NCBI GenBank assembly: GCA_001938485.1
Contig: MQRK01225287.1
Span: 1-64,000 of the forward strand
Length of the DNA: 64,000 bases
Reading direction: 5' to 3'
Origin: Girardia tigrina
Taxonomy: Eukaryota
Part shown: positions 1-64,000 of the stretch, piece by piece
How the letters are laid out: every line of letters begins with the position of its first letter
How positions within the stretch are numbered: position 1 is the first letter of the stretch
The notes under the pieces: model-generated
Told to the model about the DNA's origin: nothing
Database searches by the model: none
What the model saw: the letters and a program-made list of their open reading frames with translations, nothing else
Translations under genes and position numbers: made by a program

Positions 1-2
1 TC

Positions 3-338
3 TCAAATAAATCAAAAACTCCATCGGGTGTCCAAGCTAATCTAGTATATCAATTTAAATGTCACAAGTGTGAATCCTTGTACATTGGAGAAACAAATCG
101 TCATCTCCGCACTAGAATACCTGAACACACCCAATTGAGTAGGAATAGCTCGATTCTAGATCAGATTAAAAAATGCAGAAATAGAGATAAAGTTAACTAT
201 GAAACTGAATTTACTGTTTTGAAGAAAAATTTTGACACATATCATGAGAGGATAGTCACTGAGGCATTATTAATAAAGCATTTAAAACCATGCTTAAATG
301 TTCAAAGTGAATTATCCAATCATATTAAAATCTTTTAA
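3..338 (+). mobile_element. Penelope-like retroelement 3' end: GIY-YIG endonuclease domain (5' part lies outside the window)
   Basis: The frame is open from position 3: SNKSKTPSGVQANLVYQFKCHKCESLYIGETNRHLRTRIPEH...ERIVTEALLIKHLKPCLN. This matches the Penelope GIY-YIG pattern VY-x-C-x2-C-x3-YIGET-x-R-x-L-x2-R-x2-EH...EALxI...PxLN. Confidence 0.88.
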
Positions 339-638
339 TAAAGAAATTCTAATTCTGCACCAACAATTTTGGTTATCATTTTATCAGATACAGTTTATTC
401 ATGTAACCACTCCATATCTTCAACTCCGTTTCTTTTCAAAGAATAGAATTCTTTGTTGAAACAATTTTTGTTATTTCTGAGTTAACTTCATTCCAAGCTA
501 AAGAAGTAGTCTTCAGGGAATCTAAAATGGTTATCTTTGTTAGATGTTTTTGGAACATCTTCCACGATGTCAATATTAAAAGCCGATATAAGTTTTTCAA
601 GTTATATTAATCTACAAAAATGTCTAATACTTGTATTA

Positions 639-739
639 TTTTCCTATTGATATTTTGCTGCGTTTTGAATAAAATTTTGATGGTACCACGAAGGGATAAG
701 AACTATAAAATAAAACATTATCACAAATAATATAACAAA
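639..739 (-). repeat. 101-bp orphan copy of the 5' coding start of the neighbouring pogo/Tigger transposase (copy of 4116-4216)
   Basis: Direct repeat of 4116-4216 with 2 mismatches over 101 bp; no TIR or TSD of its own. Confidence 0.9.
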
Positions 740-1002
740 TTTAATTGACATTAAATTCATCTATTTTTTTAATTTTAAGGAACTATTTATTTCATAAATC
801 TTAAATCCATATAATAAAAATAAATATAAATAATTCATTTTACTTTTTTTAATTTCCGACAATAATTTTATTTTCTTTAATTGAATTTACGAAATCGTAT
901 CATAACTTTATTTAGTTCTTGATTTTTTTTAATTTAAAATGATACTTTGAATTCAATTATTATTTCAAAAATTATTAAAACATTATCTAAAAATTTCTAA
1001 CA

Positions 1003-1650
1003 TTCCCCCTTTTCTTCAAAATTTTTGAATTTTTCAACATTTCTGATTATTTGTTTCTTGTCTATATCTTCCAATTTATAACTCCTCTCATGAATCTTTT
1101 CTTTCATGATGTATGGTCCCTCATATCTGTCATACCCTTTATGTCACACTTCTTTTTTACCCACACTTGCTCTAACACCTTGAACTTCCGTCTTGTTTGT
1201 TCCTCTCGATCTTTAGTGTTATCGTCTAAAGACTGCCTACCATTACTATACCACTTCTGTCTATCTATTTTCCTATTGAATATAATTTCAGCCTGGCTCC
1301 TCCCAAAAGTTTTTTGACGTGTTGCATTCAATGTGAATTTCACTTCTGGGAGCATATCTGCCCAACTCGTCTCCTTCCTTTCTTTTAAACTTGCCTGTGT
1401 AAATTCACGTATTGTACGAAATTGTTGTTCCATCATTCCGTTTGTATTGTGGTGGTACGGGCTTGAGAATACTAATTGTATACATTCTTTAATCATTAAT
1501 TCTTTTATCGCCTGCGATTCGAAACTTTTCCCGAAATCCACATGTATTTATTTAGGAGCGCCAAATTTCCAATTTGTCAATATTATGTGAATAATCGTCT
1601 GCTCATCTTGTCATTTGATTGATGTCAAAATGATATATTTACTGAAAGTA
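1003..1650 (-). mobile_element. Ty3/gypsy LTR retrotransposon remnant: integrase core, polypurine tract and probable start of the 3' LTR
   Basis: Minus strand reads KFGAPK*IHVDFGKSFES...SSPYHHNTNGMMEQQFRTI...WADMLPEVKFTLNAT, an rve DDE integrase pattern. It is followed by a PPT GAAGAAAAGGGGGAA (1017-1003) directly abutting TGTTAG at 1002. Confidence 0.8.
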
Positions 1651-2151
1651 TACGCTTAGAGAACCTCTGACTAAAGTACTCGCAATGTATAGAGAAAGAA
1701 ATTAGCCAAAAACAACCGCTCACTTCGACTGACCTTAAGATCTATTACGTATGTAGTAACCTGTCATGCTAGGTACTTAAATAAGTACATAGGAACAAAT
1801 AACGTTCTTCCTGTGGGTCGTTTTTTAATAGAACGAGAGTGACGTTTTTTGATGACGATTTATACTTGTCCAAAAAAGGATAAAGCGGTTAATAACCATA
1901 AAAACACGTTTTTCTGTGTTATATTTTCCAATTTAACAAAAGTCACTTAAAAAATTTATATATAAAAAACTCTTATAAATTTGGAAATGATTACAATATG
2001 CAATATGATTCTGAATGACGTAATAATGATGAGGCACAAGACTTAGATCATGAATCATGTAATGTAGGTCTTGGTGAGCTGATTACGAACCGCATATATT
2101 ATACTCTCAGTGCTAATTTGGCCACCCTGAAATATAAAAATTCTCATTATA

Positions 2152-4505
2152 CAATGGTACCTCGGTTTACGAACTTAATCCGTTCCAGAATTATGTTCGT
2201 AAACCGAAACGTTCGTTAAACGAAGCATCAATTACAATAGAAAAGTATATAAATGCGATTAATTCGTTCCAATATAAAAATTTTTGTTCGTAAACCGAAT
2301 TTTTTTTAACTTTAGCGTTCGTAAACCGAGGTTTAACTATAAATTTATTTTTAATTTAAGGTGTAAAAAATATCGTAATGCTTATATTTTTATAAAACAC
2401 AGTTTTTGAAAAGAAACAGTTTTATTTAGGTCAATAATTTATTGATGAAAAGGATACTCTTCTTCAATATTAATTTCATCGGTGGTTTTTCTTTGTCTCT
2501 TGGTTTCTTTTTCTCCTGAGATTTTCGTCAAAAATGTATCGAGAGTAGTCTGTATTCTCCTTCTTTTTTAGAGTCTCTTTAAAATATGATATTGCATTAT
2601 CATTCATAATATTGATTGCTCGGTTTTCATCAATTTTTTTTGGATGGTACTTTTCAACAAATTTAAGTACTTCGGTTCACTTATTGCAAATGTCTTTAAT
2701 GGTGGCACTTGTGATATATTCTTCTTGTTCATCCTCAGATAACAGGTCCTTTTCAAACACTTCCTGCTTCTCACACAAAAGCATTTGAAGGTCTTTTGTG
2801 GTATACTTCTCGTCTGAGTTTAATACTATCTCCTCTACATCAGCATTGTTTACTTCTAAACCCATGTTTTGGGCCATTGACACAATATCCTTTACTGCAT
2901 CAACTTCGGACTTGGCTTCAGAAGGGCCAACATATATTTCTATCTAACAATCCGGCCAAAGTTTTTTCCACGCTTTATTCAAGGTATGACTTGTAAAACC
3001 AATTCATGCTTTATCAATAAAATTTATGCAGTGAAGGATATTAAAATTTTGCTTGTAAAATTCTCTCAGAGTTAAGTCATTATCATTGGTAATTTCAAAA
3101 CATTTTGAAAATAATTCTTTCATGTACAATTTCTTAAAATTTGCAATCACTTCTTGATTCATAGGCTGAATCAAAGGAGTTGTATTAGGCGGAAGATACA
3201 TGGCTTTTATGAAGTCAAGTTCATCAATCGAATCATCTTCAATATTACGAGGATGTGAAGGAGCATTTTCCATGATGAGAAGACACTTAATTGGTAAATT
3301 ATTTTCCTGCAAATATTTTCGCACACCTGGTGCAAATACATCACGCAACCAATCCATAAAAAAGCTTTGTCATCCAAGCTTTAGTGTTTGATTTCCAAAC
3401 CACAGGCAATTTAGACTTAACCACATTTTTCTTTTTAAAATATCGTGGGTTTTCTGAGTGGTACACCAGCATTGACTTCACTTTAAAATCTCCGCTTGCA
3501 TTGCTACATAGTAAAAGAGTTAACCTTTCTTTCATTGGTTTATGTCCGGGTATTGATTTTTCCTCCTGTGTAATAAAGGTTCTACTGGACATTCGCTTCT
3601 AAAAAAGTTCAGTCTCATCACAATTAAAAACTTGCTGTGAAACATGACCCTCATTTGCAATGAACTCAATAAACTCTTTTTTAAATATTTCTGCTGCTTA
3701 GAGGTCTGAACTCGAAGCTTCTTCATGTCTAACCACACTATGAATACCACTTCTTTTTCGAAACTTTTAGAACCATCCCCTACTAGCCTTAAAAAGCTCA
3801 TTATCAATGACATTGTTTTCAGTGGCCTGCTTAAATAAATCTTTATGTAATTGGTTGGCTATTTCACGTATTATCACTTCACTAATACTATCACCAAAAA
3901 GCTGTTTCTGATTTATCCAAATCAATAATAATTTCTCTACCTCTATTATTTGGGATCTTTGTTTTGTCAAGACATTCACGCAATTTGCAACATTGGCTAC
4001 CTTAATTAAATCTTTGTTTTTTAAAATTGTGCTAACCGTTGATTTCGTTAAATTAAAATGTCTTGCAATATTGGTTGTAAGAATGCCCATCTCATGTTTC
4101 TTAACAATTTCGTTTTTTTCCTATTGATATTTTGCGGCGTTTTGAATAAAATTTTGATGGTACCACGAAGGGATAAGAACTATAAAATAAAACATCATCA
4201 CAAATAATATAACAAACCATTAATTAAACTATTAAGATAAACCATGCATTTAATTTTTAAGATAACTATTAATTACAATAAATATCACAACCCGTGTTTA
4301 TTTAAATTTATGTGATATGTTTTAAAATAGTTTACATTAAAATGGTTTATTTAAACACTAAAAATTTAAAATATCTACGTTTTTCTTATTTTATATTTTG
4401 ATGTTCGCAAACCAAAGCATGTTTGTTAACCGAGACAAAATTGATTAAGATTTTTCAAAAATTTTTGTTCCTAAACCGAGACGTTCGTAGACCGAGGTAC
4501 CACTG
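2152..4505 (-). mobile_element. Full-length degenerate pogo/Tigger DNA transposon
   Basis: TIRs CA(A/G)TGGTACCTCGGT(T/C)TACGAAC flanked by TA (2150-2151 and 4506-4507). Multiple subterminal GTTCGTAAACCGA-type motifs occur near both ends. Confidence 0.93.
2430..4166 (-). pseudogene. Tigger/pogo transposase pseudogene (HTH, CENP-B-like HTH and DDE_1), with frameshifts and stops
   Basis: Consecutive ORF fragments: KRRKISIGK, IARHFNLTKSTVSTILKNK, EKLLLIWI, FKASRGWF, KERLTLLLCSNASGDFK, WKSNTKAWMT, LLIMENAPSHP, LPPNTTPLIQPMNQEVIANFKKLY. Confidence 0.92.
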
Positions 4506-7207
4506 TATATCTAATGATAATGGCATAATTATGTCATGATATTCTGCTTGGAAATTTTTGCAAAATCATTAAGTATGACGCTTAATTATTTCATGAATAA
4601 CGAATATATTAATTTTATTAGTAATTTACTTGGGTAATATCTTCATACTATCAAATAATAAATTTCTGATCAAATGATGGTAATACTGAAAGTTCATATG
4701 AAAAATATTAAATTTGCTTTTACAATACTTAAAGATTTTAATTTTTTTAATAAAAATTTTTAAAACATTGTATTTTAAAAATAAATTAAATCTTTTAATT
4801 TTTCCAAATTGTAATCTCTAGAATCCTAATTCCATATTTTTAATTATTAATATATTTTAGTGATTGTTTATGTATGTTTTTTTTATATTTTACGTATTTT
4901 GTGACAAAATATTTAATAAAATTGATTCATACTAAAGAATTCCGTTTATTTAATTAAATGATGCTGGAAAATAACTAAAACAATAAAGGAAATTATTATC
5001 AAATATAAAATTTTTTAATAATGAAAACATAAAAGAAATGTTTTATAGTTGTAAAGATTTTTATAAAAATGAGTATTTCTTTGAAGATCTATCAAAAAGG
5101 TCATGAAAGCATACATTTGTTGGCAGGATCGACGCGATTGTCCTTTCAGATAATTACAAAAGAAAAATATATTTATTTTAAAATGTTATCTCTCTCTTTT
5201 ACATTATGTTTTTCTTGCTTCTATAGAAATTTGAGATTTACTTTACCTTCTGTGATGAAATAATTAAAAGAAAAACAAATGTATCAAGGATATTTGAGCA
5301 AAAAAATTATTTCAAATAAATTAAATTAATTATTTTGAATTTTTTGTTAACTCAATGATATGTTTATTCAAATAATTCTGCCTGCTGTTTATGGTGATTT
5401 TATGACGATTTTCGGTTTTCAAATATAAATAGAAAATTGTTGTAAGTCATAAGTACTGAATCTTAAACTTCTTTCCAGAAGATCCTGACGAGTTTCTGCA
5501 ATCTCGTTTTTTAATTTAAATGTTTTCATAAAAATTTTAAACATTTTTATTAAGCATTTATATTATGAATTTTTTTTTCGAATTTCAATAGGATTTTTAT
5601 GAATTCATAGGATTTAAATTTCCTTCAAAAATAAGATTTCTGTGATATGAAAAGACATAGCCTTAAACCAGAAAATTTAGTTACTAGTTTCACTTTCTTT
5701 GATTTTTTATGATGACACATTGCTTAATGTGTTGCTGAAGACCTTATTGAAAATAGAAAAATACCTTCATCACTCATGGGGTAATGAATATCATTTAATA
5801 CCTTATTAAATCTGCAATAGCATATTTTAGTTTTATAAGTTCTAGTGAGTATATAAAAATGGTACCCTTAATGTAATCTATTATATTATTTTTTACTTGT
5901 ATCAATCTTACTTTTAAGGAAGCGGTTTACGCGAGGAGCATTGTTACTATCACTTTCCTTTCAATTAATTGCCAGGAGTTAGTTGCAGACAGGGCGACAT
6001 GTCCCTCCAAGTAACCCCTATTTTAGTTTTGGTATTTCTTTTAAAAAATCAGAAGAAAATAAGTCTATATGCTATTAAATTTATGGTTTATATACGTTAT
6101 GTAGATAATGTTTTTCTATATACCAATCTAGAATAATAAATATTTACAAATTGATAAAAAAATTAACGGCAATTATGACAAGTATATATCTTGACAACAA
6201 TCAAATATACATAAAAAAGATCTTAAAAATTATCATTAGAGTATTAATAATTAGATACGTTTTCTGTCAAATTCGAATTCTCTCTATCATTTTATTCCTC
6301 CAACTTTGCAAACAACTTACAAAAGATTAATTATAAAATTTCTTCGTATTTCTCTCATAATTTCACAATTTCAATTTTAACTGTACATTTCTCTGAACTT
6401 CAATAAAATCCTTAAGAAGCATTTATTTCACATTTGAATTTCGTTTCTTATTGACATTATTGTCTCTTTTTATGATATTATGAAGGTCGATGAATTTCTT
6501 ATTTCTTGGCCGAGGTCATTTTGTCAATGATAAAGTCAAATAATTGGAGATCGATTGAGCGGTTTTCTGGTTTTTTAAATGCGCAAAGAGATAAGAAAGC
6601 GAAAGCTATAAAAATTTAAGAGAATTCAAATTTTTATTATTAATTTTTATTGGAAATGACATTCAACCCGTAAACTTTTATTTTTCATTTACATTACATT
6701 TTTTTTGAAAACTGAGCACAATCACGCAAAAAACATTGATTAAATTACTTTATTTAAACAAACCACAATTTCAATTTTCGATTGATAAAAATTCAATGTC
6801 TTTAAAAATATTCAATAATTTTCATACATATTCGCGCATATATTTGAAAATGTTTGATAATTATCTTTAATTTTCTTTATTTAATTATTTTATTTAATTT
6901 TACTTTTAATTACTTTAAACTTGTTTTATGATTTTATTTATTTACTTAATTTAAACCTTTTTAATTATTTTTTAAAATTACTTTATTTAATTTTTTAATT
7001 TAATTATTTTAATTAGTTATTTTATTATATTTCATTTATATACTTTCCTTAAATTTTGGCAAAATGTTCGGTCAATGAACAATTTTCTGCTCCAGATAGG
7101 AAGAACTAGTAAATCAAAAATACATTTTTTAATATCCATTCTTTATGCGGGAAGAACAGATAAATAGTTTTCCTAAAATAAATAGTTTTAACTAAGTTTT
7201 GAATTAA

Positions 7208-7439
7208 CCCTACAATGCGCAATTTTTTTAATTATCATAAAAAATATATGCAACACACGCGGCCAGTATTATAAACTGAACTGTCATTTTTGTTGACAAA
7301 ATATATTTATGGGCAGTTATCATTCCATAGACAATGTTTTTGGTTCACAGTATGTAAACACTCAAAGAATATCACGTGATTAAAAGATATTGAGGTAAAA
7401 TATGGTTGATTCAAATATGAATCACGGCGCATTGTAGGG
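7208..7439. mobile_element. piggyBac-type MITE (232 bp)
   Basis: Perfect 13-bp TIR CCCTACAATGCGC with TTAA on both sides (7204-7207, 7440-7443). Confidence 0.85.
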
Positions 7440-7443
7440 TTAA

Positions 7444-7724
7444 TTAAATGTTCTTTCTTTACATAAAATAATTTTTAAATAAAATTAATATGTAAATAAA
7501 AATTAATACTAAAACTACAAAATTGAATTTTAAAAATAAAATCAGAAAATAATGAAAANNNNNNNNNNNNNNNNNNNNNNNNNNNNNNNNNNNNNNNNNN
7601 NNNNNNNNNAATTATCAATTTAGAACGATGTCGAATGACGAGAGTTTCGCTGAGAGTTGTCCAAAAGACAATTCTGATTGTAATGAAAATAAAAGTTTGA
7701 AAACCCATGTTGGTGTTCTTAATA
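7444..7724 (+). mobile_element. TGT..ATA solo-LTR-like family, subfamily B, 5'-truncated and containing an N-gap
   Basis: Near-identical to the reverse complement of 22398-22565; ends GTGTTCTTAATA; the left boundary is approximate. Confidence 0.7.
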
Positions 7725-8024
7725 ATATACAAAACATATCTTGTTATGAGCTTGCACAGCGGTTTTCCCTTTGCGAAAATAATGCAACAAAACATGACGA
7801 ATATGTTCATTTTGATTTTCCATTTCGAATTGACGGTAAAGTAATAAATTAAAACAAAATCANNNNNNNNNNNNNNNNNNNNNNNNNNNNNNNNNNNNNN
7901 NNNNNNNNNNNNNNNNNNNNNNNNNNNNNNNNNNNNNNNNNNNNNNNNNNNNNNNNNNNNNNNNNNNNNNNNNNNNNNNNNNNNNNNNNNNNNNNNNNNN
8001 NNNNNNNNNNNNNNNNNNNNNNNN

Positions 8025-8084
<60 letters not shown>
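8025..8084. repeat. Compound (TA)n(GA)n microsatellite next to an assembly gap
   Basis: Directly visible. Confidence 0.95.
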
Positions 8085-8088
<4 letters not shown>

Positions 8089-10950
8089 AAGCTAATAAAA
8101 AGAAGGGAAAAATGAAGTTCTTAAATTTTTTTCAACAATATTTGTTTGTAAAAAGAAACCTGACACAGTATTATGTATTAATATAGTTTTTACAATCATA
8201 AATATATAAGAAATATAATAAAATTCTACTTTTCACATTTTAATCGCATTCATTTATTTATGGTAAAAGTAATCAAAGTATTGTTCGAAGGTTTTATTTC
8301 TATCAAAATGGTTATTCAAAAATCGGTACTTGAAACTAGTTAAGATAAAAAAATACAAGATTAACAAATTTCTATTCTTAAAATTCTCTTTCTACAAATT
8401 CATATCATTTGATAGTTACTAGTTTAGGATAATTAATCAAGTGTTGATCCGAAAATCAATCTACAAGCACAATCTTTGTTGAAAGTATTTTTTATGATTT
8501 ATTAAAAATTAATATTTGAAAATCATTTTGTTATAATAAATCTCATTATAACAATTTTTCTATCTGAAGTTAACGGTTAATCCATCGAAATTAATAAAAA
8601 ATACATTCTGGTTGTTAAAATTTTAAAAATAATTTATTGTCATTATTTAAATTTGTTCACAGTAAAATACAAAATTTACAAAAGCATATTATTATGACAT
8701 TATTTTTATGCTTCCATTTCTTAATTCTCGTCTTTGATTACCATTTTATATTAAATTTTCTTTAATCAATTTAAAAGCAAACATTTATTCTAAAAAATTA
8801 TATATAATACCCTCATATTTATCTACTATTACAAAAGAAATTCTAATGGCAATTTTTTAATTTAAGTGCCACAGGGCGCTTCTGCAGTTAAACATACCGT
8901 TTTATAGACGTCCAGATGTTAATTATACCTTTAGAAAAAAAATTTAATGATTATTTATAATTTAAGAAACTTATTTGAAACAAAACCAATTAATGAAGAC
9001 ACTAAACTATTATATGATCAAATAAATGTATAATTAAGATATTTCTGTTTTTAATATTTAAGTATTTAAAATGAAGTGTTTTAAAGAGTGTTGCCTGCAG
9101 CTGAAACATTGTTTCCAATATTCATAATGTTTAAAATTTAGATACCAGAAATGCTTAAATTAAGTTTCCATTCATGTCAATGGCGTATTTATGAAGATGA
9201 AGGGTTGACTGATTTAGGTAATGTCGGATATAAAATAATATTTATAACTGTATTTTAAGATGTATTAGAAATTCTGAAATTTCACTGGAGTTTACTTCTA
9301 ATACCTAAACATTTTATATGCTTACACAATGTAGTGATTTCCGAGTCAAATGTATATTCCTAAAGTATAAAAAATCAAACAAAAAGTCGAAAAATGTCTA
9401 CAAACTTAATATTTTAAGTGATTATTTATTTCATAAATTGAATCAATTAAATGTTTTATATTTCCATTTTAATTTTTATTAATTTAGGAAAATGATTTTT
9501 ATGCGAAAAATAGGATAATATCTAATCATATTAATAATATTTTATGATTTGGGTAAAAATATTTAGGGGTGAAGAAGTCAACCCAACATTTGGTTAATAT
9601 GAATCGTAAACCATTGGTAAATAATTTTAATACAAAACCCGATATTCTATATCATAACCACTAATATTATTTATGTTACAAATTGAGATTAATGATAAGA
9701 TAAGATTATTTTTGACTAAGATATGTGGCTTAATTTCTCCATATTTGTAGATCTTGAAGCAATGAATTCTTAAAATAGTATTTACCTCCCGTCTTGTCGT
9801 CTATCACACTTTAATTATAATAATAACAACAAATATTTTCGAATGATATTTGCAAAATAAAACTGTCTTTTTGTACATTTCAAATATTTTTTGTTAGGGA
9901 AATAAAATTCAATTCTACAAGTAATATAATCTAACTAAAGAACATTTGTAATCTGTTCTTAGGAAAAAAGTTTGTAGTAATCAGAAATATTTATATTTTA
10001 TAAATTTCAAATATGAAAATGATAAAGAAATCGGAAAATAGTCTTTAAAATTGAAATATAAAACAAATAAAATTTATCAAACAAATAATTTTATCATAAA
10101 ATTCAAAGTAATATGTAATGACACAAGTATATCAAAGATCAATGTTTAAAATTCTTTTGATCATAATGAAGGTGGATCATATCAATATCAAGTGTTTCGA
10201 TAAGTATTGGGATTTATTATATATTGCCGAAATTAATTTATATTTTCCACTATTTGAATTTAAAAATTTGAGGAAATTGGTTTTAAAAAGATGTTTAATC
10301 AATGAAATATTGATCATTTTTGTCAACAACATGTTCTCTCCACTCGGACAATCCATTAATTATTGTTTTGAAAAGATCAATTGATTCAGAATTAAAAGGC
10401 ATTCATATTTTAGCCAATTTTTAAAATTAATGTTCCTTAGAACGTTTTGCATGCTTCTGAAACGAAGGAAGTTAGATTGTTCTGAATATAGAGAATATAG
10501 TATATGATGTAGAAGTCAGATTTGTGGCTGTATTATAAAGAAGTAGGAAATTCCATTTTTGTTTTATAGTATTCATCCATCAACCTATTTGTTCACAATT
10601 ATCAGTGCAATTGAAGAGACAGGAGTGACATATGTGAGGGATGGAGGATTAACTTCACCAAACTGGCGTGGACAGTGGAAATATACATTGGAGGCATGAG
10701 CTTCCAACTCAAGCATAACTTGGAGAAAATGTCTAATTTTAATATTCCACTCATTAGGAGTTGAAAAGGGAATTTACGTGTTCCTAAAGTAAAAGATTAG
10801 CTTGCAGTACTCATAAGTCATTCCACATTGTCATTAAATCAAAATATTCTGTATGTTTGGAGGTTCTCCTCTTCCAAAAGTTTCATGAATCTTGTCTCGT
10901 TAAACTCGATCAGTGATTTTTCTGGATAACTGGATGGTGTTTATACTCTT

Positions 10951-11412
10951 TGTGAGGAATATTTTAATTTGTTTGACTGTTTAAATGTATGGATGCGGTA
11001 TGTTGATTTAAATATGCTGAATTTAGAATGGTGATTCTCCCACCCAGATGGAAATTGGTATTTTTTTATTTAAATTTAAAGTGATTGACTATTCGAACAC
11101 AATTAAAATTAAGTTTAATATTTTTTAGTAAAATTTAAATTAAATGCATTTTTAATAATTTGATGACATTTTTATTTTTTTAAGATTTATTGAAAAATAA
11201 TAAAAATTATTATTTTTTTAATTAATATTTTTAGAGACTAAATATTTTAAAAAATAATTTAGAAAAATTGTTCGAATAATCATGATTAAAAAGAGAAATA
11301 AGAAAACCAATTAGAAGGATGACAAACGATGAAAGACTTTCTGAGAGTCATAATGACTCTAAATGTGATTGTAATAAACATTCAAACGAGACTTGTTTAA
11401 ATGTTCTTAATA
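10951..11412 (+). mobile_element. TGT..ATA solo-LTR-like family, subfamily A
   Basis: Starts TGTGAGGAATA and ends GTTCTTAATA; flanks CTCTT/ATCTT (5-bp TSD, 1 mismatch); highly similar to 36991-37492 and 48687-49103. Confidence 0.8.
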
Positions 11413-11431
11413 ATCTTATTGCATTAATATA

Positions 11432-12761
11432 TTAGGTGTACAAGTATGAAATGCAGATTTCAGAAAACGGATTGTGCACAATGCAAAAAGTAGGTCAATG
11501 GTTAGGCAATGATGTCATAATATTGAGTAATTATGTAGTGTCTCATACGTAACTCATAAATTGATAAAGCGTTTAATAATTGTTGTATTTCTGTGTTTTA
11601 GATGTCCAAATTTATGCCAAGCAGGGAACATTCGCGGACGGTACTAATTTTTTGTTACCATCTAAAGAAAACTGCTGCTGAATCATACCGNNNNNNNNNN
11701 NNNNNNNNNNNNNNNNNNNNNNNNNNNNNNNNNNNNNNNNNNNNNNNNNNNNNNNNNNNNNNNNNNNNNNNNNNNNNNNNNNNNNNNNNNNNNNNNNNNN
11801 NNNNNNNNNNNNNNNNNNNNNNNNNNNNNNNNNNNNNNNNNNNNNNNNNNNNNNNNNNNNNNNNNNNNNNNNNNNNNNNNNNNNNNNNNNNNNNNNNNNN
11901 NNNNNNNNNNNNNNNNNNNNNNNNNNNNNNNNNNNNNNNNNNNNNNNNNNNNNNNNNNNNNNNNNNNNNNNNNNNNNNNNNNNNNNNNNNNNNNNNNNNN
12001 NNNNNNNNNNNNNNNNNNNNNNNNNNNNNNNNNNNNNNNNNNNNNNNNNNNNNNNNNNNNNNNNNNNNNNNNNNNNNNNNNNNNNNNNNNNNNNNNNNNN
12101 NNNNNNNNNNNNNNNNNNNNNNNNNNNNNNNNNNNNNNNNNNNNNNNNNNNNNNNNNNNNNNNNNNNNNNNNNNNNNNNNNNNNNNNNNNNNNNNNNNNN
12201 NNNNNNNNNNNNNNNNNNNNNNNNNNNNNNNNNNNNNNNNNNNNNNNNNNNNNNNNNNNNNNNNNNNNNNNNNNNNNNNNNNNNNNNNNNNNNNNNNNNN
12301 NNNNNNNNNNNNNNNNNNNNNNNNNNNNNNNNNNNNNNNNNNNNNNNNNNNNNNNNNNNNNNNNNNNNNNNNNNNNNNNNNNNNNNNNNNNNNNNNNNNN
12401 NNNNNNNNNNNNNNNNNNNNNNNNNNNNNNNNNNNNNNNNNNNNNNNNNNNNNNNNNNNNNNNNNNNNNNNNNNNNNNNNNNNNNNNNNNNNNNNNNNNN
12501 NNNNNNNNNNNNNNNNNNNNNNNNNNNNNNNNNNNNNNNNNNNNNNNNNNNNNNNNNNNNNNNNNNNNNNNNNNNNNNNNNNNNNNNNNNNNNNNNNNNN
12601 NNNNNNNNNNNNNNNNNNNNNNNNNNNNNNNNNNNNNNNNNNNNNNNNNNATGTATCATTAGTAATGGAGCATATTTTGAATAAAGCTTTTTTTATCGTT
12701 CTTTTGTTTTTAACGTATTTCTTTTCAAAATTTAATCCGCATTTCATACTTGTACACCTAA
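11432..12761 (+). mobile_element. mariner element of Mos1/mauritiana type; interior hidden by an N-gap
   Basis: TIR TTAGGTGTACAAGTATGAAATGC(A/G)GATT with TA on both sides; about 1.3 kb long. Confidence 0.92.
11602..12684 (+). CDS. mariner transposase (only the N- and C-termini are visible)
   Basis: MSKFMPSREHSRTVLIFCYHLKKTAAESY...CIISNGAYFE* closely resembles the Mos1 termini as I recall them (RTVLIFCFHLKKTAAESH...GKYFE). Whether the ORF is intact cannot be determined across the gap. Confidence 0.8.
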   Translation: MSKFMPSREHSRTVLIFCYHLKKTAAESYXXXXXXXXXXXXXXXXXXXXXXXXXXXXXXXXXXXXXXXXXXXXXXXXXXXXXXXXXXXXXXXXXXXXXXXXXXXXXXXXXXXXXXXXXXXXXXXXXXXXXXXXXXXXXXXXXXXXXXXXXXXXXXXXXXXXXXXXXXXXXXXXXXXXXXXXXXXXXXXXXXXXXXXXXXXXXXXXXXXXXXXXXXXXXXXXXXXXXXXXXXXXXXXXXXXXXXXXXXXXXXXXXXXXXXXXXXXXXXXXXXXXXXXXXXXXXXXXXXXXXXXXXXXXXXXXXXXXXXXXXXXXXXXXXXXXXXXXXXXXXXXXXXXXXXXXXXXXXXXXXCIISNGAYFE

Positions 12762-14099
12762 TAAAAGCACGTGTCGGATGTATTAATTTTTTCAACTTGG
12801 TATTCTATCTTGTAAAACACTTTTAGAGTTAAGTCGAAAAGTTTCAACAGTATATACCAAGTAAAGATGCTGAACATATCAACTATATGTAACGGTTTTT
12901 CAGAAATGTTTGTCGTGGAAACAATCAATCTTAAAAACGGCGTGGACTTAATATTAAACTTAATGCATGAAAATAAATTTCAAATCTCTTTTACTTTGAT
13001 CATTAAATATGTAGACTTTCATAGTTTTATAGTAGAGGTAGAAAAATAATTATTTTCCTATTTTTATAAATAAATCCTATTAAAAATAAGTACATTTCTA
13101 AATGCTTGCCAATGACAATGCCAAAGGATCATAAATTTAGTATACAACTTTGATCCCTATAGAGAGGTTTATAGAGTTTTTATCAATTCGGCTATCTTTT
13201 TATTAAGAACGTATGTTAACGAATAATTGCTTCTCTTTCAAGACATAATATTTGGAACAAAAACTAATAAATCCTATGTTGTTGATATAGACTGACACAA
13301 ATTAAATAAAAGAACAGTGTCAATAAGACTCAAGAAAATGTTTTCAATATCACAATTTCTATCAAATAAAATGAACTTGTTTTTCATTTTACAATTTTTA
13401 TTTTTGTTGCTATAGATTTCTTGAAACAATTTTTACTTTTTGTTTCGTTTTGTAATTTATTTGTCAAAGTTAATTAAAATGAAAAGCAATATTTTTTTTC
13501 GTTACAAGTAAAATTAACAAGTATTAACAAGTGCTTTTTTTAATTTATTTTTTTATCAGCTAAAATTACCATGATATTCATTTATATTAAATAGAAATCC
13601 TATTTTATTACTAGCTCGATTATGCTTTAAAATGATGTAGAAATAAGTAAATAATCTCCTAAATAGAGAAGGAAATAATTTTCACGAAAACTTTAACCAA
13701 TGAGTTTTTATTAAGCATTAAAGCATCTCAATTAAATGACGACAAATTGTATTAAATTGTGTTAATCTTATTTTTTTGTTTAAATATATATTTATAAATA
13801 TGTATAAATATATATTAATTATTTTTTAATTATACATTAATTATCAAAAATATTTATAAATTTATAAAATTAAAATAAAAGATAAAGATGGTAGTATAAT
13901 AAATTTCAATATAATTATTCAATTTTTTAATTAAAAGTATATCAGCAATTTTATTTTGAGTAATTTGAATGTTAATCAATGACTAGTTGTAGTGTCTTAT
14001 CGATAGAGGTTCACAGAAGTGTCACGTGGTGCTGAATCATAACACACTATGATTATCAGTAGTTTACTACATCTGAAAGACCAGTTTTTAACCAATCTT

Positions 14100-15260
14100 C
14101 TGATATTTTTTAAACCTCTCACTGAACCGAAACTTTTCATATAATGGGAAAAGAGTAGGTGAATGTTTCTTTCTTTTTTTTCTGTCTGTTAATTTTAAAG
14201 ATTTCATTTCATTCGTTTTCTATTCTGGTCTGCAACACCAGTCTATAATCTTTCACTAAATGTCTCGTTAACCATTCATTCTTTTTGTAGTTCTGACTTC
14301 AGTTGTCCGTTTGGCATATAAATGAAACAATTCTTTACAATGTTTGTTGATTGTAACACAATCCATGATAATTATTATTATCAGTATTTTTCTGTCTTAA
14401 TCTACAATTTAATTTTTTTTCTTGTAAAACATTCCTTTTTCAGTAACCTCTATTTTGACCTCTCTCGCATTCTATATTTATACTAGATTTTTCTTATGCG
14501 TCCTGTGGTCAAAAAACATAATATCTTACTGGTTTCCTTTCAGACCAATTTCCTATTATGTATCCTTCTTTCCACATCCCAAACTTTTGATTAGTTTTCG
14601 TTTCACTGGTATGACATTCTCTCTGATAAGTTTGACATTTAATCAATTTCGTGTCATAAACATACTTGGTAGTATTTGTTCTTCCGCCTCCTGTTTGGTT
14701 TTGTCTGTATCCACTAATATTTCCTACTGCTACATCACTGTAGCTCCGTGGTCTGTTTTAAATTTCATTGTCTATAACTGTATTCATGTCTTCTGTTGTA
14801 CTCTCTTTCTTTTCTTTTATCTCCTGTATTCATTTAGCCTTGTTTAATTGAAATTTTTATATCTCTATCGATATAGCAATGAAATAATCATGTTTCCTTG
14901 ACGGACTTCTCTTGTTATGTAGTGTTAAAAAATTATGTCTGTGAATCTCTTGATTTTTTCAAATTAAACCTCCTTCATTCTCTAAATGAACGAATCCATC
15001 TGGTCCTCAAATAGTGATAAAGTTCGGGGAAAAGCTTTCGCAATCGGTCTTTGTAACTCACTATTTTTTTCTAACGCTTTTTATTTGTTCTTCCAATCTC
15101 TGTGCAAAAGACAGATGATTAAGACATCCTGTTTAGGCTTCTGGATCACAATAATACTAAAGATTGCCTTGCATTTTAAATAGATGATTGTATTTTCTAA
15201 ACTTTTTGGGCAAATGTTTGTTTGCAAATAGTCCCATAGTAGCATTTTTCGCCATATTAG
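14100..15260 (-). mobile_element. Highly decayed LTR retrotransposon gag/protease region
   Basis: Purine-rich minus strand; a degenerate zinc knuckle (KLIKSLGCGK-EGYIIGNW near 14540-14600); a possible PBS-like TGGCG at about 15250. Confidence 0.4.
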
Positions 15261-16563
15261 TTGCATCGGTATCCGATTTCGTGATTTAAATTTAAAAGCC
15301 GTTTTGCATGCCATTAATTTCATATTATATTTATAATATTTTATTAGAATTAAAATACACTCAGGAGTTGCTTGTTCGTCGATTGTTCTCTATTGATGAT
15401 GATAAATAAAACAAGAGTAACATTAAATAATGAAAAGTTTATGAATGAAAGTTTTGTTATATAGAAAATAAAATATTATATATATTATGGATGAATTATA
15501 TACAACTCGAAAATTATAAATATATTTTTGGATTGAATGTTTTAATTTACTGTGAATATATCTGTCAAACATTTTGAGAATGTTGATTTCTTTATTTTTC
15601 AAGTATATCTGATTTATATTTTGAGTATTTATATTGGGAATTATTATTGATTTAATATAATATAGTATAAATTATAACATTGTTTTACAGCCAATCATTG
15701 ATTAACATTCAAACTTTTACTGTAAATTTGATCCGCGATATGTAAATTTTCTGATCCACTGTAATATACAATTCTCATAAACTCGAAACATTTGATTTTG
15801 TTGTTAGTGTAACTTGTTGCATGTTCTCTTCATTTGTTGTTATTGAGTACGGTGATGAGCACCGGAATACTGTTATATTTTAATAAATTTATTAATGTCC
15901 AATAAAACATACATAAACATATTCTAAATCAGAAAATCAAAATTTATCCTTGTCCTTAATTAATTTTCCTAAATTACCTTTATTTGGAGTTAGTTAAAAT
16001 TTTCGATTCGCCAAATAATTTAAGATTTTTTTAATTCGTAAATTAAAAAAATTAAATAAATACACAAAGTTTTGTAAAATTTAAAAAGTTAAAAATGATT
16101 TTTAAATAAAAAACAAACCAAAATTAAATAATTATATCAAACCAAAAAATGTTTACATTTATAAAAAATTATATATTTTATTATAAAAATAATAAATAAA
16201 AGTTTAAAAATTAAAATTTTAAAATAAATANNNNNNNNNNNNNNNNNNNNNNNNNNNNNNNNNNNNNNNNNNNNNNNNNNTTATAATATTTTTAAGAAAT
16301 AATTTTTTAAATAAAATGCTTGTTGTAAATTAAAATTTAATAGTTTATGATAAAATTTTATAAATATAATTAAAAAAAATTATAATTATAAATTAAATTT
16401 TATAGGTTAAGTTGAAAGAAAAACTATTACTTAATTGGATAATTAAATTCAACCAATTTTATTAATGATAAAATGAAATCCGGATGAAAATTTCCTATTA
16501 AAAACAACACTCATCCATTAAAAAAATATATTTATAGACAATATATCTCGATGGATCAACCGT

Positions 16564-17287
16564 CAGGCGCGTAGGCAGAAAAATATTATGGTGGGGATAT
16601 AATATTACGCAATACCTGCTTTCTTTTTCGAGCTTTTATTTTTACAGTTTAAAAAATTAAATTAATTGTTATTAAAATAATAAAATTTATAATACCATCG
16701 AAATACCACTAATGCAACGAATATCACTTGACCATTGTTCATTACTGGCTTCTTTAGATATGAGCATTTCGTTATCTGCAGCATGTGTTATGTTTTGAGG
16801 AAGAAAAATTTCTACGTTCTGCAAAAATTTAGGTAATTAAGATCATAATTAAATTTTTCGGGGGGGGTTTCTTAAATTTTGAAAATATTAATTGTTTTGT
16901 ATAGTTCACATATTATAACTCAAATATTTTAACTTAATCTTAATTATAGTCAGTTAAAAAAGTAGAAGTAATGAAGAACATAATTTAAATTTTTTGGGGG
17001 ACTTTTTTTAATTCGCAAAATATTAATTATTTTGGAAACTTCACCTTTTAAAATTAAGGATTTATAACTTGTTCTTATTAATATTCAGTTAAAAAAACTT
17101 TAATGTAATTATGATCGTAATTCATTTTTTTCTGGGGGATTTTTTTAATTTTGCAAAATATTATTTATTTTGGATAGTTCAAATTTTAAAATGTTAAACA
17201 TTTAAACTTATTCTTTCGTAATTAAGATCATAATTCAAACTTTTCGAGGGGATTTATCCCCCTAATCCCTCCTTGCGTACGCGCCTG
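16564..17287. mobile_element. hAT-type MITE (724 bp) with an internal tandem array
   Basis: TIR CAGGCGCGTA(G/C)GCA; 8-bp TSD TCAACCGT/TCAACCAT. Confidence 0.85.
16833..17252 (+). repeat. About 135-bp tandem repeat, roughly 3.3 diverged units, inside the hAT MITE
   Basis: Units start GTAAT(T/G)A(A/T)GA(T/A)C(A/G)TAATT at 16833, 16968, 17105 and 17218; each carries a G-run, and the three full units also share AAAATATT and TTCA blocks. Confidence 0.8.
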
Positions 17288-17739
17288 TCAACCATCATCT
17301 TCAGGTCACTGATTAATAAATAATTAATTCACCTGTATATAAATACAATAATGATGATTATGTAATCGATTGCATGAAATCATGCTAATCAAAAATTCTA
17401 ATAAGCTGGTTGAGACTGCCGATTGAACATTGATGTTAGGGCAACGTGACCTAATCAACAATGCTTCACACGACACTCTCCCAATAACTATCAAAATGCT
17501 TACACAATTTTATTAAGGTTAGAATTTCATATTCTGCTATAGTTAAATGAAACACGCTGTAATAAAAACCAAAATGATGCTTAATTATCTATAATATTAA
17601 ATTGTATTATAATTATGATATTGTTTTTAATCGGCATAAATTTAGTTTTGGTAAAACATAAATGTCCAAATTTATATTATTAAATGAGCTTTTCAATAAC
17701 AAAAATGTAAAATGTTTATGATTTTTCAATCATTTGCTT

Positions 17740-17945
17740 CGGCAAAACGAGCAATCTCTGTACTGTAATAATCTCATCACTGGGTTGACTTCTCTTCAAG
17801 AAGAAAAAAGGCTAGCATTTCAACCAAAAGAATACCAAAACGTGTTCACTGTAAAAAGATAATGAGATTTGGTTGATGGGATACAAGGATCGTCTCTAAC
17901 TGGATTTGTTATTGGTGGTGTGATGACAATGAGCGTCATTAGTTG
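17740..17945 (-). mobile_element. LINE apurinic endonuclease remnant
   Basis: Minus strand QIQLETILVSHQPNLIIFLQ*TRF resembles the APE N-terminal motif (K..LE..L....PDIIxLQETxL). Confidence 0.35.
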
Positions 17946-19229
17946 CGAAATGTCAAGTAATAATTAAATATTAACAGTGGTGCCCACCTGGCTCAACGTA
18001 ATCGCATTCATGTAGCAAAGAAAATCAAAAAGACATTGCAAAAATAACTATATCGTTGTCCACAACGATAATGAGCATAACTGCCGGGATCTGATTCTTC
18101 AGTCGTCCTGTTCTCTCACTAACACGGAATAACATGGGATTTAACATGTAGTAATCGAATTAGATAGAGATTATACTCCAGAATAATCATTTAAAGATGT
18201 TTTAATTGATTTTGTTGAATAAAATTTATGGACAAAACTGCAACCTAAGAATAACACGATCATGGTTGCGCCATCTTCTCTAACTTTAATCAAAATATAT
18301 AAGTTTTCTAATAAATTTCAGTTGATACAAATATAAGTCCATAAATACTTTAATAAATAAATGGACTAATATCACCCACTAAATATGGTTCATTTTTTAA
18401 ATAAATAAAAATATAGTCAAAAATGTATTACGTTTTACAAGCTTAATATTTTGTTTGAGTAATCAATGATATATTTTATACTGAACTAAAAGGTCTTTAT
18501 AAGGTTTTCTTATAATATTTGAAAACAATGAAAATAGTCAATATTTTTTGTCATCTCATTTACTTTCTTATTTCCTTAATTTTATTTAATTCATGCATCG
18601 GAAGTTATCAAATGATGTGGTTTTCACAAAGCATAAAAATATTATATGCATTGTTAAACATATACAATCATTATATAAAGAAATTTGGGTATTCCATTCG
18701 TTTATGTATTTTCGTCATCAGGTATAAACTTAAAAGAATATTAATAATTCAATATATCGCGATAAATGAAAATTTTATTAATAAAAGGTTTTTGTCATAC
18801 AAAAAACATATTCGATTTCGTCAATTAATTGCCTCTATTCACCGAGATAGTTTTTTTGTGTTGTTCGGTACAGGCCCCATGTTGCCATAGAGACTGACCG
18901 GTAGTAGCAGAGTCATGGTACTCGTTTTGCTGCCGTTCATGCTGGGTCAATTTTTATATTTATTTGGTTGTTCATTTAAAAATCGTTAACAATAATCAAA
19001 TTCAGAATTCCAGTCAAAATTAATGTTTTTGATGTTAGACGATAGAAAACATTTTGGATGTGCTACCTATTTTATGATTAATCCGCATTAAGCATTTTCC
19101 TTTTTCATTAAAATTATCATATTTTCCATTCAAATAACAAAAATGATATCTCTCAATGAATTGCATACCGAAAAAAAGAAATTGTTAAATTTATTTATCA
19201 AGAATGTCTTTTTCTAATTATAGGTCACC

Positions 19230-19937
19230 TACTTCCAAACCTGGAAAATTTGTGAGGAAATAAAACTAAGATTATTTACTAGTCACATTGTGATCACAGA
19301 GTATCGCGGTGAGCGCCGTAGCCGCATTCCACCGTCTCGTTTATTCACCTCTGTCTCAGGTCAATAATTAAGCTATAACTTTCCTCGCTCCTCATCTCCT
19401 TAGTCATGGATAATTTGGTAAATCAATCTTCAACATTCACCGCGAGATCACTCTGATAAACGATTTCGAACAGAGATTCATTTTTGATGCGATCATCAAT
19501 CAAGTCGTCAAGGAACACTGACCACTCGTCGTTTGACTATTTCACAAAAATTATCTCCAATAAACAGTGATTTAGTTTACGAAGAATTAATTCTTTAGAT
19601 TAAATTAGATTTTGATTGAACGATAATTTCAGAACCTTTCCCAATGTGAAATTTGACAAACATTCCTGCTGCTCTGACTATATACAATTCCATTTGTATT
19701 TCACATAGTCAATGAACATAATCAATGCGTAAAATATTTGCGTCTTGCCATACATATTAACAAGTTCGTGGACGGCCTGAATTTAGCTAGAGTACTGATA
19801 TGAGCTTTCTCCGTAAAAGCGATTTCAGGTTTGTTAGACGAAATTGGACAACATGTTTTTGATACATCTTACTATATAGCACCAAAAATATATAAATAAT
19901 GCACTGCATGTGCAATAGCGGCCCGTTAACGTGTTAA
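19230..19937 (-). mobile_element. Possible decayed piggyBac element with a TTAA end
   Basis: Terminus TTAA-CACGTTAACGGGCCG on the minus strand at about 19937; weak RNR-x-x-I-x-R-like coding traces near 19440-19480. Confidence 0.3.
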
Positions 19938-21903
19938 ACAGACATTAACTCTCCATCAATGCAGTGGTTTTGTTTTTTTAGTTTTATCAAAAACTACTTT
20001 TTTCACTATAGTCGATATTCGGAAAATTCAACAATGCAATTTGTGCACTCGAAATATTTACATTTTCTGTCTTTTGCATTTCAAAACTGAGCAAAATCAA
20101 AAACTTCAACAAAAATGAGGATGACCACCATATTCTTTATTTTCAACCGACTTAATTACACTTGACATGAATAAACAAAATCGAATTTTAAACTCAATAT
20201 TTTTGATCACGATTAGAAAAAATTTACTTACATGGTTTTTTTTCGAATTATTTTTCAAAATTAAATGTTTTCCTTTTTTTACAAATTTCTCAATCACTCG
20301 ACACCGGAATCATACTAAAGAAGGGACAAGAAACCACAATTAAACCGATTCTCGTATACATTGACATCAGAGACTCATCAAAATTTCTATATTTTATTTT
20401 AATTCTTCGTATTATTTTATAAATCCCTTCTATAATATCAATTTTAAGAATTTTCAAAGCAATTTGTTGATTTTACAATGGAAAACGTCTGTGGATTCAT
20501 TTTCAAAAGAGATTATTTCTAACTTAACAAATAATTAAGATTTTTGATCTTTGATGATTACTAGTTTTATATTTTATCAGTTACAATTTTATTAGTTTTA
20601 TTATTTAGAATTACTTTTTATTATGAACATTTGCTCATTCTATCCTTCAGATTATAGGTTAGATACCATTCTTGCGTTCTTCAAACATGACCAAATTTCA
20701 TATTACTAAGAATACTCTTTTTATTATGAATTTAAATTCTAGAATACTGTTCATTTTAAATATCTTGTAACTTATTTTTTTTCTACGTAAGACTAATGCA
20801 AATTATTATAATCACCATATATGAAATAATATGTATGAAGAACGTAAATCATATTTAGAACCATATACCAATTTAAAATTAATTCGGTAAAAGTATAATT
20901 AATTATTCTAATCAAAATAAAAAAAACGTTTTAGAATAAACTCCATATAACATGATTAATATGTTGCATGTTGTATGAAATTACGTTGAACGAGGAAAAA
21001 CTTGTAAAACACGAATGATTTTAGGATAAATATGTAAAATTGTATCGTATAAAATGAAATCACGTTGTATAAACTCGAGTGATAACGGAGTCTATTGTAT
21101 AGTCACAACAACCTTTTAAAGGAATGGAAAATAAAAGGAAAACAAATTCGTGTAGACAATCGATACAAATGCACCTTTCATCTTCTAAAATACATTCTAT
21201 TTATAGTAGAATGTGATAATACTGATTTTATCACCTTTTAAATAGACACATGTTTTAAGATTAAGAATAATAAATCATTTAAATATGGAAACAACACTTC
21301 TTAAGACTGTTTTCATTTACATAATAAATGTAAATATAATTTATAAATGAAATTTATCCGTATAAATACATTCAATGTACCTAAATATATAATGAAATTT
21401 ATTGTTAATTTTATTTTAAAAGAGTTCTTTAAAGGTTCAAGTCGCTTCTAAAATTGATGATAAAGACATTATAATAAAACTGCAGTCATTCGGATTCTCA
21501 AAATGACAAAGAAAACTAATTTTAGTAACTCTTTAACTTTGTAATATTTTCAGTATGTAAAACATGAAATTTAAGTTTCTATGTAGTGCAGTCTTATTAA
21601 ATGATGCGATAAATTGTCTGCTTTTTGCATTAGTTAGTACTAACGTCTTCAACAGTCAATTCTCTATATATAATATTATTAAGAACGATATTTCTGATTA
21701 ATACTCATGGGATTTTTATTAAATATTATAAGTAAAGTTACGTTAAATTTAATTTCAAACTATTTCTAAGTTCTACTTTTATTTATAAAATAATAATATT
21801 TCAGTATTAACCTTTTCTGCATTAACCTTAATCACATTTGTAACGTATAAATTATTTGTCAAAATCATTTATTTAACAATTTGATTATAAAAAATTCATT
21901 AGA

Positions 21904-22267
21904 ATAATCATTTATTAATTTAGTTAAATCCAATAGTCAGGTTTTTCTCAAAAGAACACCTTCAGATGGTTTCTCCATTGAAAGAACAAAAACACTTCCA
22001 TCAAAGTATAAACGCATAGACTGTGATAAATTAAACTTCTTAAAAATTAAAATAGCAATAAAACAATTAATTTAAAAAAATTCGTATGTACAACAAATGT
22101 TTAATTTACCACCAATCAGAATTCGATATTTTTCCTGTGATTTAACACAGATTATTAGTTGAATGTTTTGAGAAGAAGTGTTGCTCTATCAATGGACAAT
22201 TCATCTGAAGATGTTCTGTTAAGAATTAAACGTGATTTTCCATTTTATTGAATTAATAAATGATTAT
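21904..22267. repeat. Old foldback MITE with about 125-bp diverged inverted arms
   Basis: 21904-22030 aligns with the reverse complement of 22140-22267 (ATAATCATTTATTAATT...AGAACA(C/T)CTTCAGATG...TCCATTGA...AACACTTC...CTGTG). Confidence 0.75.
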
Positions 22268-22397
22268 GCAAAAAATATAGAAAAGCGTTATGTACATTAA
22301 TATTTAATTTAGAAAAAGTAATAAAGATCATATATTCAATCTGCTGTAATAGGTATTGCACTTTTTTAAAGTTTTTAAAATTTATATTAATTATTAT

Positions 22398-22826
22398 TAT
22401 TAAGAACACCAACATGGCTTTTCAAACTTTTATTTTCATTACAATCAGAATTGTCTTTTGGAAAACTCTCAGCAAAACTCTCGTAATTCGACATCGTTCT
22501 AAATTGATAATTTTTTGTTAATGTTTGTTAATAAACAATTATTCGAACAAATTTTTCATTATTTTNNNNNNNNNNNNNNNNNNNNNNNNNNNNNNNNNNN
22601 NNNNNNNNNNNNNNNNNNNNNNNNNNNNNNNNNNNNNNNNNNNNNNNNNNNNNNNNNNNNNNNNNNNNNNNNNNNNNNNNNNNNNNNNNNNNNNNNNNNN
22701 NNNNNNNNNNNNTCTAAAATATCAATTTTCCATCTGGGTGGGAGAAACATATTTCCAAATACTAAACTCAACATACAAAATTCAACAAACCAATTTCAAC
22801 ATACCAAATTTAAAATATTCCTCACA
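22398..22826 (-). mobile_element. TGT..ATA solo-LTR-like family, subfamily B (contains an N-gap)
   Basis: Ends read TATTAAGAAC...ATTCCTCACA on the + strand; 5-bp TSD ATTAT/ATTAT. Confidence 0.8.
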
Positions 22827-23989
22827 ATTATCAATAATAATATTTTACGTAAGTATTGTTTTAATAAATATTTTCAATATTGTTTTGAAAGTAAAATTTA
22901 TTTCGATTCATTTTTTATAGTCAAAAAGACATTTATTTCAGAAATGAATTAATAAATAGATTAATCAAAGTGTTATAAATCACTGGTTAATACTTTTCCT
23001 ACATCAGAAGTCATTTTTTACTGATCACATATAATAGAATCGTCAGGTTGTAGCAGCATATGTTAATGCAACATCTTTTTGTTTTTACTAGAGACATAAC
23101 AAGTATCTCACCATGAATATTAAGCTTTAGCGTTGATTTTGAGGTATTTGATAATCTTTAACCATGTAAGGGATAATTTGGAATGTTGTAAGTTTGTTGT
23201 TTGTATTCTGTTTAGATTTGTGACTCTCCTACTCAGATGGGATTGATATGTTTATTGATTGATTATTTGAATCTAATGAAATTAATTTAATGACATTAAT
23301 TTTAAGTACTAATTAATTAAAGTTTGATAATTATGAATTTTAATAATATTTTCAGTAAACGATTTTAACTTAAATTTTTTTTAAATTTAATATATTTTAA
23401 AAATTAATGTTTATTTAAAAAATTACGTAAAATCCAATAAAATTATGAGAAATTAAAATTTAATATTAAAATTCATTGTTTTTTAGATTTGAATACATTT
23501 GAATACAAAAACTATATCAATCAAAGAAAGATGACCTTTGAAAATTGTTGTGAAGAATCTGTTTGTGTTGTCAATAAATGTTTGCATTCAAATTGTGATG
23601 TTGTTAATAAACCGCACTAAACGAAGTAATTTTTCTTTGGGTTCTCATAGAATGAGATTTCTAATCCCCAGTCACAATTATTGTAATCCCTTTCTTTGTT
23701 GCATTTGAACTTTGAAGTGAAAAATGGTCTTTCAATGTTTATATTTTACTTCTTATATTTGTCAAATTACGGCTTCAACTTTTTTTCTTCGAATTATTTT
23801 GAACATCCAAAGCAAGGCTTGCTTTCAATTGTAACGCGCTTTAGTTGCTATTTTCTTCCAGTCAAAACAGAAAACTAAAGCTTTTAGCCAAGGTTTAGTA
23901 TGAAACTTAAATAGATGTAATGATACGTTGATATATATTATTGAAAACTATATGTAAAACCAACAAAACATTCAGAACAGGTAGAACCT

Positions 23990-24588
23990 AATTGTGCTCT
24001 TAATAAATTCATAAAAGTCACATTTTCTTATCATTAAGTTAAGAACTCGGGTAGGCTCTTCCCTTTACTGCATTCTCACCAAAACGCCTTCCAGCAAGCA
24101 TTTAAAGTTTGTGGCTTTATAGCTTTAACAGCCAAATCAGGATGATTTATCAATCCAAAATCGAAAATTTTTTCCAGACATCCATAACTGTCATCTCTTC
24201 ATTCTCTATCTTGCCCAAAATGTGCTGAAATGTCCACTTTACATAACGTTTTTTTAAAACTGCAGATGATGCCCTGATCCAATGGTTGAAAATGCTGGTT
24301 GTATTTGATGGAAGAAAGGCTATCATGACATTGGCATGTTCAATATGCGGATGACCTAACGCGTTATCGATAAGCAAAATCACTTTGAACTCGAGACTTT
24401 TATCTATCAAATATTTCTTAACTTCTGGAATAAAATATTGATTAAACCACTCTTTGAAAATTAGGTAGTTACCCACGTTTTCTTATTAGCCATCCAATGA
24501 AGTGGAAGCTTTTATTACTCAATATTTTTTTATAAACCGCACTATTTCAAAACTGCATAAAAAATCCAAATAAAAACAGAGTCTACTG
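23990..24588 (-). mobile_element. Internally deleted pogo/Tigger element (DDE_1 fragment)
   Basis: End TA-CAGTAGACTCTG at 24590-24577; LPLHWMANKKTW, FKEWFNQYFIPEVKKYL, VILLIDNALGHP, FLPSNTTS. Confidence 0.8.
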
Positions 24589-25869
24589 TATCTTTATACA
24601 AAATAAGTTGCAACAAGAACTATTTTGTATCCATTAAATTTTAAGGTTCTAAGGATATTTATCTTAAGTTCATGCATATGTGTGATACGGTATCCCAATG
24701 TCCTGGGGCTACAATGGGATAAATTTGATAAATATATTGTGACAGACGTTAAATTTTCAGAATGCGAATATATCCGACATCCTCGTTGGGTTTAGACCAT
24801 GATCCAGACAAATACATTATATAATCACATCCAGCTTCGTTCATAAAATCATACGAAACAGAAGCACACAATATGCTCTAACTAAAATTCAATAAATAGC
24901 AAATAGTATGTCTTAATGTTTTACAAATATAAGTTTTATTTTTTAAAAATGTCTATGGTTTTGTTTCCTGTTATAAGATAAAAACATTTTTCGAAAAATA
25001 AAAATTAAATGAAAATTTTTTTAATTAATATTTTTATTTAATCATAATTAGAAAATCAAATTAAGAAAATATATTTTAACAAAATAAAATATAAACTGTT
25101 GGACAGCAACGGAATGTCAACCAAATCAAATGATGTATTAAATAAAAACCACAAAACACCCTTGTAATTAAACTTTTCTCGTTTCATGTGTAATTGTATA
25201 TTCTAAAATGTTATTATCAGTTTTACAAAACATTTCGCGATCAAAAAACGATAAAATCATGTAGAAATAATATTCCAGCTGAAATATAATATTAATTAAT
25301 CAAAATTATAAACTATAATATTTTGACGTTTGATTGTCTTTTTATTACTGATTTATAGAATAACGTAATATTATTTTATAAAATCACAAATTTTCAAAAA
25401 AGGAAAATACGGAGAAAATGTTTTTTGGAGAACGATAAAATTTTCGAATCTAATATATATGAAATATAAATTAAAATCCGTTGACAAAAATCAAATTAAA
25501 ATAGAAATTATTAAAGATCAAATTTTAAAAATCTAAAACAAAATTAATTTTTAAAAATAATAAAGATGAGTTTCAAATTGAAAAGGAAGCAATCCCAAAA
25601 ATTTAAATTAATTGAAAGTGCTTACTTTTCTAAATAATTAATCGAATGAACTGAAATAAACTCGAAACGAAATAATTAACAAATGTATTGATGATTACAA
25701 CTCCTGTAGTGAGCCGATAATCGATAAAAAACAAAAAAACTGACTTTTGTTTAATTAAATTAAATTAAAATTATTAAACGTGGTTATTATTAAATTAAAA
25801 TTATTAAATTATTAAATTCAAATGTGGTAAAAAAAATGTCGGTGAAAATAAATTCTTCTGATTTCTTAC

Positions 25870-26175
25870 TTTTTTAATTTTTTAAATTGTAATCGAATGA
25901 AATCGAGCGAACCAGAGCTGCCGCAACATTGTTCAGCGAATCCGCATCCGGACAACCCACTTGGACGCATCGAGTGGACCAACGACCGATGCGACGTCGC
26001 CGACAGGACCAACACACTTCGGTGAGTCGCTGTGGGCCTTTTGCGGCGCCGACGCGCGCCCGCGTATTGACACTGGAACCGACCGATCATGTCTGCCAGC
26101 GACAATTTCCCGCACAATTAAGGGTGCTGGTTGCCGCCACTCGGTTTGGCAGTCGGTACCACAACAACTATAACG
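25870..26175. other. GC/CpG-rich island, possibly a promoter or first exon (minus-strand donor GTAAG at 25869; plus-strand GTGAGT at 26022)
   Basis: A sharp GC peak in a very AT-rich background; no recognisable protein in any frame. Confidence 0.4.
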
Positions 26176-26949
26176 AGAAAGTATCAACAAAAAAAATAAA
26201 TACCAATTCACTCTTACAGGAACGGATATAATTGTTAAAAATGCAAGATAATTTCAATTCGGAAAAGGAATTCGATTTGGCTTAGAGTTATCACAATTTC
26301 TTTCTTGCTATTCTCTGTTTTAAACATAGAATTATTGAGATTCGATGAATTAGTATAACGGCTATTTGAATAAAATTTCGATTTTTGTTTGTTTGTTTTT
26401 GTAATTTTGGATAACGTCGATTAGTATTTGATTTTTTTGGCTGAGGAATAAAAAGATAGGTCAAAACACGACAATTACTTCTCACGGTAGTTGGCAAATT
26501 AATTTGATCTTTTAATTTTTAAATTAATATTGATTTTTATTTTTTATAATTAATTGTCCTTGGCAATTTGACAATTAATAATATAATTTAATTTAGGGAA
26601 ATTAATGGGGGGAAATGAATATGACCTATCACTTTCTTTTATTTTGTCTTACCTTTTTTCTTTTAAATAAAAATTAATTTTTTCTCTTCGTCACAATAAA
26701 AATATAAAAAACTTTTACATTCGTCTTTTAAAAAAAATTATAAAATAAAAATGCACATTTACACAAATTAAACCAGGAATTTAAATACCAAGAATAAAAT
26801 GTTTTAAAAATTGGTTAATTTGAAATAATATTTTGCGTATTTTTTAAAAATTAATTGACTGAATTTTAATTTTACAAAAAAATACAATATTAAAAAATTT
26901 TGGGAAATATTTTAATTAACAATAATATTTTGCGTTTAAAAATAAAAAA

Positions 26950-28729
26950 TACAAATTTTTACGTTAATTTTACAATTTTTACGCACATTTTTTTTACGCT
27001 AAATGGAAAATACAATAAAAAACTATAAAAAACATTTATTGATAAAAATAATATTTTTTATTCATTGTTCATTTCTTGTCTTCTTTTTGTATATTTCCAA
27101 TTCGCCTTATTACGAATGATTTGAGGTCTTCCTTTTTTTGCCTTCTGTTATCGGTTCAATAACAAGATTCAATTACTTTTTCAAGTACCGGACATGCTGA
27201 CACTTTTTAAGTTTTACAAAAGTTAAAAAAGATGCTATGGGCCGTTTGCGGAGCGGACGCGCGCCCGCGTATCGACCGTTGGACATTGTTGGACACCATA
27301 CATCGTATATGGACACTAATTCCGAGCGAGTAAACACAAAAAATACCTGAAATTCAGATTTTAAAGTTCATTTATGTTTTTAGCATCACAAAGAGTCGAA
27401 TTTTTCTATCGACAAATTTATTTTCACAAGCCGAAAAACTATAGATTTGATATTGATGGGCTGATTTAGTGTTTTGATAATAATCAAGATATATGTCAGT
27501 TAGTTCACAATTGTTTTTTTCATAAAATAAAGTACAGACTTAGGTTTCTTAGTTGCGTAATTTTGTAGAATATCATTAGTAGTGTCAATAAACTTAAGCA
27601 TATGTATTGTTCTTCCCTTTAAATACACCGTTTTTATTACGTTATTAAAAGATTCCAATGCATTATTTGTCGACGGAGCAAAAATATGTGCACCCTCATA
27701 CCAATTTTATTTTTCTTTATTCTTTTATCGTTGAAAGTTTTAATAAATTCTATGCATGAAGGTATATTTGAGTATTTTTGATTAAATAGGCAGGTACCAA
27801 CTTCAAATATAAATCTGGTGAAGAAATTGCCTGTAAAAAATATATGTCATCAAAAATGGCGTTTGTATAGTCATCCAATTTTGAAATTTCTGTCTTTAAC
27901 AGTTTACTTACATGAAAAAAAAACAGTACAGCTTTATCAAATCAAATGAGGTTAAAATTTCAAATTGTTTCCCTAGATCAAATGTAAGTTTTGGGTTTCA
28001 CAGCAGCTTAAAATAAAGTTGTAGTATTTTCGACAACTTATGTTTCTTTTTCTGTTAAGGTCAATTAAATTGGTTTCGTGATGTTTAAAGCATATATTTC
28101 TTTGATATCTTCAACAAATTGATTTTTAACCGCTAGAGAGTCATCGAATATACATTCATGTCCATCTTCAAAATTATATTGTATTACAACTGAGCAGGAT
28201 AGACTAACAATCTTCCTCATTTTCTTGGTACATCCAGCATTTTGGTAACAATAAGTATATGTCGTCGTCACCTTGTTATACTTTTTATCTCTCTGAATCG
28301 TTTTTATTACGTTATTAAAAGATTCCAATGCATTATTTGTCGACGGAGCAAAAATATGTGCACCCTCATACCAATTTTTATTTATATTTTTATTTATATT
28401 TATATTCGCCTTTCATCATTATAACCAACTCCTTCATATGATTTCCATTGGTTTACCGTTCATTTCTTAATTTCTTTCGTATTATTTTAGTTATCCATTT
28501 ATAGATAAATTTTAATCAATTTTTAATATTGGAAATAAATTTTAAAAACTAATTAATAAAAACAAAATGTCACCGATTTAAAATATATTATCTATAAATT
28601 TTTATTATTTTAGAAAATGTGAAAGAAAGTTGAACTATATTTAGCGTAAAAAATTGTAAAAATATGTGCGTAAAAATTGTAAAATTAGCGTAAATTTTGT
28701 AAAATTAACGTATAAATTGTAGTACGCCC
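26950..28729 (-). mobile_element. Mutator-like (MULE) element with degenerate transposase
   Basis: Long AT-rich TIRs (26950-27004 versus 28639-28729, right end GTAGTACGCCC; the left tip is eroded). Minus strand shows an N-terminal Zn-finger-like YCYQNAGCTKKMR...GHEC, the catalytic-Glu motif WYEGAHIFAPSTNNALESFNNVIK, a SWIM-like KKCQHV and KKGRP. Confidence 0.8.
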
Positions 28730-30529
28730 GATTAAAAATTAATCGACTACAAATTTTATTTTTTAAAATAAATTATTACCCGAAAATTAAGAGTAAAATC
28801 AAAACTAATTCATGGGCTAGTTTAAGCAATTTAAAAATATTGTATCATAAATTTTTGCTCAGTTTAAATAATCTAAAAATTAATGTTTAAAACCTTTTAA
28901 GTATAAATTTCACAAAAATTGGAAATTAATAAAATAACAATATGTACTATATTATACAGTTTTAAATTAAAATTTAAAAATATATATATCTATTTATATG
29001 TGGAAATGTAGAAACTGGTTCTTGCGAAAAATGTTCACTTTCACTGTTTGTTTTATGTTCACTTTATTTTTTAATTGTCTTGTAGTTTTATTTGCGAACC
29101 CTTCAACTTCTACTTCATAAATTTCTTCGTCTAATGGTCTTGGCTGAGTTCTTTCCAATAATGACGAAAAATAACTCGAATTATATTTTTTTGATGACAA
29201 ATTTCGATACCGTAAAACGAATTAGCGACGAGTACCGAGGTTTATATATTTGTCGGAAAACATTTTTAATTGATACATTTAACCAAAATATATTTTATAA
29301 AAGATTATAATTTTTAAAATATATTTCTTATATAAAGGCTTCTGGAAACTTTTGTAACGCTCTGATAATTTAACAAGAATATAGTAATTTAAAATATAAA
29401 TTTGATCAATAAACAAAACATTTTCATTTATTAGAAAACAAATTTTTGGATTATATTTCTTCGAAATTTTGTTATAAAAAGAGTTTGGTGTACGTATTAT
29501 ATTATAGTTTCAAAGAAATGTATTTTCGAAAAATTCCTTTTAATATTTAATGTATTTTTAATTAATGAATTTGACGTCTTCTGTTCTTTTTAGTCCTTTT
29601 TTCAAAATCATTAAATAATGGAAAAAAAATTTATTCTATGTCGAGTTGTCAGTTCTTCACTTTTCTAAATCAAAACAAATACAAATTTGTATTATGAATA
29701 CATTAACAAAAATATATAAAAAATATATATTAATAATTGTTTTATCATTTAATTTAATTTCTTATTTTATTTTCTTGATTTGCTATTTTTGTACTAATTA
29801 AATATGATTATCAGAATTATTTCGAAGCACAATTATTAATAAAACAACTTTTAATAGATATACAAATGATATTTTAATGTTTAACAAATGGTCCTTGAAT
29901 ATTCATTTACGTCAAACGAATTACAAATATAATATTTTTAATGGTAAATATTTTATCATCAGTGTCTTTATATTTCGTAAATTTGTAAAGAAGTGACGCT
30001 TTGAATTTGTAAGGTATCATATATTCCGGTATGCAACCCGCATCTAATGTACAGATTTACGCAAATTTTAACTGAAATATTTAAATAAATCAATAATTTG
30101 TTAGACAAATAACTCTAATATTTCTAAAATTTATTTTTTACACAAACGTTTTGAATTGGTCCCTAAAATACATGTATATGATAATTATAATCTTAATAAT
30201 AATAATAATGTAATTTTTATAATATATGAATAGCTAGTGTTTTTAAAATAAGAAAACTATTATAAATGCTTCTAAAGATTTTATTATTGGATTTTTTTGT
30301 GAAATTTTCGACATTTTAATTCTTTTTGACGAAAATTTCTTTTATTATTTTCTTATCTTCTTTTTTATTTAATTTCTATAAATGGTATCATGAGAGTTTT
30401 TATAATTAAGACATATTATGAAAAGAAATATTTTATTTTGGTGCAACGCCCTTCCAAAAAAATATTTTAACATTCAATCATCAATTATGAAAACGATTAA
30501 TAATTTAATCGGAAAGTCGAATAGACTGA

Positions 30530-31180
30530 ATCAGTTTTTTAGCATGTATAAAGAATAGACCACCATCAAGGTGTGATAAATCATTGATCAGCCGCTTACT
30601 ACCTCAAGTTGTTGACTAGTTTATTAATTACCTAAACTCTCTTGTTATTGTCTTATGATCCATTATCAAAGCGAGAATCTATAAAATGGAGAAAATCTTG
30701 CAATGTTCCTTCTCGAAAAGCCATTCACTAAGTCAGTTAAGCAGATCATACCGAATATATTTTAGGATTTCAAGAAACTTTTTTTAATATCCTACAAGGA
30801 GATAAACAAGACGATAAATGAGGAGTACTATGCTGGTCTTCTCCACTGCTTGCATGCTTCCATCTTTAAGAAAAGACAATTGAAAACTGGTGTTCATCTT
30901 CTCCAAGATATTTCATACAACCAACCAAGAGGGCTGTGAATGAATGCGGGTTTGAAAATATTTGTAGAAAAAATCATTTACCCTGCAGCCTACACTCTTG
31001 ACCTCCAGCGATTACTACCTATTCTCCAAACTGAAATCTAACTTAAGAGGGAGAAAATTTAACAACAGTGATAAGATTAAAGCTGCTGTTGAAGCCCATG
31101 ATGATAATAAAGGACCATGCGATTATTGAGAGGACTAGAGTATTGTATTCTGAAACAACTGACGATACCGTAATGGTGAA
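30530..31180 (+). mobile_element. mariner transposase remnant
   Basis: GVHLLQD..., AYTLDL-PSDYYLFSKLKSNLRGRKF (the YSPDLAPSDY motif, with a frameshift). Confidence 0.75.
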
Positions 31181-31797
31181 ATATGTTTTGTTGTAAAATA
31201 AAAAATTATTAAAATGGCGTATTTATTAATATATATTTATTTGTCCCATTAGTATTGTTTTTGGATTTCGTATTATTGTTAGTGCTTTTGTTAATTAATT
31301 TATTAATAACCAACGAGTCTAATTGCGATGATTACAGAAATTAATTGTTTAATGTCCTCAGGTGTTTCTCTGACTAATTATTTTTATGATATTTAGTTAT
31401 TTATTATATTTTTAATCTTTAAAGGAAAAGTAAAAGTGAATCTGAGGTTGTCGTGTTTCATTAAAAAAAAATCAAAACATGTTTTCTTTTATTTTTTTTA
31501 AATTAAAAAGATAATTGGTTTCCAAATTAAGGATATCATTTTCTGATATACAATTTAATCCTCAAAATTTTGAAAGAGAGAAATTGGATCTTTCCCATCT
31601 TCTATAACAGATTTTAATTCCAAGAATCCAAATTGTTGATCTTGTGTTAGATTATGTTAATTTTCTTTTGAATCATTTATTTATTCTTCTACGCTTATTG
31701 TGAAAAAAAGGTTGTAGTTTACTTCCATAATCTGAGTTAATTATTTTTGTAATAAATAAAAACACAAAACCCTTACATTTGGTCTTCTGTTGTATAG

Positions 31798-32082
31798 CAG
31801 GTATTCTCAACCACCGGACCACAGACCGGTGTTATTCCAAAAAGAGAAAAAATATAATACTTTTTTTATCATTGATGCACCATAGTTTGGAGTAAGCTCT
31901 AAAACATACACTTTCGTCGGCTAACATACAACATGTTGTCTTTTAAGTAGAGGTATACTCAGAATATCACAGAAATCAATTGAATAATTATTCATATATT
32001 CAATATAATTGTAATAACTACTCCTTGAGAATATTTTATATCCAAATACCAGTCCGTTTACAAAAAAGGTTTAGTAACACTG
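31798..32082. mobile_element. hAT (Charlie/Buster-like) MITE, 285 bp
   Basis: Ends CAGGTATTCTCAACC...GGTTTAGTAACACTG; 8-bp TSD TTGTATAG/TGGTATAG with central TA. Confidence 0.75.
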
Positions 32083-33925
32083 TGGTATAGGTTGTATTAA
32101 TTTTTTATTTAAAAATGACTTAACCAAATTAGAATATCAGCTTCAGTAGTTTATATTTATTTTTTAAGTATTTATAAATTACAATTTTTTAAGTGATTAT
32201 TTTTTGAACGTTGTAAAAAGGGCGAGCGAAAGTAAGTCAATTAATAAAGAATATTTAGGCAAACTTGTTGTTTATCAAACAAATTTTTGATTCTAAATTT
32301 GAATTATTTAAAAATTTAAATTGAAAATAAAAAATATATTTGTCTATTATTTAAATTTAGTTTTCAATTTTTACTATATTTTTTCTCATTAATTGATAAA
32401 AATTTATTTTTAATTAAGGAAGCAAATTATATTTTAATTAATCGTTCGTAAATTTTAATGGAAAGGTTTTCTGATTTTCAATATATTTTATTGATTTTCT
32501 CATTTTGTACTTTGAAAAAATATGTGGAAAAATGTTATTTAATAAAATTGATGATTAAATAAAAATAAATGTAAATTTCAAATTTATTTAATACTTAATT
32601 TAATTAAAATTACCTTTTAATATAAAAAAAATTTCGATATTTATTATTTAGATAATTGATGAAAAATATTAAAATATAAATGTTATTAAAATTTTATATT
32701 TTTTTAATTTTTAGTATGAATGTTTCGAGCATAATAAAATATATATAAATCGTTATTTTACTTGGAGAATTGTTTGGTAAATCTATAATTTCTGAATTTG
32801 ATCTTCCTGGAAATTCAATCTGAGATAATTTATCTGATAACCTTCTCAAACTCTACATTTTATATGTTAAAATTTAGAAATTATTCTTTTTGCATTTATT
32901 ACACTTTTTATCGAAGTTGACAAAAACATCAACATTTCCAACACAAAATTTGTTTAGATTTAAGTTCAATTGAAATGAATGTGATCAAAAAGTAATGTAA
33001 AAGAACAGTGAATGTAATATAATCGTTATTTTTAGGAACCTCCATATAAAATACACAAGCTTCGATCGTAATTAAACTTCTCCGGATGGTTTGATCATTG
33101 AAATAACATTATTATTTAAATAAAGCAGTGAAATAATTACGTTTACTCTCACCTATCTATCAAATTGTTGCTGTTTCGCCAACAATCATGGGGCCTCGAC
33201 TTGAAGTAATTAGTGAGCCATCTTTCATATAAAACATATCGCTTTCATTAAGTTTGTGCTTTTTAACAACTTTATCACCTTTATCCATTGAACTACCAGA
33301 ATTAAATGTCTATTTTGATTTCTTTGTTGAACAATTTATCCTTCCAATTGCAAAAATATCTTATATCTAATGGTTCATGTCGTAGTTCAAACTTACGTTC
33401 TGAATGATACAAAGTACATCTAACCACCAAATAATATTATAATACATAGTAATAATAACTTATAATGATGTAACTAGTAAATATTTTTGAGGATAAGCAT
33501 TTGAAAAAGGGAAAATTTTGAGCTAGTAGGTACTTTTATTTATAATAATATTAATAAATAATCATATTCACAGTTTTGGTATTGTTGGAATTCTATTTAA
33601 AATTATTTTAGCGTTGAGAATATCGATAGTTGTGGATAAAATCATCGACCGACCATCCATGATTTTTGTTCAAACGGCGTTAAGACTTTTAACCATAGTA
33701 CTGTCGAAGTGCTCGATTGCACATTCGTTTGATTCATGCTCAATAGAGCGCTTGTAAGCGAAATGAAAAAATAAAATCAAAAATCAACTCTTCTATAACC
33801 AAGAAAATAAAAATTTTTTCTTGACCGATACTTGAAAAAGATTTTGATAGCATAAGACAATCCATGAAAACTGACCAAACTTCTACTTTCAATATTTTAA
33901 AGATCAAATTTTTGTGGAAGAGAAT

Positions 33926-34353
33926 TATGAAGAACACTAATTGGATTTTTAATACATTTATTTGTATCACAATTTGAATCGCTACTAGGACAATGCTCCT
34001 TAAAAACTTTCGTAGCTAGTTATCGTTCATGATAGGTAAATTTAATTCTATTTCTAAATGTATTATTATTTAAACAAATTTAAATTACAATTTATTTGCA
34101 ATTCAATTTCAAAATAATTTGTAATATAAATTACAAAATTAATTTTAATTATTTAAAAAAAATATTTTAGGTATATTATTTGTGATATATTAATTTAATT
34201 TTAAACATGGTTATTTAAATTTTAAAATTGAATAAATAATTCGACGTTTTAAAAACTTAAAATATCAATCTTCCATCTGCTTGGAAGAAACACAATCCTA
34301 AAACAACATACCAAACAACATATAATAAATAAAATTATAAAAATTAATTCACA
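33926..34353 (-). mobile_element. TGT..ATA solo-LTR-like family, subfamily C
   Basis: Ends read TATGAAGAAC...AATTCACA on the + strand; TSD AGAAT/AGAAT. Confidence 0.75.
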
Positions 34354-36310
34354 AGAATAATTATAATAACCAAGATTATGTATCTTAAGAGCCTTACCAT
34401 ATTTTTCCAAACATTTACTACTGTTACAAGTTGCAATTGTCTTTTCAAACGATTTCATAAACACTTTATGACCTTATCATCTCTCTTAATATATAATTTT
34501 TATATTCTTTTTACGTTAGATAAAAAAGATAATTATTTATTAAATTTAAATATCAAAAAAACGTGTTAGTTTAAATTTCTTTTTTTTATAAATATGGCTT
34601 TCTTTTAGAATGTCAATTTACTTAAAATTTAAACTTAGATTAAATTACTTTAAAATAATAAGAATGAACATAGTAATCCTTCACCAGGATAAGAGAGGTG
34701 CCATTTAACAAAAACACACTACTAGGACACATAAAAAACAACATACGAAAATCTTCAACCCAATGGGCACTTATAAAAACCCTGTATCTTAATATGATCA
34801 TGGAGTCTAAGTTTCCAATGGATCGGTCTCACTGTTTGGTCATAGTTTATCATTTACATAGAATTGTGGTAACTATTCAACTACATTGCTTTATCTATTA
34901 GTTTAATAAATTATTGTAGGTAATTTTAGATTTTTGTAAACTTTGATATAAATAAAGGAAAATATTTTGTAGTTATTATTATTTTTTTGCGATAAAATAA
35001 ATGTAATATAAATAATTATTCATAGCTGATATAAATATCATTTAGTTATATAAAGAATGTGAAAATAAATTGATTGAATAGTTGCAATCTGGTCCTTAAC
35101 AACATGTTGTTATCTGCCGAACTCTCAAATTATATAACATTCGTATTTTATTTATATTTATATATATTTTTATTTTTCAATTTACTGAAGTAATGAAAAT
35201 AATTTTCATTGAAAATTGATTTGATTAGTGACGAAAAGGTTCAAAATGTGCTTTGAATAACTTTAACTAATCATTATAGACGTTTTTTTCAAATTAGATC
35301 ATTAAGTTCATTCACTTAGTAAACTACCTATACATTTTTATACGGTCGGTTTATGTCTTAATCTTTTATTATTAATTGACTTTGTCACAGGTAAAATTTC
35401 AGAAATGAGTTTATGGGACGTAAAGAAAGGCATATTATATGCATAATATAGACATTTTTTCAAAAAGATATATTCGGAAAACGAAACAAAATATTGGAAA
35501 AATTAAGATTTACTGAAATTGAGGTAGGAGAAAATAAGTAGAATATTTAAATCGTGATGTTTAAAAAATGATATAGATTTTACTTTACAATGTGTATATT
35601 CTGACGTTAAAATCAATTATTTTTTGAACAACTTGGAAAGAACGAAGGAATTCAATCATTTCTTCTATCTTTACTACAATTTATTTAATCTTAACTTTTT
35701 TCTTTAAATTATTTTTTTGCAATGCATTTTTAATGTATTGCAAAGTGGTGAAAAACCTTTAATTTATTATTTACGTAGACATATCTCATCCTTTATGGGA
35801 GAAATATTTTGTGAGAACTTTTGTAAAAATAATTTTATACTCTCCCATCCATAAGTTAAATTATGAGAGATATTCGTGTTGATAAAATATATTATTATTA
35901 AATTAACCAAACAAAGTTTTATAAAAAAGTAAAATTAAAACAGACTTTTATTTTCTGTTCTCCTCTTGATGGACTTTAATTTTTTTTGGTAAAATTCTTT
36001 GATAAAAAAATGAAAAATTTACGTTAATAAAATTATTAAATAAAAGGATTTTAATAATCACAAATATTGCTATGATTTATTCTGATTTATTTAAGAAGAT
36101 TATCACAACCTTGTAATTAATAAAGTTTACAAATTCTTAATGGGTTAAAATAAACTTTATGTCAATATTATTAGATTTGTAAATATTTGATTTAATAATT
36201 ATTAATTATGGTTCTTTTATTATTTATTTTAAAACGTGTTTGAGAAATAATTATATTATTGGACTTATAATATAATACAAAATTTTACATTTGTCATATT
36301 ACATTATTAA

Positions 36311-36660
36311 TGTAATATGACATGAAACTGCGTAAGGATGTGTGAATTATTATTATTATGGTTGCTAATTATTATTGAGATTATTATTTATAAACATATT
36401 ATTATCATTATTAGATGTATGTGGAAAGTATGCATGACTATGAAGTATGAGATTGAGTAACAGTTGATTGAGAGTTTGATGATATAATGTATGCATGTAA
36501 TAGTATGCGGTGTCAATCATGTAGTGCTAACCCAGCAGATCTCCCTATTCCAGTTATGCAACCGGATCGAGGTGTGCTTGTATATAAGATATGTCAATTG
36601 AATGATTAGTTCAGTCTTGTGTTGTTAATATATTTTAGGAAATCATCCTGTCTCTTAACA
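36311..36660 (+). mobile_element. Possible solo LTR of a different family
   Basis: TGTAAT start, TATATAAG box, TTCAGTCTT initiator-like site, ends TTAACA; no matching TSD was found. Confidence 0.3.
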
Positions 36661-36990
36661 TACTGGATTGGGAAGAAGTTTAAGATCATATATTTTGAAA
36701 CTTAATAAACATTCCATTGATTGTCTTCTACAATGTACTCAAGACAGTTATGATACAGATTGTATAGTTTATATATGCATAAAGATTTTGTTCAATGTTT
36801 CAGATCATAGATTGATCATTAGAAGATGCTTCTTATTGATAAAATCTTTAGTTGATACTTGAACAGATCATAATAATAAAATAAAGGTCACAAAATCGCA
36901 ATGAATATAAGATCAAAATTTAATCAACTCACAATTTATCTTAATTATTTATTAATAATAAGTCTTCAGATATCATTTAAAATATATTAT

Positions 36991-37492
36991 TGTGAGGCAT
37001 ATCTTAAATTGTTTAAATGCGTGAATGTATTGATGATGTATGTTGATTTAAGTATGGTGATATTAGAATTGCGATTCTCCCACCCGGATGGAAATTGGTA
37101 TTTTTTATTTAAATTTAAAGTGATTAACTATTCGAACATAATTAAAACAATCATTTGATAAGTTCATATTTTTAATTTAACAATTAAAATTAAGTTTAAT
37201 ATTTTTTAGTAAAATTGAAATTAAATGTATTTTTAATAATTTGATAACATTTTTATTATTTGGAATTTTATTGAGAAATGGTTAAAATTATTATTTTTAA
37301 TTAATATTTTTTAGAAGTTAAATATTTTAAAAAAGGGCTTAGAAAAATTGTTCGAATAAACATGATTAAAAATAGAAATAAGAAAACCAATTAGAACGAT
37401 GACAAACGATGAAAGACCTTCTGAGAGTCGTAATGATTCTAAATGTGATTGCAATAAAAATTCAAACGACACTTGTCTAAATGTTCTTAATA
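36991..37492 (+). mobile_element. TGT..ATA solo-LTR-like family, subfamily A (longest copy, 502 bp)
   Basis: TGTGAGG...GTTCTTAATA; perfect TSD ATTAT/ATTAT. Confidence 0.85.
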
Positions 37493-38479
37493 ATTATGTC
37501 TGGTTTAATACACTTTTTAATCTACATGAAGTATAAAACTATCAAATATTACTTTTTTATTCCATCTTATTAAAATGTTTTTTTTAATTAATTAATTTAA
37601 AAATTATTTTTAATGTTAATCATAAAAATGTTTTTAAAATGCTTGATTTATTTAATGTTTTTATTTTATAAATATTAAACATATAATACATATTTTATGG
37701 TAAAATTTCTAAGTAATAAATTACTGTATCACGTATTTAATAACAACCTTGTAAAAATTAATTATTTCATTACAAATTTTTCTTTAAAAAATGATGTTAT
37801 TGATAATAGTTATTTAAAAATAAAAAATAATTTTTTTAATAATTATTTCTTTGTATATAAATTTTATTGTTGAATTTTAAAGAATAATTTTCACTTAACA
37901 CATTTTTCAATGACATTTTATATAATTAAGATTTTACGGAAAGCTCTACATTTTGACTAACTTTTTTCAATAAGTAAAACTGGTAGATTTACTGGGGTAT
38001 CTAACTAATGGAATTATTTACAAATAATTATTCATTTAAGATTTATATATACTTAAATCCATTACATGTATAACACGATCTAAGTTTATACCGAAAGGTC
38101 TAAGGTATATTACTAAACGTACAACTTATCGCTTAAGATTCAAATGATTTCTAAATTCATCGTTTTTTTGGGTTCTAAATGAGAGTAAATCACATAAACT
38201 GGAAAGATTTCACTCAATCACTGCAGATCTGAATTAATAAAGGGAAAAAATTGGTAAAGTATAAATTGTAAAAAGAAAATAGAAGAAAATGATTTTCCAT
38301 TTCTATGTAATCGATTTAAAAATTATTGGGATAGAGTAACGTAATGTCTAATTAATACGGTCCATTTGGATAAGTAAGTTCCGATTATTATTTGCAGCAA
38401 AGGGAAAATCAGCGCTAAGAAATAAAAAGGCAATAAAACAGAATCTTAAATGATATAATAGTAATAGTAATTCATTTTA

Positions 38480-40250
38480 TTTAATAGTTAAAATGTTTTA
38501 CAAAACAATAAGCTTTCCTGACTCTGACGGATAACTGTGATAACTACGAAACTCAGCATTGCCGCAAAAAGTAGCGAATCATAGACTCGGTATCACGTGA
38601 AAATCTTAAAATATGCAAGAGCTTCCAATCCTCTTACATAAATTTGGATGCAAGATTGCAAGCCTTCAGTGAACGAGCACGTTTTGCTTTCCCTCTAAAA
38701 GGATCAATCATGATACCTTGTACCATGGTTTTGAAGGGCCTTGACTGTATACGCACATTTAGTGCAATAAAGAAAGGACATTCGAATATCCTTCTATCCG
38801 TTATATTATCCAGCTGAAAAGCCAAAACAATGTTCGGCATCACTCCTTGATGGCTCTCGTCTGCAGTTTCTAAAGATACTGGCCCATAAATATTTTCGAT
38901 CGGATTCAAAGTATTTATACGTCTTTCGTTAGATGTTTTGTACATTTACGGCATTATTAGTTTCATTAACATTTATTCGATGATCAACTAACATACGCCT
39001 CTACAACTACCCTTTAGCTTTATAACTTTTGTGGCAGTTCTCTATGGAACATGCATATAAGAACTTCTACCCTTCAGTCACTGAGGAACCATTTCCATAT
39101 GTATATTCTTTATATTTCTTCTTAATTACTTCCACAGCGAGTTCTCTATATCAGGAATGGAATGTACCGCTTACTCTTTTGATACGCGATTAAATCATTT
39201 TTGGATATTGATTTCCTTGTTCAATAGTCTGTCAGCCTTTAAGCAGTTGTTTGAATTCCTCGTCGTTCTCAAAGACCCTTCACCATTTTTCTATTTATAA
39301 TTCACCTTTTCTACACTCTTTTCTCTTATTGTGCTAATAGAATACAATACGTCGCTTTGCTAGAATCACTCTTGTCTGAGTCAAACCAATCGACAGTTCC
39401 TTATTTTGGATTCAATCAAGCTTTATTTTTTAAAGTCCACTACTGTTATGGAAAGCTTATAACCGTGCAACGTTCTTCTGAGACGTTGTCCGGCATTCGC
39501 TTCCATAATAGGCTATAGGGAAAATGCTCAATTTGATAATTCCATATCAGAAAATCATTCTAGATCGAGGTCACAGGTGTACAAAGCGTTTATACCTTAG
39601 TCTCAGGATTCCCCAGTAAGCGGAGTTCCAAATAAGTGATCGCTTTCTTTTTAAAACACTACTGCGTTTAAACTATGTTCAATCTAATCACTGAGATTAA
39701 TCGTTCTTTCCAATTTCCATCTATTGATGTTATTTTAAATCTTATTCTACGAATCGCCCAATCTTTTTAGATTCTCTTGGGTAGGGTGCAATACCCATTA
39801 GCCTCCTTTAGTTATTTTTTATGTTAATGGAAAGACATAACTCAGTTTTATGAATATTCAGCCAGTTCTCTTTCAGTAGTATTTTTGTAGTAATTTGTTA
39901 ATTACTTTTTCGGTACCTTTCCATCCACATCATGATTCTCTAATTTTTTTCTAGAGCTGGGCCGTCAAAATTTTCTCGATCTTTAATACCAAAGTCTTTT
40001 TGAATAATCAGTATTTGTATTTATTAAAACATAAAGCCAAGCAATCTTGATGAGTGCCACAATCATAAAGATGTTAACAGTGAAAATCTTTATTCCATAT
40101 CATGTTTTTCGTATTCAAAAAGAAATAATCCAGCAGTTCCCTATTCTTCGTTAAAGGGTGACTTTGAAGAATGAGTTCACTCATTTCATACCATTTTCTT
40201 CAGTTAGCGATACTAATCTTTACCTATTGTCAATAATTGTCAAAAAATAT
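38480..40250 (-). mobile_element. Decayed Ty3/gypsy pol remnant (RNase H to integrase)
   Basis: The 38634-38945 ORF (KTSNERRINTL...VMPNIVLAF...ECPFFIAL) fits the integrase tail SNG..ER...TL, LP.V..A.N, SPF. RELLD-like RNase H traces occur near 40130. Confidence 0.5.
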
Positions 40251-40822
40251 GTGGATACGATATACACAATTTATTAAACATCAAACATTACGCATCACAT
40301 TTGACCATATGTTTCTTCCATTTTTTGTCATTCAATTAGTACAATTTTTTTAACCAAAAAATGATAAAAGTAAAAATTATTAACAAATCTGATAGGTTAT
40401 GATAGAAAAAAGAAGTGTTTTTTTCCATTAATTACAATTATGTTTTATTAATTAAATATGTAATATGAACAAATTGTGAAAACCCTGTGCCAAGTGAAAA
40501 AGAAATGGATTAACAAATCAAGTGATTCATTAAATTTAAAATGTTATTTAATAAAATCGAAAAACTAGTGAAAGGTAGATACAAAATGCCTTTCAGAACC
40601 ACCTATAATGTTAGCAAGACAACCGGACAGACATTTCAGAAGCAGGGGTTAAAAATATAATTAACAAAACAAATCCAGGCTTATGATACGTGTGATGTAC
40701 TACTTACAAAAAACCACATTTTTTATTAAATAGCAGATTGATTCGGTATGTTTAAATAATGTTTGCGTAAAATTATATCTTCACTTCGGTATATTAACAT
40801 TATTGATCATGTAATATATTAT

Positions 40823-40826
<4 letters not shown>

Positions 40827-40880
<54 letters not shown>
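40827..40880. repeat. (TA)n microsatellite
   Basis: Directly visible. Confidence 0.95.
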
Positions 40881-40882
<2 letters not shown>

Positions 40883-40899
40883 TTACAAAACTATTATAC

Positions 40900-41400
40900 C
40901 TTGTGTCTGACTATAACACTGGCTAATCCACTAAATTACATTAAAAAGTAAATTATACAAATGGAATACACAATGTCTATAAAAAACTGGGTGCAGACGT
41001 TGATTAAAGTCGGTATTAATATTTCCTTTAAAGCATTTGAAATTTAATGTTCAGATTATATTTCTGTTGTTACATCAACAGTTGTCAAGATCATTAATAG
41101 TATCCATTGTTCTTTGTGATACATTTCTGCCAGTGACTATACAGAATTGTTTAATACAATAAAACTTGACTAAGAGTCCTACGAACGGAACTATTGAAGT
41201 GTTTACTAGAAACAAGTGCTGATGATAGTCACTATGTTTATGATAGATATTCCAGGGGACAGATAAAAACCTGTTGTAGCAAGTAACTACAGAAAGGCAG
41301 TCATGTCGGTAATTTGTTGCTTAAAAGAGTGGCTTGCTTGAATTTATGTTAATATTAGTTTCAACGGTTATTTAAAGATTGTTCCAAATAGGTGAAACTG
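40900..41400 (+). mobile_element. RTE-like LINE 3' coding remnant
   Basis: KAFEI*C.. and IFQG...RQ traces resemble the RTE C-terminal AFEMWxYRR and G.I.G.R..GRQ motifs. Confidence 0.35.
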
Positions 41401-41892
41401 TTCTTAATTTAATGAGAAAAATGTTATTGGAATAGTATCAGTATACGTAAAGATTTACAAACAGGAAATGATCTAAGATAATGTTTTCCAAAGACTATTA
41501 ATTTTAATTGAAATTGGATATTTTAAACAATTATATTGATGTTAAATGTTTTTTTATTTTAAAACATTGTTTATTAGAGGTTTTTTACACACTCGGATTG
41601 AATCATTGTTCATTAAGGTCCAATCTTATATAATTAATAATTTTGTCGACGTAAATGTACTTTAAATCCGTTTTATTTGACAAACTGAAATCATTTTTAC
41701 AATTTTTTCTTAAAAAATAAAATTGATACAATAAACAAATAATAATTTTAATCGATTAATTATGCTAATATTACACATTTTGAGGGGTAGTTCAATAATT
41801 ATGTTTGGTATTCCGTCCTAGGCGAATTTTATTAGATTGCTTTCATCAATTTTATAGTTTTTAGTAATGGTTAGGAAAACATATATTACTAC

Positions 41893-42383
41893 TATTATCA
41901 ACACTAATATGATTTCCAATACTTTTATTGACATTAAAACTCGAATCGTCTCCAGGACAGTTCTCCGCAAAACTTTCGTAGTTAGACATCGTTCTTGTTT
42001 GATAAATTTCAATTCTATTTCTAAAACTTTAATAAGTCGAAAAAAAATAAAATTACAACTCCTTACTAAAAACATTATTAAATTATATTCAATGAAATTT
42101 TAATTCATTTTATATATAATTTATGATTAAATAAATCTTTACTTTACAATACACTATTTAAATATTTAAAATCATTTTCAAACAGATTTAAAACATTTTG
42201 ATTTAAATTTATATGTATTGATTAAAATATATTAATTTAATTTTAAAATTTTTATTTTCATTTTTGAATTATTCGAATAATCCGAAGATACAAAACATTA
42301 AAATATCAATCTTCCATCTGGATGGGAGAAGCACAATCCTAAAAACAACATACAATAAACACTATTCGAAAATATTCCTCACA
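41893..42383 (-). mobile_element. TGT..ATA solo-LTR-like family, subfamily C
   Basis: Ends read TATTATCAAC...ATTCCTCACA on the + strand; perfect TSD ACTAC/ACTAC. Confidence 0.85.
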
Positions 42384-43079
42384 ACTACATTTCAACAACT
42401 AAAAAACAGCTAAAAATCCTTTGAAGACGAAATTATAAATAAATAAAAAACGTTTGAAAAGTGCCACCTATGTCGCCTATGTATAGAAGCGGACTCGTTA
42501 ATCTTTTGTTTTTTGTCATTTTAAATCGAATGAGTGATTGATGTTCGAGTAATTATTTTGAATTTTGAATTTATTTATTAATTTGAGACTTGATTTGCAA
42601 CAGAAAATATTGGTAAAAGAAATAAAACGTGATTGGAACTGATGTCAAACAAAGTATTAACTATGAAATTGAGGGATTAAAACATAAATATTTTGCTTTC
42701 CATGTCAGAAATATAAATATATGTTGATGATTTTTTCTTTGTTGTCGTATTGACAATTTTATTTTAATCATGAAATAATGACAAGATAAGTCGATTATAT
42801 TCGGTTTTTATTATAATTTATTGAGAACTATTGTCAATTTTGAATGAATAATGCTTATTAGGAATTGATTAAAGCAAATAAAACCCTATTTCGATTTTTC
42901 AACTCAATCACTGTTTTTGATTATTTTAAATTTTATTTACTAAATATCATAAAAATTAAATTTTATTCGTTTTGTTATTTTTTTTTAAAAAAATTAATTT
43001 AATGTTTATAATTTCTATATTAAAAAATAAAATATTTTTTTTATTTTGATAAAATTATTTCGTAATTTTTAACTATAAT

Positions 43080-43880
43080 TTGCTCATGTGTTGCGATACA
43101 GTAATTATCATTAGTGTTGTATTTTTATTCTTTATTATTCCAATGAACTGTGATATATTATTTCAGTGGTGTGTTGATGTGCGTGTGTGTATTTTGTTAG
43201 TGAAACGTCGCCGTATTAGGTCTTCGTTATGATACTAAACAGACACTGACTGTTTCGTCTCTTTTTTTCTGAAGTCTAATGATTATAACAACAACAACTA
43301 CCACGACTAATATTAACACCACTACTCGTGTTATATGTAGACTATCGGACAAACAACAGAGACATGATGTGAGTGAATGGCAGCGGAATTGTACCGACCG
43401 TGTAATGTTATTCAAGTACTGTGTATGAAATCTAATCTGCCTTGACATTGTAACAATCATTCAAGCTGTGACTGTTGTGAGTGTGCGTGTATGTGTGGCG
43501 TGTCGGTGTGTTTGTGTGATCAAATGAAACTCTGTTGATTGCGTGTATATGGTCTCGTCGCCGATTTCAACGAATCTAATAGGAATGTTTGTTGAAAAAA
43601 CATTCTCTATTTGTATCTCGTAGATCTCGTTTCGTTGTTTCTTTGCAATAAATGGCTCCAAACGATTGTGTTCTGGGAATGGTTTCGTTTGCACTGCCTT
43701 TCATACTCATACGAGATGATATTAATATTATATTATGTCATACTATTATCCACAAGTTTCTTTTTACTAATTCAATTAATTTGCTTTTTGTACAATATTG
43801 ACGATGATGAATAAATACGACTGGTATAAGTCGGCTTAGGGTATTATTTTGTGATTACGAAGAGACATTCGGTACTTGAT
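43080..43880 (+). promoter_or_regulatory. Probable promoter or long non-coding first exon of the + strand gene
   Basis: An apparently unique, CpG- and GT-rich, TE-free block with (GT)n- and (CAA)n-like tracts, 1.5-2.7 kb upstream of the spliced exons. Candidate donors lie at about 43825-43872. Confidence 0.4.
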
Positions 43881-44088
43881 GAGGACGATTTGATTTGAAT
43901 TTAACAAAAAACTTTAATTTTATTTTCAAATTTAAATGTAAATTACTTTTAATTTTCTAAAATCGATTTATTTATTTATTTAATCATTTTTTGTAGCATT
44001 TAATGAATTTTATTTAATGATATTTGATTATTATGGATGGTTTTTGTGTATTACATTTGATAGGATCGAAGAGATAATCTTTTATTAC

Positions 44089-44576
44089 TATTAAGAACAC
44101 TAAAATGATTTCCAATAATCTATTGACGTCACAACTCGAATTGTCACCAGGACAATTCTCTACAAAACTTTCGTAGTTAAACGTAGTTCTTGATTGATAA
44201 ATTTAAATTCTGTTTCTGAGTCTCTAATTATTCAAACAAATTTAAATTATAATTCCTTAATAAAATATTTTCAAAAATTATTTTAATGCATTTTAAATAC
44301 ATTATCTGTGATTAAATAAATCTTTATGTTACAGTCCACTTTTAACATATTTTAAATTATTTTCAAAAAATTTTAAATGTTTTTATTAAAATATTATTAT
44401 ATATATTTATTGATTAAAGTATATTAATTTAATTTTAATATTGTTATTTACATTTCAAAATTGTCCAAATAATCGACTGTTAAAAACCTAAAAAAATATC
44501 AATCTTCTATTTGGGTGGGAGAAATACAATCCTAAAAACAACATAACATAAATACCATTTGAAAATATTCATCACA
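44089..44576 (-). mobile_element. TGT..ATA solo-LTR-like family, subfamily C
   Basis: Ends read TATTAAGAAC...ATTCATCACA on the + strand; TSD degenerate (ATTAC/CATAC); aligns end to end with 41893-42383. Confidence 0.78.
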
Positions 44577-45399
44577 CATACCGTTATGGAGATTTATTTA
44601 TCAACCATTTTGCTACGTAATTTTTCTCTTAATATTTCCTTTTTTAATAATCTTTCTTTAAATCAATTACGTATATAAAGAATCGAACAGAACCATAGAG
44701 AGGTTAAAGTTAGAGGAAGACAATACTTTTTATATGGTCACATGAAAATTGTGTCTTAGTAAATCTTGTTTAATTATTAATCAATTAACATTAACACCAA
44801 CATTTGTTTCTTTATTTTAATGGGGTAACTTCTTTATAACGCCAGTTTGAAATCATCTAATCAGTTTTACCTCTAATTGTAAAGTAACATTTACTATGGT
44901 CAATAAAAATTATTATTAAAAGATTATTAATTAATTATTGAGTCTAAACAATTTTTAATTAAATAACAACAAAAAAGTTATTTTAGCAATATAAGTTATT
45001 GGATTTTCCACCATCTTCAGGTTTCTTGTTTATAAATTTTCTTGTGACGTGTGAAATACCACATGAATGGGAAAGAATTCTCGTCATCTATATAAGCGGA
45101 TTTACGATCATAGACGATTAGGTGGTTGTAGCAATATTTCTCGACATATGGAAGTTTGTATGACGGATGTTAAAATAACCGATTTAAAAATTATGATGAG
45201 TTAGTTAAAATTACATGTCGCTAAATAATTTATTTATAAAATTCAAATTTAATTTAACTTTTCAAATTTACAAGCCTTATTTTTTATCAGATTTTTATTT
45301 TTTTTTTAAATTTATAAATCGTACTTTCAAAATTTAATTTTTTCTAATTATAAATGTTTTTTTCTCATTTTCTCTTATTCAAAATTCTCTTTTATTTAG

Positions 45400-45474
45400 T
45401 CAAATTACCAAACAATGAATCTATCAATTTTTTAATTTTTTCAAAAATTCAACATTTTTTCAATTGTTTTGCAG
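45400..45474 (+). other. Putative non-coding (5' UTR) exon
   Basis: Long pyrimidine tract plus TTTATTTAG acceptor at 45399; CAG|GTAATT donor at 45475. An in-frame stop relative to the next exon argues for UTR. Confidence 0.5.
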
Positions 45475-45751
45475 GTAATTAATAACAAAAACAGAACAAA
45501 TTAAAAGTATTCTACTTAGCTTTAAATAAATTATTTTTAATGGTTGTCTAAATGTCCAGACTGATATTGTTGGATTTCAGTTTTTATCTTTATCCTTGAC
45601 GCTTATTTATTTCATAGTCTTCCGTTATGCAATTTGTTATTCTTTTTCATTAAATAGAAATCGTTGTATAATAAGATTTTAATAAAGTATAAATTTTAAA
45701 TTTGGAATTTTCATATTGGTTTTATTTTAGGGTTCATCTAGGATCAATAAA

Positions 45752-45932
45752 ATGGTGTCCTTACCTGCAGAGCATAATTTTCGAGGTAGATTAATTCCAA
45801 TGAATCACACGAGATTTCCATTCCCCCAAGGACCTCTCCTTTTTAGTCCAGACGGACAGAGAATGCGGCCGAATTGTGCTGGGCCATTTGTGTCAAATAA
45901 CATGCCAATGATTCACCGTCAACCGATACCAG
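45752..45932 (+). CDS. First coding exon (exon 45731-45932) of an unidentified host gene with a Pro/Met-rich N-terminus; no downstream exons were found in the window
   Basis: TTTTATTTTAG acceptor at 45730, AAAATG start context, MVSLPAEHNFRGRLIPMNHTRFPFPQGPLLFSPDGQRMRPNCAGPFVSNNMPMIHRQPIP, CAG|GT donor at 45933, and exon-like GC elevation. Confidence 0.7.
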
Positions 45933-46999
45933 GTTTTTTTTATTATAATACTATTATTTATTATACAAATAATGATAAATTTTGAATGTATTTATAAGTC
46001 GGAAAGTACCGAAAAAAGAAAAATAAGAAGTAAATACCAAAAAAAATAAAATTACATTCGTTTTTAATCCTTAATTAATTAATTATTAAGATTAATTATT
46101 AAAATTTATGTGATAAAAATGCAAATTAAAAGTACAAAATAGTAGTAATAATCCAAATTATGTTTCAGTTAATTTAGTATTTTATATAAAAATAAGTAAT
46201 AATGTCTTTAACATTAAAATTATTTTTTGAAATTTTTTTTGATAAAAAAAACAATGTTTTTATCGGATTTCCGCTAAAACTTCAACATAAAATTTTTTCT
46301 TTATTTTTTTTGATATTTGCGAACACCATTTATGTTTTGATTGCGGAATTTCATATAATGTACAATTAAAACTATTGTTTGATTTATTTTATAATATTTC
46401 AGTAATAAAATATTGAAACTCATAACTGTGAGGGATATTAATTCTTGACGAAACTAAATCTCTTTGAAATTGGTGAATTTCACAAAAATTAACTATTATT
46501 ATTTAATTAATCAGTTGTGTACACGAAATCAATAATGAGAATTTTTAAGCATTTCTTAATTTTCTTTTTTTATATCACATTTCTAAAAAGAATTCTCTCA
46601 AATTCATTTTTCCAAAAGTTTAATTTGCAAACTTTGAAGTTAGCTTTCTGTTAAGAGCTTTTGTTTCATTTCACCTGATAGATGATGTTGTCATTCATTT
46701 CTTATATATAAGCGTTGACAAAAACTTATAATCAGTTATCTAAAGATGACGGTAAAGCCCTTGATATATATTTTCGTAATATATAATTTAAATGATGTTC
46801 CTATTGTTATTTTTATTAAAGCATTTTAGTAATAAAACACATTTTTATGTCAAAATAAATTTGAAATAATTAAATATAAATAAAAATACTTTTCAATAAA
46901 TTAATTAGATCAAGAAAGATATCGCTCTATTGCTCATATCATTTGCAAAACAAATAATAAAAAAAATTATAGATCAAAAACTATTTTATTATTAATAAA

Positions 47000-47583
47000 G
47001 AATCTCTTCTCAGTTCGTTGAAAAATTTAAATATCGTGACATGTTATTATAGTGACTATTACAATCAGATGAAGAAATTTCGAGAATCAAAACAATACTT
47101 TGCTCCATTAATAGTATTTCATAGACACATCTATGTCTTATAACAAGGTTTTTCCATTTCCAATACAATTTTCAGTTGGATTCAAAAACGCATAATACGA
47201 TGGTATATATTAAACAGAAAAACCATCAAAATCAAGATTTTTGTAGTGATGGATTCGCGTGTTGTCAAGTAACTATGCGGGCAAATCAGTTTCATTCGAA
47301 TAACATTTTACTGTTAACTCAGTTAAACAATTCTGGAATTTTATAAATTATGATACAATAAACAATTTTTATTCATTGCAGCAACGACTGAAATATTTCT
47401 ACTTCTTGTCTGCAGAACTGAAATCTTTCTGAAAATTTCCAGCATGATACCTTCCTTTTCTTGGTTGTGTACAAACCCTGAAGACAACATCATCGACAAA
47501 AACAAAGAATTCAATATGAAAGGCTTGCTCCAATCTACAACACTGACGAAATAGCTCGAAAACTGTACGGGGTCAAAACTGCC
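47000..47583 (+). mobile_element. Possible Merlin/IS1016-like remnant
   Basis: FCSDG and HFTVNS traces; GG-type terminus GGTCAAAACTGCC ending at 47583. Confidence 0.3.
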
Positions 47584-48283
47584 TTGTTTATAATTTTTTA
47601 TAATTTTTTTTGTTAGATTTTATAATTTGTCACAAAATATTTTTAAATATCACAAAAATAAATAATTTACACAAACGATCGAAATAATTTACCAATTTTT
47701 ATTTTATATGACAATCATCAGGAATAAATAAATAAAATTTTCAAATAACCAAAAAAGAATGAATAAATACTTTATATAAAAGTTTTAATATTAACACTTT
47801 ATTTTATGAGTATGACAAATATACAATTGCTCGTAGAAATGTAAGTCTGACAGTCTGTTGATATGATCCTATCACACGCTGAACTTTTTACGAAGATTTT
47901 CATAACGCATTTTCCAATCTATAAACATGGCAGTTTTGACCTAGAATCTCGAAAACATGTTATATCCCTGAAATTAATAAAAATAAATAATAATAACTGT
48001 TTCATTAAATATACTGAAATTTATATAAAATGTTAGACAAACAATAATCTTTGAAAAATATGTAAATCTAATTATTGTAATAATATGTAAATATTGCATA
48101 TACATCTCATAATATGCAAATAACTTTGTAATATTCTAATTAAAGTAATTACAGTACTCCAATACCGATGTTATATGGAAAATATATTTCACACCAGAAG
48201 CATTTATCAATATACATCATAGTACCTTGCGTTAAAATAAAGTATTTGTACGATTTTTTACAAATGTACATTTTTTATCTATA

Positions 48284-49770
48284 CAGGGTGATCCTAGCCC
48301 ATTTTCAGTATTTTAAGTATTATACACAAACACAACATATTTTAACAGAAGAACATTTATTATATAAAATTTTTTTGAAGTGTTTAATTTTTTTTATTTG
48401 CGACGATTTTGAAAATATTTCCAACCAAAGAAAGTATTGAAATGATTATTATTTATGCGAAATATGAATCGTACACCTTAGTGAAACGAGATTTACTGGA
48501 GAATGGTAGTAGAACAATTTAATCACATAATACTTTATTAAATACTTTCAAAAATGGATGAGCGAGTTAGGGGGAAGAAAGAAAAGCAGTAATTGAAGAG
48601 TCGTAACCATTCAAAGCACATTAAGAGCGAGTACCAAATTATTCCCATAAAAATATTATGTTTTGTAGGAACTGTTTAAATAAGATTATTAAGAATTTTT
48701 ATTACAATCACATTTAGAGTCATTACAACTCTCAGAAAGTCTTTCATCGTTTGTCATCATTCTAATTGGTTTTCTTATTTCTCTTTTAATCATGATTATT
48801 CGAACCATTTTTCATTTGTCAATAAATCCCAAAATAATATAAATTTCATCAAATTATTAAAAATACATTTAATTTAAATTTTATCAAAAAATATTAAACT
48901 TAATTTTAATTGTTAAATTAAAAATATGAACTTATCAAATGATTATTTTAATTATGTTCGAATAGTCAATCACTTTAAATTTAAATAAAAAAATACCAAT
49001 TTCCATCTGGGTGGGAGAATCACCATTCTAAATTCAACATACTTAAATCAACACACAGCATCACTACATTTACACATTCAAACAATTTAAAATATTCCTC
49101 ACAAAGATAATGTAGCAAGAGGGGCTATGTGTGATACGCTACTTGTCAAATTTGATTCCACAGACATTTTCTTGATCAAATTCTGTTCTCAGGTGAGACA
49201 ACATTCACATTTTATTTAACTGTAAATCATAACAATATTTGTATATGGGGGACCCATCCACCAGACGAAGTATCGACGCATGCATATTCAAGTCCAAAAA
49301 TAAAGTTTGAATTGCAATTTGTTGTAGTTTATTGGATCACCATTCTTTTTCGATCACAATACACTTAATGCTGTAAACTATAATGATATGTTGACGAGAT
49401 TTTGAGTTCATGTGTTAAAGTCTCAAATATGATATTCTCAAACCATGCTCCAGCAGGATAGAGCTCCTGTACAATACGCAAAGGATATACTGAATTTCTT
49501 GGACTTAGTTTCCCAAAATGTTTGATAGGAAGGTATGATCCCATTCCTTAGGTAGCAAAATTACTAGATCTATCACATCTAGACGTTTGAAGATCTATGC
49601 TGAATTAGAATTGACGTTTCTGTTTTATGAAAACTTGAATCAATTGAAGACAAATTTTTGCATACGAAGAAATAAATAAAGTATAAATTTTCAGTTTAAT
49701 TGTTTATTTGAAAAGAAAGATTTCCACGAAAGGAAGCAATTTTAAATAGCATTCTCATGAAGTCCAGTAA
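48284..49770 (+). mobile_element. Decayed Tc1/mariner element of DD41D (rosa)-like type, interrupted by a TGT..ATA element
   Basis: TA-CAGGGTG start; KLFP*K...EL...D|NVAR..MC across the insertion; QILFSGETTF...VNHNNICIWG; LQQDRAPVQY; IGR; LLDLSHLD. The right end is uncertain. Confidence 0.7.
48687..49103 (-). mobile_element. TGT..ATA solo-LTR-like family, subfamily A (small internal deletions)
   Basis: Perfect TSD AAGAT/AAGAT. Removing the element plus one TSD rejoins the host transposase reading. Confidence 0.87.
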
Positions 49771-51559
49771 ATTGTTTTCAATCTCGGAATTTTTGTGATC
49801 GATGTGATTTATTTTAAATTAAATTTTTCAAATACCTTTTTCTAACTTCTTTGCAATCAGCGCTTCACAACTGTTATCTTAAAATAATAATGGATAGAGT
49901 ATACACAATCTATTCACAATCAGACAAATGAAAAACAAACAATTGTATATCGGAACATAAAAAACATATGTTAAAATACGTTAGAGATGAAAATTAATGG
50001 TTTAGAAATATTTATAACGAAATTATAATGCTTTCTTCTTAAATTACTGACAAATTCATTTTTATGAGATTCATCATATTCACCACAAATCTATTAAAAC
50101 CTTGCTAAGACGTAATGAAAATGAAGTAAAGACATGCAGCAATTGCAGCCAATAAAAATATAAAAATGTGCGCAAAACCTTTCAGTCATCATTTACTCTA
50201 CATATCCCAAGAAGAGATCATCAAAGATGGCACTGCATAAAATCAACGAAGTCAAAAATTGGACTATTTACATTCTGTGAGAGAATACAACTCCTCGTAA
50301 GTGGCGACTCGGGGGCATACAGCCGGACAAGAGCTATTTTCATTTTTTGTAGATATTTATTTTTTCTCGTTTGACTTAAAATCACCTGAGAGGTGCGTTT
50401 AAATTAAATTAAATTAAACAAATCCAAAACAGTTTATCATTTTATGTTATTGAATAATGACCATCAAACAAAGAATTCTTACCGTGAGACATTAAGGTTA
50501 CTTCAAAACCTTTACTTATGTTAAGGTTATAATAAAATGATAATAAAACTGTTGAAATAAAACTATAACACTTTCTTATAATCGTTTCAGTTCTTCGTAA
50601 GTAAAATTGGTTAATATAAATATTAACAATTTTGTCAAACTGTATTACCATATAATTCTCTGTCGTTTGTTATAAAATATTATGTAAATATTTTTTTAAA
50701 TCTTTAGTGTTATTTCATTGAATAAACGTGGATACATTTTTTAGAAGTTTTTATTTTTAGTACAGAAACATTCTTGTTATTTGTTTATAACTATTACATT
50801 TTGTTGTAGATAAGAAGATTAAATTTTTCTGTTGCTAACCAAGTACCCTATATAGGTATAGTAGTGAATATTCTTATATATATTAAGAGCTTAAAAAAGT
50901 ACTTTAATCATCGCATCGAGATGTTCTAATTGTATTCGAATGTTGACCGTAAAATGTCACTTGATTAGTAAAACTGAAGGCTTATCATGATTAATAATCT
51001 CGGTAAATTCCGAGACATACGAAATAAGGATTATACGCCTGTTTGCATTTTATGTTCAATGATGATTTAATTTGTACATGGTTTGTATTGGTAAAATGTG
51101 ATCAAATGTTGTAAGACGCTTTTTATCACTTTAGATATTTTCATGTGTTTCTTGTGACTGAAGTAGAGCAATAGGACCAGATGGAAATCAACGGTAAAAA
51201 ATCTATGAAGCAATTAAAAGATATTTACGAAAACCTTTTTTCTATGTTTTCATTCTGTATTTCTTGCATTATAATAATCGTATTTTTTAATTAAAAGGGT
51301 TTTTCGATCTAATAGCGGGAACGAACCATTATGATTGGGTTTGTCAAATACTTACCATTATCCATGGTATTTTGAGAGTCGAGGTGATTAAATATAATTA
51401 CATAAGAAAGGATACAATAATATGGTATAAGTATCAATTGAAATCTCAATTGAAAATTATACATTTTTGACTAATAGTAAAATGGTATACAATTAACAAT
51501 AAAAATTTGTAATTATTAAATTTAACAAAATGATCGTTTTATAATCAATGAGGTTAAAT

Positions 51560-52945
51560 AATTGGGCCTCTCATCTCTTTTCAAAAATGATATTGAGCAT
51601 ATAGACTCTTTGGATCTAAAGTTTAGATGATCCACCCAAACCAAATAAGTCTATAAGTCCACCGATAGACCTATGAAGATGTCAGCCTTTCGTTTCCGCG
51701 CACGCTTCGACAATCCAATGAGAAACGACCAGTTCCTCTCACAGTTACATCTGTAAGTGATCCAGTTAAGTTTCTATTTGACTCACTTCTGACTGTCCTA
51801 TTGCAGCAGCATTCGGATCTATGATTGGTACTTGAATTGCGTTGTTTTCTGGTATACCGTTCAGTGGTTGATTCGTTACTTCTGATTGGACTGATTGGTT
51901 CTGCTCGGTAATATTTGGACTAATTGTTCCTTTTCAATTCTGTGCGCTGACTTGAGATTTCTGATGAGCAATCATTTGATAATTGAATCCTTAAGGCCCT
52001 TCTTGAGAGAATCTTGGTATGTGATCCTGTTTCTTGTGTCGATTTAATTATTTATATTCCACTAAAAACGTGAAACATGATTCGTAAGAACATTGAAACA
52101 GTTTCATTCGTGGTTTGATGAGTTTTGGCATGTCACTGATCTCCACCCAATAATACACCTCTCACATATTAGTGAGTCAATCAAGTCTGTCATCTTGAAT
52201 TGAGCACTTTCCTGTTGAATTATTCCTAAAAACCATCAAAGGAGGTGGTTTCTTCGAAAAGCCACTCCGTATCGACTCTCAGGCATTCTTTGCTTCTTTC
52301 TACCTGATATTTTCTTACCATCTGTCATTGAGGATTCAATGACTCTTCAGGATCATCGGTGCATTGCCAGTAGCTAAGAGAGTGTGGAATTGGAGCCGTC
52401 TCTTCGCCTGAATGTCCATTGGGTCAGGCAATTCTATTGTGTAACACAGGTAAAAATTCTGTCGTCATATTCAGTCTTCTTTAACATCAAAGCCTTTCTA
52501 CCTTCTCTTCTCTCCTCCACATTTCTGCCAGTGTATAGTATTTTTCATGAATCAAGTTCGTGTGTTTCTTGGTTCCAGAAATGTATCCCAGTGAGGAAAT
52601 ACATGTCTATGTAAATATTTTTCATAGATATTTCCGATATTTCAAAAAGATTCAATAGTTTCTCGTCGTTCAACCCTGAACGTTCCAGTTGACAAATCTC
52701 AATCCAACAGCGGAGTCCTTCTCAAGTGACTCAAATTTCGAGAGCTTAATGACTTCGGGTCCTTCCAGACCCATTAAACAAAGGAGCAGTCTTGATTTGA
52801 GTTGTGGTAGCGATCAGGTTAAGGATTAGGTTGTGTTGCTGGCCCAATCGTCATTGTCTCTCAATTTAGCCTAGGGACGGAAATTCACCCGGTCTAGTTT
52901 ACCAGAACTGCTCCACTGCAGGCGAGAGACACTACAATCCCTGTT
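51560..52945 (-). mobile_element. Decayed LTR retrotransposon gag region
   Basis: Higher-GC block with a Gln/Asn-rich minus strand and a degenerate zinc knuckle (CNC..GTG.FSLDC) near 51700-51760. Confidence 0.4.
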
Positions 52946-54039
52946 TAAAATAATAAAACTTTTTGTAGCTGTTAGGGATTAAAAATGCAATTAAAATTTT
53001 GATCTATAAAATTAATTTTACAAGTAAAAAATTTTCATATAACTTTAAAAAGAAAATTCAGTTAAATAAATGTAGAGATGGTTTTGTTAATCTAAATAAA
53101 ATGTTTCCTCTGGAAATTTTAAAAAATAATACTTAAAAAATATTAAACAAAAATTTGTTTAAATAATTTGTATTTTTGATATGATTCATTTTTCTTGAAA
53201 ATAAAAATTCATTTTGATATGATTGAAAATTCAAATTTTTCAATACAAATAATAATAACAGTAGTCATTATCAAAAAGGTTCCGCGAAATAGAAGAAAAA
53301 ACAGAAAGGGATGAATGTATTTATCGTTTATACATCAAAATAAACACAATAGTACTGTAGAGGAAAATGTCTTGAGGTAACTGTTATTTTTAGGACAATT
53401 TCTAACATAGATTATTGTTTTACCCGTTCAGGTTAGGAATAACTAAAGAATGTTATTACATTTAGCTAAACAATGAATAATTAGCCATAGCATATACGTA
53501 TTATGTATAATTAGAAATTATGATTACCAATAATACAAGAACGAATCATAAAAAAAAGTATCAATTACATGTTGTATAGGTTTATATATAATAATACAAT
53601 TTTTTAACTAATAAGAGTGGTCAGAATTCTTTGTATAATTTTATTTTTTTATCAGTCAAGGATGGTATATAAATATATTATTTTCTATCAATTTTAAGAA
53701 TGGTGTACAACTGGGCTAGCATGTCTTTTGTTTTATCATTTTTCTATTATAATGTCTTACCTTCACTTTTATATATTTTCTCTTAGTCTTTGGTTTGTTA
53801 AATAAACGAAAAAAAATATTTTTACAACTTTTAATAAAAGATAACTTTGCAAACGAAGTGAACATTATTGAAAATTAACATTTCTTTATAGATTGCAGCA
53901 TTAAATGTTTTGTAATCGAAAAAGAAGGTCCGTCCACTACTCCAACTTGCTATCTAACCTAAACATTGTTTATTTTACGATTTTCATTCAATGTATGAAA
54001 AGTTAATAAGGGAAGATATTTATTAAGAACGGATCTTTT

Positions 54040-54523
54040 TAACATAAATGTCAGGAAAATAATATTTCTAATTATCTTAGTGGATAATATTATAATACCA
54101 TTTTTATATGGGAATTCAAATAAAGATAGTTCCTTTATATAAAACTATAGAGGAGTACAGCAACAGAGTTGGATGAGAAATATTTTCTTAAGTTATTAAT
54201 AATCTACCATACACATTAATAAGGAAGTTAAATATGATTCGCAACCTTTACTATCCAAGGTCTTTCGGACCTATTTGAATAGCTCCAATTTAAGATGAAT
54301 ATAGGACATTTTCCGATATTTATATCAAGTGATGTATCTTGGGAAATTTTTATTCAAATATATTTAGTGTTGTGATTATTCAAATAAACCTTACGTCGAA
54401 TTTTAAATGTTTATTTTATTCTGAAATCACCGTTGATTTAGGAATCGAAATGTTTAAAGTTTTATCATACCAGTACCCTAAATACCTCAAAAGTCGTGTT
54501 AAGAAAACTTTAATTACAGATAT
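54040..54523 (+). mobile_element. LINE (CR1/L2-like) reverse transcriptase remnant, split by the MULE
   Basis: IKIVPLYK and QPLLSKVF motifs; TDMWR|ITF reads across the MULE TSD. Confidence 0.45.
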
Positions 54524-54532
54524 GTGGAGAAT

Positions 54533-55445
54533 GGTGACCCGACAAAATAACGCCGACCATTGTTTTTTATTCTCATTTAAAAATTAAAATTTATTTAAAT
54601 AATTACAGGTTGGTAAATTATAAAAAGAAGTTTTAGTCATGAATTCTGATATCGATATAACTTTCAATTTCATTCTCTGGGAATATTACAATACCACCTT
54701 GATTAAATGTTACACGTTGCAATGATAACCTTCTATTGTGGGATTCAGGAGTAGATGAGAAATCAAGTTAAAATGTAAATCTACCTTCGAAGAACTGAAT
54801 AATGCTTAACCAGATGTTGTTGAAAATTTGTATGAATATATGAAGGACAATTATATTTGTCGCTGGAGACAAAACCGTAGAGTTAGTCCGATATTTCCAG
54901 TAACATTGTGAACGTTCGAAATCGAGTATATGACAATCTACCTCTTACAAACAATTCAATTTCAGATGTACCTTGATAATCACCACCATAATGTCTACAA
55001 GCTGATCAATCACTTGCTCAGATAATAAGAGTACGCTGAGAACAGAATTCAATGACACAATCCAGGAGAACGAAGCAAAATTGCAAGCAAGGCAAAGTAT
55101 TTTCAGCTAAACAAACGTCTTTTAGCTTTGTTGCCAACGTATAGCAACAGACCACTGATAGAATTTCCACGTGGTATCGCTTTCAATTCGACTTTGTGAT
55201 AAAAAAAATTAGTAAATCAATTTTATTTTGATTTTTTAAATAAAGGTTTATAAAGTTTATAATTGTATTTATAAAAAAATATAAAATCTATTGATTTTAT
55301 TAGTTATTTTTTTATTTAGATATTTAATTTTCAAATATATCTTATAGTTTATTAAATAATAACAAAAGTTAAAAATTTAATAATTGATAAATATTTGCGC
55401 TATTTGTCGGTGTTATTTTGTCGTTCGCTATTTTGTCGGGAAACC
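54533..55445 (+). mobile_element. Internally deleted MULE (913 bp)
   Basis: Perfect 9-bp TSD GTGGAGAAT; TIR GGT(GA/TT)CCCGACAAAATA with repeated CGACAAAATA units; transposase C-terminal motifs PIFPVTL, DNLPLTNNS, HHNVYKLI. Confidence 0.88.
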
Positions 55446-55987
55446 GTGGAGAATAACTTTTAGTCGAGTTTCAAATGCGTTGATTTTTGTTAAATTTAAC
55501 AGAAATGTTAATAGTTGAGATTCTTAAAATTAATTTATAATTGGTGATGTCTGTAATGGAGAATCACATTGTAAAATGAGTAAATCCGTTAGAATAATAA
55601 GAGCTGTACTTTTGTCTACTTCAGAACGTTTAGAGTTCTTTTCAATTTCCATGTCTTGGTCTGAAATAATAAATCTGCATATCATTATTTTAAATGTCTT
55701 TATTTATTTTAGGATTTATCTGTGTGGAAAAAGCTGAATAATTGAGTTTATAAATGGATTTTCTTATATTTAGTTTAATTGTTGATTTTTAAATAAGTCT
55801 TAGCCCATATTTCATCCCATGAACAGTAATTGTTTCAAAGAAATTATAAAACATGTCGCTTTTAAATTTGTCTTTACTTTAAAACCAATATTGAAAAGAC
55901 TTTCATTAGTTTCAAATTTTATTTTTATAATTCATTAAAAGAATCTCACATCCTTTCAATGAAAGCTATTCGTCCACAAAATATGTA

Positions 55988-56245
55988 GGAACAGGACAAA
56001 AACCACTTAGGCGAAAAACCCCCGGACAAAATCCCCAGACATATACCCCCCTTGCAAAAAAAATAGTAAAGATCCAACAATAGAGGACTAAGTTATTATT
56101 TTCGGATTAGGGTTAGGGTTAGGGTGAGCAAGTATACTGCACTCAAAAGTTACCTGGTCATCCGTTACAAAATCAGAGAAAAAAATACACAAATTCAAAT
56201 TATTATTTTTGGGAGTTTTTGTGCGGGGGTTTTTATCTTAGTACA
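55988..56245. mobile_element. MULE-like MITE containing (TTAGGG)3
   Basis: AAAATATGTA occurs on both flanks (9-10 bp TSD); imperfect TIRs built of ACAAAA(A/T)CCCC-type units; telomeric repeat at 56107-56124. Confidence 0.72.
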
Positions 56246-56780
56246 AAAATATGTATACTGAATTATTTAGTATAAATAGTAAAATGTTAATGTGAAATTT
56301 CAATCCAAAGAGACTTAATGTCTACCAGTTGAAAATAGTTATTTTGTTGCTGATTTTATCAAATCAATTTGTACCATGTCAACATAAAAATAAAGTTAAA
56401 AATCCCAGTTTGAAATTAAAGTTTTTATTTACCATCAGCAAATGGGCTATCTTACGTAAGTACCAAATGATTGTGCGAACACTAAAAACTCCATTGTGAA
56501 GCTAAGGGTGGTATTGGTGTGACTAAAGGTTTAATTTTGTCTTGGGCTTTATAACAAATTCTTTTTTAAAGAATTTTACTTGATTATCGAAACTTTTACG
56601 TGATAGAGTTACAGGAGATCATTTTTTCGACAAATTAAACTGGAAAATAGTTGATAATATATTCATTACTGATAAAGAAATTGCTAAAAAGTAATTTTAT
56701 TCCTGAAAAACTGAATGAGCGTCCAAAATTTGTCATGTTTTCGATGTTTTATTCTGAATATTTTACTTTCAAATCAATTT

Positions 56781-57954
56781 TAGGGCTTTTCGATCTATTT
56801 TCACATTGCTGCAACCAATTTTCACATTGTTTCAATCAACTTTCCTTTAAAAATTTTTAACCCTTAAAAATAAAATTATTTTGCAACCAATTTTCACATC
56901 GTTTCATTCAATTTTCACATTGTTGAAATCAACTTTAGTTTTACATAAAAAGAGAATTTAAAGTAATTTTAATAAAAAAAGAAAAACAATAATTTTATTC
57001 TAAAATTTCTTCCCTTCGCTCACTGCGGATAACATACCTAAGCATTTTACGATAAAGTCCATCACAATCACTCGAAGTAACTTCATCAAATCCAGAGTCA
57101 ATAAAATTTTTAAGGTTTGTTTCATCTCGTGCACATTTCCTTAATACCGACCCTTTCCATTTTGTGAAACAATTCTAGATTGGATTGAGAAAAGGAGAAT
57201 ATGGGGGTAAATGCTCAATCAAAAGACCCAACTCATTTATAACAGAGTTTAGACCAGAATAATTATGTATTCTGGCATTGTCCATTATAAACACCGGTGT
57301 AGTTACTCCTTTTTTCCCTACAGGCAATTTTTAAATCTACCAAACAAGATTTAAAATTTTCGCCATTAAGTGCATGGTCATACACTTTGTTGAAAATCAT
57401 CCCATTTTTATTCATTGCAGCTAATACTGAAATCTTTCTTTCACGTGCTGCCGGGACATCAACACATGCCGAATTTCCCACAAAAGCTCTACCTTTCTTC
57501 GGCTAGAAGAGACTGAACCCTTCTTCATCTAAGAAAACGAAGTTTTCAGCACTATGAGAGACTTCATAATCCTGAAACCTTTGAGCATATTCGAATCTTT
57601 TTTGAATAGTTGAGCATTTACCCCCACATTCTCCTTTTCTCAATCCAATCTAGAATTGTTTCACAAAATGGAAAGGGTCGGTATTAAGGAAATGTGCACG
57701 AAATGAAACAAACCTTAAAAATTTTATTGACTCTGGATTTGATGAAGTTATTTCGAGTGATTGTGATGGATTTTATCGTAAAATGCTTAGATATGTTATC
57801 CGCAGTGAGCGAAGGGAAGAAATTTTAGAATAAAATTATTGTTTTTCTTTTTTTATTAAAATTACTTTAAATTCTCTTTTTATGTAAAACTAAAGTTGAT
57901 TGCAACAATATGAAAATTGATTGCAACAATGTGAAAATAGATCGAAAAACCCTA
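56781..57954 (-). mobile_element. Tc1/IS630-family element rearranged into a foldback with two 3' ends
   Basis: TAGGG(C/T)TTTTCGATCTATTTTCACATTG ends; 22-bp subterminal repeats. Minus strand reads FVFLDEEGF...ISVLAAM...VFIMDNARIH...LPPYSPFLNPI*NCF. 57610-57954 is an inverted copy of 57218-56781. Confidence 0.9.
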
Positions 57955-58179
57955 TAATAATTGAAATTTCAAATTTATAAATGTTCAACCTGAACTGGAC
58001 CACAAAGTCAAATATGAGAATAATAATATTTGACCTTGTAACACATTGATAATACAAGTATATATGTAATGTAAAATGATAAAGTTGTTTTCAAAAACTT
58101 AATCTTATTTTCTAAATACTGATGTAGTTATAAATTATCGTCATGAAAGGTTTAATCCTGTCGAGTATCAGTATTCGTT

Positions 58180-58734
58180 GTTTTGCACGGTAATTGCAAT
58201 CAGCAAAAATTGAATCAGTTGTAAACAGCTTATGGCAATATGTCTCTCTTATACCACAATCTGCGATGTGATAGTCAGTTCAAATATGATCGTGAGTTAG
58301 TGTTTTATGATCAGAAAGTTGGTCATAACATTTCTACCAAAAAGAGAGGAATGCTTGCAAATTGTGAAGAAAGAACACCATAATTCTATTGAACACTGCT
58401 GGCGCGGGAGCTCAAAAAACGCGTCAGATACCTTAGACTACCATTACTTAGCTTTGAGATCGCTAAAATCAAAGTAGTTGGGACGTTACGAATCTCGCAG
58501 GAGTAGTGCAAGAATTTGGTGAATTCCATGTCTGACCGCGTCCATGCATTAATTGCTGCCAAGGGTAGTCCAACTGGCTATTGATTCAACGTGATCTGCG
58601 TAAACACTTGTTAAGCATGTCTATGCTTTGCTGATCATTTAACCTTTTAAATGTTGTTGGTCAAATTATCGTTCTTAAAATTCAGCAATAATAACAAAAT
58701 TTTTAAAATGGTCCTAAACTTTGGGACACCACTG
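58180..58734 (+). mobile_element. Tc1-like element 3' remnant
   Basis: NSIEHCW...; CKNLVNSMSDRVHALIAAKGSPTGY*; right TIR TGGTCCTAAACTTTGGGACACCACTG followed by TA. Confidence 0.8.
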
Positions 58735-59529
58735 TATTTAGATCAAAATGAGTTTTATATGAAAAAATGAAACATCCAACCCGCATTGTTCTTATGTTAA
58801 GATTTACGTTTGTAATTATTTCCCATATCATCTAATTAGGGTACTTATTGGACGTACTACGTATGTATCTAAAATATTAAAGATTAAGTCTAAAGTTATA
58901 CTTGAGGAATATGAAAAAAACATTTGTGATGTAAAATCTACCAAAATGCTGTAATTTTTAAACAGAATGGGAAACCTTTATTGAAAATACCTTTTTGGAA
59001 CTCTTGCATCGCTGGAATATAATATTTTAGAAATCGTTATCTATGCTAATTAATTCAAGGAAAACACGTTTAAATAATGACAATAATTTATAATATAATT
59101 TATACACTTGGTTCCGAATACCTATATTTTATATCTATATTTGTATCTATAATTATACATATATTTTATGTTGCCTAAAAATCTATTTTAAAACAGTTTT
59201 AAATGAGATTTTATTAAAAATTGCTTTTACTTGATCTTGATAAATATTTAAACATCTCTTTAGTTTTTTGTTGAGAGTGATAGACTATTAAATATGTATA
59301 TCATCAATTGGTTAATCAACTTTTACTTATAAGACGCAGATATTGTTGATGTTCACGTTTTATGATGACAGTTTACGGTTCAAATATCTATGACAGACGG
59401 ATTTTTGATTTTTAATAATTTTAAGAACAATTACATCTTTTTTCAAAAATTTTTTATTAATACCACATTTTGAATTGTCTTGAGTACAATTTTTAACAAA
59501 ACTTTCGCAATTTTTTTATTGATGGGCTA

Positions 59530-60690
59530 AAGTATCCATTCTGTACCTAAGTTCTGTACCATGGTTTTCACCGGAGTTATTTTACTGTGGCCTCCCCCGG
59601 TACCACTAAATTTTGGTGATCGTTTCCTCCATCTCTATACCTTAAATATTTAACTTCATCATTCAACGAGTGATCCTCAACGGATAAAAAGTTACTGTTC
59701 TCTTTTTCGAGCTGCTTCACATTATAAGGAAATGTTTGAAGCAGCTCGTTTAGGACATCCAGATCGAAGTCTTCCATTTCCGCCAGAGGTTCCTCTATAA
59801 AGTCTGGTTCTGTAACCGTAGGACATAGATCTTGATTCAACTGATTCCTTGTCACTCTTTATCCCTATTACGGGTCTACTGTACCAAAGAGTACTTGGCA
59901 TTCGATAAAGAACACGCTACCACAATATTGTGAATCTTTTTCGGTGGAATCTGCAAGCTGATCAGGATACTAAGGCTTCTCTTTAACCAAGTTCCGAGAC
60001 ATTCAAGTAAAGGAGCACCGTTTTATCCAGCATGGCCCTTTTGCAAGGTTATGCAAAGACTTGTATTGATCCAAGTTCTTGATGTTACTATGAGGTCTGT
60101 TATCTTTTGTATAGTATTTTCAATTTACGTTTATCAGATATGAAGTGTTTTTCCCCGCACCATTATTATTATATGAACACAGTCCAGTGACGATATACAT
60201 ACACTATCATCATCTATATCAATTTCACTATCCAGGTAGTGAGTGATCTTTGCAGCGAAGTACAAGAGAGCATTATGCCTATATTTCTTAAACTCTCAAC
60301 TATAATTATAGTCAATACATATGCGAGAGTTTTTTTATTATGTTTTCACCTACGACAGTATCCACCATTTCTATGGATACCTGGTCTGAAATTGACAGGC
60401 ACTGTATGTTTCATTGCTTTGTAGTAAAAGTGCCACTCCATATAATTAAGACTACTCCAATAGGCAGCACCTTGGTGACTTATGGTAGAAGTTAGACTAC
60501 CACCAAATCTCCCGGCATTGTTTTACTTCATTCATTTGTGTATCTATGACATTTCCATTAAACACCTCAAAATTCTGGATATATTCCCTAAAAGGAGGTA
60601 TGAGAAATAAGTTCTCTTCCGTATTTTCCCGGATGGTAGCCATTTTAACCGTTTGCAAATATTCTTTCCAACACCAAACCATGATGCAGG
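59530..60690 (-). mobile_element. Decayed gypsy-like integrase region
   Basis: Traces of the HHCC finger (H.SHQG...SACQ) at about 60390-60485 followed by a PW..V.D-like segment; heavily disrupted. Confidence 0.35.
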
Positions 60691-60838
60691 TGAAGACTTA
60701 AATTACTCACACATTCATTTTCTATGAGAAAATTTGAGATTTTAATTAATTCGATAATTAAATAATTTAAGTTATATTTAAAGAATTCAGGTAAAAATTT
60801 TGATACAGGGTAATTTTTTTTATAAAAGTAATACTTAA

Positions 60839-61081
60839 CCCTTAAATGCATGATGATGTATATGTACATCAGTGTTTTCTTCCTTACATAATTTCTAAAC
60901 GGTAATTCAAACACAGTATTTTTTACTTTTAGTAGATGCTAAAAATATCTATCTTAGTTTTTGGACGCAAACTTTCATGATATAGCAGTTCACTTTTTGA
61001 ACTGTCAAAATTTGACAGCTTGGCGCAACACTTTCAAATACATTTATTGTATTTAAAAAGGAAAAATCATGCATTTAAGGG
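60839..61081. mobile_element. piggyBac-type MITE (243 bp)
   Basis: Perfect 16-bp TIR CCCTTAAATGCATGAT; TTAA on both sides (60835-60838, 61082-61085). Confidence 0.87.
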
Positions 61082-62491
61082 TTAAAAAAGATTATTGTTT
61101 TAATAAATTAAAATCTGAACACAATCATAACACAATAAATAATAAAATTTATTTAAAAAGTAAATAATTATATTGTTTTAAATATCTGTGAAATGGAAAT
61201 GAAGATTTTGTTTAAATTGTGTTAAAAATAGAAATAGATTTTTGAATAAAACTAACAGTCTTATAATGGAAGATAATATAAATGTAACTAACAAATAAAA
61301 TTCTTTTATTTTTTTTAAAAACATTTCCATTTTTGAAATGTTTTAAGGATTTTAGATTAACATGGACATTCCGAAGAATTTTAAAATGTTTCTTCATCAT
61401 GGTTATATGACCATTGTCCTAGTTTTAAGGCTAGAAATTTATTTTTTAGACTATTTTTTCGTGATTTAAGTCGGCTAAAGTGTAAACAAAACACAGAAAT
61501 GTTTATAAATTTTTTTGTGAGAAAACACTTTTTATGAGCTCACACGATCTCAACCGTTTTCAGTAGGTGTCCTCATTGGCTGCAGTTGATTTGAAATGGT
61601 GGATTCTGGCTAAGAACATTTTAAAAATCCATAACGAACTATTATTCTAACAATAGTTTTTTTAGGTTTATTCGGGCTAGCATATCTACTTAATAATTCA
61701 CGATCTACTACGGTTTCCCAAATCAATCATTAAACATTTCAGTTGTTTTATATCATATAATTTGTGCTCTGTTAATTCCACGGTATTTTTATTAAAATTT
61801 ATATTTTCCATTTCCATAGAGTGGAAATAAACGAATCTGTAGTGTTAAGTATATTCTAAAACTCGTACAAAACTATAAGAAAAAGTTGTTGTAAAAAAGG
61901 TTAAACAAAATTTGATTGAAAAACAAATTGTAAGTATACAAAACAATTCATTATTTCCGTAAAACCCTCAAGTCCTGGTCAAATTCACTATAGAATGTGG
62001 TTGGAAATTCGCAATCTCTTCCTCTTGTGTCATTGGAACTAAATTGCACTGTAAATCTTGTTTCGAAAGATGTCGACATTTAATGCACAAATATTGAAAT
62101 AAATATTTCTCACTACTTACAATAGTTGAGAGTATATTTGCGATAGATCTTTTGCTATGATGTTATGACTATGATATTCTGTCTCCTTCCAGAAGTAACC
62201 TTTCTTTTGTCTCTCGTCAAATGCAAGATTGATTTGAGAATATTTACGTCGGATATTTCAGTAATAATATTATGACGATACATATATCTAATTTTGGTTT
62301 GCTTTTGAGCTTTGTCAACTGTATACTAATTTAAGTACCACATGATTGCAAATAACTTGTACAATAAATTATTTTAAGAATAGGTTTGAAGATGACCAAC
62401 TTGATGTAGAGTTTTAAATGAATTATGTAGTGACATTTTCTAATTTGGTTTAAAGAATGATTCAATCTACAAATTGAAGAAATAGTTTCAC

Positions 62492-62851
62492 TCACATATT
62501 AATTGTTTTGATTCTCGAGCGGTTTTTGATTAAAAAAAATCTTGACATAAAATTTTGACCACAACGGCCGGCTGGATTCTCGCTTTCGTCCGGAAGCGGC
62601 TTTCGAAAATAAAGGTCAAAACAATCTCGATTTATGGTCCTAAAGAGGGCCGTTAACCATTCTCGAGTGGGTAAGTTTGTTAGACCTAACCGACGAAAAT
62701 AATTTTCTCTACTTTTGAATTCCGTTTTTCCGACACGAAGAGCGCGGACATTCTTAACGGTTTCCGTAAAATATTCATAATTTAATTTCATCAATATTTA
62801 GTCGCGTTTCTTTTCGCCAGCAACAATGTCAAAACTTTTTGTCATCATCAT
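62492..62851 (-). pseudogene. Unidentified reading frame of about 119 codons with one in-frame stop (TE-derived or a gene fragment)
   Basis: MMMTKSFDIVAGEKKRD*ILMKLNYEYF...; locally GC-richer; no motif recognised with confidence. Confidence 0.25.
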
Positions 62852-64000
62852 TAAAAAATCAAAAATGAATATATTGATCAAATTCTTTATTTCTCATTTT
62901 AAAATTTTCAAAATTCACAACTGTTTCCAACCATCAGTCTCGTTAACCAAAAACATTTATAAAAAAATTTTTTTTAATTTTAACTAATTTTTATAATTTG
63001 GAATTTCGCCTTGTGATCACAAATTTATTCACATATTTTTTACACAAGCCAAAATTCCTTAAAACTAATTTTTATTTATTTTCTACAAAATCATATATAT
63101 ATATATATATTTTTCTCATCTTAATCCGAACCATCATGTATTCCCGAACACTAATTAAGATTCATCGAAAGAGATTTTCTAAATGTTTGAAGAAGATCCT
63201 TTATGTCAAGCCTAACATCGAATGTTCCAGCCAATCTCGATTTTGATAGAAACGAATTCTAATTTAATGAGTTTCATAATCGAGATAAGCTTGGCTTAAC
63301 TCTAGGTAATGACTCCAGGGTTAAGAAATTACAGGAATTTGTATTTGGTATTCGTTTTGTTAATTAAATATTAAAGAAGTTATTTTTCCAAGAAAGAAGG
63401 TCTTTCTAAAAATGAGATTGTATTCAGGATTTCTTGATCAGGGACTAGAAAAGATAAAATTTCAATTCTTAAAGAAAACGTTTAATAAAAAAATTTTCAT
63501 TAAATCATTCACAAACACTTTTTCAGATAAAATGAATGATTTTGTAATTATTTGTGTAAAAAGAAAGAAGGAAGAAAGCAAATGGGTTTAAAGATCCCTT
63601 TGAACATTTGTTTTCGAATCACGAGATTTTAATATAAATATTTACACAAAACGTTTTAATTAAGATGGCAATTAAAATAAAATTACCATTATTTAATAGA
63701 ATTCGACAATTCAATATAATAAACATTTCGTACGTTGCCCTATTGTAACTTGATACTTTGGTAAGAAATTATTATTCAGTATTTTAGGTTTGTATCACTC
63801 GAGATTACGAATGTCTGGAATATTACCTGGAGCGGAGAATTGCCAATTTTGACCGAACATTTATTTTGCCAGTTTCAGTGTATAAAATAAAATATATGAT
63901 TAAATAATTAAATTAGTAAATTGGAATAAATAAATAAATTTCATTAAAATTAAATTAAATAAATAATTAAATATAAAAAAAATAAATAAAAGAAAATAAA

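Follow-up and report, generated by a model that had tools for sequence, protein, structure and literature searches.

Solo LTRs with TG...TA ends in the flatworm Girardia tigrina point to a compact Ty3/Gypsy lineage primed by tRNA-Arg(ACG)

By textbook account, the DNA ends joined by retroviral-type integrases invariably carry a terminal CA. The DNA analysed here, a 64-kb window of Girardia tigrina (contig MQRK01225287.1, positions 1 to 64,000), contains an abundant family of short repeats that begin with TG and end with TA, which raises the question of what these repeats are and how their right end came to lack the expected cytosine. The original prediction took eight of them for solo LTRs of a successful lineage with a TA U5 end that is not the product of decay, and named a Ginger-like MITE as the alternative. 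The first of these readings was borne out by full-length copies, which carry a PBS, gag, pol and a PPT, and the eight copies, together with a ninth, are solo LTRs of a Ty3/Gypsy family.

All eight predicted elements are present and homologous to one another, and the seven complete ones all start with TGTGA. Subfamily A is represented by the reference copy at 36991–37492 (plus strand, TSD ATTAT), by a copy at 10951–11412 (plus strand, TSD CTCTT/ATCTT, terminal frame open) and by a copy with internal deletions at 48687–49103 (minus strand, TSD ATCTT). Two copies on the minus strand belong to subfamily B, at 41893–42383 (TSD GTAGT, 32-codon terminal frame open) and 44089–44576 (degenerate TSD GTATG/GTAAT), and a third minus-strand copy is B-like (33926–34353, TSD ATTCT). 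Subfamily C comprises a copy at 22398–22826 (minus strand, TSD ATAAT, internal N gap, 32-codon terminal frame open) and the 3′ part of an LTR at 7444–7724 (plus strand), which has an N gap at 7559–7609, lost its left part at a TTAA-flanked insertion and is 96.6% identical to the 22.4-kb copy over 7610–7727. The ninth, more diverged copy, overlooked earlier, lies at 23165–23609 (plus strand, D-like subfamily, TGTAA...AATA, TSD AACCA/AACCG, 26-codon terminal frame open) and is 86.5% identical to a PBS-joined LTR elsewhere in the genome (locus L287). At the right end, ATA is present in 8/8 of the predicted copies, and the longer motif GTT(C/G)(T/A)T(A/C)ATA, claimed for all, holds in 7/8; it fails in the 48.7-kb copy because of a 26-bp deletion near the end. 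Likewise, AATAAA does occur near the right end in seven of the eight and is missing from one, but it starts 37–40 nt from the end in six copies rather than at the predicted 30–35 nt, and 17 nt from it in the copy with the end deletion.

The 48.7-kb copy lies within a decayed transposase-like stretch, which we take to resemble a Tc1/mariner transposase, and its excision had been said to rejoin the transposase frame and so to confirm the boundaries. By eye the flanking frames are in register, which makes the rejoining plausible, but independent confirmation was not forthcoming: a Pfam search of the stretch gave no match in the three frames tried, there was no homologue among the loci gathered in the analysis, and no empty-site joint appeared among the matches listed from four other sequencing runs, in which many contigs stop at 49103–49104, with unrelated flanks.

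The target-site duplications of the predicted copies, five exact and two imperfect, are as claimed. Across 48 unique copies without a PBS, a 5-bp duplication is exact in 20 (0.95 on shuffled flank pairs) and has at most one mismatch in 37 (3.4 on shuffled flank pairs), counts so far above the shuffled pairs that chance does not account for them; at lengths of 4 and 6 bp none of the 48 is exact. Ty1 duplications are also 5 bp. Two or more mismatches in 11/48 copies count against the reading favoured below. The proposed R-T-N-N-T target bias did not hold up, fitting only 9/37 duplications, and the sites have instead a weak palindromic preference (A at −3 in 27/37, T at −2 in 25/37, A at +2 in 23/37, T at +3 in 23/37).

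What these LTRs once enclosed is apparent elsewhere in the genome, where same-orientation LTR pairs surround gag-pol (L146, L158, L160, L349 and others) in the order LTR-PBS-gag-PR-RT-RH-IN-PPT-LTR, inside 5-bp duplications that are exact in L146 (TGATG), L160 (TCAAT) and L349 (GAATT) and have one mismatch each in L158 and L159. These elements are about 5–6 kb long, and their paired LTRs are 94–97% identical in 4/4 cases measured. PBS and PPT, the latter a GAGGGGGA-like tract directly before the TG of the LTR, both adjoin the LTR without a spacer. The Pfam domains of pol occur in the order RVT_1, RT_RNaseH_2, Integrase_H2C2 and rve, with integrase after RT-RH; the protease has a weak Pfam match (E 0.07) together with an LLDTG motif, the gag of a metagenome relative has a zf-CCHC match (E 0.003), and the Retrotrans_gag and Ty3_capsid clusters were matched at 0.92–0.95. 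Pol is in the −1 frame relative to gag, with an overlap carrying a GGGAAAC heptamer in 4/6 subfamily-A copies matched, and its C-terminus, KPRGM-stop, spans the PPT/LTR junction: the last A of the PPT and TG of the LTR form the Met codon, and the stop is the TGA at LTR bases 3–5 (36993–36995, plus strand, in the reference copy, if that sequence served as a 3′ LTR). No env was seen. Among solved structures the integrase is nearest to those of PFV and Ty3, while the nearest proteins, about 60 at 44–75% identity, are metagenome records without family names from which no named Gypsy clade can be assigned. Both LTRs are present in only 1/20 subfamily-B regions, and subfamily C yielded no internal pol. 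IMG/VR yielded four matches to a 16-mer.

The same full-length copies exclude the Ginger-like MITE with asymmetric ends, to which we assign a negligible probability. It would have suited the TGT start, the duplications and the scarcity of internal sequence (2/50 copies are PBS-joined), but here the same sequence flanks an RT-containing gag-pol as direct repeats, with PBS and PPT. Ginger1 and Ginger2 have TIRs of 40–270 bp and 4-bp duplications, 5 bp occurring only in TDD-4/5 (PMC2836005). In the present elements the terminal inversion extends to just 7 of the first 11 bases, RT and RNase H accompany the integrase where an RT-free integrase-like transposase would be expected, and the duplications are 5 bp.

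The primer is tRNA-Arg(ACG), identified by fossil plus-strand copies. At 49 places (control 0) the 16 nt that follow the LTR end are complementary to the mature tRNA including the CCA, which is absent from tRNA-Arg genes, and the tRNA copy is exactly 18 nt long in 5/10 loci read. An apparent reading of inosine as G in the tRNA copy of L203 was dropped, as a GCG anticodon also occurs in one of the genomic gene copies. The PBS itself is short, with 7–10 perfect bases, or longer with a bulge; Tf1-like self-priming, considered for this reason, was set aside in view of the tRNA-joined copies.

Typical Ty3/Gypsy TG...CA termini were not found in this family, and TA is its true LTR end. It occurs in 45/50 unique copies, in 29/31 and 29/30 PBS-joined LTRs (two counts) and in 14/14 PPT-joined LTRs, and the penultimate base is T in 96, C in three and A in one of the first 100 matches to the pattern (9,501 in total; control 426). 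The 15-base end motif has at least about 9,000 matches over control, some contigs being duplicated in the assembly. Such counts refute post-insertion decay from CA, which a very A+T-rich genome (26% GC in the window) and copies some 8–20% diverged might have suggested: both LTRs carry TA, and so do a family just 5.5% diverged and a metagenome relative (pol identity ~75%) with identical ends and layout, while sister families of similar age still have CA. We therefore regard decay as very improbable.

An observation that is new here, and is not visible from the window alone, is that the gag frame starts 22–32 codons inside the LTR and then runs on through the LTR end and the PBS. The penultimate LTR base falls at the third position of a codon for Asn, or in sister families for Tyr or His, and the last A of the LTR forms a junction ATG with TG of the PBS; a change from CA to TA is thus a silent codon change. 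In the reference copy the ATG and 31 open codons occupy 37399–37492 (plus strand), the final A being the first base of the junction ATG if a PBS follows, and AATAAA, a candidate poly(A) signal, is read in this frame as Asn-Lys (37453–37458, plus strand). In 23/28 subfamily-A and 18/25 subfamily-B copies the final 93 nt form an open frame (shuffles ~5%), another frame of subfamily B also being open in 11/25. Openness and length steps suggest that translation may begin at the upstream in-LTR ATG; no frame-specific purifying selection on the in-LTR peptide was detected (pN/pS 0.60–0.78 in frame, 0.42–0.87 out of frame). That gag overlaps both the LTR end and the PBS also accounts for the PBS remaining short: all copies (3/3) in which an 18-base tRNA copy continues into gag have a frameshift. 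One might suppose from this layout that TA was selected outside integration, through reverse-transcription initiation, RNA folding around the PBS or the surroundings of the junction ATG, as the PBS is short and lies within coding sequence and the change recurs solely at the primer-proximal end, at the second base copied after the tRNA. However, CA families that use this primer are abundant too (2,683 junctions, against 4,818 for TA, among elements with the same PBS), and we consider such selection improbable.

Sister families bear on the origin of TA. F1, F2 and F5 have the same PBS and duplication length with CA ends, whereas F3 has TA in 28/28 loci with F3 context, and exact duplications in 4/4 solo copies seen whole. 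On the integrase tree (23 rows, with 6/15 element rows dropped as partial or redundant), on which our conclusions rest, F3 groups with the CA family F2 (100/100) and a single TA clade is rejected (p-AU 8.9e-6), the TA group for this test having been named only after the RT tree and integrase alignment were seen. The RT tree is a quick version that leaves out A_L146 and B_L345 as too short and has several long branches from frameshifts. TA has thus likely been gained two or more times among these related families, a point that the window alone does not reveal, although one gain with later losses could also have produced the pattern. In an alignment of 15 integrase rows from six families, mostly decayed and some partial, such that lineage-specific compensations would escape it, no column is present in all TA rows and no CA row, and the catalytic loop and helix are identical between one TA and one CA family. 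That TA recurs without visible integrase change suggests that the integrase tolerates it. It is also conceivable that the integrase co-evolved, each TA lineage having separately gained an enzyme that reads the penultimate base less strictly or differently; CA is termed essential for retroviral and Ty1 integration in PMC8487063 and 10.1101/137141, and TA is near fixation within families (96/100) rather than mixed. Yet there is no shared diagnostic residue, the same enzyme must still take CA at the left end, and F3 and a CA sister family share their last five codons except for the silent base, and we hold co-evolution to be unlikely, if less so than selection outside integration.

These are, then, solo LTRs of a compact, tRNA-Arg(ACG)-primed Ty3/Gypsy lineage with a TA U5 end, and we consider it probable that C-to-T was a silent change which drifted and was tolerated, and that the integrase acquired no new specificity. 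Reverse transcription would yield near-blunt ends, CA-3′ at the left and TA-3′ at the right, and one integrase would join both in concert, giving precise 5-bp duplications; for this enzyme the C may matter less than the terminal A. With zero protein cost and an A+T-rich mutation bias, TA could have become fixed in at least two lineages, and LTR–LTR recombination would generate solo copies far commoner than full-length ones. Pure tolerance alone does not explain the left end, where TA is never a family trait, and such tolerance is not general, as Ty1 integrase is described as requiring CA with physiological metal (PMC8487063). Of the four terminal bases in lotus elements, the third is reported as the least constrained (PMC9804982).

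That closely related CA and TA families coexist in a single genome makes the CA rule testable without engineering, and suggests tolerance at one end rather than re-specification; annotation that insists on TG...CA ends would overlook thousands of copies here or place their boundaries wrongly. More tentatively, and with somewhat less than even confidence, we propose an undescribed animal Gypsy clade in which TA repeatedly replaced the ‘invariant’ CA, in most copies and with the integrase active site unchanged, because gag is translated through the attachment site and PBS. If so, the clade is a natural series of CA/TA sister pairs probing what integrase needs at the DNA end, and its fossil strong-stop copies directly record the primer and its modification stops.

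Compared with known systems, the elements share with Ty3/Gypsy (Metaviridae type) the LTR pair, PBS, zinc-knuckle gag, PR-RT-RH-IN order, overlapping frames, PPT and 5-bp duplication (PMC8632968; PMC4974528), but differ in the TA right end, the absence of PBS and PPT spacers, the gag start in the LTR, the tRNA-Arg primer and the −1 overlap. An animal Gypsy element with TG...TA ends was not found in the published literature, Repbase lying outside the search. Such ends are already described in plants, where, as here, elements of one end type are not monophyletic and the third base is the least constrained (10.1101/137141; PMC9804982). Plant non-TGCA elements make up ~1% of plant LTR elements, and 89% of those classified are Copia (10.1101/137141; PMC9804982), TGTA accounting for 2.5% of lotus Copia (PMC9804982); ours is an animal Gypsy clade without the Copia order of IN before RT. 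Ty1 likewise has a short PBS within the GAG frame and ends made without 3′ processing, but is Copia-type, primed by tRNAiMet and TG...CA-ended, with CA needed in vitro (PMC4974528; PMC8487063). Drosophila errantiviruses, with AGT...AnT ends, are also animal Gypsy elements without TG...CA, which is thus typical of Ty3/Gypsy rather than defining; in these both ends are altered and many have env (PMC5408687), in contrast to the single base at one end, and no env, found here. Finally, the planarian Burro/GYPSM1 elements are likewise abundant flatworm Gypsy elements, but exceed 30 kb and carry many extra domains (PMC6431247), as opposed to the 5–6 kb of the present lineage.

The eight related elements between 7444 and 49103 in the window are Ty3/Gypsy solo LTRs, because full-length copies with two LTRs, a primer-binding site (PBS), gag, pol, a purine tract and target-site duplications (TSDs) occur elsewhere in this 1.43 Gb, fragmented and A+T-rich genome. 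The coordinates, ends and TSDs originally noted for all eight were borne out, and 23165-23609 holds a ninth copy, more diverged than these. A stretch at ~36340-36629 (+), starting TGTG and ending TGTTGTTAATA but with no matching TSD, is possibly a further diverged LTR. Two DNA searches of the genome returned 3,130 and 5,964 candidates; 60 loci from both were pooled with the five other complete window copies, and removal of six truncated and nine duplicate sequences left 50 copies, of which 45 start with TG and 45 have the predicted TA right end (CA in one). Of the 48 PBS-less copies, 20 have exact 5-bp TSDs and 37 have 5-bp TSDs with no more than one mismatch (0.95 and 3.4 when shuffled), and exact 4-bp or 6-bp duplications were absent. 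The proposed R-T-N-N-T rule did not hold, as only 9 of 37 TSDs comply; the target-site preference in the TSD set is a weak palindrome. A motif with a free penultimate base gave 9,501 matches (control 426), the first 100 carrying 96 T, 3 C and 1 A at that position, and in many contigs of other public runs both LTR ends are exact break points with unrelated flanks.

Two of the 50 copies continue directly from the LTR into a TGGCGAC-type sequence, then gag, protease and reverse transcriptase (RT). Junction searches listed 40 matches for subfamily A and 40 for subfamily B of the TA-ending family, and in fetched regions same-family LTR pairs surround gag-pol inside matching TSDs, the 3' LTR being directly preceded by a purine tract. 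These TSDs are exact at L146, L160 and L349 and have one mismatch at L158 and L159; the two-LTR copy at L094 has no matching TSD. Paired LTRs are 94-97% identical (four pairs measured). Full-length copies have the domain order PR-RT-RH-IN, with zinc knuckles in a gag that resembles Ty3-type gag, and pol overlaps gag in the -1 frame, GGGAAAC and a hairpin occurring at the overlap in four of six matched A copies. No env was seen in the copies examined, and every full-length one carries stops, frameshifts or gaps. By protein similarity the closest relatives are some 60 unnamed metagenome records (44-75% identity), one of which has the same ends and layout. The Ginger-like DNA transposon suggested as an alternative is ruled out because the copies lack its long TIRs and its 4-bp TSDs and because the full-length elements carry RT (Ginger features from part of PMC2836005). 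Two loci (L025, L063) share an internally deleted structure of ~0.9 kb, comprising LTR, PBS, gag start and a piece of 3' LTR, flanked at L025 by a matching GAAAT duplication.

The LTR piece at 7444 is adjoined and truncated by a 232-bp insertion (7204-7443) with CCCTACAATGC inverted ends between TTAA sites, which we take from its features to be piggyBac-like. Long inverted repeat pairs at 56879-57949 and 21904-22267, unrelated to the TA family, are probably DNA transposons. After a decayed integrase of a related family (~790-1650 (-), 44% to family A) come a purine tract and, at 1002, TGTTAG. Outside the window, a presumably flatworm-like innexin exon lies beside a full-length copy (L061, 1986-2654 (-)).

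The primer of the TA family is tRNA-Arg(ACG), and the last A of the LTR is the first base copied after it, as seen directly where LTR ends are joined to the complement of the mature tRNA. Such joints number 49 (control 0); each carries 16 bases that pair with mature tRNA-Arg(ACG), CCA included, and CCA is not encoded by the tRNA-Arg(ACG) genes of this genome. In five of ten loci read (two share flanks) the tRNA copy ends after 18 bases exactly, where plus-strand strong stop usually falls; others have 19-39 bases, and at L203 all 76 are present. Perfect pairing between the tRNA and the element's own PBS covers only 7-10 bases, or more with a bulge. Selection of TA for an effect on priming is possible. 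Copies of 34-76 tRNA-Arg bases were observed at L203, L388, L392, L394, L395, L399 and others; in 11 of 14 loci with long copies these end within tRNA positions 35-40, next to the anticodon on its 3' side, where a modified base 37 would block RT. At L392 a tRNA copy sits between an LTR end and an LTR start, resembling a two-LTR junction. At L385 and L386, tRNA-Arg(ACG) genes form tandem arrays with ~430-bp spacing, one copy having a GCG anticodon.

Both LTR ends are also coding. A junction ATG in the gag frame is formed by the last LTR A and TG of the PBS, and upstream of it the open frame extends to an in-LTR ATG, over 31 codons in A, 32 in both B and C, and either 22 or 26 in D-like families. 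The final 93 LTR bases are open in the gag frame in 23/28 A and 18/25 B copies, the other frames being open in 0-1/28 A and in 0 and 11/25 B; shuffled sequences are open in ~5%, and the preceding 93 bases are closed. Frame-specific purifying selection on the in-LTR peptide was not detected, so it is apparently openness itself that is maintained. AATAAA, read in frame as Asn-Lys, is conserved within this otherwise fast-changing peptide and is therefore likely a poly(A) signal. At the other end, pol terminates with a Met codon and a stop made from the final base of the purine tract plus LTR bases 1-5; this explains why the LTR starts TGTGA. Since the gag frame crosses the right end, the penultimate LTR base is a third codon position (AAC/AAT or TAC/TAT). 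Many CA-ending families (L305-L334) likewise have an in-LTR Met, 5-16 codons upstream, and the in-LTR frame of L307 spans 31 codons, like that of the TA families; a gag start inside the LTR may thus be clade-wide.

Three CA-ending sister families in the same genome (F1, F2, F5; ~45-65% pol identity by segment) have LTRs of ~215 bp and share with the TA family the PBS, zero spacers, 5-bp TSD and junction ATG. Genome-wide there are 4,818 TA-PBS junctions (control 189) and 2,683 CA-PBS junctions (control 166), six of the first 30 TA loci and three of the first 30 CA loci being unrelated to the clade by eye. Subfamilies A, B and D cluster in a quick RT tree. A second TA-ending family, F3 (TA in 89 among the first 100 of 306 matches; of 30 loci read, the two with CA are from a sister family), groups with the CA-ending F2 in the integrase tree, and a single TA clade is rejected on integrase (p-AU 8.9e-6), for a TA group named after the RT tree and integrase alignment had been inspected. 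Separate compensating changes in the integrase of each TA lineage are possible; no alignment column separates all TA from all CA integrases, and one TA and one CA family have identical sequence around the catalytic Glu.

We suggest that the cDNA would be near-blunt, with CA-3' at left and TA-3' at right, and, because TSDs are precise, that one integrase would join both ends in a concerted step, likely needing the terminal A more than the C. Silent in the protein and promoted by A+T bias, the C-to-T change likely drifted to fixation at least twice. Judged from sequence, integrase tolerance with silent drift likely explains the TA end, although drift is not seen at the left LTR end, and CA is required by Ty1 integrase under physiological metal conditions (PMC8487063, in part).

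The TA-ending family is a real feature, and a TA end by itself is a known exception; beyond routine are the recurrent, codon-silent switch from CA to TA, the sister pairs in one genome and the directly recorded primer. No published animal Gypsy with TG...TA ends was found in the literature searched, including the available portions of PMC4202319, PMC10886601, PMC6238403, PMC13524379, PMC8632968, PMC4558846, PMC11410931, PMC6431247 and 10.64898/2025.12.11.693146; Repbase holds planarian Gypsy families and was outside the search, so the family may already be catalogued there. TGTA ends are listed for plants in the accessible part of 10.1101/137141, whose table S2 may show whether any such element is Gypsy. 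The portions available describe 941 TGTA Copia copies in lotus, with the third terminal base least constrained (PMC9804982), and AGT...AnT ends in errantiviruses (PMC5408687). In Ty1, according to PMC4974528, the PBS lies inside GAG, as it does in the gag frame of this family.
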